A stretch of 64,000 nucleotides of DNA from IMG/VR virus record IMGVR_UViG_3300046167_000876. One strand, given 5' to 3'. Of this stretch, positions 1-64,000 are shown piece after piece. Made by a program: the position numbers and the translations under genes. The stretch's first letter is position 1. Each line of letters opens with the position of its first letter. The notes beneath the pieces were generated by a model. That model was not told the origin of the DNA. It did no database searches and saw only the letters and a list, made by a program, of their open reading frames with translations. Source of the stretch: a virus.

Positions 1-569
1 TTAATAAAGATTTTCCTGATGGTATAGAACCTGGTTTTGCACAATTCCCAACAATTCAAACTGCATGGAATGTACAACCTTATGATGAAATTAGATTTAT
101 GGGTAAAGAAGAAGAAACTTATTCTATAACATCAATCATTACTCCATCTCAACAACAAAATAGTAGTTATATACAAGATGGTGTTGGGATGTTAGAAGTA
201 GTTTTAGATAGAGATATACATCCAAGTAATGATATTGTATTTGAATCTACTCCTGGGGGTATAGGTACATCTTTAGATGTTAAAGCAACAGCTTCTTTAT
301 ATTCAGGTGATGAGGAAGGAACTATTCAACCACAAATTAAAAAAGTAAACTTTGGACAACAATCATTTAGACCTCTTGATTTTTTCTTAGTAAGAAGGTA
401 CGTGGAAGATGCAAGTTCTCTTATTACATTCCAACAATACCCTTACGGTAATCCACCTATAAGTGCATCCTCAACAGGGTTTATTGCACCGGAGTACCCA
501 ACATCAAACCTAAAAACTAACCCAGATGAACTATTATCTGACTTAGTTGATAAAAAACTAATAGAGTAA
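1..569 (+). CDS. C-terminal part of a virion structural (baseplate-region) protein, truncated by the window start
   Basis: The frame is open from position 3 (NKDFPDGIEPGFAQFPTIQTAWNVQPYDEIRFMGKEE...) to TAA at 569, so the ATG at 99 is internal. It lies upstream of structural genes. Confidence 0.6.
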   Translation, partial: NKDFPDGIEPGFAQFPTIQTAWNVQPYDEIRFMGKEEETYSITSIITPSQQQNSSYIQDGVGMLEVVLDRDIHPSNDIVFESTPGGIGTSLDVKATASLYSGDEEGTIQPQIKKVNFGQQSFRPLDFFLVRRYVEDASSLITFQQYPYGNPPISASSTGFIAPEYPTSNLKTNPDELLSDLVDKKLIE

Positions 570-570
570 C

Positions 571-598
571 ATATTTATAACATATAATAATATTTATA
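571..598 (+). promoter_or_regulatory. Putative late promoter motif ATATTTATA, two copies (571-579, 590-598)
   Basis: The same motif lies 10-40 nt upstream of most virion genes in the window. Confidence 0.65.
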
Positions 599-611
599 TC
601 AAAAAAACAAA

Positions 612-1286
612 ATGGGATATTTAAATAACGCAATAATTACAGTAGATGCTATTTTAACTACTAAAGGTAGAGAAGCAATGGCATCCAATGATGGTTCTTT
701 TCAAATCACTCAATTTGCATTAGCCGATGATGAAATAGATTATACACTTTTTAATCCAACACATCCCTCAGGTTCAGCATATTATGGTGAAGCAATAGTA
801 AATCAACCATTATTAGAGGCTTTCCCGTTAGAAAGCCAAATAATGAAGTATAAACTTACAACACTACCTAGAGGTACAGCAAAAATGCCAATATTAAATC
901 TTGGTTATGCCGCTATTACTTTACAACAAGGAGCACAATTAGCTATTACTCCTCAAACTTTGAATTATTTAGGTAATGATCAAACCTTTGAAACTAGTGG
1001 GTATTCTGCTACTATTGCAGATGTAAGAACTTTAGCTTCTTTTGAAGGATTAGGAATCCAAAACGCAGCTACAACAAATGCAAATGCAAATGCAACAACT
1101 ACTGTTGGAACTAATGTATCATCAACTGTAACAGGAACACAAATAAATTTAAGAGCAACAACAATTAATACTTTATTTGGAACAAATTCAACTTTAGTAA
1201 CAACATTAACTGTAATTGGATTAGATAGTGGTGCAAGATTAACAATCCCAGTAACAATAACAAAACAATCATCCTTAACAGCATAA
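612..1286 (+). CDS. Conserved virion structural protein (baseplate/tail region) of large myophages
   Basis: MGYLNN..TVDAILTTKGRE..FQITQFALADDEIDY motif; Thr-rich Ig-like C-terminus; late motif upstream. Confidence 0.55.
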   Translation: MGYLNNAIITVDAILTTKGREAMASNDGSFQITQFALADDEIDYTLFNPTHPSGSAYYGEAIVNQPLLEAFPLESQIMKYKLTTLPRGTAKMPILNLGYAAITLQQGAQLAITPQTLNYLGNDQTFETSGYSATIADVRTLASFEGLGIQNAATTNANANATTTVGTNVSSTVTGTQINLRATTINTLFGTNSTLVTTLTVIGLDSGARLTIPVTITKQSSLTA

Positions 1287-1290
1287 AAAT

Positions 1291-2341
1291 ATGAGCTTTA
1301 ATAGATTAGACCCAGAAGATTTTGTAGTAAGTGCCGATGCTGTTTCAGCAACAGTATGGTCACAAAATCAACCCTTTCTTACAACATTTTTTTACATCTT
1401 CTGCCCAAGAAACAGGACAATCCGGAGATTATTACTTAAATATATTAAATACAGCTTCAAGTGAACCTAATTCTGAGGTACAATTTGCAATTGCTTATGC
1501 TGATCAAACAGGTGGTGGTGCTTCATCTTATAATCCTGCAGTAAATAATTATTCTCCTTCAACAACAATATATGGTTCATACAGAACTTTGGTATTAGAA
1601 GATGAAAATTCTGAATTTATATTTGGTGATGTATCTTCAAGCTTTTTTTATGCTATAAGTATTGATAGAGCTAGATATAAAGAAACTTTATTCCCAGGTT
1701 CTTTAAATTTACTATTATCTAGTAGTATAGCAGGTTATGATACATTACAATTAACAGATAATTCTCAAGATGTTACTATACCACAATATTTTGGTACAAT
1801 GAGAGCTTACCAAGTTATTAGTGGATCTAATGGTTCAGCTTATAATAAAACTACAGGTATTAATAATAATAATGTAGGATATACAAACCAAAGTGGTTCT
1901 TATGGTTTATTCCTTCCAGATATTTCTACTATTTTATTAAATGCAAATGCCTTAGATATTTCTGATTCTCCTGAAGGTATTAATTTAGGTACTAATAGGA
2001 CTTTAAATACCGATGCTAATAATGCCCAAAAATTATACATACATATGTCTGGGAGTGGGGGATCATCATTTGGTTTAGGTTGCCAAGAAACTATTACATC
2101 AGATTACGTATTTGTAAGAGCAAGAAGTTCAGAAATTAACTACTCAGAAAACCCATCATTTATATCAGGTTCAACTGGAGAAGTAATTTATTCATATTTT
2201 ATTAATAATCCAACTGTATATCCAACAACTGTAGGTTTATATAATGATAATAATGATTTATTAGCAGTAGCTAAGTTATCAAAACCTATACAAAAAGATT
2301 TTACAAAAGAAGCTCTAATACGAGTAAAACTAGATTTTTAA
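1291..2341 (+). CDS. Virion structural protein (baseplate-like). True start is probably ATG 1291, with a +1 indel in the T7 run at 1387-1393.
   Basis: MSFNRLDPEDFVVSADAVSATVWSQNQPFLTT joins FFTSSAQE if one T is removed. The C-terminal TTVGLYNDNNDLLAVAKLSKP motif is paralogous to the next gene. Confidence 0.65.
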
Positions 2342-2346
2342 GATGA

Positions 2347-3309
2347 ATGGCGGCTTTCAAACAATTCAATGCACCCGATATAATTGTATCACCATTAGAA
2401 GTAAATAAATCATTTACTTTTTCTGGTGACTCAGAATTATCAGCTTCAAATGTTGATGTTAATAGATTTTTAGGGGTAAATACTAATTTTACAGCTTCAA
2501 ACAATCAAGCTACAGGATTTAATTCAGGTAGCTTAATTTTATCTCAATCAACAGTATATGATAATATTAAACAATTATATTATTCTAATTATATAACTTC
2601 TAGTTTTGGTGATAATGCCGTAACTGCTAGCGTATTATTAGGTTCTGATGCATCTGGTGATGTGTTAATAGGTGGTGTGGGTTCTAACGGTAGATACTCA
2701 AATTATTTACAATCTACATTAACTCAATCACGTTTTTTCCCTACAGGTTCAAATGAAGAAATTTTAGTATTTTCAATACCTTCTAAATTATATGGAGATT
2801 ATATTCAACCAGAATCATTTGCATTAACTCTTGGTTATGATAGTACTAATTTCACTGATTTAGCAGAAATTACAGATGATGGAGAAGGCAATTTATTATC
2901 TGCTAGTATTAATGTAGGACAAATATTTTATCCTCATGGTATTGCTGTAATAACACAACAAGATTTTGATGGAAATAGTTTAGGAAATGCATATTTTAAT
3001 ACAGAAATATCTTGTTCATTTTCAAGTTCATATACAATTTATGAAACACAATATAAATGTACTATTAATGAAAGTGAATTTAATTTTTCACAAAACCCAA
3101 GTATTATATCAGGAAGTATAACAGATAATGCAATAACATCTAGTAATATACCTTATGATTTTGCCACTGGTTCTTATTTTAGTCCCTATGTAACTACTGT
3201 TGGTATGTATAACGAACAATATGAATTGTTAGCTGTAGGTAAATTAGCACAACCTTTACCTACTTCACAAACAACTGATACAACAATTTTAGTAAATATA
3301 GATAGATAA
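2347..3309 (+). CDS. Virion structural protein, paralogous C-terminus to the upstream gene
   Basis: EFNFSQNPS..PYVTTVGMYNEQYELLAVGKLAQP matches the upstream NYSENPS..TTVGLYN..LLAVAKLSKP; also a DDGEGNL motif. Confidence 0.6.
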   Translation: MAAFKQFNAPDIIVSPLEVNKSFTFSGDSELSASNVDVNRFLGVNTNFTASNNQATGFNSGSLILSQSTVYDNIKQLYYSNYITSSFGDNAVTASVLLGSDASGDVLIGGVGSNGRYSNYLQSTLTQSRFFPTGSNEEILVFSIPSKLYGDYIQPESFALTLGYDSTNFTDLAEITDDGEGNLLSASINVGQIFYPHGIAVITQQDFDGNSLGNAYFNTEISCSFSSSYTIYETQYKCTINESEFNFSQNPSIISGSITDNAITSSNIPYDFATGSYFSPYVTTVGMYNEQYELLAVGKLAQPLPTSQTTDTTILVNIDR

Positions 3310-4383
3310 TGGCATGTACACTTTCAAATACAGGAATACAAACGGGTTGTACAATACTTGCTACACAAGTATCACAATCTATAAATGCTTTTACAAAAGC
3401 AGAAGCATATGATATATCAATATCTGGTTCTCTTGTAGTAACGGGTAGTACATTTTTCTCTAGTTCAAATGGAGCAATGTATTTACAAGGTATAGGTCAA
3501 AATACTCAAAATCACGTTTTAACTTATAATTCTAGTAATGGTAATGTAACATTTGCCTCTTGTCAATGTTTTGTATCTCCCCCGGCAACAGGTGCTTATA
3601 TAACAGGAAGTGGAGAAGATATTAGACCAATAGCAGGACAAAATTCTACTAACAATTGCCAAAACTCAGGAATAGGTAGTGGTGCTAATAATAATGTAAC
3701 TTCTAGTTTTTCTTATATTGGAGGAGGTAGATCAAATAATATTTCAAATGCTTCTGATTGTTCTATAATAGGTGGTGGAACATTAAACAATATTATTTCA
3801 GCTGATAATTCTAACATATTAGGTGGATTCCGAAATACAATTAATAAAAATTCAGGTTATAGTGTAATATTAGGAGGGTCATGTAATGAAATAAATAGAT
3901 GTGGTAATTCCCATTTAATAAATGGGTGTGAGAATGAAATAATGGGTAGTGGAACAACTAATAGTTTTGGTACAATATTAAATGGTTGTTGTAATAAAAT
4001 ATGTGGTAATGCTAGTGGTTGTTCTTATAATACAATATTAAATGGTGAAGGTAATATTATTGAAAATTCAAAATATTCTGCTATACTAGGGGGGTTAGAT
4101 AATAAAGTATGTGCACCTGGGGGTAATATAATTGGAAATGATAATGAAATCCAATTATCACACGATCAATCTGTTATGATAGGTAGTTGTTTAACAAGGT
4201 TGTGCTGCTTGTACGGTTCATGTAAATAATTTAAATGTAGGGGTGTACAACACAAATGCAATTAAGAATCCAATTGGTAGTGGACAAGCAGGAATGTTAG
4301 TAGCTTGTGATGCAGGAGGTGGAGCAGCTGAGTTATATTTTCATAATGGAACAGCATATAAAAAGGTATGCTTAGTACCATAA
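3309..4383 (+). CDS. Cys-rich fibre/spike-like protein with GGxxN beta-solenoid repeats. Probably extends to TAA 4383 across indels near 4198-4270.
   Basis: Repeats IGGGxxN/ILNGxxN. The N-terminal QVSQSINAFTKAEAYDISISGSL matches the giant fibre N-terminus. Frame-corrected tail ..ACTVHVNNLNVG.. resembles ACTTHVNKLNIG in the giant fibre. Confidence 0.6.
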
Positions 4384-4397
4384 GAAATAATTTTATA

Positions 4398-4406
4398 ATA
4401 TTTATA
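4398..4406 (+). promoter_or_regulatory. Putative late promoter ATATTTATA
   Basis: 10 nt upstream of ATG 4417. Confidence 0.65.
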
Positions 4407-4416
4407 ATAAAACCTA

Positions 4417-7400
4417 ATGGCTAAGAAGTTAGAAAATATTTTTAATCCAAATGTTGATGAAATTTCACAAGGTTTTACAATCAACTCTTGGCATGTATCT
4501 CAATCTGTAGATGCATTTACCGCTGAAGATGCATATGATATATCAATATCAGGATCTTTAAATATAACAGGATCATCTACGTTATCAGGAAGTGTAGTAA
4601 TTGATACTTTACCTGATGCTTCATCAGGATATGAAGTAGTAGTAGTAGATTCTTCAACAAAACAATTAAAAAAGGCATCAGCTATAAGTGCTGGTTCATC
4701 AGGCACTTCAGGTACTTCAGGAACATCTGGTTCATCAGGTACTTCAGGTTCATCAGGATCAAGTGGCTCTTCAGGTACTTCAGGTTCATCAGGTGTAAGT
4801 GGTACTTCAGGTACTTCAGGAGCAGATGGGGATAGATATCAAACAACTTCAACAACTTCAGTAGCAATAGGAACAGGTAATACTTGTATTACAGTAGAAA
4901 CAGGATTAGCTTATTCAGCAGGCCAAGAAATGATTATGGCTAATAGTGATACTGCTTTTCAAACAGCTTTAGTAGTATCATATGATGAAGTAACAGGGGT
5001 ACTCTGTTTTGGTAGTTTAATAGAACAAGTAGGCTCAGGTACATATACATCATGGGAAGTAAACCTATCAGGTAATGTAGCAGGTTCAAGTGGTACATCA
5101 GGTACTAGTGGTTCTTCAGGAACATCAGGTGCTGATGGTAATGATGGTTCATCAGGTACTTCAGGTACTAATGGAACTTCAGGAACAAATGGAACTTCGG
5201 GAACAAATGGTTCATCTGGTACTAGTGGTACTTCAGATAGATATTCAACAACCTCAAGTACTTCATTTACATTAGGAGGAAATGGTACAATAACAGTAGA
5301 AACTGGTTTAGCTTATACTCCTGCTCAATCTATAATCATAGTTTATGATGTAAACAACTTCCAAGAATGTGAAGTTACATCTTATGATAGTTCTACAGGT
5401 GAATTAGTATTCCAATCTCCAACCAGAACAGTAGGTTCAGGAACTTATACAAGTTGGACAGTTAATTTAGATGGTGCTTCAGGTGGAGATGGTTCATCTG
5501 GTTCATCAGGTTCAAGTGGAACATCTGGAACAAGTGGAATTTCAGGTTCAAGTGGTACATCAGGAACTTCAGGTTCTTCAGGATCATCTGGTGTTAGTGG
5601 AACTTCAGGTTCATCAGGAACAAGTGGAACAAGTGGTACATCAGGAACCTCAGGAACTTCAGGTACATCTGGTTCAAGTGGAACATCAGGTTCAAGTGGT
5701 TCAAGTGGAACAAGTGGAACTTCAGGTACAGATGGTACATCAGGAACAAGTGGTTCAAGTGGAACTTCAGGTTCTTCAGGAACTTCAGGTTCTTCAGGAA
5801 CATCAGGAACATCTGGTACAGATGGAACAAGTGGAACAGATGGTTCTTCAGGCACATCCGGAACAAGTGGAACAGATGGTTCTTCGGGCACATCAGGAAC
5901 TAGTGGTTCAAGCGGAACCTCTGGTACTTCAGGAACTTCTGGTACTTCAGGCACCTCAGGAACTTCAGGTACAGATGGGACAAGTGGTTCATCAGGAACA
6001 TCAGGCACATCAGGAACTTCAGGTACAGATGGTTCTTCAGGAACAAGTGGAACTAGTGGGACTAGTGGAACCTCAGGAACATCAGGAACCTCAGGTACCT
6101 CTGGTTCAAGTGGGACATCAGGTTCATCAGGAACTAGTGGAACAGATGGTACTTCAGGAACAGATGGTTCATCAGGAACATCTGGAAGTTCAGGAACTTC
6201 AGGTACAGATGGTACAGATGGTTCAAGTGGTACAAGTGGAACAAGTGGCTCAAATGGTACAGATGGCTCATCAGGAACAAGTGGAACAAGCGGTTCATCA
6301 GGAACTTCTGGAACAAGTGGAACAAGCGGTTCATCAGGAACTTCTGGTACCTCTGGTTCCTCAGGAACTTCAGGGTACATCAGGAACTTCAGGTTCAGAT
6401 GGTACAGATGGCACTTCAGGAACTTCAGGTTCTTCAGGTACATCAGGTACATCGGGAACAAGTGGTTCCTCAGGAACAAGCGGATCTTCAGGAACATCAG
6501 GAACAAGCGGAGAATCAGATAAATATGCTACAACTTCAAGTACTTCTTTTACTTTAGGTAATAGTGGTACAATAACTGTTGATACAGGTCTTGCATATAC
6601 CCCTGCTCAATCCATAATCATAGTTTATGATGTAAATAATTTCCAAGAATGTGAAGTAATAACTTATGATGATACTAATGGTGAATTAGTATTTGGAAGT
6701 CCTACTAGAACAGTAGGTTCAGGAACTTATACAAGTTGGACAGTTAATTTAGATGGTGCTAGTGGTGGAGATGGTTCTTCAGGAACATCTGGGACTTCAG
6801 GAACTTCAGGTTCAAGTGGTACAAGTGGTACATCAGGAACAAGTGGTACAAGCGGTTCTTCAGGAACAAGTGGTACAAGCGGTTCTTCAGGTACATCAGG
6901 TTCATCAGGAACTAGTGGTACAGATGGTACTTCAGGTACAGATGGTTCAAGTGGAACATCAGGTACTACAGGTACTGCAGGTACAGATGGTTCAAGTGGA
7001 ACATCAGGAACAAGCGGAACTTCAGGTTCAAGTGGTACAAGTGGAACTAGTGGAACAGATGGTAGTTCAGGAACTTCTGGAACATCAGGTACTTCAGGTA
7101 CAGATGGTAGTTCAGGAACAAGCGGAACTTCAGGTTCGAGTGGTACAAGCGGAACTTCAGGAACAGATGGTACAGATGGTAGTTCAGGAACTAGTGGAAC
7201 TAGTGGAACAAGTGGTACTTCAGGAACTTCTGGTACATCAGGTGAAGTAGGAGATGATGGTTCTTCTGGTACATCAGGAACAAGTGGTTCAGATGGTTCT
7301 TCAGGTACAAGTGGTACTAGTGGATCTAGTGGTACATCAGGAACTTCAGGTTCAAGCGGAACAAGCGGAACTTCAGGTACAGACGGAACAGATGGTACTA

Positions 7401-10400
7401 GTGGTTCTTCAGGAACTTCAGGAACAGATGGTACAGATGGTACTTCAGGTACTTCAGGTACAGATGGAACAAGTGGCACTTCAGGTACAAATGGAACATC
7501 AGGTTCTTCAGGTACAAGTGGTACAAGTGGATCTTCAGGAACATCAGGAACATCTGGCTCAAATGGTACAGATGGAACAAGTGGTACTTCTGGTACTTCT
7601 GGAAGTAGTGGTACATCAGGTACTTCAGGTTCTTCAGGAACATCAGGAACCTCTGGTACAGATGGTACAGATGGCACTTCAGGTACTAGTGGTTCAAGTG
7701 GCACAAGTGGAACTTCTGGAACAAGTGGTTCAAGTGGAACATCAGGAACAAGTGGATCTTCGGGAACAAGTGGATCTTCAGGTACATCAGGAACAAGTGG
7801 GGAATCAGATAAATACGCTACAACTTCTTCTACTAGTTTTACCTTAGGTAATAGTGGAACAATAACAGTTGACACGGGTTTAGCTTATACAACAGCTCAA
7901 TCTATAATCATAGTTTATGATGTAAACAACTTCCAAGAATGTGAAATTGATTCATATGATAGTTCTACAGGAGAATTAGTATTTTTATCACCTACTAGAA
8001 CAGTAGGTTCAGGAACATACACATCATGGGAAGTCAACCTAGATGGTGCTAGTGGTGGAGATGGTAGTTCAGGTACATCAGGTACTAGTGGTACTTCAGG
8101 TACATCAGGCTCAAATGGTACAGATGGAACCTCAGGAACATCTGGTTCAAGTGGAACAAGTGGTGTTTCAGGAACAAGTGGATCATCAGGAACAAGTGGT
8201 ACTAGTGGTACTTCAGGAACTTCAGGTTCTTCAGGAACATCAGGAACTTCAGGTACAGATGGCTCTTCGGGCACATCAGGAACCTCTGGTACAGATGGTA
8301 CAGATGGTACTTCAGGTAATAGTGGTTCTTCAGGAACTTCAGGAACAAGTGGAACAAGTGGTTCAAGTGGAACTTCAGGAACTTCAGGATCAAATGGTAC
8401 CGATGGTACTTCAGGTTCAAGTGGTACAAGTGGAACATCAGGTTCAAGTGGTACAAGCGGGACTTCAGGAACATCAGGCTCAAACGGTACAGATGGAACA
8501 AGTGGTACATCTGGTTCAAGTGGAACTTCAGGAACATCTGGTTCAAGTGGAACAAGTGGTGTTTCAGGTACAGATGGAACCGATGGTACTTCAGGTACAT
8601 CAGGTTCTTCAGGAACTTCAGGAACAAGTGGATCATCAGGAACAAGTGGTACTAGTGGTACTTCAGGAACTTCAGGTTCTTCAGGAACATCAGGAACTTC
8701 AGGTACAGATGGAACAGATGGAACAAGTGGTTCTTCAGGAACATCAGGAGATTCAGGTTCTTCTGGGACAAGTGGTACTTCAGGAACAGATGGTACAGAT
8801 GGTACCTCAGGTTCAAGTGGCACAAGCGGAACTTCAGGTTCAAGTGGAACAAGTGGAACTTCAGGTACAGATGGTACAGATGGTTCATCAGGAACAAGTG
8901 GTACAGATGGTACAGATGGTTCATCAGGAACTAGTGGTACATCAGGAACTAGTGGTTCAAGTGGTACATCAGGAACATCTGGCTCAAATGGTACAGATGG
9001 AACAAGTGGTTCAAGTGGTACAAGCGGAACTTCAGGATCAAATGGTACTGATGGTTCTTCGGGTACAAGTGGAACATCAGGAACAAGTGGAACTTCAGGT
9101 TCTTCTGGTACATCAGGAACCTCAGGAAGTTCAGGTACATCAGGAACAAGTGGGGAATCAGATAAATATGCAACTACATCATCAACTTCTTTTACTTTAG
9201 GTAATAGTGGTACAATAACTGTAGATACTGGTTTAGCTTATACAACAGCACAATCTATTATTATTGTATATGATGTGAATAATTTCCAAGAATGTGAAAT
9301 TGATTCGTATAATAGTTCTACAGGAGAATTAGTATTTTTATCTCCAACAAGAACAGTAGGTTCAGGTACATATACATCATGGGAAGTTAATTTAGATGGT
9401 GCCTCAGGTGGAGATGGTTCTTCAGGTACAAGTGGTACTAGTGGATCAAATGGTACAGATGGTAGTTCAGGTACTTCAGGAAGTTCTGGAACTAGTGGAT
9501 CAAATGGTTCTTCAGGTACATCCGGAAGTTCAGGTACATCAGGAACTTCAGGTACAGATGGAACAAGTGGTTCAAGTGGAACAAGTGGAACTTCAGGTTC
9601 AGATGGAACAAGTGGATCATCAGGAACAAGTGGTACTAGTGGAGTAAGTGGTTCTTCAGGTTCAAGTGGTGAAAGTGGAACAGATGGTTCTTCAGGTACT
9701 TCAGGTTCTTCTGGAACAAGTGGTTTATCGGGTCCAACAGGTCCTTATGAATATCATGTTCCTGGGGACGAAGATTCAGGTATTCATCCTGTAAGTGGTT
9801 CAAATACTGCTAATGGTTGTTGGTCAACAATTGCTGGTGGTCAAAATAATGTTACAAATGGGAGTTGTGCATATGGATTTATTGGAGGTGGTTCTTCTAA
9901 CTCAATAAATACTTGTGCTATAGGTCAAGTTATTGTTGGTGGATGTGGTAATAGTGCCTCAGGAACCATTGGTGTTAATAAAGGAGATTATAACTTTATA
10001 GGTAGTGGTTGTGAAAACAGCAATACTGGTGGTATATCCGCTATTGTAGCTGGTAGAAATAACTGTATAACTGGTACAGGTCTTGGTGCTGCATTTACTG
10101 GTGCATCTGGTAGTTTTATTGGAGCTGGTGCCAATAACTGTATTAGTGCTGGGTGTTGTTCTGTAATTGTAGGAGGACGTCAAAATGTAAACTGTTCAAA
10201 CATTAGTTTTATAGGTGGTGGAGCAAGACATACTCTTGGAAGTGACGCAACCCAAGATGTTTATAACGTAATTGTAGGTGGTCTTTGTAATTGTGCTTTT
10301 GATTTTTACAACTTTATTGGTGGTGGTCATAAAAACTTTATCTCTTCTAGTGTAGGTGAAAGTGGAATTGCAAATGTTGTAGTTGGAGGAGAATGTAATC

Positions 10401-13400
10401 GTATTGGGGGTTCGAATAGTTTTATAGGAGGTGGTATTTGCAATTACCTTACTGGTTCATGGGGTGTTATTGTTGGAGGTTCAACTAATAAAAGCCTTGA
10501 TTATTCCAATGATAATTTTGTTATAGTTGGAGGTTTTAGTAATGAAAACTGTGCAGATTATACTTTTATAGGGGGTGGTTGTTGCAATGTAGCAGAACAT
10601 CAACATGCTTTTATTCTTGGATCAGATATAACTTCAGTTTCAGCTTGTACAACTCACGTAAATAAACTTAATATAGGTACTGTTAATACAGGTACTGAAG
10701 ATGATGTTCTTATTATAGCATCAGATGGTACTGTTAAAAAGAAAACAGCAGCAGCAACTTCAGGTACATCAGGTTCAAGTGGAACTTCAGGTACAAATGG
10801 AACATCAGGTTCAAGTGGAACTTCAGGAACATCAGGCTCAAGTGGTACATCTGGTTCAAGTGGAACTTCAGGATCAAATGGTACAGACGGTACTTCAGGA
10901 ACTTCTGGTTCATCTGGTACTTCAGGTACTTCGGGTACATCAGGAAGTTCAGGAACTAGTGGAACTGATGGTACTTCAGGAACATCAGGTTCTTCTGGAA
11001 CAAGTGGAACAAGTGGCACTTCAGGAACTTCAGGTTCAAGTGGAACTTCAGGAACATCAGGAACAAGTGGTTCCTCAGGAACTTCAGGAACAAGTGGTAG
11101 TTCAGGCACTAGTGGTTCATCTGGAACAAGCGGAACAAGTGGTTCAAATGGTACAGACGGATCATCAGGAACAAGCGGAACAAGTGGTAGTTCAGGTACT
11201 AGTGGTTCAAGTGGTACAAGTGGAACTTCAGGTTCGAGTGGCACAAGCGGAACTTCAGGAACAGATGGTACAGATGGTTCATCAGGAACAAGTGGTTCAT
11301 CAGGAACTAGTGGTTCTTCAGGAACATCAGGAACTAGTGGTACAAATGGTAGTTCAGGAACATCAGGTTCTTCAGGAACTTCAGGAAAAGATGGTAATTT
11401 TGGAGGTGCTACATTTGATTATACTTTTAGTACATCAACTTCAATAGCAAATCCTGGAGGAGGTAATGTAAGATTAAATAATTCAACTCAATTTTCTGCT
11501 ACAGAAATGGCAATTAGTGAGGTTGATGATCAAGGAGAAAGTATTCAAAGTTTCTTACAAACAGTAGATAGTTCAACATCAGCTGTAAAAGGTCACGTTA
11601 GGTTATCTGATAAAGATGATCCATTAGATTTCCTTTTATTTGCAATCTCTGATTTAACAGATAATGGAGCTTGGTGGACAATTGATGTTAGTAATGAAGC
11701 ATATGGGGGTAACAGTTTAACAAATGGTGAAGACATTATAGTATCATTTGTAGTTACAGGTGATAGAGGTGACGATGGTTCTTCAGGTTCAAGTGGAACA
11801 AGTGGTTCAAGTGGCACGAGTGGATCATCGGGAACAAGTGGAACAAGTGGTTCATCAGGAACATCAGGTTCCTCAGGTACATCAGGAAACTCAGGTTCAT
11901 CTGGTTCTTCAGGAACTTCAGGAACATCAGGTTCTTCAGGAACAAGTGGAACATCTGGTTCAAGTGGAACATCTGGTTCAAGTGGAACAAGTGGTTCAAA
12001 TGGTACATCTGGAAGTAGTGGAACAAGTGGCACTAGTGGTTCATCAGGAACTTCTGGTACAGATGGTACAGATGGCACTTCAGGAACTAGTGGTTCAAGT
12101 GGCACAAGTGGAACTTCAGGTTCTTCAGGTACTTCAGGTTCAAGTGGCACAAGTGGAACTTCAGGTTCAAGTGGTACATCAGGTACTACCGGAACTGCAG
12201 GTACAGATGGTTCATCAGGAACAAGTGGTTCTTCAGGAACATCAGGAAGTAGTGGTTCAAGTGGTTCAAGTGGTTCAAGTGGAACATCAGGAGTAGCTAA
12301 TATATTAGATAATGCTAATAATAGAGTTACAACAGCAACAGGAACACAAGGTGAATTACAAGCTGAAGCTAATTTAACATTTGATGGTACTCAATTAATG
12401 GTATCAGGATCAGGTAGTACAATTTTAGATGTACAAGGTTCTCAAGGCCAATTATTTTCTGTAACTGATGATTTATTAGGAACAGTATTTGCAGCATCAG
12501 ATATATCAGGAGTACCAATTTTACAAGTTAGTGCTTCAGGTTTAACACAACAAGATGGTGATATGTGTATCACTGGTTATACTCAAGTTAAGGGTAACTT
12601 TAACGTAAGACCAAATTCAAGTGGTGTTGGTGGAACTTTATCAGTATCAAGAAATGATGTTAATGGATGGAGCTCAGGTAGCCTTCAAATTAACCAAAAT
12701 GGTACCATAAATAAATCAACAATTACAGCAACGGGAAATAATGGAGGAGGAGGACTTGGTTCATCTGCTATGGGTTGTTTAGAATTCCTTACTAAGAATA
12801 CATCAGCTGGTACTACCTCAAATCCATTAAATCTTAATAGTGGTACTGTAAACATGCCTTCATTATTAACTAAAACTTCTACTTGTGTAGTAGTAGTAGA
12901 TTCAAATGGTGATTTAGGATATAGAGTAGAAGCAGGTTCTTCAGGAACATCTGGTTCTTCAGGAACATCAGGTTCATCTGGAACATCTGGTTCTTCAGGA
13001 ACTTCAGGTTCATCTGGAACATCAGGTAATTCAGGTTCAAGTGGTTCTTCTGGAACTTCAGGTAATTCAGGTTCATCTGGTTCTTCAGGAACTTCAGGTT
13101 CATCTGGAACATCAGGTAATTCAGGTTCAAGTGGTTCAAGTGGTACAAGTGGAGCAGCTACAATTACTAATTTAGGTAACAATAGAGTTACAACATCTAC
13201 AGGAGTACAAGGAGAACTAAATGCTGAAGCTAATTTAACTTTTAATGGCAGTACATTAGTAGCAATTGGATCATTAACTGTAGGTATGAGTAATTCTGAT
13301 AGAATAAACTTTACTAGTGGTAGTACATCTAATCTTGGTAATTTAACATCTGTATTAGGTGGTCATGATCATCTTATTACTATGGGTACCCAAAATGCAA

Positions 13401-15130
13401 CTATTGCCGGAGGAGCATGTAATATGAATAATGGTCAATGTTCATTTATTGGGGCAGGTTTTGCAAATACAAGTTCAGCACAAATGAACTTTATAGGAAG
13501 TGGATGTACAAATTATGCTAGTCGAGATCTTGGTGCTGTTGTTGCAGGACAAGATAATTGTAACGCAGGTATAGCATCTTTTATTGGAGCTGGTACTGAT
13601 AATTATGTTGATTATTGTTCAGTTGCTACTAGTGTACTTGGTGGTAATAGAAATAAAGTATGTAATGCTTCTTGTTGTGCTGCCATAGTTGGAGGAGAAA
13701 AGAATAGCCTTTGTTTTGCTCCTTTTTCTACCATAGTAGGAGGTTGTATGAATACAATATCAGGTAGTTCCCAAATATCATTTAGTACAATAATCTCAGG
13801 TAAAGAAAATTTAGTTCAAGGAAATTATGCAGCAGCAGGTGGAGAATTTGCTCAAGCTACTGGAGATCAATCAATAGCTTATGGTTACGCAGTAACAGCA
13901 TCAGGAGGTGCTTCTGCAGCATTTGGTGCTGTTAATAATGCAAAAGGAGGTAATTCATTTGCACTTGGAGGTCAAACAAATTTAGCATCAGGATTAGATG
14001 CAGTTGCTTCAGGATGTGGTAATACAGCTAGTGGTTGTCAATCATTTGTAATTGGTACAGGTGCTACTGCTTCTGGTAATTCCTCATTTGCAGGAGGTGG
14101 ATCTGGTACTAAAGCAACTAATGAAGGTTCATTTGCATTTGGTCAAGGTAACTGTGCATGTCGTACAAACTCCGCAGTATTAGGAGGATGTTTGAATAAA
14201 GCTCTTGGTTCAGGTTGTGATATTATAGCAGGTGGATTTTGCAATGAAATTACGAGTGGAATAGGAAATGCTATAGTAGGAGGAGCTCAAAATTATATCC
14301 AAGCAGGAAACCATAACTTTATTGGAAGTGGAGGATCTAATTGTATCACCATGGATACTAACATAAATGGTTATACAGCAGTAAATGGAATTTGTAATAT
14401 ATCAGATGGGGATGGTAGTTATTCATTCATGGCTGGGGGTTATAATAATAATTTTGGAGCATATAGTATAGTTCTTGGGAATGGATCAGTAGGAAGTAAA
14501 GGTAATGTTCAAGTTGCTATAGGTTGTGGTATTACTACTCCAACAAGTGCAACTGCAGCTAGAGGAGATTCTCAAGTTATTGTTGGTAAATTTAATGATT
14601 ATGCTGGTTCTACCTGTGTACATAGATTTGCTGTTGGTAATGGTACTTCAGATACTTCAAGAAGTACTAAATTTGCTGTAATAGGAAGTGGTACATCTAA
14701 TGGTCAAGTAGCAGTTAATTCTACAAATGGATGTTCTTTTTATACATTCTTTGTAAATGGTAGCGCAGCTAAACCATTTGGTGGAAGTTGGTCAAACTCT
14801 TCAGATGAAAGATTAAAAACCAATATTCAAAACTATACTAAGAGTTTAAGTGATATTATACAAATCCAACCAAGAACATTTGATTATACTGGTGCAGCTA
14901 ACCATCCAACAGGAAGTGGAATTGGTATCATAGCCCAAGAAATACAAAGTATTTTCCCAGAAACAATTCATAATTTTACAGCTAAATTAAATGAAAATGA
15001 TGAAGAAGAAACTACAGATTTATTAGGTTTCCAACAAGATCCACTTATATTTGCTGCTATTAATGCCATAAAGGAATTAAATACTAAAGTAGAACAACTA
15101 GAACAACGTATTCAAGAATTAGAAGGATAA
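4417..15130 (+). CDS. Giant (~3570 aa) tail fibre: Gly-X-X Ser/Thr repeats, five copies of an ~82-aa globular domain, Cys/Gly-rich GGxxN solenoids, C-terminal peptidase S74 intramolecular chaperone
   Basis: ORFs 4417-6522 and 5471-15130 join by removing one G from GGG at 6373-6375. C-terminal SDERLKTNI..GIIAQEIQSIFPE..NAIKELNTKVEQLE is the S74 signature. Confidence 0.8.
4693..13153 (+). repeat. Degenerate 9-bp tandem repeats (tcaggaact/agtggtaca/gatggtaca) encoding SGT/SGS/DGT/NGT triplets in about nine tracts
   Basis: Directly visible; Gly at every third residue. Confidence 0.95.
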
Positions 15131-15136
15131 AAAAAT

Positions 15137-15460
15137 ATGAAACATACTTGGAAAATTTATGAATTAAATAGAAATGTAACTAACGGTGTAGTTAATAAAG
15201 TTAAGTTTGCTTGTATATCTTACATTAATAGTGGAAGTAAATCTTACTCTAGAAGAAAAGTAGGAGATATAGAAATATCTGGTAGTTCAACTGATGAAAA
15301 TTTTGTTCCTTATGAAAACTTAACAGAAGGTGATGTATTAGCTTGGGTAACTAGTTCTATTGATTATACATCTTATGAAACATGGAATTCTGCTTCTTTA
15401 GCTTCTTCATTATTAGAAATATCAAATGTAACAGAAGCAACAGGAAAACCTTGGAATTAA
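15137..15460 (+). CDS. Small fibre-associated protein (TWKI..FVPYENLTE..VLAWV..GKPW type)
   Basis: Motif pattern typical of small proteins that follow S74-fibre genes in aquatic phages. Confidence 0.5.
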   Translation: MKHTWKIYELNRNVTNGVVNKVKFACISYINSGSKSYSRRKVGDIEISGSSTDENFVPYENLTEGDVLAWVTSSIDYTSYETWNSASLASSLLEISNVTEATGKPWN

Positions 15461-15468
15461 TAAAATAA

Positions 15469-15498
15469 TGTGGAAAACTAAGAATAATGTTGTATATT
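15469..15498 (+). promoter_or_regulatory. Bacteroidota-type sigma70 promoter TGTGG-N15-GTTGTATATT
   Basis: Same spacing as five other copies; resembles the -33 TTTG / -7 TAnnTTTG consensus. Confidence 0.55.
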
Positions 15499-15523
15499 GT
15501 TCTTACTAAAATTAAAGTTATAA

Positions 15524-16399
15524 ATGAATATAATATTCCAAATAGAGGGTGGTCTAGGTAAATCTATCATGGCTACAGCAATGGTAAAAGTTATTAAAAA
15601 ACGTTATAAAAATTCTCATCTAGTAGTAGTTACAGCGTTTAAAGATGTATTTTTAAATAATCCAAATGTTGATGAAATATATAATATTAATAACACAAGT
15701 GGTTTTTATTTAAAATATATTAAAGACAAAAAATGTAAAATTTTTGTAAATGAACCTTATAGAACCTCAAATTTTATTCTAGAAAAACCAATACATCTAT
15801 TTAAAACCTGGTGTGATTTATATGGATTACATTATAATAATGAACAACCAGAAATTTATTTAACACAACCTGAGTTAGATTATTTTAAACCCTTTTACCA
15901 AACAGATAAACCAATATTAGCAATACAACCAAATGGAGGTCCACAAAATTTAGGTTATAACTATGCATGGACAAGGGATTTACCTGATCCTACCGTAATA
16001 GATATAATTAATAGATATAAAGAATCCCATACTATTGTACATATAAAAAGAGAAGATCAAAAAGTTTATCCTGATACCTTACATGCTTTAGATGGATTTA
16101 GAAGTATAGCAGTACTATTATTATTATCAGATAAAAGAATATTAATAGATAGTTTTGTTCAACATATGGCAGCAGCATTAAATTTAAAATCAACTGTATG
16201 TTGGTCAAATACAAAACCTGAAATTTTTGGTTATAAACTTCATGATAATATTAAATCAAACCCATTTACAAAAGAATTAAATTATGAAGAGGCATCATAT
16301 GCTCCTTTTAATTTGTCTGAAGGTATACATAATTTCCCTTATAACGATTTAAGTGAAGTATTTGATAGTAATAAAATATTTCAATCTATAGAACAATAA
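15524..16399 (+). CDS. GT-B glycosyltransferase, GT9/heptosyltransferase-like
   Basis: N-terminal GGLGKSIMAT, VFLNNPNVDEIY, and C-terminal IDSFVQHMAAALN (GT9 DSG..H.A.A-like). Confidence 0.7.
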   Translation: MNIIFQIEGGLGKSIMATAMVKVIKKRYKNSHLVVVTAFKDVFLNNPNVDEIYNINNTSGFYLKYIKDKKCKIFVNEPYRTSNFILEKPIHLFKTWCDLYGLHYNNEQPEIYLTQPELDYFKPFYQTDKPILAIQPNGGPQNLGYNYAWTRDLPDPTVIDIINRYKESHTIVHIKREDQKVYPDTLHALDGFRSIAVLLLLSDKRILIDSFVQHMAAALNLKSTVCWSNTKPEIFGYKLHDNIKSNPFTKELNYEEASYAPFNLSEGIHNFPYNDLSEVFDSNKIFQSIEQ

Positions 16400-16436
16400 A
16401 TAATTATATATGTAGGTTATTAATAATAATACCTTA

Positions 16437-16445
16437 ATATTTATA
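16437..16445 (+). promoter_or_regulatory. Putative late promoter ATATTTATA
   Basis: Recurrent motif upstream of ATG 16483. Confidence 0.55.
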
Positions 16446-16482
16446 ATCACAAAATAGTTATATTACATTTAAATATAAAATT

Positions 16483-16965
16483 ATGAGTTGGACCTATAAA
16501 CAGCATGAAATAGGAGATATTACTCAATTCCCAGAAAATACATTCGGTTTCGTTTATATAACAACACATAAGCCTACGGGCAAGTCATATATTGGGAAAA
16601 AAGTATTATTTCATAATAGAAAACAAAAGTTAGGTAAAAAAGATTTAGCTAAACTTCAAGGTATAGTGGGTAGAAGACCTTCATATAAACTAGTAGTTAA
16701 AGAATCAGATTGGAAAAACTATTATGGATCCCAATCTGACATTAAACAATTATTACTTGAGGGTAAAAAAGATGAATTTGATCGTACTATTTTAAAAATG
16801 TGCCCTGATAAAAAATCAATGACCTATTTTGAAGTTAAATATCAAATGATATATCAAGTATTAGAAAAACCTGATGAATTTTTTAATGATAATATTTTAG
16901 GTAAATTTTTTACGAAAGATTTAAATAATATAGAATTTGAAGATTTCGTGTCTTATAAAATATAG
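16483..16965 (+). CDS. GIY-YIG superfamily nuclease (Seg-like)
   Basis: GFVY-x10-YIGKK, ESDWKNYYGS, conserved E and C-terminal FNDNI. Confidence 0.75.
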   Translation: MSWTYKQHEIGDITQFPENTFGFVYITTHKPTGKSYIGKKVLFHNRKQKLGKKDLAKLQGIVGRRPSYKLVVKESDWKNYYGSQSDIKQLLLEGKKDEFDRTILKMCPDKKSMTYFEVKYQMIYQVLEKPDEFFNDNILGKFFTKDLNNIEFEDFVSYKI

Positions 16966-16976
16966 TTTCGTATATT
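16947..16976 (+). promoter_or_regulatory. Bacteroidota-type promoter CGTGT-N15-TTCGTATATT
   Basis: Matches the recurring class with identical spacing. Confidence 0.55.
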
Positions 16977-16998
16977 AAGTTATACAAAATAGTTTTAA

Positions 16999-18501
16999 AT
17001 GAGTAAAATAGATTTAGTTTCTAAGCAAAGAGAAGCGGCACATAAATATGCTGCTAAAAATGCTTATCCACCTTTTGAATGGGAAGTACAATCTAACCAT
17101 ATTAAGTTAAAAAATGGTATCCCCCAAGGAAATATTAGGTATACTTTTTACGATGATGATAATGATCTTCAATATGAAGGTGATATTAGAATTATTGAAG
17201 GTGAAGATGGTTTAATTAGACAAGATATTGATTTTAAATTAGTTGAAGGTCAATATGAAGATGTAGTTAATTCTTTTAATATATACCGACTTTATTCTAC
17301 ACAAGTTACAATTGGCTATTGGGTATGTGATACTTATCAGCACATTAATATTATTTGTATAAGAGGATATGGAGAGAAAGCAGCTATTAGAGCTAAGCTT
17401 GCTGCTCGTTATTGGAAACAAGTATTAGGAGTAGATTGTACCCCTAGTAAATTTTTAGGAGAAGATGTTTTAGAAGTTCCATTTAACCTCCCAGAACCTT
17501 TATTTTATGATACAGATAAAATAGATATTTTGCAAAAAATAAAATCAAAATTCCCTCAAATTCAACTAGAAATTTTAGATTATATTAAATCAAATGAATT
17601 TTATGATTATCCTAAATATGAAGTATCAAATGAATTGTATGATGGAGAATTATATAAAAATGATTGGAAAGCAATTCCTTTAAGTGAATTTGAAGAAGAG
17701 CATGTTGAATTAACTGAAGATGATGTGGTTAAATCAGAAATAAATAATAAACTTCCTAAAATAAAAGGTTTAATTCCAACTTATAATAAAATAATTAAAC
17801 AGGGTGAAAAAGAAGGATGGATTAGAAATTCATTTCTTTCAAAATTAAATCCTGGGAGTATTATAGAACCCCATAAAGGATGGTCAAATAATTTTTTAAG
17901 ATGTCATATTGGTATAGATGTAGATAATGAATGTTATATAACAAAAGAACTCCCCAATTCTGATTTAAAAATAAAAGAAACAAGAACTTGGAAAGAAGGA
18001 GAATGGATTGCATTTCAAGATGGAGGTAATTATTTACATTCAGTAAAACATAAAGGAACAAAACCTAGAATAGTATTATCTTTAGATCTTAATTTGGATT
18101 ATATATTTGAGGGTAGTTATTTAAAATATGCACAAGCACCTTTACGATCTAATTTATATTATAGTTTTACAACTACTATTATTAAAGGAAGACAAAAAAC
18201 CCCTTCTTTTCCAACTGCTAATTTTAAAGAAAAACCTAATTTAAATTGTGGGTTATATATAGTAGATACTAATTTTGGTAAAGCCCTTTTAATCCATTTC
18301 CCCCCTTCTATAAAAAATCCACAACCAACTTCAGTTCATATATTAAACTTTAACAAGGACATATATGAAAAAGAAATTACAATTTCTAACCCCAGAATAA
18401 TTAATGATACAGAAAATGATGATGTCCTTGTATCTAGTATAGGATTAGGATTTGATAGTCCTTTAATTGAATGTTTTAATAAATTTTGTGAAGAAATATA
18501 A
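16999..18501 (+). CDS. Multi-domain protein: unknown N-terminus, aspartyl/asparaginyl beta-hydroxylase (2OG-Fe(II)) domain, degenerate riboflavin-kinase-like C-terminus
   Basis: LSKLNPGSIIEPHKG..LRCHIG..WKEGE..FQD..HSVKH..RIVL is the hydroxylase pattern. KGRQ..FPTANF..GLY..HILNFNKDIY resembles flavokinase. Confidence 0.65.
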   Translation: MSKIDLVSKQREAAHKYAAKNAYPPFEWEVQSNHIKLKNGIPQGNIRYTFYDDDNDLQYEGDIRIIEGEDGLIRQDIDFKLVEGQYEDVVNSFNIYRLYSTQVTIGYWVCDTYQHINIICIRGYGEKAAIRAKLAARYWKQVLGVDCTPSKFLGEDVLEVPFNLPEPLFYDTDKIDILQKIKSKFPQIQLEILDYIKSNEFYDYPKYEVSNELYDGELYKNDWKAIPLSEFEEEHVELTEDDVVKSEINNKLPKIKGLIPTYNKIIKQGEKEGWIRNSFLSKLNPGSIIEPHKGWSNNFLRCHIGIDVDNECYITKELPNSDLKIKETRTWKEGEWIAFQDGGNYLHSVKHKGTKPRIVLSLDLNLDYIFEGSYLKYAQAPLRSNLYYSFTTTIIKGRQKTPSFPTANFKEKPNLNCGLYIVDTNFGKALLIHFPPSIKNPQPTSVHILNFNKDIYEKEITISNPRIINDTENDDVLVSSIGLGFDSPLIECFNKFCEEI

Positions 18502-19431
18502 ATGGTAAACCAATTATTAGTTACATTAGTAAATTCAGTATTGGGTTCGGGTAAAGCTACTGCTCGAAATAACTATGCTTACCATTGTCCTTTTTGTCAT
18601 CACCACAAACCAAAAATGGAGGTTAATTTAACAGAAAATCGTGAAGGTAAAAACCCTTGGCATTGTTGGGCTTGTGATGTAAGAGGTACTACTATATATT
18701 CTTTATTTAAACAATTAAAAGTAGATGTAAGTAAATTTACTGAACTTAAATCACTTGTTAAAACATCTAAATCAATAAAAGAAACACAAGTTGTATCTAG
18801 TGTATCATTACCTAATGAATATATTAGCCTAAATAACGTGGATAATAGCGGGATTATGGCTAGACACGCGCTCGCATACCTAAAAAATAGGCATGTGAGT
18901 AAATACGATATACTCAAATATAATATAGGTTATTGTAAAGAAGGTTTATATAAAAATATGATTATTATACCAACATATGATATAGATGGTAGATTAAACT
19001 ACTTTACAGCTCGTTCATTTGAAAAAGAACCATATGTTAAATATAGAAACCCATCAGCATCTAGAGATATAATTCCAAATGAGCATTTAATAAACTGGAA
19101 TGTACCAGTTATTATATGTGAAGGATTATTTGATGCTATGGCTATAAAAAGAAACGCAGTACCTTTGTTAGGTAAAAATATACAAAGTAGCTTAATGAAA
19201 AAGATAGTTACTTCTGTAGTAGATAAAATTTATATTGCATTAGATAGGGATGCAATTAAACAAGCTTTAAAATTCTGTGAACGATTAATGGCAGAAGGTA
19301 AAGAAGTCTATCTTGTAGATTTACAAGATAAGGATCCGAGTGAAATGGGTTTCGAAAATTTCACTAAATTAATACAAAAAACAGTTCCATTAACCTATTA
19401 TGATTTAATGGAGCAAAAACTAGCTTTATGA
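18502..19431 (+). CDS. DNA primase (zinc-binding domain plus TOPRIM)
   Basis: CPFC..HCWAC zinc finger; EGLFDA and ALDRDA TOPRIM motifs; KDPSE. Confidence 0.9.
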   Translation: MVNQLLVTLVNSVLGSGKATARNNYAYHCPFCHHHKPKMEVNLTENREGKNPWHCWACDVRGTTIYSLFKQLKVDVSKFTELKSLVKTSKSIKETQVVSSVSLPNEYISLNNVDNSGIMARHALAYLKNRHVSKYDILKYNIGYCKEGLYKNMIIIPTYDIDGRLNYFTARSFEKEPYVKYRNPSASRDIIPNEHLINWNVPVIICEGLFDAMAIKRNAVPLLGKNIQSSLMKKIVTSVVDKIYIALDRDAIKQALKFCERLMAEGKEVYLVDLQDKDPSEMGFENFTKLIQKTVPLTYYDLMEQKLAL

Positions 19432-20207
19432 TCAAAAAATCATATAAAAGATTATTAGAAATTTCAGATGATTATCAACAAGTTACAATGCCTGATTCAA
19501 GGTATTATAGACGTAATGGTAAATATTACCCATCAGTAACTCATGTTTTAGGTTCTTACCCAAAAGGTAAATATTTTGAAGACTGGCTTAAAAAAGTAGG
19601 TTATAGTGCTGAATGGATTGTTAAAAAAGCAGCAGAAGAAGGAACATTAGTTCATGAAATGATTGAAGATTGGTTAAATGGTCAAGAAGTTACATTTTTA
19701 TATAAAGATGGTAACCCTAAAATGCCTATTCATGTATGGCAAATGTTTTTACGCTTTGTAGATTTTTGGGAGACTTATAATCCAACTCTAATTGAAGCTG
19801 AAGTACATTTATTTTCAGATAAGATTCAAGTAGCAGGTACTTGTGATTTAGTATGTGAAATTGAAATAGATGGTAAAATGGAACGTTGGATTATAGATTT
19901 TAAAACCTCTAATCATTTACAAACTACTTACGATTTACAAAGTGCAGTATATGCTCAATGTTATGAGGAATGTTTTGGTAAAAAAATAGATCGTATTGGG
20001 GTTTTATGGTTAAAATCAAAATCAAGGGGCGAAGATAAATCAGGTAAACGTTTAAAAGGTAAAAATTGGGAAGTATATGAGTCACCTCGTACACAAAAAC
20101 AAAATATAGAAATATTTACTCATGTTAAAGCCTTATTTGATATTGAAAACCCAAAACCTAAACCTTATACTAATACCTTTAAAACTATATCAAAAAGAAA
20201 AATTTAA
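19428..20207 (+). CDS. PD-(D/E)XK exonuclease
   Basis: YPSVT, GTLVH, AGTCDL, IIDFKTS, QSAVYA. Confidence 0.85.
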   Translation: MIKKSYKRLLEISDDYQQVTMPDSRYYRRNGKYYPSVTHVLGSYPKGKYFEDWLKKVGYSAEWIVKKAAEEGTLVHEMIEDWLNGQEVTFLYKDGNPKMPIHVWQMFLRFVDFWETYNPTLIEAEVHLFSDKIQVAGTCDLVCEIEIDGKMERWIIDFKTSNHLQTTYDLQSAVYAQCYEECFGKKIDRIGVLWLKSKSRGEDKSGKRLKGKNWEVYESPRTQKQNIEIFTHVKALFDIENPKPKPYTNTFKTISKRKI

Positions 20208-20215
20208 TATTTATA
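20207..20215 (+). promoter_or_regulatory. Putative late promoter ATATTTATA
   Basis: 12 nt upstream of ATG 20228. Confidence 0.65.
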
Positions 20216-20227
20216 ATAAAATATTAG

Positions 20228-20944
20228 ATGGCATTTTTTAGAGGACCAAATATTGCACGTACAGATAAAATTATTGCATCTTATGATGCAGCTTCTAACA
20301 AAAGCTATACTACTGGAACCCAGTTTAAGAATTTGATAGATGATAATAATAATTTAACAGTAAACGGTTCACCTACATTTAGTGATGGTCAAAATGGAGA
20401 TGGATATGGTTATTTTACTATGACATCTAATCAAACAACAAAGTATTTTCAAGCTTCTGCCTTTCCTTTTCCTACTACTGATATTACAATAGAAATATGG
20501 TGTAGAACCACAGATGCAACTAAAAATCAGGCTTTAATAAGCTATGCTGTATCTGGAGATAGTAATGAAAACTTATTATTCTATGCAGGTACAAGTAGCC
20601 AAAAAATGAATCTTTTTGGACCCGTTGGTTCTATATCTTCTTTTAAAGCTCTTACAGAAAATGCTTGGACCCAAGTTGTTTATACTAGAAAAAGCTCATC
20701 AGGAACTACAAAATTATTTTATAATGGTGTTGAAGAATTTTCAACAACTTTAGCAGCGGGAACAAATTTTACAACTAAGGGAACATTAAATTTTGGTCAA
20801 GAACAAGATAATGAAGGTGGTGGATTTGATCCTTCTCAATGTTGGATTGGAGATTATTCTATTATTAGAATTTATGATCATGTTTTAGATGTAATTGAAA
20901 TAGAGCAAAATTACAATTCACAAAAATCAAGATTTGGATTATAA
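20228..20944 (+). CDS. LamG/concanavalin A-like (pentraxin-like) virion protein
   Basis: YDAASNKSY start, TIEIW, LNFGQEQD, IRIYDHVL..EIEQNYN..KSRFGL. Confidence 0.8.
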   Translation: MAFFRGPNIARTDKIIASYDAASNKSYTTGTQFKNLIDDNNNLTVNGSPTFSDGQNGDGYGYFTMTSNQTTKYFQASAFPFPTTDITIEIWCRTTDATKNQALISYAVSGDSNENLLFYAGTSSQKMNLFGPVGSISSFKALTENAWTQVVYTRKSSSGTTKLFYNGVEEFSTTLAAGTNFTTKGTLNFGQEQDNEGGGFDPSQCWIGDYSIIRIYDHVLDVIEIEQNYNSQKSRFGL

Positions 20945-21573
20945 TGGGAACATATGGAGGAGCACATATAGTAAGAGATGGATTAGTATTATTACTAGAT
21001 GTAGCATCTAAATTATCATACCCAGGTACAGGAACAACTTGGTATGATTTAAGTGGGAATAATTTTGATTTTACCATAGATGGAAGTGGACTAACTTATG
21101 ACCCCTCCCCTAATGTACAAAAAGTCCCTGCTTTTGATTTAGATAATGGAGGAGCTAGTTACTCAGGTACTATTACTAATAATACTACTTGTACTTTTGT
21201 ATTTTGGATAAGAACACAAGATACCCAAGCATTATTTTGGCAAGGTCCAACTACTAGTTATTATTTGGGTGCATATAGATCTGGTAATAAGGAATACTAT
21301 GGAAACTTTGGAACTCCAGATTATTACCAGAATACTGTAGAAAAATCAAATATCTACGATAATTTAAGAAATAATGAATGGAATATGGTAGAATTTAAAA
21401 ATGTAAATATGTCTACTGTTACTGCTAATCATTTTAATCAATATAGTGGTTATACGTTTGGAACAGGTTATATAGGAGCAATTTATATATATGATAGAAA
21501 TTTAACAAGTGAAGAATCTGCTCAAAATTATAATGCATTAAAAAGTAGATACCGATACGAACCAGAACCTTAA
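20944..21573 (+). CDS. LamG-like lectin-fold virion protein
   Basis: DGLVLLLDVASKLSYPGTGTTWYDLSGN..IYDRNLTSEESAQNYNALKSRY. Confidence 0.8.
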   Translation: MGTYGGAHIVRDGLVLLLDVASKLSYPGTGTTWYDLSGNNFDFTIDGSGLTYDPSPNVQKVPAFDLDNGGASYSGTITNNTTCTFVFWIRTQDTQALFWQGPTTSYYLGAYRSGNKEYYGNFGTPDYYQNTVEKSNIYDNLRNNEWNMVEFKNVNMSTVTANHFNQYSGYTFGTGYIGAIYIYDRNLTSEESAQNYNALKSRYRYEPEP

Positions 21574-21580
21574 ATAAAAT

Positions 21581-22294
21581 ATGTATACAGGACCACACAT
21601 AATAACAGATGGATTACAAATACATTTAGATGCTGCAAGTTTTAGATCATACCCTAGAACTGGTACTACATGGACTGATTTAGTATCTAATACTGTATTT
21701 AACCCAGATAATGGTACTCCAACTTTTGATAGTGAAGGATTAGTATGGGATTTTGAAAATGGTAGTCAGAACAATTTTAAATGTGAAAGCAATCTACCAG
21801 ATACAAATACACAACAAGAATACACTAGAATAGCATGGTTTAATCCAGAAACAGTAGCTGGAGGAAATCCTTATTATATATTTTTAAATGAAGTAGGTAA
21901 TAATGGAGATATGATGTTAGGTATATCTAATTCAAAAATATGCTACCATTCATATGTTAATGCAGATTCTGCAGGAACAGGTAACCAAGATTATACTTTA
22001 TCAGGTCAAACTACATTACAAATAGGTAATTGGTATATGGGTGCAGTTACTTTTAGTAGAAGTAATTTAATAGTAAACTTATATCTTAATGGTGTATTAG
22101 ATAAACAACATACAAGTATAAGACCAGTAGGAAACGCTGGTTCTGATAATTTATTTGTTGGTGGGGCAGAAAACTATATACAATCAAGAACTTTTGATGG
22201 GTTAATTAGTGTAGTACAACACTATAATAGAGTATTATCTGCAACTGAAATTGCACAAAACTACAACGCATTAAAAAATAGATTCGGTCTATAA
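21581..22294 (+). CDS. LamG-like lectin-fold virion protein
   Basis: DGLQIHLDAASFRSYPRTGTTWTDL..LYLNGVL..YNRVLSATEIAQNYNALKNRFGL. Confidence 0.8.
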   Translation: MYTGPHIITDGLQIHLDAASFRSYPRTGTTWTDLVSNTVFNPDNGTPTFDSEGLVWDFENGSQNNFKCESNLPDTNTQQEYTRIAWFNPETVAGGNPYYIFLNEVGNNGDMMLGISNSKICYHSYVNADSAGTGNQDYTLSGQTTLQIGNWYMGAVTFSRSNLIVNLYLNGVLDKQHTSIRPVGNAGSDNLFVGGAENYIQSRTFDGLISVVQHYNRVLSATEIAQNYNALKNRFGL

Positions 22295-22309
22295 ATTCCC
22301 ACGTAAAAA

Positions 22310-22339
22310 TTTGGCTACCCGGGATAGGGTTCGTATATT
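22310..22339 (+). promoter_or_regulatory. Bacteroidota-type promoter TTTGG-N15-TTCGTATATT
   Basis: Exact consensus of the class; intergenic before 22371. Confidence 0.7.
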
Positions 22340-22370
22340 CACCACGTATTAATGGTTAAAAATAAAGGTT

Positions 22371-22697
22371 ATGTCTATTTTAAGTAAAAAAATCAAAAGT
22401 TTAAACGACGGAGAAAGTTTCAATTTTATCTATAAGGATAAAGAATATGAATTTTGTTGTTATTCCTATTCAGATGAAAAAAAACATTACTCAATTCGTG
22501 ATGCAAGCAGCTTTTTAGGTGCAGGTATGAATGTTGAAAAAATTACCAAAAAGTATATTTCATTATATGATTATAACTTATTTAATGTTAGATCAACATA
22601 TAAAATTCCAGTTAATAGTATTACTCTTAAAATAAAAGACATTCCAGGTTTTGAAGGAACTATGGAAGGGTTAAATGAAATTACAATTAGAAAATAA
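22371..22697 (+). CDS. Hypothetical protein
   Basis: 108-aa ORF directly after a promoter. Confidence 0.55.
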   Translation: MSILSKKIKSLNDGESFNFIYKDKEYEFCCYSYSDEKKHYSIRDASSFLGAGMNVEKITKKYISLYDYNLFNVRSTYKIPVNSITLKIKDIPGFEGTMEGLNEITIRK

Positions 22698-22698
22698 T

Positions 22699-23154
22699 AT
22701 GAAAAAAATAGTATATTTACACGGTTTAGAAAGTGAAGCAGGAGGCCCAAAAGTGTCTTTCCTTGCTGAAAAAGGTATGGTTTATGCTCCTGCTATGAAT
22801 TATGAAAGTTTAAACTTACATGAATTTATCCTTACTTTAGGTATGCCTGATTTAATTATAGGCTCTAGTATGGGTGGTTATGTTGCCGATGTTATAGGTT
22901 CAAGATTAGGAGTTGATGTTTTATTATTTAATCCTGCTTTACATAGTAGATCAATCCCAGTAAATCATGAATATTACGGTAACACATATAAACGTACAAT
23001 TGTTTTAGGTACTGAAGATGATGTTATTGACCCTGAAACAACTAAAAAGTTATGGCCTGTCCATTATAATAAAGCAATATTTGATGAAGTAGAGGGTATG
23101 AGTCATAGAACGCCACTTGATGTTTTTATCAATATGTATAATAAACATGCTTAA
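22699..23154 (+). CDS. YqiA/UPF0227-like alpha/beta hydrolase (esterase)
   Basis: YLHGLES, GSSMGG nucleophile elbow, LFNPAL, DDVID, terminal His. Start at MKKIV (22699) avoids overlap with the upstream gene. Confidence 0.85.
   Translation: MKKIVYLHGLESEAGGPKVSFLAEKGMVYAPAMNYESLNLHEFILTLGMPDLIIGSSMGGYVADVIGSRLGVDVLLFNPALHSRSIPVNHEYYGNTYKRTIVLGTEDDVIDPETTKKLWPVHYNKAIFDEVEGMSHRTPLDVFINMYNKHA
23132..23140 (+). promoter_or_regulatory. Putative late promoter variant ATATGTATA
   Basis: 16 nt upstream of ATG 23157. Confidence 0.55.
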
Positions 23155-23156
23155 TT

Positions 23157-23702
23157 ATGATTAAATTAGTAGATCTATTAAATGAAATAGATATCCCTAA
23201 AAATAAATGGGTTACTATTCCCGCCTCTGAACTAAAAGACTATAGTGAAGAAATCTATAAATTAATTGACAATGCTTATGCACCAATTGGTGGTCATCCC
23301 AACTATAAATCCGCGGACAATGTATCAGGTAGTGAATCCGATGCAGAATATGAAATAATTGATTTAGACGATGACCCTGAAATTGATGCAGTATCCGCTT
23401 CTAAACTTAAAGCCGCAGGTAAAAAATTTACAGCAACAGGACATGATGGATCTAAACCAGCTAAATCCAGTGTTGTAAATCATAAGGCAAATCAATTAAA
23501 ATCTGGAGGGTATTATGTTGAGGTATCAGGTGTAATAAAAGATATATTTAAAGCTAAAGGTGTAGAAGCTATTGATGATGAAGAATTAGTACGTAAAGTA
23601 CTTAAAGGAAAAGAAATTGAGTGGTTAGGTAATGGAGAATATAAAAGAACAATTGGTGGTAAAGAATTTACCAAAGCATTAATGGGAAAACCAACAGTAT
23701 GA
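23157..23702 (+). CDS. Hypothetical protein with leader MIKLVDLLNE (putative capsid-internal protein)
   Basis: 10-aa leader ending in L-x-E, similar to MISLVQLLRE of the next gene. Confidence 0.55.
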   Translation: MIKLVDLLNEIDIPKNKWVTIPASELKDYSEEIYKLIDNAYAPIGGHPNYKSADNVSGSESDAEYEIIDLDDDPEIDAVSASKLKAAGKKFTATGHDGSKPAKSSVVNHKANQLKSGGYYVEVSGVIKDIFKAKGVEAIDDEELVRKVLKGKEIEWLGNGEYKRTIGGKEFTKALMGKPTV

Positions 23703-24496
23703 TAAGTTTAGTACAATTATTAAGAGAAGCACAAGGTAGCCCAAAAGCGGTTATCTTAGCAGGAGCACCTGGAGCAGGTAAAGGATACATTTTACGTGGT
23801 TTAGACTTAGGAGGTCTAAAAGTAATGAATGTAGATGATATTTATGTTCCTTTACTAAAAAAAGCTAATGTTACATTAGATTTAAAAAATGCAACACCCG
23901 AAGAAAGAAGTGAGCAAGCTAAACAAATGGCAGCCGCTAATAAACAATTCAAAGGTGAAATGGAACAAATAATAGCAGGTAAAGAATCGTTTATATTAGA
24001 TGGTACCGCTGCATCATATAATACCACAGCTAAACTAAAAGCTGAGTTAGATGAAGCGGGATATGATGTGTTTATGCTATACGTGTATACTGATTTAGAA
24101 CGTTCATTAAGCCAAAACCAAGACAGATACGTAAAATCAGGAGGTGAAGATAGAAGTTTAGCACCCGCAATTGTAATGCGTACTTGGAAAAGTGTGACAG
24201 ATAATTTACCTAAATATGAAGAATTATTTGGTAATAATTTTGTAGCAGTAGCTAACACATTAGATGATAGAATGCAAGATATAGATAAAATTATAAAAAA
24301 ATATCTTAAACCATTTACTCCTCAAGGCACTAAACCTAAAACACCAGCTCAGCAAAAGAAATCTGATGAGCGAAAGGCTAAGGACAAAGAAGAAATTCAA
24401 GCTATGTTAGCTGACGATTTTATATATGATGTAATTGAATACACTATGTCTAAGGAAGAAGCACAAATGAGATTAAAACAATTCTTATCTAAATGA
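23699..24496 (+). CDS. Zeta-toxin/AAA_33-like P-loop kinase with leader MISLVQLLRE
   Basis: AVILAGAPGAGKG, NVDD, FILDGT, MLYVYTDLERSLSQN..R. Confidence 0.75.
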   Translation: MISLVQLLREAQGSPKAVILAGAPGAGKGYILRGLDLGGLKVMNVDDIYVPLLKKANVTLDLKNATPEERSEQAKQMAAANKQFKGEMEQIIAGKESFILDGTAASYNTTAKLKAELDEAGYDVFMLYVYTDLERSLSQNQDRYVKSGGEDRSLAPAIVMRTWKSVTDNLPKYEELFGNNFVAVANTLDDRMQDIDKIIKKYLKPFTPQGTKPKTPAQQKKSDERKAKDKEEIQAMLADDFIYDVIEYTMSKEEAQMRLKQFLSK

Positions 24497-26505
24497 GTTT
24501 AGTAAATGAATTAATAAAAGGGTTATTACCTGAAGAGGAAAAAAAGAAGGTAGTAGCAGTATATGGTGGTGGTTTTAAACCACCTACATCTGGTCACTTT
24601 GAAGTTGTAAAGCAAGCACTTAAAGAAAATCCCGAAATAGATGAATTTATTATTTTAATAGGTGGTAAACCAAGAAATGGTATTACACCTGATGAATCTA
24701 TTTTAATTTGGGATATCTATAAAACATACTTACCATTTAAAGTTGAAGTAAAATATACATCAGTACCTCCTATAAAAGGTATTTATAATTATGCTAAAGA
24801 ACACCCAGATGAAGAAGTATTATTCATTATTGGTGCTAGAGAAGGCAATGAAGATGATTTTGCTGATATAGCAACTAGAACAAAATCTTTAGATAAATAC
24901 CCAAATTTAAATTTACGTACTATTGTAACACAAGGTGGTGTTTCAGGTACAGCAGCTAGAAATGCCTCTAAAATATCATTAGATAAATTTAAATCATTTG
25001 TCCCATCTGAATTATCAGATGAAGAAGTTGAACAAGTATATAATATAGTAGCAGATAAAATTCAAGAAAATAAACCACAAGATGGTAAAGCTGCTCCTTA
25101 TGGTTCAGGATATGATGAGGTAGAAGAGGGCAGAAAAAAGAAAAAAGATCCTAAAAAAGGTACAGGCAAAAAACCTAAAAAATCTGAACGTAGATTATAC
25201 ACAGATGAAGATCCAAAAGATACTATTGGTATTAAATTCTCTACTAGACAAGATATAGTTGATACTTTAAATAAAAAATCATTTAAAGCTAAATCACATG
25301 CTAGACAATCTCAGATTATTAATTTAATCCATCAAAGAGTAAGAGCGGCATATGGTAGAGCTAAAGACCCTGCTGTTAAAAAACGTTTAAAAACTGGTTT
25401 AGATTATATTACTAAGAAAAAAGAAGCATCTAAAGCTAAAACACAACGTTTAAAAAAACAAAAACTAAAAGAAAATGCATCATATACTAATAATATTGAT
25501 ATCATGAAAATGATAGATGATTTTACTAGATATATGATATATAATGGAATGAATATTACTCCATTACCTACATTAGAACTTAAGGATGGAGATACAGAAA
25601 ATGCTAAAGATTTTTTTGGTAAAACAGCTTATTATGATCCAAATAAACAACATATTGTTTTATATACAGAAGGTAGACACCCTAAAGATATAGTACGTTC
25701 ATATGCACATGAAATGATACATCATATTCAACATCTAGAAGACAGATTAGGAGATGTAGCAGGTACAGATACAACTAGTTCAGAACATTTAACTAAATTA
25801 GAAAAAGAAGCTAATTTAAAAGGTACAATGACATTTAGAAATTGGACTGATACTATTTTAAATGAAGGTAAGAAAAAAGACCCATTTGGTTTAATGGCAT
25901 ATGCCCAAGAATTAGGTCGTTTAAGAGAGGAAGAAAGCGAATATAAAGTTTATTTAGATATGGATGGTGTATTAGCTGATTTTGATCAACGTTTTAGAGA
26001 TTTATCTGGAATGGAACCACGTGATTTTGAAAACAAGTATGGTAAAAAAGCATTTTGGAACCTTATAGACGAGGAAAATAAAATTAAATTTTGGGTTGGT
26101 ATTCCCATAATGTCCGGTGCTGCTGATTTAGTAGATGCTGTTAAAGATTATAATTATGAATTATTAACATCACCATCAGCTAAAAAGCAATCTTATTTAG
26201 GAAAAATACTTTGGGTAAAAAATCATACAGGTAACGTGTTCCCCTCAAAACCTCGTATTAACTTTAAGAAGGCAAAGGAGAAACACCTTGTTAAACCACA
26301 ATTAGCAAAAACAGATATTCTAATTGATGATAGAGAAGATACAATTGGAAGATGGAATACAGCAGGGGGTACAGGTATAGTATATAAAAACATAGGTCAA
26401 GTATTAAGTGATCTTAAAAAATTAGGTTTAGTGAGTCAAAAATTAGCAGGATTAAAAAAAGAATTTAAAGAAAAAGATGTTGAACCGTTTAAGAAATTTA
26501 AATAA
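24493..26505 (+). CDS. Modular polyprotein: HIGH-type cytidylyl/nucleotidyltransferase, basic domain, HEXXH metallopeptidase-like domain, HAD 5'-nucleotidase. True stop is probably near 26430.
   Basis: YGGGFKPPTSGH..GVSGTAAR; RSYAHEMIHHIQ; VYLDMDGVLADF..LLTSP..ILIDDREDT. Confidence 0.75.
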   Translation: MSLVNELIKGLLPEEEKKKVVAVYGGGFKPPTSGHFEVVKQALKENPEIDEFIILIGGKPRNGITPDESILIWDIYKTYLPFKVEVKYTSVPPIKGIYNYAKEHPDEEVLFIIGAREGNEDDFADIATRTKSLDKYPNLNLRTIVTQGGVSGTAARNASKISLDKFKSFVPSELSDEEVEQVYNIVADKIQENKPQDGKAAPYGSGYDEVEEGRKKKKDPKKGTGKKPKKSERRLYTDEDPKDTIGIKFSTRQDIVDTLNKKSFKAKSHARQSQIINLIHQRVRAAYGRAKDPAVKKRLKTGLDYITKKKEASKAKTQRLKKQKLKENASYTNNIDIMKMIDDFTRYMIYNGMNITPLPTLELKDGDTENAKDFFGKTAYYDPNKQHIVLYTEGRHPKDIVRSYAHEMIHHIQHLEDRLGDVAGTDTTSSEHLTKLEKEANLKGTMTFRNWTDTILNEGKKKDPFGLMAYAQELGRLREEESEYKVYLDMDGVLADFDQRFRDLSGMEPRDFENKYGKKAFWNLIDEENKIKFWVGIPIMSGAADLVDAVKDYNYELLTSPSAKKQSYLGKILWVKNHTGNVFPSKPRINFKKAKEKHLVKPQLAKTDILIDDREDTIGRWNTAGGTGIVYKNIGQVLSDLKKLGLVSQKLAGLKKEFKEKDVEPFKKFK

Positions 26506-27000
26506 CGGGTAATATGGAGAAAAAACTCGTTCTAGTGTTGGATTTACTAAAGCCAGACCAAATTTATAATGAAGGAGATACTTGGGAAGCAAAATGGTCG
26601 CACTTGGACTATAAAAGAAGGTATTAAACAAAATATTACCTAAATTAGATAAAGCTAAAAAAGCAACATATAATGCCCCTACTTTGTCACTAAATGTAGT
26701 AAAATAATGAAACGTTAGATAAACCTTACTTATAATTTTACATAATATTGTTTAATTGTATAGCTAAAGCTGAATAAATAAAAGCGAGTAAATACATGAA
26801 GAAATTAAAAAAATTAAATAAAAATTTTAGATATAGATTAGAAGAATTTAAACAATTTGTTAAAGAAAAAATAAAGAAAGTAATGATTCCTTTGTATCTG
26901 AAAATGGGAGAGTAGAAAAATGGGTAGGTAAAGTTGATAAAACTAGAGCAGATCAATTTACAAAAGATATTATTGAACATTTAAATTCATTTAAAAAATA
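26431..27000 (+). pseudogene. Frame-disrupted gene, probably error-rich sequence, for a protein with possible CxxC-type zinc sites
   Basis: Fragments in shifting frames: LKKEFKEKDVE, EKTRSSVGFTK, YNEGDTWE, GRTWTIKEGIKQNIT, LDKAKK, MPLLC..KC, CLIV/CFNC-like. No intact ORF. Confidence 0.45.
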
Positions 27001-27007
27001 ATTTTAT

Positions 27008-27016
27008 ATATTTATA
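27008..27016 (+). promoter_or_regulatory. Putative late promoter ATATTTATA
   Basis: 16 nt upstream of ATG 27033. Confidence 0.65.
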
Positions 27017-27032
27017 ATAAACATACATTATA

Positions 27033-28739
27033 ATGAAAGATAACTTTGATGTCCATAAATGGAACTATAATAGATACTTAAAAGAAGCAATGGGTCTTGA
27101 TATTGATAAATCAGGAGGAACGGATGATATAGACCAAGATGATATAGATGGGTCTTTAAATGTAACTCGTGGTGGAGATGATCCTAAAATTGGGGCAGAA
27201 GAAGAATCTGATAGTAATGTAGTAGGAGAAAATAAATCTTACCTAGAAAAATTAGCTAAATATTTAAACAAAACATACCCAGAATTAACATGGGAAGTTA
27301 GATTTGGAGAAAGAATTGATGCATATGGTTCCCAAAGTGATTTATTTAAGTTTGGAAATAAATATCATGGTAAAAAATTTGGGGACTACGAAGTATTTCA
27401 CGTAGATGATGATGACAGATTAGATATTGTTCGTGTTGTTAAATCTTCTAAATTAAGAGGAGGTATAAATGAAGCAAGTTATATGTACAAAGGATATAAA
27501 GACAAGCATTTTGATATTTGCCCTGGGGCTGAGGCATTAAGAGATAGATTATTAGCTGGTGAATTTAAAGATAATAATTGGGCTACAGGAACTGATTTTG
27601 AAAAAGAAGTAGGTGAATGGCTTTATCAACATGACGTAATATTTGGTATTGAAAAAAAGATTATAAAAGATAAAGAAGGTGATGAAAGTGATATAGCTAA
27701 AGCTAAAGAAGCTGAAGGTAGAGTTGTTAACTTATCTCGTGATTTAGGTATTCCGGCTTCTGAAATAAATGCTTATCTTCCTGCTCATATTAAAACCATT
27801 AAAGATATGGTTGAGTATAGTTCATTAACTGAAAGTATTAAAGAAACACTTCGTTTTATTAAAGAAAACAACCCAGATTTTACAAACGAGGAAATTAAAG
27901 CTGAACTTAAAGAAATTAAAGCTTTAGGTGAACAGCTAAAAGAAGAAATGTGTAAAAGAGGGAAAAATTATATGGCAGCTAGAAAAAAAGCAGGTGAAAA
28001 ATCTTCAGCTTATCTATCTGGCCGTGCCGTTAAAGTTTGTAAGGGTCAGATTAAAGGATCTGATGGTAAAAAGAAAAAATCATTTGAGTCTTTAAATGAA
28101 GTAAATAATTCTGATATTGTTAAAGCTTTAGCTAAAGTAGTAGACATGGAACCTAAAGATGTTGTAGCTAAAATAAATGCAGATAAAGAGGAAGTAAATG
28201 AAATAGCAATTACAACCGCTATCACTATTGCAGGTCTTCTTCCAGCGGCTATGGAATTAGTAGGTGGTGTTTTTAATAAAGCTAAAAATTCTTTTAAATT
28301 AGATGAAAAAGAAAAAACAGAATATTTAGCATTACAACAATTCTACAAGGAAGCAAAAGATAAAGATGAAAAGAAAAGACTTAAAAAAGAAATGGAACCC
28401 TATGAATCTAAAATAGGAAACTGGTTTAAAGATGCGGGGCATTCTTTACACAAAGCTTATACAACTCCTATTAGAGGGTTACTATGGATGGCTTATAAAC
28501 TTGCACCTAAAGATTCTAAGTTCCATAAATTTTTAAGTGATAAAGAAAACAGAGAGAAAGCAGCTAATGTTATTTATGCTGCTGCAATGATTGGAATAGC
28601 AGGATATGGGGTTGCTTCACATATAGGACATTTAAAAGGTGTATCTGATGTAGCTATTACTATTGCAGATAGTATTAAAGGAGGCAAAAGTGTAAAAGAT
28701 GCTGCTTTAGGTGGTTTAGAATTACTTGGTTTAGTATAA
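27033..28739 (+). CDS. Modular putative internal head polyprotein (leader MKDNFDVHKWNYNRYLKE) with hydrophobic C-terminal domain
   Basis: DNF-type leader; junctions YLKE|, GINE|, SLTE|, QLKE|, SLNE|, EVNE|. Confidence 0.55.
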   Translation: MKDNFDVHKWNYNRYLKEAMGLDIDKSGGTDDIDQDDIDGSLNVTRGGDDPKIGAEEESDSNVVGENKSYLEKLAKYLNKTYPELTWEVRFGERIDAYGSQSDLFKFGNKYHGKKFGDYEVFHVDDDDRLDIVRVVKSSKLRGGINEASYMYKGYKDKHFDICPGAEALRDRLLAGEFKDNNWATGTDFEKEVGEWLYQHDVIFGIEKKIIKDKEGDESDIAKAKEAEGRVVNLSRDLGIPASEINAYLPAHIKTIKDMVEYSSLTESIKETLRFIKENNPDFTNEEIKAELKEIKALGEQLKEEMCKRGKNYMAARKKAGEKSSAYLSGRAVKVCKGQIKGSDGKKKKSFESLNEVNNSDIVKALAKVVDMEPKDVVAKINADKEEVNEIAITTAITIAGLLPAAMELVGGVFNKAKNSFKLDEKEKTEYLALQQFYKEAKDKDEKKRLKKEMEPYESKIGNWFKDAGHSLHKAYTTPIRGLLWMAYKLAPKDSKFHKFLSDKENREKAANVIYAAAMIGIAGYGVASHIGHLKGVSDVAITIADSIKGGKSVKDAALGGLELLGLV

Positions 28740-29014
28740 TGACACAAAATAGGATAACAGAAATAATACGTGAATCTTTAAAAGATTGGTTTGGCAAAGA
28801 AGATTGGGTCCGAATCAATACATCAGGTAATATAGCTGGTAAGTGTGGTACAATGAAAAAAGGCAAAGCTACAACAAGATGCTTGCCTAGAAAGAAAGCA
28901 CAATCACTTACTAAAGCAGAGCGTAAAGCTACTGTAGCTAAAAAAGTACGTGGTAGTAAAAAAGGCAAACAGTTTGTAAAAAACACAGACAAAGCTGAAT
29001 TTAAAAAGAAATAA
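28739..29014 (+). CDS. Small basic phage protein (SLKDWF..EDWV..CG..RCLP type) with leader ending IIRE
   Basis: Motif recognisable from aquatic phage hypothetical proteins. Confidence 0.55.
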   Translation: MTQNRITEIIRESLKDWFGKEDWVRINTSGNIAGKCGTMKKGKATTRCLPRKKAQSLTKAERKATVAKKVRGSKKGKQFVKNTDKAEFKKK

Positions 29015-29015
29015 T

Positions 29016-29792
29016 ATGAAAAAATTTTTAATATTATTATTAGGGTTATTATTAACAGGATGTGGAGTTGGATTTCAATATACAACGTTAAACCATGCTG
29101 GTCATATTGACGGTATTTACTCTTCTAGAGGTTATACATTAGATACTCTAAATGAATTTCAAGTAAGACATAAATTAAGAACTGATTTTAATTTTAGATA
29201 CGATTTTGCACAATATGCTTTATCCCAACCAGCTTCATTTGATTGGAATAATCGTTTACTAGGTAATAGATATAACTGGAATAGACCGTATTGGGGCTAT
29301 AGTTACTATTGGGATAGAACACAAATGTGGAATGATTGGGTTTGGGGTTATCCTTATTCTAATTGGAGTTGGAATAGTTATGGGTGGAATAGTTGGGGAT
29401 GGAATGGATACTATGGCAATAATTGGGGTTGGAGATATCAAATGAATAATTATGCTTGGAATAATAGATATAGAAGAAATACTGTATATGTAAATGGTTA
29501 TAGAACTTCAAACAGAACATCTACTCGTACTGTTTCAAATAATACAAATAGAAGAACAACACCTTCAGTTAATACTAATAATAATAACAGAACTATTAGA
29601 GTAAACAAACCAAGAATTAATAATCCAAGACCTACAATTAATAATAACTCTAGACCAAGGATTAATAATAACTCTAGACCAAGGATTAATAATACTCCCA
29701 GACCAACTCAAACTATAAGAACAACTCCACGTACTTCTACTCGATCTACTAACAATACTACCGTAAGAAGTAATTCTAGGAGAAAAAATTAA
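29016..29792 (+). CDS. Lipoprotein with W/Y/N-rich core and R/N/T/P-rich disordered tail
   Basis: MKKFLILLLGLLLTGC signal peptide and lipobox. Confidence 0.75.
   Translation: MKKFLILLLGLLLTGCGVGFQYTTLNHAGHIDGIYSSRGYTLDTLNEFQVRHKLRTDFNFRYDFAQYALSQPASFDWNNRLLGNRYNWNRPYWGYSYYWDRTQMWNDWVWGYPYSNWSWNSYGWNSWGWNGYYGNNWGWRYQMNNYAWNNRYRRNTVYVNGYRTSNRTSTRTVSNNTNRRTTPSVNTNNNNRTIRVNKPRINNPRPTINNNSRPRINNNSRPRINNTPRPTQTIRTTPRTSTRSTNNTTVRSNSRRKN
29637..29694 (+). repeat. 24-bp tandem repeat attaataataactctagaccaagg (about 2.4 copies; INNNSRPR)
   Basis: Directly visible. Confidence 0.85.
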
Positions 29793-29800
29793 TATTTATA
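29792..29800 (+). promoter_or_regulatory. Putative late promoter ATATTTATA
   Basis: 17 nt upstream of ATG 29818. Confidence 0.65.
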
Positions 29801-29817
29801 AATAAAAATATACAATA

Positions 29818-30645
29818 ATGGACAACTTTAATTATCAAGCTTATCTTAAAAGTGGCAAAATCCACGGAGAAAAAGCAATTTTAACCGAATCAGAACAAGT
29901 TTCTGAAAAAAAATACAAGCAAGGATATGACGATAGAGAAGATGAATCTCTAGGCGCACGTAGAGGTGCTGAAAAAGGCAAAAAACAATCTATGAAAGAT
30001 CGTAGAGACGATTCTTATGGAAAATTTGGCAAACGTGATGCTGAAAAAAAAGGCAAAAACAAAGTTAACAAAGAAAGCTTATCAGAAACTATTGCTGAAG
30101 CTAAAGCTAAAATTGATGAGGGTTCTTACCCATTTGATCAATGTTTGGTTGATAATGAAGGTAAATATGGTAAAAAAGGTGCTGCTAAAGTATGTGGTGC
30201 TATTAAAGCCCAATATGGTGAAGGTATTGTAAATGAAGATGCTAGAACTGATGCTGAACAAGAAGGATATAAAGATGGGTTTGAAGATGCTAAAGATGAT
30301 ATTGAAGGAGCATTAAAGAAAATGAAAGTATCTGAACTTAAAGATAAAATTAAAACTGAAATTCTAAGTAACTTATCAGAAGCTGAAGAAGAAGTAGACG
30401 TTGATATTGATGTTGAAGACGAAGTTGAAGTAGAAGCAGGAGCTGACGATATTGAAATCGAAAGACCAGGAGTTAAAACAACAGTAGATGTTGGTTTATC
30501 CCCAGAAGAAGAAGTAGTACAAGATTCTTTAAAAGCTGCAATGGATGCTGCTAATGAATTAGGTAACCAAAAATTAGCTGATCAAATTGGTAATACAATT
30601 ACTTTCTTTACAAGAGAATTTGTAGTTGGTCAAAATACTGATTAA
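29818..30645 (+). CDS. Putative prohead core/internal protein sharing a module with the scaffold
   Basis: Leader MDNFNYQAYLKSGKI; EDARTDAEQEGYKDGFEDAKDDIE..MKVSE also occurs in ORF 49962-51134. Confidence 0.6.
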   Translation: MDNFNYQAYLKSGKIHGEKAILTESEQVSEKKYKQGYDDREDESLGARRGAEKGKKQSMKDRRDDSYGKFGKRDAEKKGKNKVNKESLSETIAEAKAKIDEGSYPFDQCLVDNEGKYGKKGAAKVCGAIKAQYGEGIVNEDARTDAEQEGYKDGFEDAKDDIEGALKKMKVSELKDKIKTEILSNLSEAEEEVDVDIDVEDEVEVEAGADDIEIERPGVKTTVDVGLSPEEEVVQDSLKAAMDAANELGNQKLADQIGNTITFFTREFVVGQNTD

Positions 30646-30648
30646 TAC

Positions 30649-33066
30649 ATGCTTAACGAACGTAAACTTACGGAAAGAGAACTAGATAAACGTGCTGAAG
30701 TAATTCAAGGTTTGTTGTCCAATAAACGCACACTAGTTAAAAAGTACGGAAAGGATGCGGAAAAAGTAATGTATGGAATCGCAACTAAACAAGCTAAATC
30801 TAAAGTGGAAAACATGAATAAAGAAAAAATTAAAGAATTAATACAACAAGCCATAACTATACCTTCAACCCCTTCTTTAGAAGAAGGTCATGGTTTGGAT
30901 CAAGGTGATTTAGATATTCTACAAAATTTTGTAGACAGATTAGGAGCAAAAGATCGACAAATAAAAAAAATACTTAAGTTTATTCTTAAATCAAACATAT
31001 TACAAGACAAAACAAAAGATTTATCTAAAGGTAAAGTCAATGAAAATAGATATGACCTAGATGATCCTAATTCTCCTTTAAGTAAATTGAATGATAATGA
31101 CAAAGATGTAGCTATACTAAACAATATGACTAAAAAGTATGGTAAAGATGTTGTTTTAATGTGGATGTCAAGTGGAGAATATGGAGGTAGAAAAACCACC
31201 AAATCCGGCATAGAATATGTTTCTGAAGATCTAGATGTAGGACATCAAGACAACGAACCTCACATGCTTAAAAAAGAATTAGCTAGAGCAGGTCAAATGA
31301 TACAAATGCTTTATAGAGCAGTAGATAACTATGATGGTCAAGGTGAAGTAGATTTCCCACAATGGTGGCAAGCTAAAATTATCAAAGCAAATACCATGTT
31401 AGATAGTGCTTTTGATTATTTAGATGGTGAAGAAATGGTGGCTAAAATAGATGCTATGATTGATGGGGCAGATGAAGTTGAAGTGGACATTGATGTTGTT
31501 AATGAAGATGAAGTACAAAAAAGACTTGATGCTGAAAAAGCAATTAAATCAACACTTAAAGATGAAGGTGGAGCCGCTGGTATAAAACCATTAGCTAAAG
31601 CTGTAAAAAAATTAGATATTAGTAAAGATGAACTACTTAAAATGATTAAAAAAGTAGTTGGTGTTGCTAAACATAAACATGGAGATTATATTTCAACCCC
31701 TATAAATGAAAATGTAGATAAAAAATACAGTGATTTCCTATTAGCCTTAAGAGACTCAGGTGTAACTAATATGTTCGGTGCTGCTCCTTACTTACAAACA
31801 GAATTTGGTTTAGATAAAAGAGAAGCAAGAGAAATCTTAGCTAACTGGATGAAATCATTTAATGAAGGAATCGACTATGATGAAGCTTTAACATTAAGAG
31901 GAATGTTAGCTGATTTAAAGAAAGAAAGAGAGCAATTATTTAGAGACATGGAGCAAGAAGCTGAACCAGAAGGTGGGCCAATTGCTGATAGATACGGTGA
32001 TGAATTAAATAAAGTTGAAGACCGTATGTATAAAATTGCCAAACAACTTCGTGATTATGATATGAATGAATCACAAGAAGTAAAAGAAAATTATACCAAA
32101 GAAAAACTACTAAAAAAATTAGGCGATGCAGACGATGCTCGTATTCAAACTGGTAATGGAAGAGAATATATAGTATACAATCCTAACTCTAATAATGATG
32201 ATAATGCTGCTATGTGGCATGATGACTCAGTATTCGCTGTTGATCAAGACGGAGGCGAACATGAAATAAATTATAGCGATATAGGGTTAGTTATGGTAGA
32301 GGAATCATTAAACGAAGCAATGGATGGTGGTCGATTATTTGATTACTTTAATAAAAAATATGTAGTAGATGATCATTTTCATAGTGATGATAGTTACATT
32401 GTTAAAAGAGAACCATCTGGAAAAGATCAATATGTAATATTTGATTACGATAAAGATAAAGATCAATTCCAAATTAGACAAATGGGTGGTTATAGAATCG
32501 ATCAAAAAGATGCTATTAAAGCTGGAATGAGAGAAACAGGTATTACACGTGTTGCTGGGATAGATTCTTATATGGTAGATGGTAATTACTCACCAACTCC
32601 TATTTCAATTGAAGGTTTAAAAGATATAGTTGATCATGTAATGGGTGGTTTAAGTAGAGAAGCAGCTGCTCAACAAGATTATTATGCTAGAAGAGGTAAA
32701 ACTTCAGGTACTATAGATGAAAAAATATCTAATGCGGTAAAAGAAAAACTAACCAAATCATCTTCAGTAGAAGATCATGTTGAAGATTTTAAAGATTCAG
32801 ATGCACCTCAATTTAAAGGTAAATCATTAAAGAAAATCAAGCAAATGGCTTTAGCATCATTTTTATCAAAACAAGGTAAAAAAAAAGTAGCTGAAGGGTT
32901 TAAAGTAGGTCAAAAAGTAACTTATCTAGGACACCCAGCTGAAATCACTAAAGTTAACAAAGAAATGACTGGTGCTACTACTTATAATGTATTATATGAT
33001 AAGGGTAATGGTAAAACTAAAGCATCAAACCTTTATAATAAAGGTGGTGAAATAAAAGCTGTATAA
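30649..33066 (+). CDS. 805-aa modular putative internal head polyprotein
   Basis: About ten short unrelated segments delimited by MLNE|, SLEE|, KVNE|, YVSE|, VVNE|, PINE|, SFNE|, DMNE|, SLNE|, AVKE|, KVAE|. Confidence 0.55.
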   Translation: MLNERKLTERELDKRAEVIQGLLSNKRTLVKKYGKDAEKVMYGIATKQAKSKVENMNKEKIKELIQQAITIPSTPSLEEGHGLDQGDLDILQNFVDRLGAKDRQIKKILKFILKSNILQDKTKDLSKGKVNENRYDLDDPNSPLSKLNDNDKDVAILNNMTKKYGKDVVLMWMSSGEYGGRKTTKSGIEYVSEDLDVGHQDNEPHMLKKELARAGQMIQMLYRAVDNYDGQGEVDFPQWWQAKIIKANTMLDSAFDYLDGEEMVAKIDAMIDGADEVEVDIDVVNEDEVQKRLDAEKAIKSTLKDEGGAAGIKPLAKAVKKLDISKDELLKMIKKVVGVAKHKHGDYISTPINENVDKKYSDFLLALRDSGVTNMFGAAPYLQTEFGLDKREAREILANWMKSFNEGIDYDEALTLRGMLADLKKEREQLFRDMEQEAEPEGGPIADRYGDELNKVEDRMYKIAKQLRDYDMNESQEVKENYTKEKLLKKLGDADDARIQTGNGREYIVYNPNSNNDDNAAMWHDDSVFAVDQDGGEHEINYSDIGLVMVEESLNEAMDGGRLFDYFNKKYVVDDHFHSDDSYIVKREPSGKDQYVIFDYDKDKDQFQIRQMGGYRIDQKDAIKAGMRETGITRVAGIDSYMVDGNYSPTPISIEGLKDIVDHVMGGLSREAAAQQDYYARRGKTSGTIDEKISNAVKEKLTKSSSVEDHVEDFKDSDAPQFKGKSLKKIKQMALASFLSKQGKKKVAEGFKVGQKVTYLGHPAEITKVNKEMTGATTYNVLYDKGNGKTKASNLYNKGGEIKAV

Positions 33067-33068
33067 TA

Positions 33069-33539
33069 ATGACTAAAGCAGAATTAAGAGAAAAAATTAA
33101 AACATTAGCAGTACAAGTTATGGCTGAAAAAGCTAAAACTGATGATGCTGCCTTAGCTTATGATGAGTTAGTTAAATTCCCAGCTTTAAAAGATATTATA
33201 GTGGATCTATTAACTGATCAATTTGATTCATTTTTAGAATCAGTTGATTGGGTAGCTCCACGTCCTACAACTTTTCGTATAAATTTGTTGAATGGGCAAA
33301 ATTTCTTACTTATGTTTACGGACAGAAGTTGGATAGGACAAGTACAAGGAAAAAAATATTATTTACTAAACCTCGATGAGGAAGAAAGATGTGCTCTAGC
33401 GATTAACAGACTTCTAAGAGTAGGACCCGCTAGTGGTGCTGAAATGGAGGGAGAAGCAAGTGAAACTGATACAACAACAGACACAGCTGATACCAAAGTT
33501 GAAGATGAAGTAGATGTTAACGTGGACGTAGAAGCATAA
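33069..33539 (+). CDS. Hypothetical protein with acidic C-terminal VEDEVDVNVDVEA tail
   Basis: 156-aa ORF in the operon. Confidence 0.55.
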   Translation: MTKAELREKIKTLAVQVMAEKAKTDDAALAYDELVKFPALKDIIVDLLTDQFDSFLESVDWVAPRPTTFRINLLNGQNFLLMFTDRSWIGQVQGKKYYLLNLDEEERCALAINRLLRVGPASGAEMEGEASETDTTTDTADTKVEDEVDVNVDVEA

Positions 33540-33556
33540 AATAAAATATAAATAAA

Positions 33557-33958
33557 ATGGATAATTTCGATTTAAGAAAATATTTAGCTGAAGGTAGGCT
33601 ATTAAAAGAAGACATCACTAAGCTAAGAGGGCAAGAATTACTTGATCTATTTAGTTTTACTAAATACATGAATGTTGATGTAGAAGAATTAGAAACCGAA
33701 TTTATAGAAGCTATTAATGGTGGATGGTTTACTGATCCTTCAAACTTTGAAGAAGAAAAAAAAGACTTTACATATGAAAGTGGAGACAGATTTTTAGATA
33801 CTAATGAAGATAAAATGTCAGAATATTTAGGATTTAAAATTGATACTTCTCGTATGATTGATGATTATACTATGGGGGATCCAATGGGAGTAGAATTTGT
33901 ACATTCTGATGAAGATTTTGAAGGTTGGATGGATGAAGTAGGTTCATTTTGGGATTAA
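33557..33958 (+). CDS. Acidic protein with MDNFDLRKYLAEGRLLKE leader (putative capsid-targeted internal protein)
   Basis: Leader nearly identical to those at 37090, 37702 and 38331. Confidence 0.65.
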   Translation: MDNFDLRKYLAEGRLLKEDITKLRGQELLDLFSFTKYMNVDVEELETEFIEAINGGWFTDPSNFEEEKKDFTYESGDRFLDTNEDKMSEYLGFKIDTSRMIDDYTMGDPMGVEFVHSDEDFEGWMDEVGSFWD

Positions 33959-33972
33959 AATAAAATAAAATA

Positions 33973-35536
33973 ATGAGTATATTCGATAAATTTTTTACAA
34001 AATTTGCTTATAAATTTGACAAAGGATATCCTGACATGAATAATGATCAGGATGTTTTGTTATTAGAGACATTATTAGACCAATTAATTTTATTAGAATT
34101 TGAAGATAAAGGTAATATTCCAGATGATATAGAACAAATTAGATCTTCAATTAATACCCACCCCGAATATAAAGATAAAGTTGAGGCTGTTCAAATGGAC
34201 ACTAAGACAAATGTTTTTATATACATAAAAGGTGTTTCTGGAACTGTTAGAGCAGCTAGAACAGCAGTAATGAAGGATTTACAGGACAAAGGATTATTAC
34301 CCAAGGGTGAAATAAATGATGAAGGCTCACCATATTTAAAAACTGGTGATTATAAAATTTATATAAAGGGAGCAGGAAAAGATAAATATGCTACAAATAC
34401 TGATCAAAAAGAAGGTTTAGTAGTAATATTTTACAATGCCCTAAAACAAGGTTGGAACAAAAAACAAGACCCATTTAATAAAGATAATATGTCATCCCTA
34501 CTATCAGATTTAGTATCTTTAGAGGGTAACATATATGATGGATTAGGTTCAAAAGCAAAGGGTCAAGTTAAAATATATTTAGAAAGATTTGATGACGAAT
34601 CTTCAAGCAGTAAAGGGGCACAAGTTATATTAAATGATAATCTATCATCTGCCTTAAGAATATTTGAAGATTACCCTGAAGGAGAAATGATGAGGGGTGA
34701 AACTTTTGATAGAATAAAATCCCAACAATCCCAAAAAGCAGGTTTAAAAGCAGATAAAGTAAACCCTGGTGATATCTTTTTAAAAGTTGGTGATATTTCT
34801 ATACCCCCAACAGATGAAGTTGATGTAACAGGGTTAGAAGAACTTAATAAGATATTTGTTAATAAATGGGGGGATAAACCTGGTTTAGTAGCAATTTCTT
34901 TAAAAGGAGAAAAAGCACAAGCCGGTAAAGCCAAATCTTATTTAAATAAATTTAAACCAAAAGAAGTAGAAGGACAAGTACCAGACATATATAATTTATC
35001 AGATGAAGAAATAGGTTACTCTGATGACCAATTTGATAGTGCTATTGACCAATATAAAAAATCTACAATAGAAAAAATAGGTAGTAGTGAATTTATAGAT
35101 TATAAACAGGGTAAAAACCCCTTCAACAACTAATCGAAAGAAATTTAAATTAGCTGCTTATAAGGCTTTAGATTATTTATTTAGACATTTAAAGAATGAA
35201 GGAGCATTAACACCTGCTCAAGGTTTAGTCAAAATGACAGCCTTTGGTATGTCTATCACCGATGTTAACCCAACATTTTTTAAACTTATAGGTAAAAGTA
35301 ATGGGTCAATGGCACCAGTTCCTGAAAGAACACCAGCAGGGGCAACCGCCCAATTAACCCCAGGAACTAAAATAACAATACAAGATGATTCTACTTATGG
35401 TGGTTTAAAGATAAACATATCCGTTGATATATTAGAAGGTGCTGAAGTATATTCTCAATATGATTTAGAATTAGTGATGAGAAGTAATGGTAATAAACAA
35501 AACACTATTGAAATCCAAAAATCAACTAAAAAATAA
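33973..35536 (+). CDS. Hypothetical protein (~520 aa) split by an indel in the A5C4 run at 35113-35121
   Basis: Removing one base gives GKTPSTTNRKKFKLAAYKALDYLF..GLVKMTAFG, joining ORFs 33973 and 35234. A PGDIFL..ISLK segment loosely resembles a PD-(D/E)XK core. Confidence 0.55.
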
Positions 35537-35544
35537 TATTTATA
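35536..35544 (+). promoter_or_regulatory. Putative late promoter ATATTTATA
   Basis: 10 nt upstream of ATG 35555. Confidence 0.65.
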
Positions 35545-35554
35545 ATAAAACAAT

Positions 35555-36847
35555 ATGTGTAACTGCGGATGTAATACTTGTGAAACAAAAGGACCTTTAT
35601 TAACAGAAGGTAAAGTTAAATCTTTACTATCTGAAGGTCTTCAATATCACATAGATAAAAAAATACCATTATTTGAAACAGTATATCGTATTGGTTCAGA
35701 AAAACATCTATCTTTAATTAAAGAAGCTAGAAAAATGTATTCACGTAATATAATCGATTTATGTGAGGAAGATGAAGCATTGATTGGTACAAATTTAGGT
35801 GAATTTGCTTTATATGAAGGCGAATCTGTACCATTAGATTTACCTATGTTAAATGAATCAGATTCTAACTACCCAGATTTTGATTTAAATAAAAACATAA
35901 GATACCAAGATACATCTATTTCAAGCGGAATGTGGAGATATACAGGTAAAGAACAAGGTGGAAAAGGTGTTTATAGAAATTTAAATAATGGTCAAATATT
36001 AGGCTTTGATAGAAGTGATTTTGATATATTTAGAAACAATCTTAGTAGCCATTTTGACATTTCAGAATCAATTAATGAAGATATATACGATAAATTTTTA
36101 GATAATCCATCTTCACCAAAGGGTAGAGCGAAATCATTAATATTAAAGTTTACAAAAGAATATGGAGATGATGCTTCATCAATGGCTGTAGATAGATTCG
36201 CTAGTAAAAACAACCTAAAACCTGAAGAAAAGTACATATTAAAATATATTACTAAAAACGATATTAAAATATCTTCACAACCAGGAGGACCAGATTTCTC
36301 GGCATTAAATGAAAGTCAAGCAATAATTACTTTCAAAAATGATTATGAAGTTAAAATGAATACCGGTGAAGGGTATGACGATGACTTTGAATATTTTGAA
36401 GCGGGTGAAAGAGAGCAAGTTTATATCTTAGATAAAAATGATAAAAGAGTGCATGTTGAATTTGGTGACGGAACTAATGCTTATATTCCAACAAGTTTAA
36501 TATCAATTCAAGATAAATTATTAAATGAAGATGAGCAATTAGACGAAAAGAAAAAGGCTAAGAAAAAAGAAAAAAAAGACCCACCATTAAATAAACCAAA
36601 ACGTGGTGGTTCAAAAGCATATTATGTTTATGTACGTGATCCTAAAACTAAAAAGATTAAAAAAGTATCATTTGGATCAGGTGGTTTAAGAGCTAAAATT
36701 AAAAACAAAGAAGCTCGTACTGCATTTGCCGCTAGACATAATTGTAAAAATAAAAAAGATAGAACTAAAGCAGGATATTGGTCATGTAATTTACCAAGAT
36801 ACGCTCCAGCATTAGGATTAGGTGCTAAAATGAATACTTTCTGGTAA
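35555..36847 (+). CDS. Modular putative internal head polyprotein: N-terminal MCNCGCNTC, C-terminal basic KKVSFG..FAARHNC..AGYWSC domain
   Basis: Junctions LLTE|, LLSE|, MLNE|, SINE|, ALNE|, LLNE|, QLDE|. Confidence 0.6.
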   Translation: MCNCGCNTCETKGPLLTEGKVKSLLSEGLQYHIDKKIPLFETVYRIGSEKHLSLIKEARKMYSRNIIDLCEEDEALIGTNLGEFALYEGESVPLDLPMLNESDSNYPDFDLNKNIRYQDTSISSGMWRYTGKEQGGKGVYRNLNNGQILGFDRSDFDIFRNNLSSHFDISESINEDIYDKFLDNPSSPKGRAKSLILKFTKEYGDDASSMAVDRFASKNNLKPEEKYILKYITKNDIKISSQPGGPDFSALNESQAIITFKNDYEVKMNTGEGYDDDFEYFEAGEREQVYILDKNDKRVHVEFGDGTNAYIPTSLISIQDKLLNEDEQLDEKKKAKKKEKKDPPLNKPKRGGSKAYYVYVRDPKTKKIKKVSFGSGGLRAKIKNKEARTAFAARHNCKNKKDRTKAGYWSCNLPRYAPALGLGAKMNTFW

Positions 36848-36848
36848 A

Positions 36849-37097
36849 ATGGATCCATACGTAAATAAAGGTAACATAAGAACGTTTTCGAAAGATGTAA
36901 ATAAACTAGAACTAGTTTGGCATCAAGACTCTGAAGATAGAGATATCGAAGTATTAGAAGGTAAAGGATGGGAATTACAAATGGATAACGAATTACCCTT
37001 TGAATTAGTAAAGGGAGATCGTATATTTATAACAGAAGGTAGAATACACCGAATATTAAAAGGTACTACTGATTTAAAAATAAAAATAAATGGATAA
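36849..37097 (+). CDS. Small cupin-fold protein
   Basis: WHQD.EDR.I.VLEG.GW..GDRIFITEGRIHRI. Confidence 0.6.
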   Translation: MDPYVNKGNIRTFSKDVNKLELVWHQDSEDRDIEVLEGKGWELQMDNELPFELVKGDRIFITEGRIHRILKGTTDLKIKING

Positions 37098-37695
37098 TTT
37101 TGATTTAAAAAAATATTTAGCTGAAGGTAAATTATATGAAACAATTAATCTTGATATAGAAGATGATATAGCATACCTAAGTGGAGATTCAGGTGAATAC
37201 GAAGGTGAAATTGAAGATGGAAAGACATCTTTTTCTGTTATATATGATGATTTAGATTATAGAATATCAGATAGATATGATGAAAGTAATATTGAAGATT
37301 TTTTAGGTAGAGGTCATGCATTTGTAGAATTAGCTAAAAAATATGACCATAATTGGGATGTTGAACGTGATTTAGTTGGTATAACAATAAAATTAAAAGA
37401 TTTAGCTGAAGGTAGACTAGAAAAAGAAATGGGTGATAATAGACCTCCTGAGAGGTTAAAATTAGATCCTGACTATGATAAAGGTGGTAAATACTATAGT
37501 GAAGAAGGTGCTGAAGCTTTTAGAATCCAACCTTTTAAAGTAAACGATATTGAATATACTCAAGACCAAGCAGTTAGACAAGGTAAATATATTGTAGGAT
37601 TAGAAGGTGAAGAACTAAAAAAATTTATTTCTGATTACATGGCAGCATGGAAAGAAGATGTAGGAGATACACCTGAAGGAAAAACTTTTAAATAA
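37090..37695 (+). CDS. Acidic protein with MDNFDLKKYLAEGKLYE leader and an internal LAEGRLEKE
   Basis: Shared leader. Confidence 0.65.
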   Translation: MDNFDLKKYLAEGKLYETINLDIEDDIAYLSGDSGEYEGEIEDGKTSFSVIYDDLDYRISDRYDESNIEDFLGRGHAFVELAKKYDHNWDVERDLVGITIKLKDLAEGRLEKEMGDNRPPERLKLDPDYDKGGKYYSEEGAEAFRIQPFKVNDIEYTQDQAVRQGKYIVGLEGEELKKFISDYMAAWKEDVGDTPEGKTFK

Positions 37696-37701
37696 AAAAA
37701 A

Positions 37702-38301
37702 ATGGATAACTTTGATTTAAAAAAATATTTAGCTGAAGGAAGACTATTTGAAGAAGATTTTAAAAATCCAATTCTAGATAAATATTTAGAACTAAAAAAA
37801 TCAATAGATAACAATACAGCTTTTGAATATGAACTATCAGATTTTATTAATGATTTAGATAATACTGAACGTGAGGGATTAGAAAGCGATTTAGGATTAG
37901 AAAGAGATGAGTTATATGAAGGTAAGCTCTTTGAACAAGAAAGATATAAAAAAGTAGAGGATGATGCGCAAGATGGTACCTTTTATGTTTCCGGATATGA
38001 TATGGAAAATGAAAGGGACATTGAGGATTATTTTGTTGATCTTGATTATGGTAAATATAAATCTGCTACTCAAGAATTATTAGATCTTGCTATGGAACAA
38101 GGACACGAGTATGAAAGTATAGAAGATTATTACGAATATGTTGAAGGATTTGAAAATGATCTAAAAGATTATGCTGAAGGTGAAGAAGTACCTGATTGGA
38201 AGATGAATGATCTAGCTATGCGTTATGGAACTGATTATAGTCAATTTTACGGTGAAGAAGAAGATGAAGACTATGAAGAAGAAGAATATGAAGATTATTA
38301 A
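37702..38301 (+). CDS. Highly acidic protein with MDNFDLKKYLAEGRLFEE leader and an internal LYEGKLFEQE
   Basis: Shared leader; C-terminus GEEEDEDYEEEEYEDY. Confidence 0.65.
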   Translation: MDNFDLKKYLAEGRLFEEDFKNPILDKYLELKKSIDNNTAFEYELSDFINDLDNTEREGLESDLGLERDELYEGKLFEQERYKKVEDDAQDGTFYVSGYDMENERDIEDYFVDLDYGKYKSATQELLDLAMEQGHEYESIEDYYEYVEGFENDLKDYAEGEEVPDWKMNDLAMRYGTDYSQFYGEEEDEDYEEEEYEDY

Positions 38302-38330
38302 AAATAAAAATATAATAAAAATAAAATAAA

Positions 38331-38639
38331 ATGGATAATTTCGATTTAAAAAAATATTTAGCTGAAGGTAAGCTATTAAAAGAAGAAGTTGAAAAAATAA
38401 GCAACGAAAAGTTTACTATTATTTATGATGCTAATGATATGACAGAGTATGAAGTATTCAATAAATTACTCTCTGATGATGAAGCTGAAGCTGCTGAAGA
38501 AGATTTTAAAATCTTAGATGATGATATGGAAACATTTGTTTTAGATTCTGAAACCCCAGCTAGCGAAATTTTAGACTATGCTTCTTCACAAGAAGAATTA
38601 GAAGATTATGGTTTAAGTAAATATTGGAAATTCAAATAA
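38331..38639 (+). CDS. Acidic protein with MDNFDLKKYLAEGKLLKE leader
   Basis: Shared leader; the first 56 nt differ from those at 33557 at two positions. Confidence 0.65.
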   Translation: MDNFDLKKYLAEGKLLKEEVEKISNEKFTIIYDANDMTEYEVFNKLLSDDEAEAAEEDFKILDDDMETFVLDSETPASEILDYASSQEELEDYGLSKYWKFK

Positions 38640-38640
38640 T

Positions 38641-38706
38641 ATGAATTGTAATTGTAAAGCATGTAATTGCGGAACATCATGTGGATGTGATTGCTGTAAT
38701 TGCTAA
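38641..38706 (+). CDS. Metallothionein-like micro-protein MNCNCKACNCGTSCGCDCCNC (21 aa, 9 Cys)
   Basis: Translated by hand; starts 1 nt after the upstream stop; CxC and CC arrangement. Confidence 0.65.
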   Translation: MNCNCKACNCGTSCGCDCCNC

Positions 38707-38765
38707 GATAAAAAACATATAGAACAGATTCATAGCCTGTTCGATTAAAATAAATTAAAGAGATC

Positions 38766-38789
38766 TGTGGCCTCCATTTGGAGGCCACA
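38766..38789. terminator. Perfect inverted repeat tgtggcctcca-tt-tggaggccaca (putative terminator or operator)
   Basis: 11-bp arms, GC-rich in an AT-rich background, at the end of the late block. Confidence 0.55.
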
Positions 38790-38806
38790 TTTAAGTTTCG
38801 TATATT
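38777..38806 (+). promoter_or_regulatory. Bacteroidota-type promoter TTTGG-N15-TTCGTATATT
   Basis: Exact consensus; upstream of 38831. Confidence 0.7.
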
Positions 38807-38830
38807 AACGTGTTAAAAATAAAAGTATAG

Positions 38831-40127
38831 ATGAGTAAAAACGTAGTAATGATTGGAGCAGGTGTAGCAAATGTAAATGCTGCTACTAAGCTAGTTGACA
38901 ATGGGTTTAAAGGTAAAATCACTATTATTGATATGGGTAAAGATCCATATTTAAGACCATATGAAGAGGTAATGACAGGTTTTCTAGGAGCAGGAGGTTG
39001 GTCTGATGGTAAACTAACTTATCATACTTCAATTGGAGGGCAATTATCTAAATATTGTGGTGAAGAAAAAGCAATGGAATTATTTGATCAGGTGATAGAT
39101 AATTTTAAACGTTTCCACCCTAAACCAGAAGAAGTACAATGTTCAAATCCAGTTGCGGAACCAGATTTTATTAAACCTTATTTTGGACTACGTTTATTCC
39201 CTGTATGGCATGTTGGTACTGATTACTTACACGAGATAGGTAAAAATTGGTATGACTTTTTAGTTGATGGTGGTGTTGAATTTATTTGGGAAACCAAAGT
39301 TACAGATATTGATTTTGATAATCAAGAAGTACATATTGGATTAGGAGACGATTGGATAGATTATGATGAACTTATATTTGGTGTAGGTAAATCAGGTATT
39401 GACTTTGGTAAACAATTAGCTGAAAAATATGAACTACCAACTGAACCAAAACCAGTTCAAATAGGTGTTAGATTTGAAGCACCACAAAAACACTTTTCAA
39501 AAATTAATTGATATAAGTTATGATTTTAAATTATATAGAAAATTTGAGGAAGCAGGAGTATCACTTCGTTCCTTTTGTACTAATAACAATGCAGCTTATG
39601 TAGGCTGTAGAAGAAACATACTGGTAATCCATTCATATAATGGTCACGCTAAAAAAGACGAAAATTTAGAAACGATATGACCTAATTTTGGTATATTAAT
39701 GGAAGTTAGAGGTATTGAAAAACCATTTGAATGGTCAAGAGATGTAGTAAATAAACTACAAAAAGATGGTACTGGATTATATTATAGTCCAACTAGAGAA
39801 CCATCAACAACATCAGAAGGTGTAAATGTATCAGCAATTAAAGTAGATACAATGCATGAAATAACTAAAGCGATGCAACCATATTTTTGGTATGTACTAG
39901 ATTTTATAGAAGATATGAAAAAGGTATTCCCAACACTTAAAGATGATTGGGGTATTTATGTACCTGAAGTAAAATATCTATCACCTGAGCCGCTTGTCGA
40001 TTATACCAATTTAGCACTTACTAAGTATCCTAATGTACACTTTGTAGGTGATGCTTTATCAGCTAGAGGTATAACGGTAAGTGGTGCACAAGGAACATAT
40101 GTTGCTGAATCACTTTTGGAGAATTAA
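38831..40127 (+). CDS. FAD-dependent oxidoreductase (uncharacterised FAD-dependent dehydrogenase type), split by indels near 39495 and 39600-39685
   Basis: IGAGVAN Rossmann motif, GAGGWSDGKL, IGVRFE, RSFCTN, NGHA, VPEVKY, FVGDA..RGI..SGAQG. Confidence 0.8.
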
Positions 40128-40144
40128 AATATATTTCGTATATT
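40115..40144 (+). promoter_or_regulatory. Bacteroidota-type promoter TTTGG-N15-TTCGTATATT
   Basis: Exact consensus; upstream of 40162. Confidence 0.7.
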
Positions 40145-40161
40145 TAAAATAAACAAAAATT

Positions 40162-40428
40162 ATGAAAAAATCAGAAAAGACACCATTTCCTCAAAGTAAA
40201 AGATTAAAAAAATTAGATGGCACTATTGCCTATGTATGGGATAACAAACTTCATAATTGGGAAGGACATGCCCTAATTCCTGAAGGTAAAGAAAAATTAG
40301 GTGAATATCATTTATATGGTATCAAACACACCAAAGAAGAATGGAATGAAGCGAGACAACAAAGAGAAGGATTACCTTATTATAAAAATCAATCAATGAA
40401 AGCACACCTTTCAGATTATAGAAACTAA
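40162..40428 (+). CDS. Hypothetical protein (LHNWEGHALI..EYHLYG repeat-like motif)
   Basis: 88-aa ORF after a promoter. Confidence 0.55.
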   Translation: MKKSEKTPFPQSKRLKKLDGTIAYVWDNKLHNWEGHALIPEGKEKLGEYHLYGIKHTKEEWNEARQQREGLPYYKNQSMKAHLSDYRN

Positions 40429-40431
40429 GAT

Positions 40432-40962
40432 ATGAAAATAGGTTTATGTGGTACAATGAGTGTAGGTAAAACTACATTAGTAAATGCTTTAAAAGAAACA
40501 AAGCAATTTAAAGATTATATGTTTAGAACAGAGCGTTCTAAATATTTGATGGAGCAAGGTATTCCACTCAATACAGATTCAACATTAAAAGGTCAAACTA
40601 TATTTCTAGCTGAACGTTGTGCTGAATTAATCCAAACAGATATTATTACAGATAGAACAGTTCTTGATGTGATGGCATTTACTTTAAATGCAAAATCAAT
40701 ACCTCACCAGGATAAAGAAGCATTTGAAACATATGCTAGTGAATTTGTTAGAGAATATGATTATATTTTTTACATATCTCCTTATGGGATAGACATTGAA
40801 GATAATGGAGTACGTGAAACAGATGAACATTATAGAGATTTAATTGATTTTACTATTACCACACTTATTAAAAGACACGGTCATAAAGCAGGTAAAATAG
40901 AAAAGATATCTGGATCTACAGAGGAACGTATTCAACAAATATTAAATATTACAGACCTTTAA
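40432..40962 (+). CDS. NadR/AAA_28-type P-loop kinase (possible dNMP kinase)
   Basis: GTMSVGKTT, ITDRTVLD, YDYIFY, EDNGVR. Confidence 0.8.
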   Translation: MKIGLCGTMSVGKTTLVNALKETKQFKDYMFRTERSKYLMEQGIPLNTDSTLKGQTIFLAERCAELIQTDIITDRTVLDVMAFTLNAKSIPHQDKEAFETYASEFVREYDYIFYISPYGIDIEDNGVRETDEHYRDLIDFTITTLIKRHGHKAGKIEKISGSTEERIQQILNITDL

Positions 40963-40963
40963 C

Positions 40964-40972
40964 ATATTTATA
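40964..40972 (+). promoter_or_regulatory. Putative late promoter ATATTTATA
   Basis: 16 nt upstream of ATG 40989. Confidence 0.65.
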
Positions 40973-40988
40973 ATAAAACCTTATTATA

Positions 40989-41756
40989 ATGAAAAAATCT
41001 GAATTAAAAAATTATATCAGAGAAAATATTATCTCTACATTATCTGAAGATACTGAGGCAGAAATTGAAAAAACTAAAGAATTAACCTCAGCAATCAAAG
41101 ATCTTGAAGCTGCTAAAAAAGAAGCGGGTATAGAAGAAGATGCAACACCAAAAGGTGAAGACTTTTTTTATGATTATTTAGATATTGGCATGTCTTATTT
41201 AGAAGGATTTGGTAAAAAACATTCTTTAGATGATAGTCAGTTAGAAAAACTAGGTAAAAAAATAGTAGACCAATTATATAAAGGTGATGTTGGTAAAGCA
41301 TATGATGCCATTGTTAAAAGAGGTGTAATGAAAGAAGATAAAGGTGGGAATTTTGCTGAATTAAAAAAACACCAAAAAATGCTTAGGGATGCTTCTTTAT
41401 TTTATATAAATAAGGCAGAAAATTTAGGTATTGAAAATGTTAATAATTTAATACAAGCATTTAATAAAGGAGTAAATGGTTTAGAAGATGCTATTTTTAA
41501 AGCTGACTATAAAAGAACAGATGGTAAAATAGACGAAAATGAAGATAAAGAACCATCTAAATCTGATATTAAAAAAACAAAAGGTTTAGCTAAAGCAAAA
41601 GAAGAATTAGCTTTATTAACTCGTGAAATGAAGTCCTTAGCTAAAAAATATTCTAAAGCTGAAGGTGAAGAAAAAGAAAAATTAGTTAAAACTTTAAAAA
41701 AGAAAACTAAATTAAAAAAAGAACTAGAAAGTATTCTAGATAAAAAGAAAATATAA
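40989..41756 (+). CDS. Modular putative internal head protein (leader MKKSELKNYIRENIISTLSE)
   Basis: Junctions TLSE|, GIEE|, VMKE|, KIDE|. Confidence 0.5.
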   Translation: MKKSELKNYIRENIISTLSEDTEAEIEKTKELTSAIKDLEAAKKEAGIEEDATPKGEDFFYDYLDIGMSYLEGFGKKHSLDDSQLEKLGKKIVDQLYKGDVGKAYDAIVKRGVMKEDKGGNFAELKKHQKMLRDASLFYINKAENLGIENVNNLIQAFNKGVNGLEDAIFKADYKRTDGKIDENEDKEPSKSDIKKTKGLAKAKEELALLTREMKSLAKKYSKAEGEEKEKLVKTLKKKTKLKKELESILDKKKI

Positions 41757-42139
41757 TGTCATCTAAGGAAAGGTTTTTATATATTGCTATAGTATTTTTT
41801 GGAGCTTACTATTTAATTAGTATGTACTCTTCAAATGAAGAAGAATATATAAATGAATATAACAGTAAAATAGAAGCATTAGAAGATAAAATTAATTCCT
41901 TACATAGTATAAATGAGGAATTAACATTAGAAATTGATACATTAAATGGTCAAATAACTAAATTAGACCAAGAAATTAGTAAACAAGATAGTAAAATAGT
42001 TACATTAAAAAGACAAACAAATGAGAAAGTTAATAATGTTGATTCTTTTGGGGATGATGAGCTTGAACAGTTTTTCACAGAACGTTATAGACAGTACCTC
42101 GATTCAATTAAAAAAACCAATAGCCAGATTAGTAATTAA
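41756..42139 (+). CDS. N-terminal TM plus coiled-coil protein (i-spanin-like)
   Basis: FLYIAIVFFGAYYLI helix followed by heptad repeats. Confidence 0.5.
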   Translation: MSSKERFLYIAIVFFGAYYLISMYSSNEEEYINEYNSKIEALEDKINSLHSINEELTLEIDTLNGQITKLDQEISKQDSKIVTLKRQTNEKVNNVDSFGDDELEQFFTERYRQYLDSIKKTNSQISN

Positions 42140-42425
42140 AGATTTAATAACTGGAGATAGTTTTAAAAAAGAATTAAGTTTAATAACAACAAAATACTCT
42201 TTATTAGAAAATAAAGTTATATTAAAAGATAGTGTTATAAATAATCTTAATTTTCAAATTAATAATTTTAATTCTATTTTAGCTACTAAAAGTTCTCAAA
42301 TAGAATTTACTGAAAGTTTAAATAAAAAACTTAAACTAGAATTAAAAAAGCAAAAACTAAAAACTAAACTTTTAGGAGGAGCAGGATTAATTACAATTGG
42401 TGGTGTAATTTTACTATTAAAATAA
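42021..42425 (+). CDS. Signal peptide, coiled coil and C-terminal TM protein overlapping the previous gene (spanin partner candidate)
   Basis: MRKLIMLILLGMMSLNSFSQ signal peptide; LLGGAGLITIGGVILLLK tail; 119-nt overlap. Confidence 0.45.
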   Translation: MRKLIMLILLGMMSLNSFSQNVIDSTSIQLKKPIARLVIKDLITGDSFKKELSLITTKYSLLENKVILKDSVINNLNFQINNFNSILATKSSQIEFTESLNKKLKLELKKQKLKTKLLGGAGLITIGGVILLLK

Positions 42426-42428
42426 CTT

Positions 42429-44000
42429 ATGTCAGAGTTAAAAAAAGTAATACGTCAAGAGTATCTTAGATGTGCTAAAGACCCAGTACATTTTATGCGT
42501 AAGTATTGTTATATACAGCATCCTCAACGTGGACGTATACAATTTAATTTATACCCTTTTCAAGAAAAAGTATTAACGTTATTTCAAAATAATGATTATA
42601 GTGCTATATTAAAGTCTAGACAATTAGGAATATCAACATTAACTGCTGGTTACTCATTATGGTTAATGACATTCCATAAAGATCGAAATGTATTAGCACT
42701 AGCAACTACACAGGCAACAGCAAGAAATCTAGTAACAAAAGTTCAGTTTATGTGGGAAAATTTACCCTCGTGGCTTAAAGTAGATTCTGCAGAAAATAAT
42801 AAATTATCTTTACGATTAAAAAATGGTTCAAAAATTCAAGCAAAATCATCTAATGCCGATGCCGCAAGATCAGAAGCAGTATCTTTATTAATTATTGATG
42901 AAGCTGCTTTTATTGATAATATTGCTGAAACATGGGCTTCTGCACAACAAACCCTAGCAACGGGTGGTGGGGCAATTGTATTATCAACCCCTTATGGTAC
43001 AGGTAATTGGTTTCATCAAACTTGGGTTAAAGCTGAAAATGGAGAAAATGAATTTTTACCTATTAAATTACCTTGGTATGTACATCCAGAACGAGACCAA
43101 TCATGGAGAGATTCTCAGGATTCCTTATTAGGTGATCCTAGATTAGCAGCTCAAGAATGTGATTGTGATTTTAGTACATCTGGTGATATAGTATTTTACA
43201 ATGAATATTTAGAATATTATGAAAAAAGTTTTATTAAAGATCCATTAGAGCGCAGAGGAGCAGATCAAAATCTTTGGGTTTGGGAAAATGCTGATTATAC
43301 TAGATCTTATATGGTTGTAGCTGATGTTGCTCGGGGGGATGGAAAAGATTTTTCTACATGCCATGTAATGGATGTTGAAACAAATGTACAAGTTGCTGAA
43401 TATAAAGGACAAATAGGTACTAAAGAATTTGGACATTTATTAGTAGGTTTAGCTACTGAATATAATGAAGCATTATTAGTAATAGAAAATGCTAATATTG
43501 GTTGGGCAACTATACAAGTTGCTATTGATAGACAATACTCTAACCTTTATTATTCACAAAAGAGTGGAGAAGCAAATGCTAATTCGTATTTTGATAAATA
43601 CCAAGACCATTCAAAAATGGTAGCTGGTTTTACTATGTCATCTAGAACTAGACCTATGGTAATAGGTAAATTTCAAGAATATATAGCAGATAAAAGTGTA
43701 ACTATTCAATCAAAAAGATTAGTTGAAGAAATGAAAGTATTTGTTTGGAAAAATGGTAGAGCAGAAGCACAAACTGGTTATAATGATGATTTAGTAATGG
43801 CTTTTGGTACTGCTATGTATATTAGAGATACAGCATTAAAATTTAAACAAAGAGGATTGGATTTAACCAAATCCACATTAAATAACATGAAAGTAAATAG
43901 AACTCCATATCAGGGTAGTTATGGTTTCTCACAGGGTATAGATAATCCTTACCATATAAAAACTAAAGATGGTAAAGAAGATATTAGTTGGCTCCTGTAG
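42429..44000 (+). CDS. gp17: Terminase large subunit (T4 gp17-like)
   Basis: LYPFQ, KSRQLGIST Walker A, IIDEAAF Walker B, LSTPYG, VADVARG, NDDLVMA. Confidence 0.95.
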   Translation: MSELKKVIRQEYLRCAKDPVHFMRKYCYIQHPQRGRIQFNLYPFQEKVLTLFQNNDYSAILKSRQLGISTLTAGYSLWLMTFHKDRNVLALATTQATARNLVTKVQFMWENLPSWLKVDSAENNKLSLRLKNGSKIQAKSSNADAARSEAVSLLIIDEAAFIDNIAETWASAQQTLATGGGAIVLSTPYGTGNWFHQTWVKAENGENEFLPIKLPWYVHPERDQSWRDSQDSLLGDPRLAAQECDCDFSTSGDIVFYNEYLEYYEKSFIKDPLERRGADQNLWVWENADYTRSYMVVADVARGDGKDFSTCHVMDVETNVQVAEYKGQIGTKEFGHLLVGLATEYNEALLVIENANIGWATIQVAIDRQYSNLYYSQKSGEANANSYFDKYQDHSKMVAGFTMSSRTRPMVIGKFQEYIADKSVTIQSKRLVEEMKVFVWKNGRAEAQTGYNDDLVMAFGTAMYIRDTALKFKQRGLDLTKSTLNNMKVNRTPYQGSYGFSQGIDNPYHIKTKDGKEDISWLL

Positions 44001-44002
44001 TA

Positions 44003-44011
44003 ATATTTATA
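44003..44011 (+). promoter_or_regulatory. Putative late promoter ATATTTATA
   Basis: 16 nt upstream of the portal ATG. Confidence 0.65.
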
Positions 44012-44027
44012 ATAATAATAATAAATT

Positions 44028-45917
44028 ATGGCTGATAAAAGCGTATTTAACAGATTAAAAAGATTATTTTCAACAGATGTAGTAATCAGAAATGTTGGTG
44101 GAAACCAAATTAAGACTATTGACTCAGGTCATGTCCAATCCAGTGGTGAATATGAAACTAATGCATTAGTAGATAGATACAATAGAATATACTCTACTGC
44201 ACCCTCTTCTTTATATGGAGCTCAATTTAACTTAAATTATCAATATTTAAGAACAATGATCTATTCAGAATATGATGTAATGGATCAAGATGCTATTATT
44301 GCTTCTGCCTTAGATATATTAGCTGATGAATCTACACTTAAAAATGATATGGGTGAAGTATTATCTATACGAAGTGCTAATGAAGATATTCAAAAAATAT
44401 TATATAATCTATTTTATGATGTATTAAATATTGAATTTAATATGTGGATGTGGATACGTCAAATGTGCAAATATGGAGATTTTTTCTTAAAATTAGAAAT
44501 TGCTGAAAAATTTGGTGTATACAATGTTATACCTTATACTGCTTATCATATGGAAAGACAAGAAGGATATGATGAAAAAAATCCAGCAGCCATTAGATAT
44601 TTATATAATCCAGAAGGAATTAATGGAGGTGGTAGTGTAGGTTCTGGGTATTACACAGTAAACCAAAACCCAGATAATACCACAGGAATTGTGTTTGATA
44701 ATTATGAAATGGCTCATTTCAGATTAGTAGGAGATGTCAATTATTTACCTTATGGTAGAGCATATATTGAACCTGCCAGAAAATTATATAAACAATATTC
44801 TTTAATGGAAGATGCAATGTTAATTCACAGAATTGCTCGCGCCCCAGAAAAAAGAGTATTTTATGTAAATGTTGGAGCTATTCCTCCTAATGAAATAGAA
44901 ACTTTTATGCAAAAAACTATTTCAAGTATGAAACGTACTCCTATGATAGATGAAAAAACAGGAGAGTATAACTTGAAATATAACATGCAAAATATGTTAG
45001 AAGATTTTTATATACCTGTTCGTGGTAATGATAATACAACAAAAATAGATACCTCCCCGGGATTACAATATGATGGAATACAAGATGTAGAATATTTAAG
45101 AGGTAAATTATTTGCCGCTTTAAAAATTCCAAAAGCTTTTTTAGGATATGAAGAAGGTATAGAAGGAAAAGCAACTTTAGCTCAACAAGATATTAGATTT
45201 GCACGTACTATTGATAGAATCCAAAGAATTATATTATCTGAACTTAATAAAATTGCATTAGTTCACCTATATACCCAAGGATACACAGACGAATCTTTGA
45301 CTAATTTTACTTTAAATATGACTACTCCTTCTATCATTTATGATCAAGAAAGAATTGAGTTAATGAAGTCAAAAGCAGAATTATCTGCTACTTTATTAGA
45401 ACAAGGTTTAGTCCCATCTGATTGGATTTACGATAATATTTATCACTTTAGTGAAGACCAATATGATGAATATAGAGATCTAGTTAGAGAAGATGCTAAA
45501 CGTAAATTTAGATTAGCACAAATCGAAGCTGAAGGAAATGACCCAGTTGAAACAGGAAAATCCTATGGTACACCTCATGATTTAGCTGCATTATATGGTA
45601 AAGGAAGAACAATGTCTGATCCTGGTAATGTACCTGATGGGTATAATGAAAAATCTGAATTAGGTCGCCCTATAGATTCTATTACTAAAAGAAATAAACA
45701 AAAAGATAATTTTGGTAAAGATAGATTAGGAGTAAAACGAATGAAAGATACCGATAAAAATGAAGGTAGCAACCCACTTTCAGAATTCGAAAGCCCTAAA
45801 GTAACTTTCTTAAAAAATAAAGATATTTTTAAATCTTTAAGTAAAAAAAAGTTAATTTTTGAAGAAGATAAAGATGATTCTAATTTATTAGATGAATCCC
45901 AATTGAAGGAACAATAA
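44028..45917 (+). CDS. gp20: Portal protein (T4 gp20-like)
   Basis: LMEDAMLIHRIARAPEKRVFYVNVG, MLEDFYIP, DVEYLRGKLFAALKIP, DIRFAR. Confidence 0.95.
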   Translation: MADKSVFNRLKRLFSTDVVIRNVGGNQIKTIDSGHVQSSGEYETNALVDRYNRIYSTAPSSLYGAQFNLNYQYLRTMIYSEYDVMDQDAIIASALDILADESTLKNDMGEVLSIRSANEDIQKILYNLFYDVLNIEFNMWMWIRQMCKYGDFFLKLEIAEKFGVYNVIPYTAYHMERQEGYDEKNPAAIRYLYNPEGINGGGSVGSGYYTVNQNPDNTTGIVFDNYEMAHFRLVGDVNYLPYGRAYIEPARKLYKQYSLMEDAMLIHRIARAPEKRVFYVNVGAIPPNEIETFMQKTISSMKRTPMIDEKTGEYNLKYNMQNMLEDFYIPVRGNDNTTKIDTSPGLQYDGIQDVEYLRGKLFAALKIPKAFLGYEEGIEGKATLAQQDIRFARTIDRIQRIILSELNKIALVHLYTQGYTDESLTNFTLNMTTPSIIYDQERIELMKSKAELSATLLEQGLVPSDWIYDNIYHFSEDQYDEYRDLVREDAKRKFRLAQIEAEGNDPVETGKSYGTPHDLAALYGKGRTMSDPGNVPDGYNEKSELGRPIDSITKRNKQKDNFGKDRLGVKRMKDTDKNEGSNPLSEFESPKVTFLKNKDIFKSLSKKKLIFEEDKDDSNLLDESQLKEQ

Positions 45918-45924
45918 TTTTTAT

Positions 45925-45933
45925 ATATTTATA
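45925..45933 (+). promoter_or_regulatory. Putative late promoter ATATTTATA
   Basis: 15 nt upstream of ATG 45949. Confidence 0.65.
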
Positions 45934-45948
45934 ATAAAATATTTTTTA

Positions 45949-46812
45949 ATGAATATTAAACACTCAAAATACAAAAATACAGGAATTCTTTTTGAATTAC
46001 TAGTACGCCAAATTACTGCTGATACTCTTAAAGGTAGTAATTCACCCGCTATAGATATATTAAAAGAATATTTTGTTAATACTTCTTTAGGAAAAGAATA
46101 TAAACTGTATGAATCTATACTTAAATCTAAAGTAATAACTGAAGGTAGAGCTACATTAGTTATTGATACTTTATTAGAGGCATCTACTAAATTTAATAGA
46201 AAATCTTTAAAAAAACAAAAGTATAATTTAATTAATGAAATTAAAAAACATTATAATTTAGAATCCTTTTTTGGTTCTAAAATTACAAATTATAAAGAAT
46301 TAGCTGCTTTATATACTTTAATAGAAAATATTAATTCTAAATCTATATCAAATCCAACACAGTTAGTTGATAATAAAATTACTTTATTAGAACATTTAAC
46401 TAAAAAAGAAGTTACTCAAGATTCAAAACAAACAGTACTTGAAGAATTTTCTACATATGATAAAGATGTAAGAACCCTTACATATAAAGTATTATTGGAA
46501 AAATTTAATGATAAGTATGATAATTTAACCCCACAACAAAAACAAATTCTTAAAGAATATATTAATTCTGTAGATTCAACTCCTGATTTAAGAAATTTTT
46601 ACAATTCTAAAATTATAGATTTAAAATCTATGCTAAAAGAATCAATTAAAAATATTAAAGATAAAGCTACTCAAGTTAAAATAGTTGAAGTATCTAAATT
46701 TTTAGTTGAATTGAAAAAAACAGATAAAGTTGGAGATGATAATTTAGTTGATTTGTTGCGTTACTATCAATTAATAAATGAAATACAAATAGCAAATGGC
46801 TCTCAAGTATAA
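45949..46812 (+). CDS. Conserved head-module protein (possible prohead core component)
   Basis: MNIKHSKYKNTGILFELLVRQI; lies between portal and protease. Confidence 0.55.
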   Translation: MNIKHSKYKNTGILFELLVRQITADTLKGSNSPAIDILKEYFVNTSLGKEYKLYESILKSKVITEGRATLVIDTLLEASTKFNRKSLKKQKYNLINEIKKHYNLESFFGSKITNYKELAALYTLIENINSKSISNPTQLVDNKITLLEHLTKKEVTQDSKQTVLEEFSTYDKDVRTLTYKVLLEKFNDKYDNLTPQQKQILKEYINSVDSTPDLRNFYNSKIIDLKSMLKESIKNIKDKATQVKIVEVSKFLVELKKTDKVGDDNLVDLLRYYQLINEIQIANGSQV

Positions 46813-47584
46813 ACTTAAAGAAGCACCTTCTCCTAATTTAGCTAACCAAGTTGGAGCTAAAATTGGTGATGTATCTTATTCTAAAGATGGAGATACTAAA
46901 TTTATAGTTAATTCTATAGATAAAGAAACAGGTCAAATAGGATGGAAAGTAATTGAACTCCCAGCATTTGATAAATTAAATGATGATGTAGATGAATTAG
47001 TTTCCACAGCTAAAGGAGTTTATACTAAAACCAAATCAGACGAAGAGTTTAGAAAAATATACGAAGAAGCTAGATTATTAAGAAATAAAATTAGAAAACA
47101 TCTTCGTAATGAATACCCAGATGAGTACAAAAGAATGACTATGGAAGGGGAAATTGAAGAAATGTCTACTACGGGAGGTGGAGCTGGGTCAGCTAGTTTT
47201 ACTAGTGGCACAGGAATGCAGTATGCTACACCTTATGCTTTTAAATTACCTAAAAAACAAAAAAAAATTGTACCTGAAGGTAATGAAGAAGCTATTACTT
47301 ATTTTCAACAAGCAATAAAGTTAAGTCATACTAATAAAGTAAGAAACCTTATATTAAAAGCTGCTAAAGAATTAGGGTTAGAAATCCCTAAAGTATGGAC
47401 AGAAACTGTAAATGAAAATAACAAAAACCCAGGAGCAACATTAGGCCCAGGCCCTAAAGCAACAGAGGATGGAGTTAAAGATAATGCATATGTAAAACAA
47501 TTTAAATACAAATTAGTTCCTAAAACAAAAGATGGTACTTATGTACAGAAAGGTTCAGGGCTCGAAGTAAATAAATTATTTTAA
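46796..47584 (+). CDS. Modular head-region protein (leader MALKYKLKE)
   Basis: Junctions KLKE|, EIEE|, TVNE|. Confidence 0.5.
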   Translation: MALKYKLKEAPSPNLANQVGAKIGDVSYSKDGDTKFIVNSIDKETGQIGWKVIELPAFDKLNDDVDELVSTAKGVYTKTKSDEEFRKIYEEARLLRNKIRKHLRNEYPDEYKRMTMEGEIEEMSTTGGGAGSASFTSGTGMQYATPYAFKLPKKQKKIVPEGNEEAITYFQQAIKLSHTNKVRNLILKAAKELGLEIPKVWTETVNENNKNPGATLGPGPKATEDGVKDNAYVKQFKYKLVPKTKDGTYVQKGSGLEVNKLF

Positions 47585-47585
47585 T

Positions 47586-47819
47586 ATGTATAATCGTAAT
47601 ATAAAAGAAAACGAAGATAAAGCATCTAAATTCCATGAGGAACGTATAGAAGCTTTTGATAAATTAGAAGCTAGATTTGAAGATATTAAAAAAGCAATCA
47701 AACTAGGTAAAATAGAAACAATAAAATACTATAGAGATAATCCTAATAGTTTTAGTGTTGTAATAGGCACAGATATGATTAACGATTATTTTAACGACAT
47801 TGAAACATTATTACAATAA
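47586..47819 (+). CDS. Small hypothetical head-region protein (MYNRNIKE leader)
   Basis: 77-aa ORF; its ATG lies within an ATATGTATA motif. Confidence 0.5.
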   Translation: MYNRNIKENEDKASKFHEERIEAFDKLEARFEDIKKAIKLGKIETIKYYRDNPNSFSVVIGTDMINDYFNDIETLLQ

Positions 47820-47828
47820 ATATAAATT

Positions 47829-49229
47829 ATGAAATCACCAGAAAAATTACATAAGGAATTAACAGAAAAATTAATTACTGAAAATTATATTGATTTAAAC
47901 CCAATTACAACTTTTGAAGCAACTCCAAAAGCGGATTTTGAAACTAAGTTTGCTCAGTTTTTAGCAGAAAAAAAAGGGGAAGAATTAAAACCTGTTGTTA
48001 ATACAGATGAATCAATTAATACTCTAAAAGATTCAGAAGGAATATCTGCAGATTCTAAAGCTAAATTTGAAGGTAAAGGATTTCAAGCTTCTTATAAAGT
48101 AGATAAAACTTTAGAAAATATTGATTCTCATAATTATGATTATGATACTACTATAGAAAATATTAATAATGTTAATGGTGAAGAATTACTAAAAGGTGTT
48201 CAATTAGAAACTAGTTATAATAGTGAATTAACCTTAGATGAAGCTAAAGAGCTTGTAATTAAAAATTTATCTAAAGACCCTTTACATTATGTAAAAGAAG
48301 GTCAATTTGGTGTTAAAGGTTTAGGATACACAGAAGCTAAAACACAAAAAGTAGATGGTAAACATGCCGCTAGTGGTTATAGTGAAAAACTAAAAGATAG
48401 TGATAATACATTTGATTTAGTAAAAGAAAACTATAGTTTTGATGAAGCAAGAGAAAGAGCAATTGAAGCTTCTCAAAGAGAAGCAGGAATTGAAGAAGAT
48501 AAAAGACCAGATTATCCAGATGTAGATGGAGATGGTGATACTAAAGAACCAATGGAAAAAGCACTTAAGGATAAAAAAGAAAAAAAGAAAAGAATGAAAA
48601 AAGAAAGTATAGATTCTAAATTAGCTGAAATAGGAAAAGAAGCAGAAGCTGTAAAATTAGAAGCTCAGTTAGATTTTTTACATGATCATATTCAAGAAAA
48701 AGTAAATAGAGTTAGTTCAATTCAGGAAGATGAAAATTTAAGTGAATTAATTGACAAAGTCAAAATGAAACAAATGCAAAAAGAAATCAAGCTTTTAGAA
48801 AAAAGAAAAGCTAAGATGGAAAAAATTTACGAAAAATCTTGTGGTAAAAAATATGCTAAAAAAGAAATGGTAGATGAAAATGAAGTAGAATCTATTAATG
48901 AAATTGGTGCAAATGATATGGTTGTAAGCTATAGAGATGAGGAAAAAATTCCTATTAAGTTTACAGGTTTTGAAGCTTTTGATGGAAGAGATGGTGGACA
49001 GGATACAACAGACAATCAAGGTAGATTTGTTGTAAGAATGAAAGCTGAAAGAGTTGATGGCCAAAAATTAGCAGGCAAGGATAAATTCTCAGTTCAGGTA
49101 GTGACTAACCCAGGTGTTTCTAAAATAACACCAGATGGTACTATTCCCTTTCCTGATCATGATAGATACTCTTCACCAGAAGTTGTAGATTATGGAAATA
49201 CTATTAAATATATAAAAGATAATATTTAA
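47829..49229 (+). CDS. Modular putative prohead core/internal protein with a DxDxDG Ca-binding-like loop
   Basis: PDVDGDGDTKE; junctions LITE|, FLAE|, LVKE|, GIEE|, SINE|. Confidence 0.55.
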   Translation: MKSPEKLHKELTEKLITENYIDLNPITTFEATPKADFETKFAQFLAEKKGEELKPVVNTDESINTLKDSEGISADSKAKFEGKGFQASYKVDKTLENIDSHNYDYDTTIENINNVNGEELLKGVQLETSYNSELTLDEAKELVIKNLSKDPLHYVKEGQFGVKGLGYTEAKTQKVDGKHAASGYSEKLKDSDNTFDLVKENYSFDEARERAIEASQREAGIEEDKRPDYPDVDGDGDTKEPMEKALKDKKEKKKRMKKESIDSKLAEIGKEAEAVKLEAQLDFLHDHIQEKVNRVSSIQEDENLSELIDKVKMKQMQKEIKLLEKRKAKMEKIYEKSCGKKYAKKEMVDENEVESINEIGANDMVVSYRDEEKIPIKFTGFEAFDGRDGGQDTTDNQGRFVVRMKAERVDGQKLAGKDKFSVQVVTNPGVSKITPDGTIPFPDHDRYSSPEVVDYGNTIKYIKDNI

Positions 49230-49230
49230 A

Positions 49231-49836
49231 ATGAGTAAATCTCTTTTAATAGAAACAAATACCTTTAAAATTAACCCTCTCCAGTTAACAGAAAATGTTA
49301 ACAAGGAGACGGGTAATTTAATGGTTGAAGGAATTTTAGCTACTGCTGAAGTTAAAAATGGAAATGGTAGATATTATTCAAAAGATCTATGGGATAGAGA
49401 AATGGATAAATATAATGAACTTATTGAACAGAGACGTTCAATGGGGGAATTAGATCATCCTGAATCAACTGTTATAAATTTAAAAAATGTATCTCATCTA
49501 ATATCAGATTACTGGTGGGATGGAGATAATGTAATGGGTAAAATAGAAATTCTACCTACTCCTTCAGGTCATATTCTTAAGGAATTAATTAAAGCAGGTG
49601 TAACAGTAGGTGTTTCATCTAGAGGTATGGGTTCATTAGAACAAAGAGGTGAAATAATGGAAGTACAAGATGACTTTGAATTATTATGTTGGGATTTTGT
49701 ATCAACTCCTTCAAATCCCGGTTCTTTTATGCATACTTTAAATGAAGGTAAAAATATAATTACCTATGATTATACAAATATTAATAAAGTAATACATGAA
49801 ATTCTTTGCTCTAAAGGTTCTTGTCCTATTTTTTAA
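49231..49836 (+). CDS. gp21: Prohead core protease (T4 gp21-like)
   Basis: KNGNGRYY, GELDHP, ILPTPSG, GVSSRGMGS, DFVSTPS. Confidence 0.95.
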   Translation: MSKSLLIETNTFKINPLQLTENVNKETGNLMVEGILATAEVKNGNGRYYSKDLWDREMDKYNELIEQRRSMGELDHPESTVINLKNVSHLISDYWWDGDNVMGKIEILPTPSGHILKELIKAGVTVGVSSRGMGSLEQRGEIMEVQDDFELLCWDFVSTPSNPGSFMHTLNEGKNIITYDYTNINKVIHEILCSKGSCPIF

Positions 49837-49854
49837 TTTTTCCTTAATTTACAT

Positions 49855-49937
49855 ATACGTATAATTGCAATGTGTCATGAGTATCTAGATATGACACCAA
49901 TATATATTATTCCCTATTACGATTCCTAATAATCGTA
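49855..49937 (+). promoter_or_regulatory. Late promoter variant ATACGTATA followed by a two-hairpin leader before the scaffold/capsid genes
   Basis: gtgtcat(49872-78)/atgacac(49891-97) and tacgatt(49918-24)/aatcgta(49931-37). Confidence 0.45.
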
Positions 49938-49961
49938 TTTCACAAAAAAAATTTTGAGATT

Positions 49962-51134
49962 ATGGCAAACAATGATTTGTTAAAAGAAGCAATCGCTGAT
50001 GCTAAAGCTGTTAAAGAAACTGCTATAGCAAATGCAAAACTTGCTCTTGAAGAAGCATTCACACCACATTTAAAATCTATGCTATCTGCAAAATTAGAAG
50101 AAATGGATAAAGAAGACGTTGACGAAGGATACGGTAAAAAGTATGAAGAAGACGACGTTAAAGAAGAAATGGATTCTAAAGATGATATGAAAGAAGAGAA
50201 AGAAGAAATGGATGAAGCTAAAGAAGAGCTTGACGAGATTAACCTTGACGAATTACTTGCTGAACTTGAATTGGATGAAGACAAACGTACAGATGCTGAA
50301 CAAGAAGGCTATAAGGACGGATTCGAAGACGCTAAAGACGACATCGAAAAAGAACTTAAATCTATGAAAGTATCAGAAGCAAAAGACGAAGACGACAAAA
50401 TGGAAGAAGCTAAAAAAGCTGACGACAAAGAAGAAGTTAAGGAAGATGCTAGAACTGATGCCGAAGAAGAAGGCTACAAAGATGGTATGAAGGACGAAAA
50501 AGAAGACATGGAAGATGACATGGACGACGAGGAAATTGACCTTGAAGAAATGTCAGAAGATGACTTAAAAGGATTCATTGAGGATGTTATTAAAGATTTA
50601 GTAACAGACGGAACAATTGAAGCTGGTGAGGATTTTGAAGAGGAAGATGTTGAAGACGAAGTTGAAGTTGAAGACGATGTGGAAGTTGATGTAGAAATTG
50701 ACGAAGCAGTTGACGGCGAAAAAGGTGTTGGAAACGAAGATGGAGACAAAGATGACTCCAAAGTTGAGAAAGAAACTGAAAAAATGAGATTTAAAGAAGC
50801 ATTAGATGAAATCCAAGCTCTTAAAGTTGAATTACAAGAAGTTAATTTACTTAATGCTAAGTTACTTTACACAAACAAAGTATTCAAATCTAAAAACTTA
50901 ACTGAAGACAAAAAAGTTAGAGTGCTTAAAGCATTTGATAAAGCGTCAACAGTAAAAGAAGCTAAAGTTATTTTTGATACCTTAAACGAAGGTTTAGTAT
51001 CAAAATCAGGAACTCCAGCAAGACCAAAAGGTAGTGCATCAAGAGCAACTGGAACAGTAACTGAAGCTAAAAAACCTATTATTGAAAGCAATGATGTATA
51101 CAATCGTATGCGTAAACTTGCTGGATTAATTTAA
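49962..51134 (+). CDS. Prohead scaffold/core protein (gp22-like position)
   Basis: Very acidic coiled coil between protease and major capsid; LLKEAIADAKAVKETA..EVNLLNAKLLY. Confidence 0.75.
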   Translation: MANNDLLKEAIADAKAVKETAIANAKLALEEAFTPHLKSMLSAKLEEMDKEDVDEGYGKKYEEDDVKEEMDSKDDMKEEKEEMDEAKEELDEINLDELLAELELDEDKRTDAEQEGYKDGFEDAKDDIEKELKSMKVSEAKDEDDKMEEAKKADDKEEVKEDARTDAEEEGYKDGMKDEKEDMEDDMDDEEIDLEEMSEDDLKGFIEDVIKDLVTDGTIEAGEDFEEEDVEDEVEVEDDVEVDVEIDEAVDGEKGVGNEDGDKDDSKVEKETEKMRFKEALDEIQALKVELQEVNLLNAKLLYTNKVFKSKNLTEDKKVRVLKAFDKASTVKEAKVIFDTLNEGLVSKSGTPARPKGSASRATGTVTEAKKPIIESNDVYNRMRKLAGLI

Positions 51135-51175
51135 AAAACAATAAAAAATTTAATTAACCTTAAAAATTTAAAAAA

Positions 51176-52831
51176 ATGAGCTTAAATACTCTTTTAGAAA
51201 GCGCGAACCCATATCACTCAATGCAGAGTGACGCTGCTAAATTAGCAAACAAATGGGAAAAAACAGGTCTTTTAGAAGGTTTACAGGGTGCTAATAAAAG
51301 CAACATGGGAATTATTCTAGAAAACCAAGCAAAACAACTTGTAGTAGAGGAATCTAATACTGGTGGTGGTGCTGGATCAGGTACTTTTACAGCAGGAACA
51401 GGTGCTCAATGGGCAGGTGTTGCTTTACCATTAGTAAGAAAAGTATTTGGACAGATTGCAGCGAAAGAATTCGTTAGCGTTCAACCAATGAACTTACCTT
51501 CTGGTCTTGTATTTTATCTAGATTTCCAATATGGAACTGATAAATCACCTTTTGCAAATGGACAATCTCTATATGGAAATGCTGGGACTAACCCATCAAC
51601 TGCTCCATTTGGAAACACTAATGCAGGTGGTCTTTACGGTGCAGGGAGATATGGTTACTCAATTAACCTAACTTCTTCTGTATTAGCAAATGCTGCTATT
51701 AGTTCAGGATCTGCATCTAACACAGATGTATATTTTGATTCTGATTTCACAGGATCTGTAGCTGCAGGACCTCAAGATATTGCTGGTGTAGCAAAAGTAA
51801 CTGTACTAACTTCTTCTATCGATGCTAACTTCGATCAAGAAGCACTAAAAAGTTTCTACCTAATTGGTGCAAACGCTCCAGCTATCTCTGCTCAGTACCC
51901 ACAATTTACTAAATTTAATGCTGATAGAGATGCAATCGAATTTATTGTACCAGCATTTAGTATTGTACCAGGAACTGATTCTGCTTTATCTTATTCATTA
52001 GCTCCACTGGACAATGAAAGAGGTGATTTCGAAGATGGAAATAACAACTTGAATGGTCAAAATACTCCAATCAAAATTCCAGAAATCAACGTACAGATGC
52101 AATCATCTGCTATTGTTGCTAAAACTAGAAAATTGAAAGCTGTTTGGACTCCTGAGTTCGCTCAAGATCTTAACGCTTACCACGCACTAGATGCTGAAGC
52201 TGAATTAACTTCTATCCTAAGTGAATATATTTCATTAGAAATTGACTTAGAAATTTTAGATATGTTAGTTGAGTCTGCTGCTGCTGGAACAGAAGTATGG
52301 TCTGCAGTTAACAACCAATCTATTACAGGAACAGGTAATGGAACATTCACAGATCTAGGATTCTATAATTCACAAGGACAATGGTTCCAAACATTAGGAA
52401 CTAAAATCCAAAAACTAAGTAACATCATTCACCAGAAAACTCTACGTGGTGGTGCTAACTTTATGGTAATTTCTCCAACAATCGGTACAATCCTAGAATC
52501 AATTCCTGGATATGCTGCTGATGCTGATGGTGATGTATCTAAAGCTACTTATGCATTTGGTGTACAAAAAGTTGGATCATTTAACGGAAGATATAAAGTA
52601 TACAAAAACCCTTATATGACTGAAAACCAAATCCTATTAGGATTTAGAGGTGCTCAGTTCCTAGAAACGGGTGCTGTATTTGCTCCATACATTCCATTAA
52701 TTATGACTCCTCTAGTATACGATCCAGAAACCTTTACTCCAAGAAAAGGATTGATGACTCGTTATGCTAAGAAAATGGTACGTCCTGAATTCTATGGTAA
52801 AATTTCAGTAAGTGGTTTGGATACTCTATAG
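51176..52831 (+). CDS. gp23: Major capsid protein (T4 gp23-like)
   Basis: VSVQPMNLPSGLVF, AKTRKLKAVWTPEFAQDL.A.H.LDAEAEL, FAPYIPL, FTPRKGLMTRYA. Confidence 0.95.
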   Translation: MSLNTLLESANPYHSMQSDAAKLANKWEKTGLLEGLQGANKSNMGIILENQAKQLVVEESNTGGGAGSGTFTAGTGAQWAGVALPLVRKVFGQIAAKEFVSVQPMNLPSGLVFYLDFQYGTDKSPFANGQSLYGNAGTNPSTAPFGNTNAGGLYGAGRYGYSINLTSSVLANAAISSGSASNTDVYFDSDFTGSVAAGPQDIAGVAKVTVLTSSIDANFDQEALKSFYLIGANAPAISAQYPQFTKFNADRDAIEFIVPAFSIVPGTDSALSYSLAPLDNERGDFEDGNNNLNGQNTPIKIPEINVQMQSSAIVAKTRKLKAVWTPEFAQDLNAYHALDAEAELTSILSEYISLEIDLEILDMLVESAAAGTEVWSAVNNQSITGTGNGTFTDLGFYNSQGQWFQTLGTKIQKLSNIIHQKTLRGGANFMVISPTIGTILESIPGYAADADGDVSKATYAFGVQKVGSFNGRYKVYKNPYMTENQILLGFRGAQFLETGAVFAPYIPLIMTPLVYDPETFTPRKGLMTRYAKKMVRPEFYGKISVSGLDTL

Positions 52832-52860
52832 TATTTAGATTAACTGAAATTTATAAAATT

Positions 52861-52888
52861 AACCCGGTCTTTGACCGGGTTTTTTTTT
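52861..52888 (+). terminator. Rho-independent terminator aacccggtc-ttt-gaccgggtt followed by a T run
   Basis: Perfect stem plus poly-T after the capsid gene. Confidence 0.9.
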
Positions 52889-52895
52889 ATTTTTC

Positions 52896-52904
52896 ATATG
52901 TATA
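52896..52904 (+). promoter_or_regulatory. Putative late promoter variant ATATGTATA
   Basis: Immediately after the terminator, upstream of phoH. Confidence 0.55.
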
Positions 52905-53028
52905 ATAAAATGCGTTATACTAAAACTATATTTATCTCACTATATAGCTATATCAATTATTTACTGTTTTTTAACGTATTTTCATCGGTTATATTCATCG
53001 ATAACATAACCCTTAATTTCAAGAATTT

Positions 53029-53766
53029 ATGGCAAGTAAACACCATACGGACGATGTATATCGTCCTAAGAGAATTCCTAAAAACCCAATTAAGTTCAAA
53101 CTCCAACTTAATGCCGAACAAAAAGAAGCTAAACAATCAATACTTGATAATACAATCACCCTTTTAGGTGGAAGTGCAGGTAGTGGAAAAACATTGTTAG
53201 CATGTAATGTTGCACTAGATGGTCTTTTAAGAAGACAATATGATAAAATAATCATAACCAGACCTACAGTATCAAAAGAAGAAATAGGATTTTTACCTGG
53301 TGATTTAAGAGAAAAAATGGATCCTTGGGTTCAACCTATTTACCAAAATTTCTTTCAATTATATGATAAAGTTAAAGTAGAAAAACTAATCGAAGATGGT
53401 AAAATAGAAATTGTACCCGTATCGTTTATGCGGGGTAGAACATTTTTAGATTCAATGATAATTGTAGATGAAGCACAAAATGTTACTCATGAACAAATGG
53501 AAATGATTACTTCACGTTTAGGTTTAAGAAGTAAAATGATGATATGTGGTGACCAACATCAAACAGATCTAAAGAAAAAATCAGATTCAGGATTTAAATT
53601 TCTATATTCCGCAGCTAGAAAAATTAAAAATTTAGAAGCTATTACATTAACAACTAACCATAGAAATGAAATTGTTGAAGATTTATTAGATTATTATAAT
53701 GAAGCTATAGATAAAGGAGCAAGTATTACTATTTCTGGTTCATATATTTATAATAATAAAAATTAA
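53029..53766 (+). CDS. phoH: PhoH family ATPase
   Basis: GSAGSGKT, ITRP, IGFLPGDLREK, FMRGRTF, IVDEAQN, GDQHQTDL. Confidence 0.95.
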   Translation: MASKHHTDDVYRPKRIPKNPIKFKLQLNAEQKEAKQSILDNTITLLGGSAGSGKTLLACNVALDGLLRRQYDKIIITRPTVSKEEIGFLPGDLREKMDPWVQPIYQNFFQLYDKVKVEKLIEDGKIEIVPVSFMRGRTFLDSMIIVDEAQNVTHEQMEMITSRLGLRSKMMICGDQHQTDLKKKSDSGFKFLYSAARKIKNLEAITLTTNHRNEIVEDLLDYYNEAIDKGASITISGSYIYNNKN

Positions 53767-53779
53767 TAACATATTTATA
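53744..53779 (+). promoter_or_regulatory. Two ATATTTATA late motifs (53744-52, 53771-79)
   Basis: Upstream of ATG 53793. Confidence 0.6.
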
Positions 53780-53792
53780 ATAAAATTATAAA

Positions 53793-54335
53793 ATGGCAAA
53801 ATGTGTAACTAGTGGATCTCTAAAAGTCCTTATACAAGAAAGTATAACTTTACCTAATAAAAACGAAGAAGTTTGTATTAATGAAGTTACAATACCTGGC
53901 ATAAACCAAACTGTAAGAAGAGTAGATACAATTTCAACTACATTTAGTAGCAGTGGAATTGAAATCTTAAGGTTTGTAGATTCCGAAGAACAACAAACAG
54001 CAGGATCTTTTGTAAGAGATACAGTTAAATATATGAGGTTTACTAATTTATGTACAAAACATTATTGTTCCCTTTATTTGATACAAGATAGTCCGGATGC
54101 TCAAAACCCAAATACAACTGATTTTGGTTCGGGTGATGATGGTTTATTTAAACTAGACCCAGGTAAATCAATGGTGTTTTCTAATGGGCAATTTGATAGT
54201 AATAATTACTATGATTATGTTGTAGAAGGATATGTTGATGAGCAATACATTGGTGGTTTTGCTTCGTTATCTTTAATAAAAGCAAAAGCAGATACTGAAG
54301 ATGTTCAAATAGAATATTTTGTAGCTTCTTCTTAA
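53793..54335 (+). CDS. Hypothetical virion protein
   Basis: Late motif upstream; beta-rich sequence; located in the head/neck module. Confidence 0.5.
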   Translation: MAKCVTSGSLKVLIQESITLPNKNEEVCINEVTIPGINQTVRRVDTISTTFSSSGIEILRFVDSEEQQTAGSFVRDTVKYMRFTNLCTKHYCSLYLIQDSPDAQNPNTTDFGSGDDGLFKLDPGKSMVFSNGQFDSNNYYDYVVEGYVDEQYIGGFASLSLIKAKADTEDVQIEYFVASS

Positions 54336-54366
54336 TATTTATAATAAAATTAAATTAAAATAAAAA

Positions 54367-54756
54367 ATGGCATTAACTTATAGATCAGTAAAAGGTTCAG
54401 CATTAACAATAACTGAATTAGATGATAATTTTAGACACTTTACTTCCTCCCATGCTATAACAGCATCTGCAGGACCTGTTATAATTTCAGGTTCCGATGG
54501 TAGTAACCCAGCTTTAGAAGTAACAGGTTCAGTTGCGCTTAAAGATAATTTAACAGTTGATGGGACATTAACTGGAGTAAATGTAAATCTTACAGGTTCA
54601 TTTTCAGGATCATTAGATAGTACAGGTCTTGTATCAGGTTCATTTTCTGGTTCAATAGATGGAGCTCAAATATTTGTAGGTAATTTACCAACGGCAGATC
54701 CAGGTGTTGCTGGTCAACTTTATAATGATAGTGGAACAATAAAAATATCTTTATAA
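54367..54756 (+). CDS. Short fibre/decoration-like virion protein
   Basis: N-terminal LTYRSVKGSALTITELDDNF anchor motif; C-terminal LPTADPGVAGQLYNDSG; ATATTTATA at 54335-54343. Confidence 0.55.
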   Translation: MALTYRSVKGSALTITELDDNFRHFTSSHAITASAGPVIISGSDGSNPALEVTGSVALKDNLTVDGTLTGVNVNLTGSFSGSLDSTGLVSGSFSGSIDGAQIFVGNLPTADPGVAGQLYNDSGTIKISL

Positions 54757-54783
54757 ATTTATTAATTTTTAAAATAAAAAATT

Positions 54784-54809
54784 AGACCTCAATTTGAGGT
54801 CTTTTTTTT
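54784..54809 (+). terminator. Rho-independent terminator agacctca-att-tgaggtct followed by a T run
   Basis: Stem plus poly-T, followed by the late motif ATATTTATA at 54811-54819. Confidence 0.85.
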
Positions 54810-54833
54810 CATATTTATAACAAAATATAAATT

Positions 54834-55985
54834 ATGAATGTACCTATTTGGCCTGGTTCAAGTTCATTCGCACCCGGAGAAACACCTTTTGGCTTTTATG
54901 ATAACGATCCTGAATTTAGAAGGGACGCAGATAAAGTAGCTGTTTTTTGTGCTAATAGAATGGGTTACCCTTTAGTTGATATTGAATTACAATCTGGATC
55001 TTTCTATACAGCATTTGAAGAAGCGGTAACTATTTATGGAAATGAAATATGGGCTTATATTGTTAGAGATAATTTTCTGGATTTAGAAGGACTTTCTATA
55101 TTTGAAGAGTTAAATGAAACTATTATTACTCCTAGTATGAAAACTATAGTTAGATTAACTCAACAATATGCAGATGAAGCAGGGGTAGGAGGAACAATTC
55201 CTTGGTATTCTGGTTCTTTTGATTTAGTTAAAGGACAACAAAATTATAGTTTTGAAACCTTTATGACAGCAAGTGGATTTACAGGATCTGCATATTCAGA
55301 AGGTATTGAGATAAAAAGAGTGTTCTACCAAGAACCAGTTCCTGCATCAGCTCAATATTTAGATCCATATACAGGTTGGGGTTTTGGTGGATCCATAGCT
55401 GCAGGATTAGTAGGAGTAGGTGGATTTGGAGGTGATATGGGTTATTTGATGATGCCCTTAAGTTATGATATGCAAGTTATTCAAGCCATTGAAATGAATG
55501 AAATGGTCAGATGGTCAAATTATAGTTTTGAAATGCATGGTAATGATCTTAAAGTATTTCCTGTTCCAGAACAAAACGGTAAAATATGGTTCCAATATAT
55601 TTTTGAAAAAGATAGAGGAGGAGTAAAATGTGCTGCTGATCAAGTTAATAATGTTGGTAATGCTAATTTTAAAAACCCTAAATACTCATTAATAAATTCA
55701 ATTGGTAGACAGTGGATATTTGAAATGACATTAGCTATTGCTAAAGAAATGTTAGGGTATGTTAGAGGTAAATATTCTAGTATCCCAATCCCAAATGCGG
55801 AAGTTAATTTAAATCAAGGAGATTTATTGTCAGCCGCAACAGCAGAAAAAACAGCATTATTGGAAAGACTAAGAGCATATTTAGACGAAACTTCTAGAGC
55901 AGCTTTATTAAATAGAAAAGCACAAGAAGCAGAATCTAAAATGGTAGAATTACAACAAGTCCCTTGGACTATTTATGTAGGATAA
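54834..55985 (+). CDS. Neck protein (T4 gp13-like)
   Basis: RMGYPLVDIEL, LAIAKEMLGYVRGKY..IP...V.LN; synteny. Confidence 0.75.
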   Translation: MNVPIWPGSSSFAPGETPFGFYDNDPEFRRDADKVAVFCANRMGYPLVDIELQSGSFYTAFEEAVTIYGNEIWAYIVRDNFLDLEGLSIFEELNETIITPSMKTIVRLTQQYADEAGVGGTIPWYSGSFDLVKGQQNYSFETFMTASGFTGSAYSEGIEIKRVFYQEPVPASAQYLDPYTGWGFGGSIAAGLVGVGGFGGDMGYLMMPLSYDMQVIQAIEMNEMVRWSNYSFEMHGNDLKVFPVPEQNGKIWFQYIFEKDRGGVKCAADQVNNVGNANFKNPKYSLINSIGRQWIFEMTLAIAKEMLGYVRGKYSSIPIPNAEVNLNQGDLLSAATAEKTALLERLRAYLDETSRAALLNRKAQEAESKMVELQQVPWTIYVG

Positions 55986-55986
55986 T

Positions 55987-56502
55987 ATGGCAATGTTTAC
56001 AGGACAGAGAGATGTCTCTCTGGTAAGAAAATTAAATAGAGAATTGATGGGTAATATTATTACCCAACAATGTGCTTTATACCAATTTAAATTAGAAGAA
56101 ACTAAAGTTAATATATATGGTGAAGCTGCTGGTGCTAAATTTTATAATGGTCCTTTCTTATTTAATGTATTAATAAATAGATCAAATGAGGTGTTTGGTG
56201 AAGACGAAGAAGGAATTCAGTTTAATCAACCAATTGATTTTTATTTCTTTAGAGACGATTTAGTAGATGCCGATGTGGTACCTGAAGTTGGTGATATAAT
56301 TTTATATCAAGAAGGATATTATGGAGTACAAAGTACAGTAGCAAACCAATATTTTGGAGGCAAAAATCCAGATTATCCAAATAATATAAACCCATTAAAT
56401 CCTGGGTTAGAATATTTTGGAAATAATTTATCAATATTAGTATCAACCTATTATATACCAGCAGATAAAGTAGCAATTTCTCCATATCAAGAAAGAATGT
56501 AA
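55987..56502 (+). CDS. Head completion/neck protein (gp14-like)
   Basis: NIYGEA, PEVGDIILY; follows the gp13-like gene. Confidence 0.6.
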   Translation: MAMFTGQRDVSLVRKLNRELMGNIITQQCALYQFKLEETKVNIYGEAAGAKFYNGPFLFNVLINRSNEVFGEDEEGIQFNQPIDFYFFRDDLVDADVVPEVGDIILYQEGYYGVQSTVANQYFGGKNPDYPNNINPLNPGLEYFGNNLSILVSTYYIPADKVAISPYQERM

Positions 56503-57425
56503 TGAGTAAAATTAGAAAACCTATACCTAAAACACAAAGACAAATAAGTATTGAACAACAAAAAGCTTTTGATACTGAAAGGGGTAATCCTAATGCTCGT
56601 ATTAACCCAAATGAATCTGAAACCGGAATAGATTTTAATAGATCAACTAAATTAAGTTTTAAAAATGATGATACAAAACCCTTCTCTATTGGCCTTCAAG
56701 ATTTAGATGAAGCGGTATTTTATTATTTTAAAGAAGTTATTAAACCTTTTGTATATCAAAATGGTGGAAGAAGAAATGTACCTATAATTTATGGATCTCC
56801 TGAAAGATGGAAATCATTTCAAAGAGATGGTTATTATAGAGATAAAAAAGGTGCTATAATGTTACCTATTATTGTTGTAAAAAGAGATTCAATAGCAAAA
56901 GATAGATCAGTTTATAATAAATTAGATGCTAATGGTGTAAATTTATATAGTTCATTCCAAAAAAGATATAGTCCTGATAATTTTTATAATAATTTTTCAG
57001 TATTAAATAATAAAAAACCAATAAAAGAACATTATGCAGTTGCTGTTCCTGATTTTGTTACATTAGAATATAGTTGTATTATTCAAACATACTATATGGA
57101 ACAGTTAAATAAAATTATTGAAGCATGTGAATATGCCTCTGATGCCTATTGGGGTAATCCAGAAAGATTTAAATTTAGAGCATTTATAGACCAATTTACA
57201 ACTGCTACAGAATTGACTCAAGGTAAAGATAGATTAGTAAAAGGTACATTTAATATACAATTAAGAGGTTATATTATACCTGATACTATCCAAAAAGAAA
57301 TGCACTCAATTAATAAATGGAATAGTAAATCTAAAGTTACAATTAATTTTGAAACTATTAGTAATGTAGATACATTTGAGCAGGGAATAAAAACTTTTCC
57401 TGGTGGACAGACTAGGGAAGAATAG
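56502..57425 (+). CDS. Tail completion/terminator protein (gp15-like)
   Basis: VPIIYGSPERW, LPII, VPDFVTLEY, QLNKIIE; synteny. Confidence 0.6.
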   Translation: MSKIRKPIPKTQRQISIEQQKAFDTERGNPNARINPNESETGIDFNRSTKLSFKNDDTKPFSIGLQDLDEAVFYYFKEVIKPFVYQNGGRRNVPIIYGSPERWKSFQRDGYYRDKKGAIMLPIIVVKRDSIAKDRSVYNKLDANGVNLYSSFQKRYSPDNFYNNFSVLNNKKPIKEHYAVAVPDFVTLEYSCIIQTYYMEQLNKIIEACEYASDAYWGNPERFKFRAFIDQFTTATELTQGKDRLVKGTFNIQLRGYIIPDTIQKEMHSINKWNSKSKVTINFETISNVDTFEQGIKTFPGGQTREE

Positions 57426-57455
57426 TGTGGAATTTGCTAAATAGTTACGTATATT
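57426..57455 (+). promoter_or_regulatory. Bacteroidota-type promoter TGTGG-N15-TACGTATATT
   Basis: Same spacing as the other copies; upstream of the glycosyltransferase. Confidence 0.6.
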
Positions 57456-57493
57456 AAGGTTACTAAAAATTAACCATAGTTATAAAGTATTAA

Positions 57494-60400
57494 ATGAATA
57501 AAATACCTAAAATATTTGCTCATGGTAGTTATATAGGAACTACAGGTTATGCAAATCATACTAGATTTTTTTATAGAGAATTATCTAAATTACACCCATT
57601 AAAAGTTAGAAATTATACAGTAGGGAAATCTTGGGATGGTCATAGTGAAGAACCACATAATAATGAAAAATATTTAGATTCTTTAGATAAACAACTTTTA
57701 TGTGAACAATCATTATGGGATGAAAATAGAATTTTAAACCATCATTCTATGTATTCATCATATGGTCAAAATTTTGATCATAATGTGAATATTGTTTTAA
57801 ATGAAACTGCTCATCATTTTTATTACCAAAACTATGATGGTCCTAAAATAGCTTATAATGTATGGGAATCAACTCGCCAACCAGATGATTTTTTTAATAA
57901 ACTAAAAGAATATGATCAAGTATGGGTTGCTTCTAACTGGCAAAGAGATTGCACTATAGAACAAGGAATGGACCCTAAAAAGGTTAAAGTTATACCTGAA
58001 GCAGTTGATGGGAAAATATTCTACCCAGATGCAAATGTAACACTTCCAGAATATAAAGATGATAGGTTTAAATTTGTTATGTTTGGTAGATGGGATTATA
58101 GAAAAGCAACCAAAGAAATTATTGAATCTTTTTTAGAGGAATTTAATGAAAATGAACCTGTAGATTTAGTTTTATCTATAGATAACCCATTTGCTAAAGA
58201 TGGATTTGATACAACGGAAAATAGACTTAAAAACTATAATTTAGAAGATCCAAGACTAAAAATTAAACATTTTCCTACTAGAGAAGAATATATAAAATAT
58301 CTCCAAAAGGGTCATGTATTTTTATCTTGTGCCCGAGCTGAAGGATGGAATTTACCTTTAATTGAAGCTATGGCTTGTGGTACTCCTTCTATTTATTCAA
58401 ATTGTAGTGCACAATTAGAATTTGCAAAGGGAATGGGTTTACCTGTTTCTATAAAATCTATGTCTGATGCTAAAAGAGGAGAATATAGTAGTTTTTCTCA
58501 ATCTTTTTTAGCAGGTGAATTTTATGAACCTGATTTTAATCATTTAAAACAACAAATGAGAGATGCTTATGTTAATTATAAAAAACATAAAGAAATAGCT
58601 TTAAAAGAATCTAAAATTATTAGAGAAAAATTTACTTGGGAAAATGCAGCAAAAATAGCGAGTAAAGAGATATCTGATTTTTTAATTAATATACCTAAAA
58701 ATAAAATAGAAATTAGTTTTGATTTAGGCCCTAAAGTAGAAATTAAGGGACATAATAAACAAAAATATTTTGTTGAATTTATAGATAGTTCTAATAATAA
58801 AGTTATACATTCTTCTACTATTACTAATAATATGTGGACTAAATGTAGTAAATCTTATTATATACCTTGGATTATAAAAATAGATGGGGAAGTTGTACAT
58901 AAGTTTAATTTAAAAGATAAAACAGTTAAAATTAATTTTGAATCTAAGGCATTAGGAGATACATTAGCATGGACCCCACAAGTACTTGAATTTTATAAAA
59001 AACATAAATGTAAAGTAATAGTTAGTACATTCCATAATGAATGGTTTAAAAATCTCCCAGAATATAAAGATATTAAATTTATAAAACCTGGAGATCCATA
59101 TAATGCCTATGCAGTATATCAAATAGGATGGTTTAAAAGTAGTGAGGGTGATTGGAAAAACTTTGATCATCATAAAACACAAGTAAATACTATTCCTCTT
59201 ATCCAAGCAGCTACAGATATTTTAGGTTTGCCTTATAAAGAGGTACATTATGGTATAGATTTTACTCCAAAAAAAAGACCTATTAAAGGTAAATACATTT
59301 GTATTGCCCCTAGAGCAACATCAGGGTTAAAAGAATGGCCTCATGAAAATTTTAGATTATTAGCTAAAAAATTACAAAGTAAAGGATATAAAGTAGTTAA
59401 TATATCAAAAGAAGGTTTTAAAGGAACAAATATAATAGATAAAAAGAATTTAAAATGGGAAGATACATTAAATCATTTATACCATGCTGATTTGTTTATA
59501 GGATTAGGTTCTGGTTTATCTTGGCTTAATTGGGTACTAGATAAACATACAGTTATGATTAATAATTTTATTCCTCATGGGTTTGAATTTACTCATAATT
59601 TAACTAAGATAGAAAATAACTCTGTATGTAATAATTGTTGGGTTAGTCCTAAGCATGTATTTGACCCAGGTAATTGGGATTGGTGTCCTGAAAATGAGGG
59701 AACCCAAAACCAACATATATGTCAAAAATCAATAACTACAGATGTAGTATATAATAAAGTATTAAAAATATTAGAACCAAAAAAAAACTTTAAATTTACA
59801 TGGATAACAGGAGGTAATGAAAGTTATTTACCTATGATAGAAGTATTAGCTAAAAGTTTATTAAAATATTCTGAATATAAACTTATAGTATATAGTTTTA
59901 ATTGTGATTCTACAATTGATTTACCTAATGTAATAAATAAAAGAATTAATTACAAACCAAAACCAACTATAAATTCTACCCATGAACCAGATTTATTTAG
60001 TAAAGATTATTCTATATATTTTGCTAAATATCTAGCAAGTTTAGATTCATTAGAAGAAAACTATGATAATTTTGCATGGATAGATGGTGATGCATTTGTA
60101 ACTGAACATATAGATACTTCACTACAATACTTATCTAATTTAAAAGATTATCCTTTATTTATGAAATATTTTCATGAAGATATCAATCAATGGAGATATC
60201 ATAAGGGTATAAAATTAGAAGGAAACTATGGTAATGAATTAGCTTCAATAAAAAATTTAAAACGAAACCCAAATAATAAATTAATAGCAACAGGGTTTTA
60301 TTTTTATAATAAAGAATGTAAATTATTTTTTGAAAAATGTTTAGAATGGAATAAAGAATTAAACCAATACTCAATTAAAATTTATACCGATGATAATGCA

Positions 60401-61225
60401 TTTTCAGAAGAAAGAGTAGCTAATAATATCTTATGGGAAGAAAATAAAACATTAGATTTACCTATTACATGGAATAATTATTATAGTTCACAGGATGAAA
60501 TTTTAGTTAACCCCTATTTTTTAAAACAAGGATTTGATGTAATGTATGATAAATTTTCTCTTCAACCCTATTTTATTCATGGACCAGACCCTTCAGTTGC
60601 ACCTAAAAATGCTAATACCTTAAATAAGGCATTCCATGATTATCAACTTAAAAAGTTAATGATTGTTGCACACCCCGATGATGAATTAATATTTGGAGGA
60701 GCAGAATTAATACAACATGGCCCAGAGTATAAAGTAGTTTGTATTACAAATAAAAGTAATAAAATTAGGAATCAAGAATTTAAAAATGTAATGGAATCAC
60801 TTAATGTAGGTTCTTATGAAATGTGGGATTTTAAAGATTCACTTTATGATGAAACCGAAATTTATGATTTAAATCTTTTTAAAAACTTATTATCTAAAAA
60901 TTGGGAAAAAATTGTAACTCATAATCCTATAGGAGAATATGGTCATCCCAAACATAAAAGATTATTTGAAACTATTAAAAAACTAACTAATAAATTTTAT
61001 GTTTTTAGTAAAAATTCTACAAAATTATCTAAAAATATTTTAGATAAAAAATTAGAATTATTAAAATTATATAAATCAGAACAACCTGTTATTAATCAAA
61101 TATTAACTAAAAATGGTGATTGGTTTAAAAGCAATTCTGATACTAATTATATAGAATATGAATCTATTACTAAGTATAACGAAAGTAAAGATATAACCCC
61201 TTATATAGCATGTTATGAAAAATAA
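57494..61225 (+). CDS. Multi-domain glycan-building enzyme: GT4, Aah/TibC-like (GT9-related) protein O-heptosyltransferase, GT-A-like DxD domain, PIG-L/LmbE deacetylase
   Basis: TGYANH..GRWDYRK..RAEGWNLPLIEAMACG; SKALGDTLAW..FIGLGSGLSWL..CNNCW..CP..C; WIDGD; IVAHPDDELIFGG..THNPIGEYGHPKH. Confidence 0.8.
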   Translation: MNKIPKIFAHGSYIGTTGYANHTRFFYRELSKLHPLKVRNYTVGKSWDGHSEEPHNNEKYLDSLDKQLLCEQSLWDENRILNHHSMYSSYGQNFDHNVNIVLNETAHHFYYQNYDGPKIAYNVWESTRQPDDFFNKLKEYDQVWVASNWQRDCTIEQGMDPKKVKVIPEAVDGKIFYPDANVTLPEYKDDRFKFVMFGRWDYRKATKEIIESFLEEFNENEPVDLVLSIDNPFAKDGFDTTENRLKNYNLEDPRLKIKHFPTREEYIKYLQKGHVFLSCARAEGWNLPLIEAMACGTPSIYSNCSAQLEFAKGMGLPVSIKSMSDAKRGEYSSFSQSFLAGEFYEPDFNHLKQQMRDAYVNYKKHKEIALKESKIIREKFTWENAAKIASKEISDFLINIPKNKIEISFDLGPKVEIKGHNKQKYFVEFIDSSNNKVIHSSTITNNMWTKCSKSYYIPWIIKIDGEVVHKFNLKDKTVKINFESKALGDTLAWTPQVLEFYKKHKCKVIVSTFHNEWFKNLPEYKDIKFIKPGDPYNAYAVYQIGWFKSSEGDWKNFDHHKTQVNTIPLIQAATDILGLPYKEVHYGIDFTPKKRPIKGKYICIAPRATSGLKEWPHENFRLLAKKLQSKGYKVVNISKEGFKGTNIIDKKNLKWEDTLNHLYHADLFIGLGSGLSWLNWVLDKHTVMINNFIPHGFEFTHNLTKIENNSVCNNCWVSPKHVFDPGNWDWCPENEGTQNQHICQKSITTDVVYNKVLKILEPKKNFKFTWITGGNESYLPMIEVLAKSLLKYSEYKLIVYSFNCDSTIDLPNVINKRINYKPKPTINSTHEPDLFSKDYSIYFAKYLASLDSLEENYDNFAWIDGDAFVTEHIDTSLQYLSNLKDYPLFMKYFHEDINQWRYHKGIKLEGNYGNELASIKNLKRNPNNKLIATGFYFYNKECKLFFEKCLEWNKELNQYSIKIYTDDNAFSEERVANNILWEENKTLDLPITWNNYYSSQDEILVNPYFLKQGFDVMYDKFSLQPYFIHGPDPSVAPKNANTLNKAFHDYQLKKLMIVAHPDDELIFGGAELIQHGPEYKVVCITNKSNKIRNQEFKNVMESLNVGSYEMWDFKDSLYDETEIYDLNLFKNLLSKNWEKIVTHNPIGEYGHPKHKRLFETIKKLTNKFYVFSKNSTKLSKNILDKKLELLKLYKSEQPVINQILTKNGDWFKSNSDTNYIEYESITKYNESKDITPYIACYEK

Positions 61226-62123
61226 AAATTTAGTTATCATTGTATGTTATTGTGATACAGAACAAAAAATAAAATTGTTACATAATATGATTAATCAAAT
61301 AAAAAATAAATTTGATATATTAATAGCATCTCACTCCCCTTTACCTATTTCAATTCAAAATGATATAGATTATTTAGTATATGATAAAAGTAATCCTATT
61401 TTAAAATACCCTGAAAGGGGAATGGAATTTTGGAGAATTATTCAAAATCAAAAAATATCACATATAATGAATGATTATGGGTGGACTGTTTTTAATTTGA
61501 AAAAAAACGCAATTACATTTTGCCAAAATTTAGATTATTCTCATTATTCTTTTATAAATTACGATATAGAAATAACAGAAGAAGTATTAAATATACTTAA
61601 TAATCCTAAAGATTTTATATGTAGCGATTTTAAAGACCCAACTACCAATGTTTCTCTATTTCCAAGTTTATTATTTAACATTTTAAGTAAAGAAAATGCT
61701 AATAAAATTAATACTTTAATATCTAAACAAGAATACACCAGCTCAGACCCAATAACAAAACAATCTTTATATTTAGATGCAGAAGCATATTGGGGACATT
61801 TAATTTCTAATTTTGATTATACTAAAGTAGAAACAAAAATAGTAGGATTGTTAGAAACAGGAAACCCAGATGTATTAAATTATAATAAAAGTAATAATCA
61901 ATATAAATTATTTTTTTCTAAAAATGAAGTTATAGTATATGATAATTTTGAAGAAAAATTAGTAAAAATAAATATAAATGGAGAAGTAATTAGTTTAAAT
62001 AATAAACAATCTATTATATACTTTTCTGAAATAAAGAGTTTAGGGTATTATCATAATAATAAATTAATAGATCTTACCTCTAAAGTAAAAAGTGATATTT
62101 ATAATAGAATAGAAAAACATTAA
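61215..62123 (+). CDS. Hypothetical protein, possibly GT-A-like and glycosylation-associated
   Basis: Overlaps the GT stop codon; ILIASHSP, YDKSNP, INYD motifs. Confidence 0.45.
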   Translation: MKNKNLVIIVCYCDTEQKIKLLHNMINQIKNKFDILIASHSPLPISIQNDIDYLVYDKSNPILKYPERGMEFWRIIQNQKISHIMNDYGWTVFNLKKNAITFCQNLDYSHYSFINYDIEITEEVLNILNNPKDFICSDFKDPTTNVSLFPSLLFNILSKENANKINTLISKQEYTSSDPITKQSLYLDAEAYWGHLISNFDYTKVETKIVGLLETGNPDVLNYNKSNNQYKLFFSKNEVIVYDNFEEKLVKININGEVISLNNKQSIIYFSEIKSLGYYHNNKLIDLTSKVKSDIYNRIEKH

Positions 62124-62143
62124 TATTTATAAACAAAAATAAA

Positions 62144-62395
62144 ATGAGTACAACAAAGTTATTAAAAGAAGAGTTGCAGCAATTAAAAGATTTTCAATTA
62201 AAGGATAATGAAATTACTTTTGCTTTAGGACAATTAGAAATAAGAAAAATATTTATTGAAAAAGAAAAGCAAAAACTTCAAATTCAATATCAAAACCAAC
62301 TCCAGAAACAAGAGAAATTAGGAATGGAACTACAGGAAAAATATGGAGAAGGTAATATTGATTTAGAAAAAGGAGAATTTATTAAGTTAAAATAG
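62144..62395 (+). CDS. Small coiled-coil protein common in T4-like phages (EKYGEGNIDLEKGEF)
   Basis: Motif; late motif at 62123-62131. Confidence 0.6.
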   Translation: MSTTKLLKEELQQLKDFQLKDNEITFALGQLEIRKIFIEKEKQKLQIQYQNQLQKQEKLGMELQEKYGEGNIDLEKGEFIKLK

Positions 62396-62414
62396 TTCTT
62401 TGAGAAAGTCTTTA

Positions 62415-62423
62415 ATATGTATA
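62415..62423 (+). promoter_or_regulatory. Putative late promoter variant ATATGTATA
   Basis: Upstream of the sheath ATG 62454. Confidence 0.6.
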
Positions 62424-62453
62424 ATAAAACAATATTAAAAATAACATATAAAG

Positions 62454-64000
62454 ATGGCAGAAACATTATTATCTCCAGGTGTATTAGCTAGAGAAAACGA
62501 CCAATCATTTATTACTCAACAACCAGCTGAAATTGGTGCCGCTATTATAGGACCAACAGCATTAGGTCCAGTTGAAGTTCCTACTTTGGTTACTTCATTT
62601 AGTGAATATTCAGCAATTTTTGGTACCACAGTAGAAAGTGCTTCAATAGCATACTCATACTTAACCTCATTAGCAGCAAATAATTATTTCCAAAGTGGTG
62701 GATCTAGTTTATTAGTTACTAGAGTAACTCCAGAAGATTTTACTTCTGCGACAAGCTCATTTATTAGTACAGTAGATGGATCTGGTTTATTAACAGGAGA
62801 TGATAATGCAGCAGCTTTATTTAGTTCTGTAACATCTGTTGGTACAGCATTTACAGGTTCTGGGGTAGTGGTTTACGCAGCACCACAAACTTTTATTGCT
62901 AGTGGTGGTGGAACAGGAGCAACATTTGCTCTTCAAACTAATAATGGAATAGTAACAGGAGTAACTGCTTCTTCCGCAGGAAATGGATATGAAGTAGGAG
63001 ATACAATTACATTTTCAACTAATGATGTAGGTGGTTCTCCATTAGTAGCAACTGAATTAACAGGTTCAGCTACTTTAGGATTTGCAAATGGTAATGATGG
63101 TACTTTTACAGTTACCCAAGGAAACACTTCAACCGCAAACGCAATAGTAAGTGGTGTAAATTCAACAGGAGTAACTGGAGTAACTTTTACAATAACTACA
63201 GCAGGTGGAGATGGAGCCGCTAATATTAGAACTATAACAGCAACAGGGTTAGGAGAAGGAGTTAAAGTAGGAACAATTTTTACAATATCTGCAGCTGCTG
63301 TTAATAATGCAATAGGTGCAGGTTCAGGTACTGGAGATACAGTTATTACAATTCAAGAAGCAGATTTAACTGCTGATACCGCTGTTGTAACATTAGAAGC
63401 AGATAATTTAGCAGATGTAAATCAACCTTTTGAACTAGAAACAATTTCTGAAGGTGCTATAATGAATACAGGAACACAAGAATTAAGTGAAGGAGCATTA
63501 GCAACAGGATCTCGTGAAAATGTACGCTGGTCAGTAGCAAGTGTAAATACTGGTTCAGGAACATTTAGTTTACTTATTCGTAGAGGTGATGATAATGCAA
63601 ATCAACAAGTAGTATTAGAACAATATACTAATGTGTCATTAGACCCATACCAACCAAATTATATCGCAGCTCAAATTGGTGATATTAGTAAACGTTTAGT
63701 AAATGAAGGTGCAGATTACTTTATACAAGAATCAGGATCATATGCTAATTTATCAAGATATGTAAGAGTTAAATCTGTAAATATGAAAACCCCTAATTAT
63801 TTTGATAATAATGGGCAAGCAAAATCTGAATTTACAGGTTCTTTACCAGCTGTTCAATCTGGTTCATTTAATGGAGCAGTAGGAAATAATATTGTATCTG
63901 GTAGAGTTGCTAATTTCTATGATAAAATTGGAGATGGTGTAGCTTTTGATACACAAGGTTTAACAGGTAGTGATTATAATAACGCAATTGCTTTATTAGG
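62454..64000 (+). CDS. gp18: Tail sheath protein (T4 gp18-like), runs off the window end and is absent from the ORF track
   Basis: Hand translation: MAETLLSPGVLARENDQSF..GAAIIGPTALGPVEVPTLVTSFSEYSAIFG..NYFQSGGSSLLVTRV. Confidence 0.9.
   Translation, partial: MAETLLSPGVLARENDQSFITQQPAEIGAAIIGPTALGPVEVPTLVTSFSEYSAIFGTTVESASIAYSYLTSLAANNYFQSGGSSLLVTRVTPEDFTSATSSFISTVDGSGLLTGDDNAAALFSSVTSVGTAFTGSGVVVYAAPQTFIASGGGTGATFALQTNNGIVTGVTASSAGNGYEVGDTITFSTNDVGGSPLVATELTGSATLGFANGNDGTFTVTQGNTSTANAIVSGVNSTGVTGVTFTITTAGGDGAANIRTITATGLGEGVKVGTIFTISAAAVNNAIGAGSGTGDTVITIQEADLTADTAVVTLEADNLADVNQPFELETISEGAIMNTGTQELSEGALATGSRENVRWSVASVNTGSGTFSLLIRRGDDNANQQVVLEQYTNVSLDPYQPNYIAAQIGDISKRLVNEGADYFIQESGSYANLSRYVRVKSVNMKTPNYFDNNGQAKSEFTGSLPAVQSGSFNGAVGNNIVSGRVANFYDKIGDGVAFDTQGLTGSDYNNAIALL

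Follow-up and report, generated by a model that had tools for sequence, protein, structure and literature searches.

Short N-terminal leaders as probable capsid-targeting propeptides of exchangeable, presumably late proteins in a marine T4-like phage

Many presumably late proteins encoded upstream of the head genes of an uncultured marine phage begin with short leaders that end in L/I-x-E, and these leaders are probably capsid-targeting propeptides of the kind known from the T4 internal proteins, deployed on a larger scale; packaging, cleavage and injection of the proteins that carry them are inferred. The DNA analysed, a stretch of 64 kb (IMGVR_UViG_3300046167_000876) referred to below as the window, belongs to a distant T4-like myophage, the closest cultured relative of which is Flavobacterium phage immuto.

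The gp21-like protease named in the initial annotation was confirmed, since the product of ORF 49231 matches Pfam PF03420 with E=7.7e-29 (score 101 against a cut-off of 27 bits) and PHROG 207 with E=8e-59, and its N-terminus MSKSLLIET has LLIET in common with that of T4 gp21 (MNEPQLLIET). The motif [ILVM]-x-E, which had also been reported near the N-termini of the protease and the major capsid protein, is present in both, as LLIE8 and QLTE21 in the former (conserved in 9 orthologues) and as LLE8 and VVEE59 in the latter (likewise conserved among orthologues), the capsid protein being 56% identical to its counterpart in immuto. In the scaffold-like protein, which has 19% Glu, a pI of 4.2 and the N-terminus MANNDLLKEAIAD, [LI]xE accounts for 13 of 72 Glu and [LI]xD for 3 of 55 Asp, the corresponding fractions in the capsid protein being 6/24 and 1/24. 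The gene order, portal, core ORFs, protease, scaffold and capsid, is the same as in T4. A late-type promoter-like motif, ATTTATAATAAA, has 23 matches against 7.1 expected, a number reached in none of 100 shuffles, and it lies directly 5' of ORFs 23157, 27033, 35555, 40989 and 45949, the portal gene and tail genes. The leader genes are, as had been proposed, grouped in units behind a motif that they have in common with the portal and tail genes. The features discussed are collected in the table, in which a slash marks a putative cut site.

Table. Features of the window that bear on the proposed leader system
Position	Strand	Feature	Basis or remark
23134..23145	+	late-type promoter-like motif (ATTTATAATAAA family)	other copies at 27010, 35538, 40966, 44005, 45927
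23157..23702	+	leader C (MIKLVDLLNE) with GNAT-fold cargo	AF2 and Foldseek
23699..24496	+	leader C (MISLVQLLRE) with Zeta-toxin/AAA_33-like P-loop kinase domain	Pfam PF06414 E=2e-17, aa 11-177
24493..26505	+	670-aa mosaic: GGGFKPPTSGH-motif N-terminal module, basic module aa 219-322, HEMIHH-motif module, 5'-deoxyribonucleotidase aa 481-650	
27033..28739	+	568-aa protein, leader variant MKDNFDVHKW..YLKE, C-terminal Gly-rich hydrophobic segments	late motif at 27010
28739..29014	+	very basic 91-aa protein, pI 10.6, leader MTQNRITEIIRE	double I/L-x-E
29818..30645	+	degenerate leader-A protein (MDNFNYQAYL..ILTE), two modules joined at VNE140	
30649..33066	+	805-aa mosaic, about 8-9 shuffled modules joined at [ILVM]xE sites	
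33069..33539	+	acidic 156-aa protein, N-terminus MTKAELRE	L-[RK]-E at residues 6-8
33557..33958	+	leader-A cargo (MDNFDLRKYLAE/G RLLKE/), acidic, 133 aa	leader HMM E=1e-12
35555..36847	+	motif-rich 430-aa protein: CxCGCxxC knuckle, then PLLTE/G, basic C-terminus	
37090..37695	+	two fused cargo modules with leader A	joint aa 101-114 keeps LAE/GRLEKE
37702..38301	+	two fused cargo modules with leader A	joint aa 71-80 = LYE/GKLFE/Q
38331..38639	+	leader-A cargo, acidic, 102 aa	leader HMM E=8e-14; orthologues aligned
40989..41756	+	leader-B (MKKSELKNYIRE/N..LSE/) protein	leader family B; late motif at 40966
45949..46812	+	candidate prohead-core protein	16/20 Glu within [ILVM]-x-E, binomial p=1.9e-6
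46796..49229	+	three ORFs between portal and protease (46796, 47586, 47829), conserved short N-terminal x-K/I-x-E leaders	
49231..49836	+	prohead maturation protease, T4 gp21 family (Peptidase_S77)	Pfam, PHROG, N-terminus
49962..51134	+	acidic scaffold-like protein, position of T4 gp22, motif-rich	composition, place between protease and capsid genes
51176..52831	+	major capsid protein, gp23-like, LLE8 and VVEE59 in N-terminal propeptide region	PHROG 138 E=7e-67

All N-termini quoted in the initial annotation as leaders ending in hydrophobic-x-E were recovered at their ORFs, and the motif [ILVM]-x-E falls at residues 4-20 in 17 of the 30 ORFs of the interval 23157-49229, where shuffling of each protein gives an expectation of 8.8 +/- 2.3 (p~0.001); outside the interval, in a set that includes the protease, scaffold and capsid proteins, the figures are 9 of 29 ORFs and 6.3. 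The general enrichment of the motif in the large ORFs did not hold up, because their interiors contain 178 motifs within the interval and 147 beyond it, where 154 and 121, respectively, would be expected, so that interior density is at background. Two of the leaders quoted are weak, namely MLNE of ORF 30649 and the N-terminus of ORF 33069. In a complete 166-kb relative, the N-terminal [LI]xE was found in 25 of the 37 genes that adjoin the head module and in 46 of 195 elsewhere (p=7e-7).

Leader A consists of MDNFDLKKYLAE followed by Gly, with the putative cut site between the two. In related IMG/VR contigs it is found at the start of about 150 ORFs, the bodies of which fall into about 70 unrelated and mostly acidic kinds. 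The exact sequence MDNFDLKKYLAEG alone opens 105 ORFs across 87 IMG/VR stretches, and the residues that follow it, [KR]L[LFY][KE]E, are conserved too, although they lay outside the search pattern, while the bodies beyond them are unrelated. The codons of leader A vary synonymously (GAT/GAC 86/19, TTC/TTT 55/50, TTA/CTA for Leu15 52/42), and the upstream DNA is A-rich with no other conservation; it is therefore the peptide that is under selection. Common N-terminal 12-mers with unrelated bodies behind them were counted in 9664 ORF pairs, against 11 pairs each for the internal and C-terminal controls. Families B to E, which played no part in fetching the data, each end in I/L-x-E: leader B (MKKSELKNYIRE) stands at the head of 39 ORFs with unrelated bodies, leader C is MIKLVDLLNE, and an example of leader D, MERLRKLIKE, precedes the CxCGCxxC knuckle in the relative of ORF 35555 encoded by the same 166-kb genome. 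Among ORFs that start with M(x)DNF[DN] a site occurs at residues 8-26 in 150 of 150, including 12 of 12 without Glu12; most leaders carry tandem candidate cleavage sites, and internal copies of leader A have lost the N-terminal half and kept LAEG[KR]L..E. Leaders are also found in immuto, as MENFDLKKFLVE, MADNFNLRSFLTE and, in immuto_201, MENNFDIHKW..FLKE, to which the leader of ORF 27033 is similar. The leader sequence was present in no paper of the literature searched. Taken as a set, the leaders are portable, interchangeable and selected at the protein level.

The bodies behind the leaders have a composition of their own, and of the new evidence this is the strongest part. In 72 non-redundant leader-A bodies, [LI]-x-E occurs 82 times against 137 expected (0.60 of expectation), the shortage being confined to offset -2, and [LI]-x-D 210 times against 138 (1.52 of expectation), which gives a Fisher odds ratio of 0.34 (p=4.5e-16), whereas control proteins, at 1.10 and 1.17 of expectation respectively (p=0.75), have neither avoidance nor excess. 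This avoidance is not shared by head proteins at large, being absent from the portal and capsid proteins; the scaffold, capsid, protease and ORF 45949 form a motif-rich set. The T4 record holds the same two classes, motif-poor cargo and motif-rich scaffold, protease and capsid: the internal-protein bodies have LxE at 1/21 and LxD at 5/25, against 16/47 and 0/13 in gp22, 7/17 for the former in gp21, and 8/31 and 0/26 in gp23, with gp17, gp18 and gp20 flat. Processing in T4 is prevented when Asp occupies the position of cleavage (PMC9026906). The tagged cargo is mostly strongly acidic, with a median pI of 4.3.

Among the single-cargo ORFs, 33557 (pI 4.1) has no [LI]xE among the 16 Glu of its body, and 38331, the cargo of which recurs on 41 contigs (the longest of 161 kb), has it at 0/13 and [LI]xD at 6/11. 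The body of ORF 23157 (0/15 and 6/13) is preceded by leader C in the window phage and by leader A in four relatives, and its AF2 model has a pLDDT of 88, with residues 1-10 alone below 50; the two leaders on one body and these unstructured residues suggest a propeptide separable from the folded body. Its best Foldseek hits among the matches listed are acetyltransferases or GNAT-superfamily entries. The leader of ORF 23699 is conserved in orthologues of three relatives, as is, in another set of three, the double I/L-x-E of ORF 28739, which in charge is the closest of the set to the T4 internal proteins. ORF 40989 has 2/28 [LI]xE and 6/19 [LI]xD in its body. In ORF 33069 the L-[RK]-E is kept in 6 of 9 among the orthologues listed, and it is a weaker candidate for a tagged member.

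The large ORFs had been described in the initial annotation as strings of modules joined at the motif, a description that stands in part: modules are real in 24493, 29818, 30649, 35555, 37090 and 37702, but motif sites have no link with module boundaries in 27033 and 47829. Comparison with relatives, which had been proposed as a check, recovered parts of five of these ORFs as free-standing ORFs. Thus, residues 1-103 of ORF 37090 match free-standing ORFs of relatives L018 and L020, and residues 105-201 are 94% identical to a leader-A ORF in L058; residues 71-199 of ORF 37702 are 95% identical to a leader-A ORF in L057, and the joint holds the sole [LI]xE sites of the body. ORF 24493, which matches PHROG 2643 with E=1e-25, combines residues 219-322, free-standing in L042 with the leader MISLTEILNE, and residues 480-646, free-standing in L014 and L010, and 5 of its 8 motif sites coincide with homology boundaries (p=0.013). 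The same fraction was obtained for ORF 29818 (5/8, p=0.023), residues 138-275 of which match an ORF with a DNFD-type leader in L019. The modules of ORF 30649 recur reordered and as free leader-A ORFs in four relatives; 11 of its 15 sites are at homology boundaries (p=0.01), and 10 of the 15 fall within linkers that AF2 models at a pLDDT below 50 (p=0.0023). Several of its joints have Val or Met at P3, unlike the Leu or Ile reported for gp21, and chains of this type are recent, variable fusions of cassettes that are separate genes in sister phages. The idea of protease-processed polyproteins is partly supported, with joints that are leader remnants or motif sites in 37090, 37702, 30649, 24493 and 29818.

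A second class of proteins is motif-rich. In ORF 35555, [ILVM] stands two residues before 13 of the 32 Glu (p=0.0035), and PLLTEG is conserved in 8 orthologues; in ORF 45949 the motif fits 9 of the 10 Glu that are invariant across 14 orthologues. The MA.KYK[LI]KE and MY...[IL].E leaders of the set 46796-47829 are conserved in orthologues, and residues 120-144 of ORF 46796 resemble capsid residues 56-80. ORFs 46796 and 47829 had been counted among the effector polyproteins; however, ORFs 45949-49229 are better read as putative prohead-core proteins, because they occupy the place of T4 genes 67 and 68 between portal and protease and because 45949 is motif-rich like the scaffold, and 46796, 47586 and 47829 are likely core proteins. 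Not every gene of the interval belongs to the system: the lipoprotein 29016, ORFs 33973, 35234, 36849, 41756 and 42021, TerL, the portal and the block 38831-40962, which lies behind a different promoter-like motif, are not members.

The mechanism proposed is that short amphipathic N-terminal leaders of at least five families ending in L/I-x-E would direct late proteins into the assembling prohead core, where the gp21-family protease would remove the leader after Glu and would also cut the leader-derived joints of the fused multi-module proteins. The released bodies, mostly small acidic proteins together with a GNAT fold, a Zeta-like kinase and a 5'-nucleotidase, would remain in the head with the DNA, while the second class (scaffold, 45949, 35555 and probably 46796-47829) would be cut up instead; the targeting of these proteins, their cleavage, their retention in the virion and their injection are predicted. 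Acidic cargo looks awkward beside packed DNA and is unlike the lysine-mediated DNA contacts reported for the T4 internal proteins (PMC3012670), and the 5'-nucleotidase and a nucleotidyltransferase-like module are also plausible as ordinary cytoplasmic enzymes. A wider reading can be offered tentatively, namely plug-and-play capsid loading. Several interchangeable tags would then bring at least 70 families of small, mostly acidic cargo, together with some enzymes, into the head to be delivered along with the DNA; the acidic cargo could be DNA-mimic or anti-defence in nature, and chains would arise by fusion within the leader and be recut by the protease.

It is unlikely that the leader proteins are instead accessory parts of the prohead core or scaffold, targeted and trimmed for assembly (head filling, size control) and then expelled or inert rather than delivered to the host. 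The bodies and the scaffold are alike in their acidity (pI 4.2-4.4), the genes of the leader proteins adjoin the head module, ORFs 45949, 35555 and 46796-47829 do resemble core proteins, and gp22, gp67 and gp68 of the T4 core are substrates of gp21 (PMC9026906); however, the poverty of leader-A bodies in the very motif in which scaffold-type proteins are enriched points to cargo that needs to survive the protease intact, and some 70 unrelated, quickly exchanged bodies, as well as enzyme-like cargo (GNAT fold, kinase, nucleotidase), suit an accessory or arms-race role better. That the shared peptides serve outside the capsid, in docking to a chaperone, modifying enzyme or host factor or as a localisation tag, with L-x-E incidental, is quite improbable, for five unrelated leader families all end in I/L-x-E, the variants without Glu12 regain a site a few residues on, the E-to-D bias of the bodies is specific to offset -2, the S77 protease is encoded on 4 of 5 long leader-bearing records, and no conserved modifying enzyme accompanying the leaders was seen in the window in Pfam and PHROG searches.

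The leaders do mark breakpoints of shuffling and fusion, and mobile regulatory cassettes of a similar type have been described for T4-type phages (PMC4122927, PMC2839356), so that the leaders might be recombination linkers only, conserved cassette-border DNA like the PeSL elements, with no role for the peptide. This explanation is largely refuted and very improbable, as the amino acids stay constant despite frequent synonymous changes next to unconserved upstream DNA, leader families with unrelated DNA share one peptide logic, and a DNA linker cannot produce motif avoidance in the bodies. A chance pattern in an AT-rich genome with Leu-, Ile-, Lys- and Glu-rich proteins would agree with the shortness of the motif, its background density in interiors and the two weak leaders, and may hold for individual weak members; as the source of the core leader set it is refuted by the N-terminal excess, the sharing of 12-mers, the E/D bias and the genome-wide clustering, and it is the least credible explanation of all.

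If the leaders are indeed capsid-targeting propeptides, T4-type logic would be found in a distant, abundant marine lineage with several leader families and dozens of exchangeable cargo families, which would make up a sizeable, so far unexplored repertoire of candidate first-strike proteins directed at the defences of Flavobacteriia. The practical output would be a set of natural encapsidation tags and a sequence-only test for exposure to a gp21-type protease, L/I-x-E avoidance with compensating L/I-x-D, a signature found also in the T4 record; should the plug-and-play reading be true, this signature would predict packaged proteomes from sequence alone.

The capsid-targeting sequence of T4 is the textbook case of loading head proteins for injection, with three or four proteins, and the concept of such a leader is already established for T-even phages. 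The window phage resembles T4 (IPI, IPII, IPIII and Alt) in the gp21-family protease beside scaffold and capsid genes, in a 10-18-aa N-terminal leader ending in [FY]-[IL]-A-E (MKTYQEFIAE in T4, leader A here), in one leader common to unrelated bodies, in bodies depleted of L/I-x-E next to an enriched scaffold, protease and capsid, and in a leader that resembles the scaffold N-terminus (MLKEQLIAEA in T4 gp22). The T-even internal proteins have been described as diverse, with the conserved targeting sequence as their sole common part (PMC3012670). The clade of the window differs in that T4 has a single leader family and the clade at least five, and in that the three internal proteins and Alt of T4 contrast with about a dozen tagged ORFs in the window and some 70 body families across the clade. 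Most leaders have tandem candidate cleavage sites, the bodies are mostly acidic instead of lysine-rich DNA binders, tagged cargos are often joined in multi-module chains through leader-derived joints, and the genes adjoin the head module on its upstream side, in contrast to the scattered ip genes of T4. The likeness of leader A to the T4 targeting sequence does not extend significantly beyond the [FY][IL]AE ending, and the tagged ORFs have no match to IPI, IPII, IPIII or Alt in Pfam or PHROG; the relation is therefore best described as a functional analogy within homologous head-maturation machinery, not as membership of a cargo family.

In phiKZ-like giant phages (phiKZ, 201phi2-1, SPN3US) many head-internal proteins are likewise cut after the Glu of a three-residue motif by a gp21-related protease; the inner-body and ejection proteins are cleaved by a diverged gp21 homologue, with redundant sites in the propeptides (PMC9026906; PMC5694885, PMC10052503). 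However, the motif there is S/A-X-E instead of L/I-X-E, the propeptides are long and protein-specific, in contrast to a short portable tag, and the protease match is remote, whereas that of the window is a clear S77. Viral polyproteins cut by a virion-associated protease also have several units per chain and protease motifs in the linkers, as does ORF 30649, but the chains of the window are variable fusions, not a fixed expression strategy, and their cleavage is putative. Encapsulins, too, load varied cargo into an HK97-fold shell by a short, portable and interchangeable tag; their cargo-loading peptides usually sit at the C-terminus, interact directly with the shell protein and are not cut off by a protease, and neither DNA nor injection is involved.

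The tagged proteins of the window probably form a capsid-targeting and processing system of the T4 type, which draws on several leader families and on a large, exchangeable, mostly acidic cargo set (median pI 4.3), with a few enzymes in addition. A T4-type head module (table) lies in the window itself (64 kb, G+C about 30%, almost all of its genes on the + strand); the nearest cultured relative is Flavobacterium phage vB_FspM_immuto (capsid 56% identical, syntenic layout), and megablast with the head module as query gave no nucleotide match to cultured phages. A 102-aa protein of the window was found on 41 metagenomic contigs, the longest of 161 kb, and its homologues in the same search bore Tara source labels. 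At 4417-15130 the G+C content is 38-43% against about 30% elsewhere, and the overlapping frames hold long ORFs (among them 4417-6522 and 5471-15130) with highly repetitive translations, which is consistent with a giant repeat-rich fibre gene, possibly collagen-like. Directly ahead of the terminase gene lies an overlapping pair in a spanin-like arrangement: 41756-42139 has an N-terminal transmembrane segment and a coiled coil, and 42021-42425, which begins within it, has a signal-like hydrophobic segment at its N-terminus.

Head-module genes of the window, and ORFs of related loci (L072, L001) and of the complete 166-kb relative G001 that carry a recurrent N-terminal peptide
Feature	Location	Strand	Remark
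Large terminase	42429-44000		head module
Portal	44028-45917		head module
Four small or medium ORFs	between portal and protease	+	head module
Prohead protease, Peptidase_S77 (gp21-family)	49231-49836	+	PF03420 E=7.7e-29; PHROG 207
Very acidic scaffold-like protein	49962-51134	+	head module
gp23-like major capsid protein	51176-52831	+	head module
ORFs with F[KR]RMQKLAG[IL]I[TN]E	L072 1957-...; G001 26280-26561, 102806-103264, 110728-111222; L001 4780-5244		

The leaders, short N-terminal peptides, behave as portable elements. A degenerate DNA pattern for MDNFDLKKYLAEG (leader A) met 105 ORF starts on 87 IMG/VR stretches; residues 14-18, [KR]L[LFY][KE]E, are conserved though absent from the search pattern, and from residue 19 on the proteins are unrelated to one another. 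Since codons vary synonymously over the whole leader and the upstream DNA is just A-rich, conservation acts on the peptide, and DNA-level conservation as the source of the shared leader was rejected. Comparison of 1239 ORFs, drawn from the window and from related loci, gave 9664 pairs with unrelated bodies whose first 12 residues agree at 8 or more positions, against 11 pairs each for internal and C-terminal control 12-mers. Leader A is over-counted in this set, as the loci had been retrieved by means of it. The families from B onward, which were not searched for, comprise leader B, MKKSELKNYIRE (39 ORFs, 40989 among them), leader C, MIKLVDLLNE (9 ORFs, including 23157, with the variant MISLVQLLRE at the start of 23699), D (MERLRKLIKE) and E (MKELYRFRQFLTE), with an immuto variant, MADNFDLRKFLTE; every family found ends in I/L-x-E. 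Related leaders are borne by immuto_188, 190, 193, 194 and 201. A site lies at residues 8-26 in all 150 ORFs beginning M(x)DNF[DN], including 12 variants without Glu12. The cargo of 23157, with a predicted GNAT-like fold, follows leader C in the window and in L010, and leader A in L080, L012, L013 and L015; in its AF2 model (pLDDT 88) values below 50 are confined to residues 1-10, exactly the leader. The leader peptide had no match in the literature search, nor had the 22-aa leader in tblastn against cultured phages, for which the query is too short, and most tagged ORFs had no hit in Pfam or PHROGs.

The scaffold of the same phage has an N-terminus (MANNDLLKEAIADAK) similar to leader A (MDNFDLKKYLAEGK), as in T4 the capsid targeting sequence, CTS (MKTYQEFIAEA), resembles gp22 (MLKEQLIAEA; T4 loci L100 and L099); this suggests that the leaders mimic the N-terminal helix of the scaffold and in this way join the core during assembly. 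The recurrent peptide of the table, also ending in I-x-E, stands close to the N-terminal end of several small proteins unrelated to one another, and in one L072 ORF directly after leader A. A conserved CxCGCxxC knuckle occupies the extreme N-terminus of 35555-36847, and relatives (G001 30352-31029, L006 12342-12983) have leader MERLRKLIKE or MIKKHIQE ahead of it.

The N-termini quoted in the initial annotation, which had proposed leaders ending in hydrophobic-x-E, were all found in window ORFs, and within 23157-49229 17 of the 30 ORFs have [ILVM]-x-E ending at residues 4-20, where shuffling every protein predicts 8.8 +/- 2.3 (p~0.001). In G001, from which the genome-wide context was taken in place of the window's own whole genome, N-terminal [LI]xE marks 25/37 genes of the block adjoining the head genes versus 46/195 elsewhere (p=7e-7), and another late unit, small and bearing leaders C and A, is set among other genes. 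An S77 protease is encoded on four of five long leader-bearing records, the fifth being a fragment; proteases of the gp21 type may depend on the prohead for their activity. The late motif ATTTATAATAAA is likewise genuine (23 matches versus 7.1 expected), heading units at 23157, 27033, 35555 and 40989 as well as the portal gene, 45949 and tail genes. A second promoter-like motif, TTCGTATATT, lies upstream of 38831, 40162 and 57494 (38790-38830, 40128-40161 and 57440-57493) and, in immuto, of the PhoH gene; possibly it is a promoter of the early or middle class, which would flag genes inserted between late units. Because 38831 and 40162 stand behind this different motif, the block 38831-40962, encoding an oxidoreductase-like protein and an AAA_28 ATPase, is probably not part of the leader system.

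The bodies of the tagged proteins bear a Glu-to-Asp signature. In 72 non-redundant leader-A bodies (1026 Glu), 82 cases of [LI]-x-E stand against 137 expected (0.60), a depletion limited to offset -2 (0.82-1.19 at the remaining offsets), and 210 of [LI]-x-D against 138 (1.52; Fisher OR 0.34, p=4.5e-16); for controls from the same phage the two ratios are 1.10 and 1.17 (p=0.75). As the L-x-[DE] total is normal, Asp has replaced Glu at these positions; leader-B and leader-C bodies lean in the same direction in small samples. The T4 prohead protease gp21 cleaves after L/I-X-E, and processing is blocked by Asp at the cleavage position (PMC9026906). The bias of the leader-A bodies is read as evidence for an encounter with a Glu-specific protease. 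The opposite bias ([LI]xE versus [LI]xD) is seen in the scaffold (13/72 versus 3/55), capsid (6/24 versus 1/24), protease (5/16 versus 2/11) and 35555 (12/30 versus 4/33), and most strongly in 45949, with [ILVM] at -2 of 16/20 Glu (p=1.9e-6) and the motif fitting 9 of 10 invariant Glu across 14 orthologues. The T4 record falls into the same two classes: internal-protein bodies have LxE at 1/21 (the only case being ITE at residue 19 of IPI) and LxD at 5/25, and gp22 (16/47 versus 0/13), gp21 (7/17) and gp23 (8/31 versus 0/26) are motif-rich; gp17, gp18 and gp20 are flat, with no E/D bias.

Targeting, cleavage, retention and injection of the tagged proteins are inferences. The main rival, which takes these proteins for core accessories rather than delivered effectors, is unlikely, being opposed by the motif avoidance in the cargo bodies; complex prediction with protease and cargo alignments scored 0.00 and was uninformative either way, and the literature search found no virion studies of immuto or Mel-JY01. 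For 45949-49229 the assignment as effector cargo was rejected in favour of prohead-core proteins, given the motif-rich 45949 with its invariant Glu and the gene position; in the best reading, motif-rich core proteins form a class of their own between portal and protease. Within 46796-47584 (aa 120-144), IEEMSTTGGGAGSASFTSGTGMQYA shares 16 of 25 residues (E=8e-7) with VVEESNTGGGAGSGTFTAGTGAQWA of the capsid protein (aa 56-80), which spans the predicted maturation site, and similar segments occur in immuto_198 and G001 17830-18279; the common segment may be a docking or processing element, or 46796 a vertex or decoy protein.

The initial annotation had further read the large ORFs as polyproteins jointed at the motif, which holds in part. 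Motif enrichment inside them was not borne out, the interior density equalling background (178 versus 154 expected inside the interval, 147 versus 121 outside), and the proposed enrichment check, as stated, fails. Two cargos are joined in 37090, at ..KLKDLAEGRLEKE, where residues 105-201 are 94% identical to a free-standing leader-A ORF in L058, and in 37702, at ..DELYEGKLFEQ. Many internal leader remnants in related loci have a decayed N-terminal half and retain LAEG[KR]L..E, as would be expected if the half for targeting has a role at the N-terminus alone and the half for processing keeps its role inside a chain. The 805-aa 30649 is a mosaic whose modules recur elsewhere in other orders, two of them adjoining in a 148-aa leader-A ORF of L051, and several of its joints have Val or Met at P3. 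A first junction test (10/14, p=0.011) was dropped for too narrow windows and false junctions from internal Met starts; the tests relied on were the HSP-boundary test and the AF2 linker test. By the former, 11/15 interior sites of 30649 fall within homology-boundary zones (p=0.01), with the same link in 24493 (p=0.013) and 29818 (p=0.023) and none found for 27033, 35555, 40989, 46796 and 47829. In the beads-on-a-string AF2 model of 30649 (pLDDT 64), predicted linkers with pLDDT <50 overlap 10/15 sites (28% expected, p=0.0023; motif versus non-motif Glu, OR 6, p=0.0055). The third module of 24493-26505 has an HExxH-type motif, HEMIHH (aa 405-411), and Gly/Ala-rich hydrophobic segments toward the C-terminal end of 27033-28739 (aa 395-425 and 510-535) look like membrane or glycine-zipper helices. 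Within a late unit among the tagged genes, 29016-29792 is a lipoprotein-like ORF (MKKFLILLLGLLLTGCG.., pI 11.1, a single Glu); it lacks a leader, and the related loci yielded no homologue of it.

Diverse internal proteins with only a conserved CTS in common are known from T-even phages (PMC3012670; PMC9026906), and the window phage follows this established concept. To it the window adds leader families unrelated to one another, a larger scale, cargo of acidic character, fusions mediated by leaders and the replacement of E by D as a signature.

What the first reader, a model, noticed from the sequence alone, without database searches (positions are those of the whole stretch)
33557..38639. Four genes share a near-identical MDNFDL(K/R)KYLAEG(K/R)L leader on unrelated acidic bodies: putative capsid-targeting sequence and cassette array
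Seen: genes at 33557, 37090, 37702 and 38331 share about 45-56 nt of 5' sequence (33557 and 38331 differ at 2 of 56 nt) plus an upstream aaataaaa-type tract, then diverge completely. Degenerate versions lead 27033 (MKDNFDVHKW) and 29818 (MDNFNYQAYLKSGK). YLAE parallels the FIAE end of the T4 IPII/IPIII targeting sequence. The bodies are visibly D/E-rich. Inference: a portable packaging tag carries small acidic, possibly DNA-mimic, anti-defence proteins (compare T4 IPI* against GmrSD and T7 Ocr), and the DNA repeat doubles as a recombination handle for swapping cargo.
Basis: partly seen in the sequence, partly recalled or inferred. Interest (0 to 1): 0.88.

Follow-up and report, generated by a model that had tools for sequence, protein, structure and literature searches.

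The report
Shared capsid-loading tag on phage proteins
An uncultured marine T4-like phage puts the same 19-residue N-terminal tag, ending in the cut motif of its head protease, on four unrelated small acidic proteins (and its relatives on over a thousand), most likely to load exchangeable cargo into the capsid as T4 does, though packaging is not yet shown.

Summary
Four genes (33557, 37090, 37702, 38331) start with MDNFDL[KR]KYLAEG[KR]L. Their bodies are unrelated and acidic (pI 4.0-4.4).

The window is a roughly 160-kb marine T4-type myovirus, related to Flavobacterium phage immuto. It encodes a gp21-type (Peptidase_S77) prohead protease, a scaffold and a gp23-type capsid protein.

- **Spread:** the tag heads at least 1,251 protein clusters (50% identity) in metagenomes. 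None of 57 sampled tagged proteins hits Pfam.
- **Internal copies:** the tag core also sits inside proteins, at module junctions.
- **Recombination:** DNA homology breakpoints between related phages fall on the tag.
- **Variable slot:** a conserved slot upstream of the terminase holds one to four or more tagged genes.
- **Other tags:** the same bodies carry other tags elsewhere, which share only aromatic-L-[AVT]-E-[GN].
- **Protease link:** this is the shape of T4's MKTYQEFIAE tag and of conserved sites at both ends of this lineage's proteases.

Best reading (about 55%): a T4-like capsid-targeting propeptide cut after Glu12, which also serves as a recombination handle. Packaging, cleavage and any anti-defence or DNA-mimic role are untested. 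The acidic cargo differs from T4's basic internal proteins.

The scan noted this tag family before in another genome (e1-5632165), and similar tags elsewhere. This is a new variant of a known kind.

The parts
33557..33958 (+). Tagged gene 1 (133 aa): 19-residue tag plus an acidic body (pI 4.05). The same body occurs elsewhere as a second module behind the tag core.
37090..37695 (+). Tagged gene 2 (201 aa): tag + module A + internal tag remnant (37395-37439, K-D-LAEGRL) + module B. Its ATG overlaps the stop of gene 36849.
37702..38301 (+). Tagged gene 3 (199 aa): tag + module C + internal remnant (37912-37941, LYEGKL) + module D. D+E is 33%.
38331..38639 (+). Tagged gene 4 (102 aa). The model shows a folded alpha/beta body (residues 19-102) behind a low-confidence tag helix, with lowest confidence at residues 12-15 (E-G-K-L).
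33536..33612 (+). Tag DNA repeat, copy 1. The other copies are at 37069-37145, 37681-37757 and 38310-38386.
27033..28739 (+). Gene with the long, degenerate tag subtype (M-K-DNFDVHKW...YLKE-A), preceded by the late-type motif at 27008.
29818..30645 (+). Gene with the MDNFNYQAYLKSGK tag subtype. This subtype is portable elsewhere (on module B in P0322). The body shares a module with the scaffold protein.
   Evidence: (D8)
30649..33066 (+). 805-aa multi-module protein. Three of its segments occur in other phages as separate small tagged genes.
40989..41756 (+). Gene with a second tag class (MKKSEL..YIRE-N). Related phages put this class on bodies that elsewhere carry the MDNFDL tag.
35536..35549 (+). 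ATATTTATAATAAA motif, a probable late promoter at the start of the unit that ends with the tagged array.
38766..38789 (+). Strong terminator-like hairpin (10 pairs, 7 G-C) closing the array's transcription unit.
36849..37097 (+). Conserved 82-aa gene forming the upstream border of the hypervariable slot (found in 57 of 120 tag loci).
38831..40127 (+). FAD/NAD-binding oxidoreductase-like gene forming the downstream border of the slot. It is split into pieces in the window and is one intact ORF of 428-435 aa in relatives.
47829..49229 (+). Head-module protein with an F-L-A-E site near its N-terminus. Residues 260-350 are homologous to part of a tagged protein in L055.
49231..49836 (+). Prohead protease (Peptidase_S77, T4 gp21 family), with conserved L-x-E-[GNS] sites near both termini (L-T-E-N at about residues 19-22, L-N-E-G-K at 170-174).
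49962..51134 (+). Acidic scaffold-like protein (34% D+E) that shares repeat modules with tagged or degenerate-tag genes.
51176..52831 (+). Major capsid protein of the Gp23 family.

Best explanation
The 19-residue N-terminal tag is a detachable propeptide of the T4 capsid-targeting type.

**Proposed mechanism**
1. The tagged genes are made late, from a unit driven by the same promoter motif as the portal gene.
2. The first part of the tag (M-D-N-F-D-L, with aromatic residues at positions 4 and 9) would hold the protein on the scaffolding core of the prohead.
3. The Peptidase_S77 prohead protease would then cut after Glu12 (Y-L-A-E | G) and free the cargo inside the head.
4. Where cassettes have fused, the retained internal L-x-E-G sites would be cut in the same way, so one ORF would deliver two or three modules.
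5. At the DNA level, the roughly 55-nt tag repeat is the site where cassettes are exchanged, deleted and fused by homologous recombination. This yields a hypervariable slot 4-5 kb upstream of the terminase gene.

**Shown**
- The tag is portable.
- The tag core occurs at internal junctions.
- Recombination breakpoints fall on the tag.
- The protease family is present and carries matching conserved sites.
- The gene context is late and head-adjacent.

**Inferred**
- Binding to the core, cleavage, retention in the virion and injection.
- What the acidic cargo does is unknown. Host take-over or counter-defence is the leading guess, because the cargo turns over so fast.
For: 1. The tag is identical on four unrelated bodies in the window.
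2. A capped scan of viral contigs gave 120 loci with 162 tagged ORFs and 44 body families. A tag profile finds 1,251 clusters at 50% identity.
3. Synonymous sites in the tag vary (AAY 36/64, TTY 52/48) while the residues are fixed, although the search pattern itself demanded those residues. Independent of that pattern, the same bodies carry alternative tags elsewhere: MKELYRFRQFLAEG, MKDNF[DN]LRKFLVEN and MKKSEL..I[KR]E. These keep only aromatic/[LI]-x-E.
4. T4's tag is MKTYQEFIAE, cut once after E (PMC8442874). Residues 4 and 7 serve targeting, and residues 8 and 10 serve processing (PMC9026906). T4 ipII and ipIII share the tag and its upstream DNA.
5. The window encodes Peptidase_S77 and Gp23. 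Of 30 tag-bearing contigs, all fragments, 19 encode S77, including 11 of the 13 contigs of 48 kb or more.
6. Twenty proteases of the lineage keep [LIV]-x-E-[GSN] near both termini while the flanks diverge. T4 gp21 is also processed at its ends (PMC9026906).
7. Internal copies keep Y/F-L-x-E-G-[KR]-L while the M-D-N-F-D-L part decays. An old junction kept L, E and G and changed only the x position (LYEG).
8. Tagged genes cluster 10-19 kb upstream of the protease gene in large contigs. In phage immuto, one tagged gene lies between the protease and scaffold genes.
9. Modules are shared with the scaffold protein and with head-module protein 47829.
10. The AF2 model of 38331 has a folded body, with lowest confidence exactly at residues 12-15.
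11. The late-type motif and the terminator bracket the array.
12. DNA breakpoints fall at 37130-37140, 37395-37398 and 37917.
Against: - No proteomic, cleavage or fusion data exist for this phage or for any relative.
- All tag-bearing contigs belong to one phage lineage, so co-occurrence with the S77 protease is not phylogenetically independent.
- The cargo is acidic (median pI 4.23), whereas T4's internal proteins are basic (pI 8.6-9.7). Acidic proteins are less obvious passengers of a DNA-filled head.
- Conservation continues five to six residues past the proposed cut (G-[KR]-L-[LFY]-[KE]-E). T4's loose cleavage rule does not require this, so the unit may do something more or something else.
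- Some junctions between modules lack the motif.
- One body occurs in the window without the tag (gene 23157).
Confidence: 0.55

Rival explanations
1. The tag does target proteins to the prohead core. However, the acidic modules are expendable core or scaffold filler, like T4 gp22, gp67 and gp68. They would be degraded and expelled at maturation and not delivered to the host.
For: - The bodies are as acidic as the scaffold protein.
- Tagged and degenerate-tag proteins share modules with the scaffold and with head-module protein 47829.
- In T4, most scaffold proteins are degraded and leave the capsid (PMC8442874).
Against: - Structural filler would not be expected to turn over this fast: 44 families among 155 bodies, and 1,251 clusters.
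- Copy number ranges from one to four or more between close relatives.
- At least one body is a compact folded domain.
Confidence: 0.17
2. The tag has no capsid role. It would be a cassette-boundary element kept mainly because recombination happens there, together with a good A/T-rich translation start. The encoded peptide would be a tolerated or merely structural N-terminal and linker helix on cytoplasmic accessory proteins.
For: - Breakpoints lie on the tag.
- The first ten codons are very A/T-rich and sit in an A-rich start context.
- Conservation extends beyond the putative cut site.
Against: - Alternative tags with different DNA keep the same aromatic-L-x-E-[GN] peptide core on the same bodies.
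- Old internal copies keep L, E and G although no translation starts there.
- The same motif is conserved at the proteases' own termini.
Confidence: 0.15
3. The tag is a recognition sequence for some other partner, such as a modifying enzyme (RiPP-like), a chaperone or a host factor. An earlier case in this scan, an RB43 tag, turned out this way.
For: - About half of the tag loci share the same neighbours: an 82-aa gene upstream and an FAD/NAD-binding oxidoreductase-like gene downstream.
- A Cys-rich 21-aa ORF follows the array.
Against: - No peptide-modifying enzyme family was found among the neighbours.
- The oxidoreductase gene lies behind a strong terminator and is broken in this window.
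- Tagged genes also occur at other places with other neighbours (33557).
Confidence: 0.06
4. The four genes are simple paralogues that diverged except at the N-terminus.
For: The genes are adjacent, share an orientation and have similar composition.
Against: - No pairwise similarity beyond residue 19 (best E 0.05).
- Each body has its own orthologues at 85-100% identity in other phages.
- Each is found recombined with different partners.
- The secondary-structure order predicted for 38331 differs from that of module A of 37090, although the latter model is weak.
Confidence: 0.02

Closest known systems
Phage T4 capsid targeting sequence (CTS) on internal proteins IPI, IPII, IPIII and Alt, removed by the gp21 prohead protease (Mullaney & Black 1996, as cited in PMC9026906, PMC8442874 and PMC3012670)
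   Same: - A short N-terminal propeptide (10-19 residues in T4, about 12 to the cut here) is shared by otherwise unrelated proteins.
- It ends in aromatic-[IL]-A-E.
- The phage encodes the same protease family, a Gp23-type capsid protein and an acidic scaffold.
- The tag and its upstream DNA are repeated between genes: T4 ipII/ipIII and the window.
   Different: - The tag sequence differs and is conserved for about 19 residues, beyond the presumed cut.
- The cargo is acidic (pI about 4.2) and not basic.
- Many more cargo families are involved.
- The tag core also occurs inside proteins as a junction between modules.
- Nothing has been shown experimentally here.
Polymorphic internal-protein loci of T-even phages (Repoila et al. 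1994, as summarised in PMC3012670 and PMC9026906)
   Same: Closely related phages carry different proteins behind a conserved CTS at the same locus. This is read as an arms race with host defences.
   Different: - The variation here spans hundreds to thousands of bodies in uncultured marine phages of Bacteroidota-type hosts.
- Recombination breakpoints map onto the tag, and bead-on-a-string fusions occur.
- I could not read the 1994 paper itself.
Propeptide and multi-site processing of head and ejection proteins in giant phages (phiKZ, 201phi2-1, SPN3US), as summarised in PMC9026906
   Same: - Cleavage occurs C-terminal to Glu after a short motif, by a diverged gp21 homologue.
- Many head proteins are processed, some at several sites.
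   Different: Those phages do not have one near-identical portable leader on small cassettes. Their cleavage motif is also different.
Polyvalent proteins of phages and conjugative elements (Iyer et al. 2017, PMC5512222)
   Same: Multi-module proteins are delivered with the DNA, and the modules shuffle.
   Different: Those proteins are large and built from recognisable enzymatic domains. Here the modules are small, acidic and match no Pfam family. I read only the abstract listing of that paper.
Acidic DNA-mimic anti-restriction proteins (T7 Ocr, ArdA)
   Same: Small, very acidic phage proteins.
   Different: - The only confident model has no fold match.
- Ocr is an early cytoplasmic protein that is not packaged (my own knowledge).
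- The resemblance is in composition only.

Membership tests
T4-type capsid targeting sequence / internal-protein system | A short N-terminal propeptide shared by otherwise unrelated proteins of one phage | tested here: met
   Four genes share residues 1-13, with similarity to about residue 18. Their bodies are unrelated.
T4-type capsid targeting sequence / internal-protein system | The propeptide ends in the prohead-protease motif ([LI]-x-E, cut after E) | tested here: met
   The sequence motif L-A-E-G is at residues 10-13. The alternative tags keep [LI]-[AVTK]-E. This is a sequence match only.
T4-type capsid targeting sequence / internal-protein system | The phage encodes a gp21-family protease, a scaffolding core and a gp23-type capsid | tested here: met
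   Peptidase_S77 at E 7.7e-29 and Gp23 at E 4.3e-74. There is also an acidic scaffold-like gene.
T4-type capsid targeting sequence / internal-protein system | The propeptide is actually removed by the protease | not testable with these tools
   Only indirect evidence: conserved matching sites at the proteases' own termini and low model confidence at the site.
T4-type capsid targeting sequence / internal-protein system | The tag is sufficient to load a protein into the prohead, and the cargo is found in virions and injected | not testable with these tools
   No proteome or fusion experiment exists. A search of held full texts for the tag sequences found no paper.
T4-type capsid targeting sequence / internal-protein system | The cargo is small basic proteins (true of T4's IPs, though perhaps not defining) | tested here: not met
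   Bodies have median pI 4.23, and 85% are below 5. T4 IPI-III have pI 8.6-9.7.
T4-type capsid targeting sequence / internal-protein system | A polymorphic locus: different cargo behind the same tag in related phages | tested here: met
   The slot between the homologues of 36849 and 38831 holds one to four or more different tagged genes in eight related loci, with breakpoints on the tag.
RiPP-like leader recognised by a modifying enzyme | A dedicated modifying enzyme encoded next to the tagged genes | tested here: not met
   Neighbours have no peptide-modifying family in Pfam or PHROGs. The nearby oxidoreductase-like gene lies behind a terminator and is split here.
DNA-mimic anti-restriction proteins (Ocr/ArdA type) | A fold or charge pattern that imitates B-form DNA | tested here: inconclusive
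   Acidity is confirmed. The 38331 model (pLDDT 79) has no PDB match (best E 0.7). The other bodies were modelled poorly.
Polyvalent proteins (Iyer et al. 2017) | Several recognisable conflict-related enzymatic domains in one polypeptide | tested here: not met
   0 of 57 tagged proteins match any Pfam family at E<=0.001.

The most novel reading that the evidence does not exclude
Marine Immutovirus-like T4-type phages run a natural plug-and-play cargo system. One cleavable address tag loads any of more than a thousand unrelated, mostly acidic, mini-proteins into the capsid for injection with the DNA. These would include bead-on-a-string polyproteins that the prohead protease cuts apart at internal tag cores. 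The tag's DNA would act as the cassette-exchange site, and the cargo would be a large undescribed reservoir of host take-over or anti-defence effectors, some of them DNA mimics.
Probability: 0.2. Interest if true: 0.8.

Novelty: new variant of a known kind. Interest (0 to 1): 0.62.

Why it matters
If the tag works as in T4, it becomes a sequence-only way to read out which proteins a large, abundant group of uncultured marine phages carries into the host with its DNA. That would be more than a thousand families with no known function.

It would also show several things:
- The T4 capsid-targeting principle is old and general among phages with gp21-type proteases.
- The same element serves as both address label and recombination site.
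- Fused cassettes can be delivered as protease-cut polyproteins.

The cultured phage immuto carries a sister tag, so the idea can be tested directly. A second, different capsid-loading tag could also be useful for protein delivery by phages of Bacteroidota.

Tried and rejected
- **Family searches on window genes:** Pfam and PHROGs on the four bodies and their neighbours gave nothing useful.
- **Family searches on tagged proteins:** Pfam on 57 tagged proteins gave 0 families. PHROGs gave 8 hits, all of unknown function.
- **Cultured phages:** tblastn of gene 33557 and of the 21-residue tag against 50,697 cultured phage records found no match. Only the sister tag (FLVEN type) was found, in phage immuto. 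The MDNFDL..LAEG DNA pattern itself is absent from immuto.
- **Own genome:** no whole genome is held for the window.
- **Fold search:** Foldseek of the 38331 model against the PDB found no match.
- **ESM Atlas:** the look-up of 37702 returned a poor model (pLDDT 0.47) and no meaningful neighbours.
- **AlphaFold2 of 37090:** mean pLDDT was 51, too weak for fold comparison.
- **Complex prediction:** the protease with residues 1-45 of 38331 gave no verdict (score 0.01). This counts neither for nor against binding.
- **RNA libraries:** contigs from four metatranscriptome studies cover the array with few or no differences. Contigs from RNA libraries cannot prove transcription, so I use this only as presence in seawater samples.
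- **Bacterial and archaeal genomes:** the tag pattern found only two MAG contigs, probably mis-binned phage DNA.
- **Literature:** the Repoila 1994 paper could not be read. No held paper contains the tag sequences.
- **L-x-E-G counts:** I counted the motif over the window's proteome. Outside the tagged genes the excess is too small to be evidence on its own.
Full report
**What the window is**

All long ORFs lie on the + strand of a 31% G+C sequence. PHROGs and Pfam identify the following:
- a large terminase at 42429;
- a T4-type portal at 44028;
- a Peptidase_S77 prohead protease of the T4 gp21 family at 49231 (E 7.7e-29);
- a 34% D+E scaffold-like protein at 49962;
- a Gp23-family major capsid protein at 51176 (E 4.3e-74).

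The nearest cultured relative is Flavobacterium phage vB_FspM_immuto, a 160-kb myovirus from the Baltic Sea, which has the same gene order around the head module. The exact product of gene 38331 is on record on 41 contigs, the longest 161 kb. Runs from seawater and marine viral metagenomes hold the stretch. The window is therefore part of a roughly 160-kb uncultured marine T4-type phage.

**The observation**

Genes 33557, 37090, 37702 and 38331 begin with the same 13 residues, M-D-N-F-D-L-[KR]-K-Y-L-A-E-G. They stay similar to about residue 18, G-[KR]-L-[LFY]-[KE]-E.
- The degenerate DNA pattern for the tag hits these four starts and nothing else. None of 100 shuffles gave a hit.
- The DNA repeat family is 73-92% identical over 77 nt.
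- Beyond residue 19 the four proteins share no significant similarity (best E 0.05).
- The bodies are acidic, with pI 4.05-4.40 and 25-33% D+E.
- The A-rich tract upstream is the general start context in this lineage and not a special signal.
- Two internal copies of the tag's second half exist, at 37395-37439 in gene 37090 and at 37912-37941 in gene 37702.

**How widespread the tag is**

These held 162 tagged ORFs of 30-336 aa, with up to four per locus.
- The 155 bodies of usable length fall into 44 single-linkage families. The four window bodies are in four different ones.
- A profile of the first 30 residues, searched against 1.84 billion cluster representatives, finds 1,251 clusters at E<=0.001, many with two to four tag stretches.
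- None of 57 representative tagged proteins matches any Pfam family.
- Bodies are acidic as a class, with median pI 4.23 and 85% below 5.
- Among bacterial and archaeal genomes, only two MAG contigs carry the tag.

**Protein-level signal**

Inside the tag, synonymous positions vary as codon usage predicts (AAY 36/64, TTY 52/48), although the search pattern itself fixed the residues.

More telling, the same bodies carry different tags in other phages:
- M-K-E-L-Y-R-F-R-Q-F-L-[AT]-E-G;
- M-K-D-N-F-[DN]-L-R-K-F-L-V-E-N-K-L-T, which is also present on immuto genes 179, 194 and 195;
- a long form with an insertion, of which window gene 27033 and immuto gene 202 are examples;
- the M-D-N-F-N-Y-Q-A-Y-[LI]-K-S-G-K form of window gene 29818, which precedes module B elsewhere;
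- an M-K-K-S-[EQ]-L..I-[KR]-E class, found on window gene 40989 and on several immuto genes, one with a body that carries the MDNFDL tag in L003.

What all these share is an aromatic or aliphatic residue followed by [LI]-x-E and a small residue.

**Modules, fusions and recombination**

Gene 37090 is tag + module A + L-A-E-G-R-L + module B. Gene 37702 is tag + module C + L-Y-E-G-K-L + module D.
- Elsewhere, A, B and D each occur alone behind a full tag. C is followed by the same junction and at least four other modules, each of which also occurs alone behind a tag.
- Among 120 homologues of 37090, nearly all cover only one half. Module A is followed by L-A-E-G-[KR]-L..E and then by more than 20 different continuations, including the body of 33557 and module C.
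- Recent fusions keep the whole tag internally. Older ones keep only Y/F-L-x-E-G-[KR]-L, while M-D-N-F-D-L decays.
- Three segments of the 805-aa gene 30649 occur elsewhere as small tagged genes. Parts of 29818, 47829, 35555 and 40989 do so as well.
- At the DNA level, homology between the window and relatives that are 84-97% identical breaks at 37130-37140, 37395-37398 and 37917. These points lie in the tag or its remnants.
- L097 and L095 look like the window minus 37131-37916.
- The slot between the homologues of 36849 and the oxidoreductase-like gene holds between one and four or more tagged genes in eight related loci. About half of all tag loci are this slot.
- Large contigs carry one to seven tag matches, clustered 10-19 kb upstream of the protease gene.

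**Link to the head protease**

T4's tag is M-K-T-Y-Q-E-F-I-A-E, cut once after the Glu (PMC8442874). Residues 4 and 7 matter for targeting, and residues 8 and 10 for processing (PMC9026906). T-even internal proteins are described as a diverse set with only a conserved targeting sequence (PMC3012670). In the T4 record, ipII and ipIII share the tag and the DNA upstream of it, and their mature parts are basic.

The tag here ends Y-L-A-E-G and has aromatics at positions 4 and 9. The evidence linking it to the protease is:
- Of 30 tag-bearing contigs, all fragments at 17-77% estimated completeness, 19 encode Peptidase_S77. That includes 11 of the 13 contigs of 48 kb or more.
- An alignment of 20 proteases of the lineage shows [LIV]-x-E-[GSN] conserved near both termini while the flanks diverge. 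In the window these are L-T-E-N near residue 20 and L-N-E-G-K at 170-174. T4 gp21 is reported to be processed at its ends (PMC9026906).
- Head-module protein 47829 has F-L-A-E near its N-terminus, and its immuto homologue has F-I-A-E.
- The AlphaFold2 model of 38331 (pLDDT 79) has a compact alpha/beta body from residue 19. The tag helix has low confidence, and the lowest values fall at residues 12-15.
- The motif ATATTTATAATAAA occurs 17 times, always on the + strand just upstream of genes, including the portal gene, 27033, 35555 and 40989. Chance expectation is 0.8.
- The array ends at a 10-bp-stem terminator at 38766-38789.

The tagged genes are therefore read with the structural genes.

**Interpretation**

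The best reading is a T4-like capsid-targeting propeptide that is cut after Glu12. It doubles as a protease-cut junction in fused cassettes and as the DNA site of cassette exchange. I put this at about 55%. Every link to the capsid is circumstantial and comes from a single lineage.

The cargo is acidic, unlike T4's. This leaves two possibilities open:
- The modules are expendable core filler (about 17%).
- The tag serves recombination and translation only, with no capsid role (about 15%).

A tag for another enzyme is unlikely, because no such enzyme is nearby. I raise this rival because an earlier case in this scan turned out that way (e1-127136). Simple paralogy is excluded.

No test here bears on anti-defence or DNA mimicry. 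The only confident fold has no PDB match.

**Novelty**

The principle is known from T4 and the T-even internal-protein loci. Four things are new:
- the tag family itself, since no held paper contains it;
- its scale;
- the acidic cargo;
- the internal junction copies and the mapped recombination breakpoints.

The scan's own notes record the same tag family in another genome (e1-5632165) and analogous tags in other T4-like phages. I class it as a new variant of a known kind.

Noticed in passing
window 4398, 20207, 27008, 35536, 40964, 44003, 45925, 53771, 54335 and others: The 14-nt motif ATATTTATAATAAA occurs 17 times, all on the + strand and just upstream of genes, including the portal gene. 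Chance expectation is 0.8. It is probably this lineage's late promoter.
   Followed up: partly
window 38641-38706 and 35555-35640: A 21-codon Cys-rich ORF follows the last tagged gene. Gene 35555 starts with a similar Cys-rich peptide, directly followed by two L-x-E-G sites, so this may be another removable N-terminal piece.
   Followed up: no
window 38831-40127: The FAD/NAD-binding oxidoreductase-like gene downstream of the array is split into three ORF pieces here. It is a single ORF of 428-435 aa in six related loci. This is either a pseudogene or an assembly error.
   Followed up: partly
window 23157-23702: This 181-aa protein has no MDNFDL tag in the window. It is 52-57% identical to proteins that carry the tag in L021, L024, L027 and L045, so the tag is gained or lost on a given body.
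   Followed up: partly
window 46796-47584 and 51176-51420; L121 23106-23327: Gene 46796 and immuto gene 199 contain an E-E-M-S-T-T-G-G/A... stretch much like the capsid protein's segment just after its likely maturation site (V-V-E-E-S-N-T-G-G-G). They may imitate the capsid protein's N-arm.
   Followed up: no
window 33973-35133; L116 3178-4650: The first 28 residues of gene 33973 are identical to those of a 490-aa protein at the same place in L116, but the rest does not align. Immuto gene 193 starts similarly. This may be another shared N-terminal piece on different bodies.
   Followed up: no
window 5471-15130: A very long ORF (about 3,200 codons) is made of 9-nt-period Gly-X-Y-like repeats with four 1.3-kb super-repeats. 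It is probably a collagen-like fibre.
   Followed up: no
L116 7041-8521; L098 (minus strand, ORF at 1193 in reverse coordinates): Three tandem genes carry the alternative tag M-K-E-L-Y-R-F-R-Q-F-L-[AT]-E-G on modules that bear the MDNFDL tag in the window. This tag is closer still to T4's M-K-T-Y-Q-E-F-I-A-E.
   Followed up: partly
L142, L143 (genome contigs): The only two bacterial-genome hits for the tag are MAG contigs, one binned as Microbacteriaceae (115 kb). They are probably phage contigs placed in the wrong bin.
   Followed up: no
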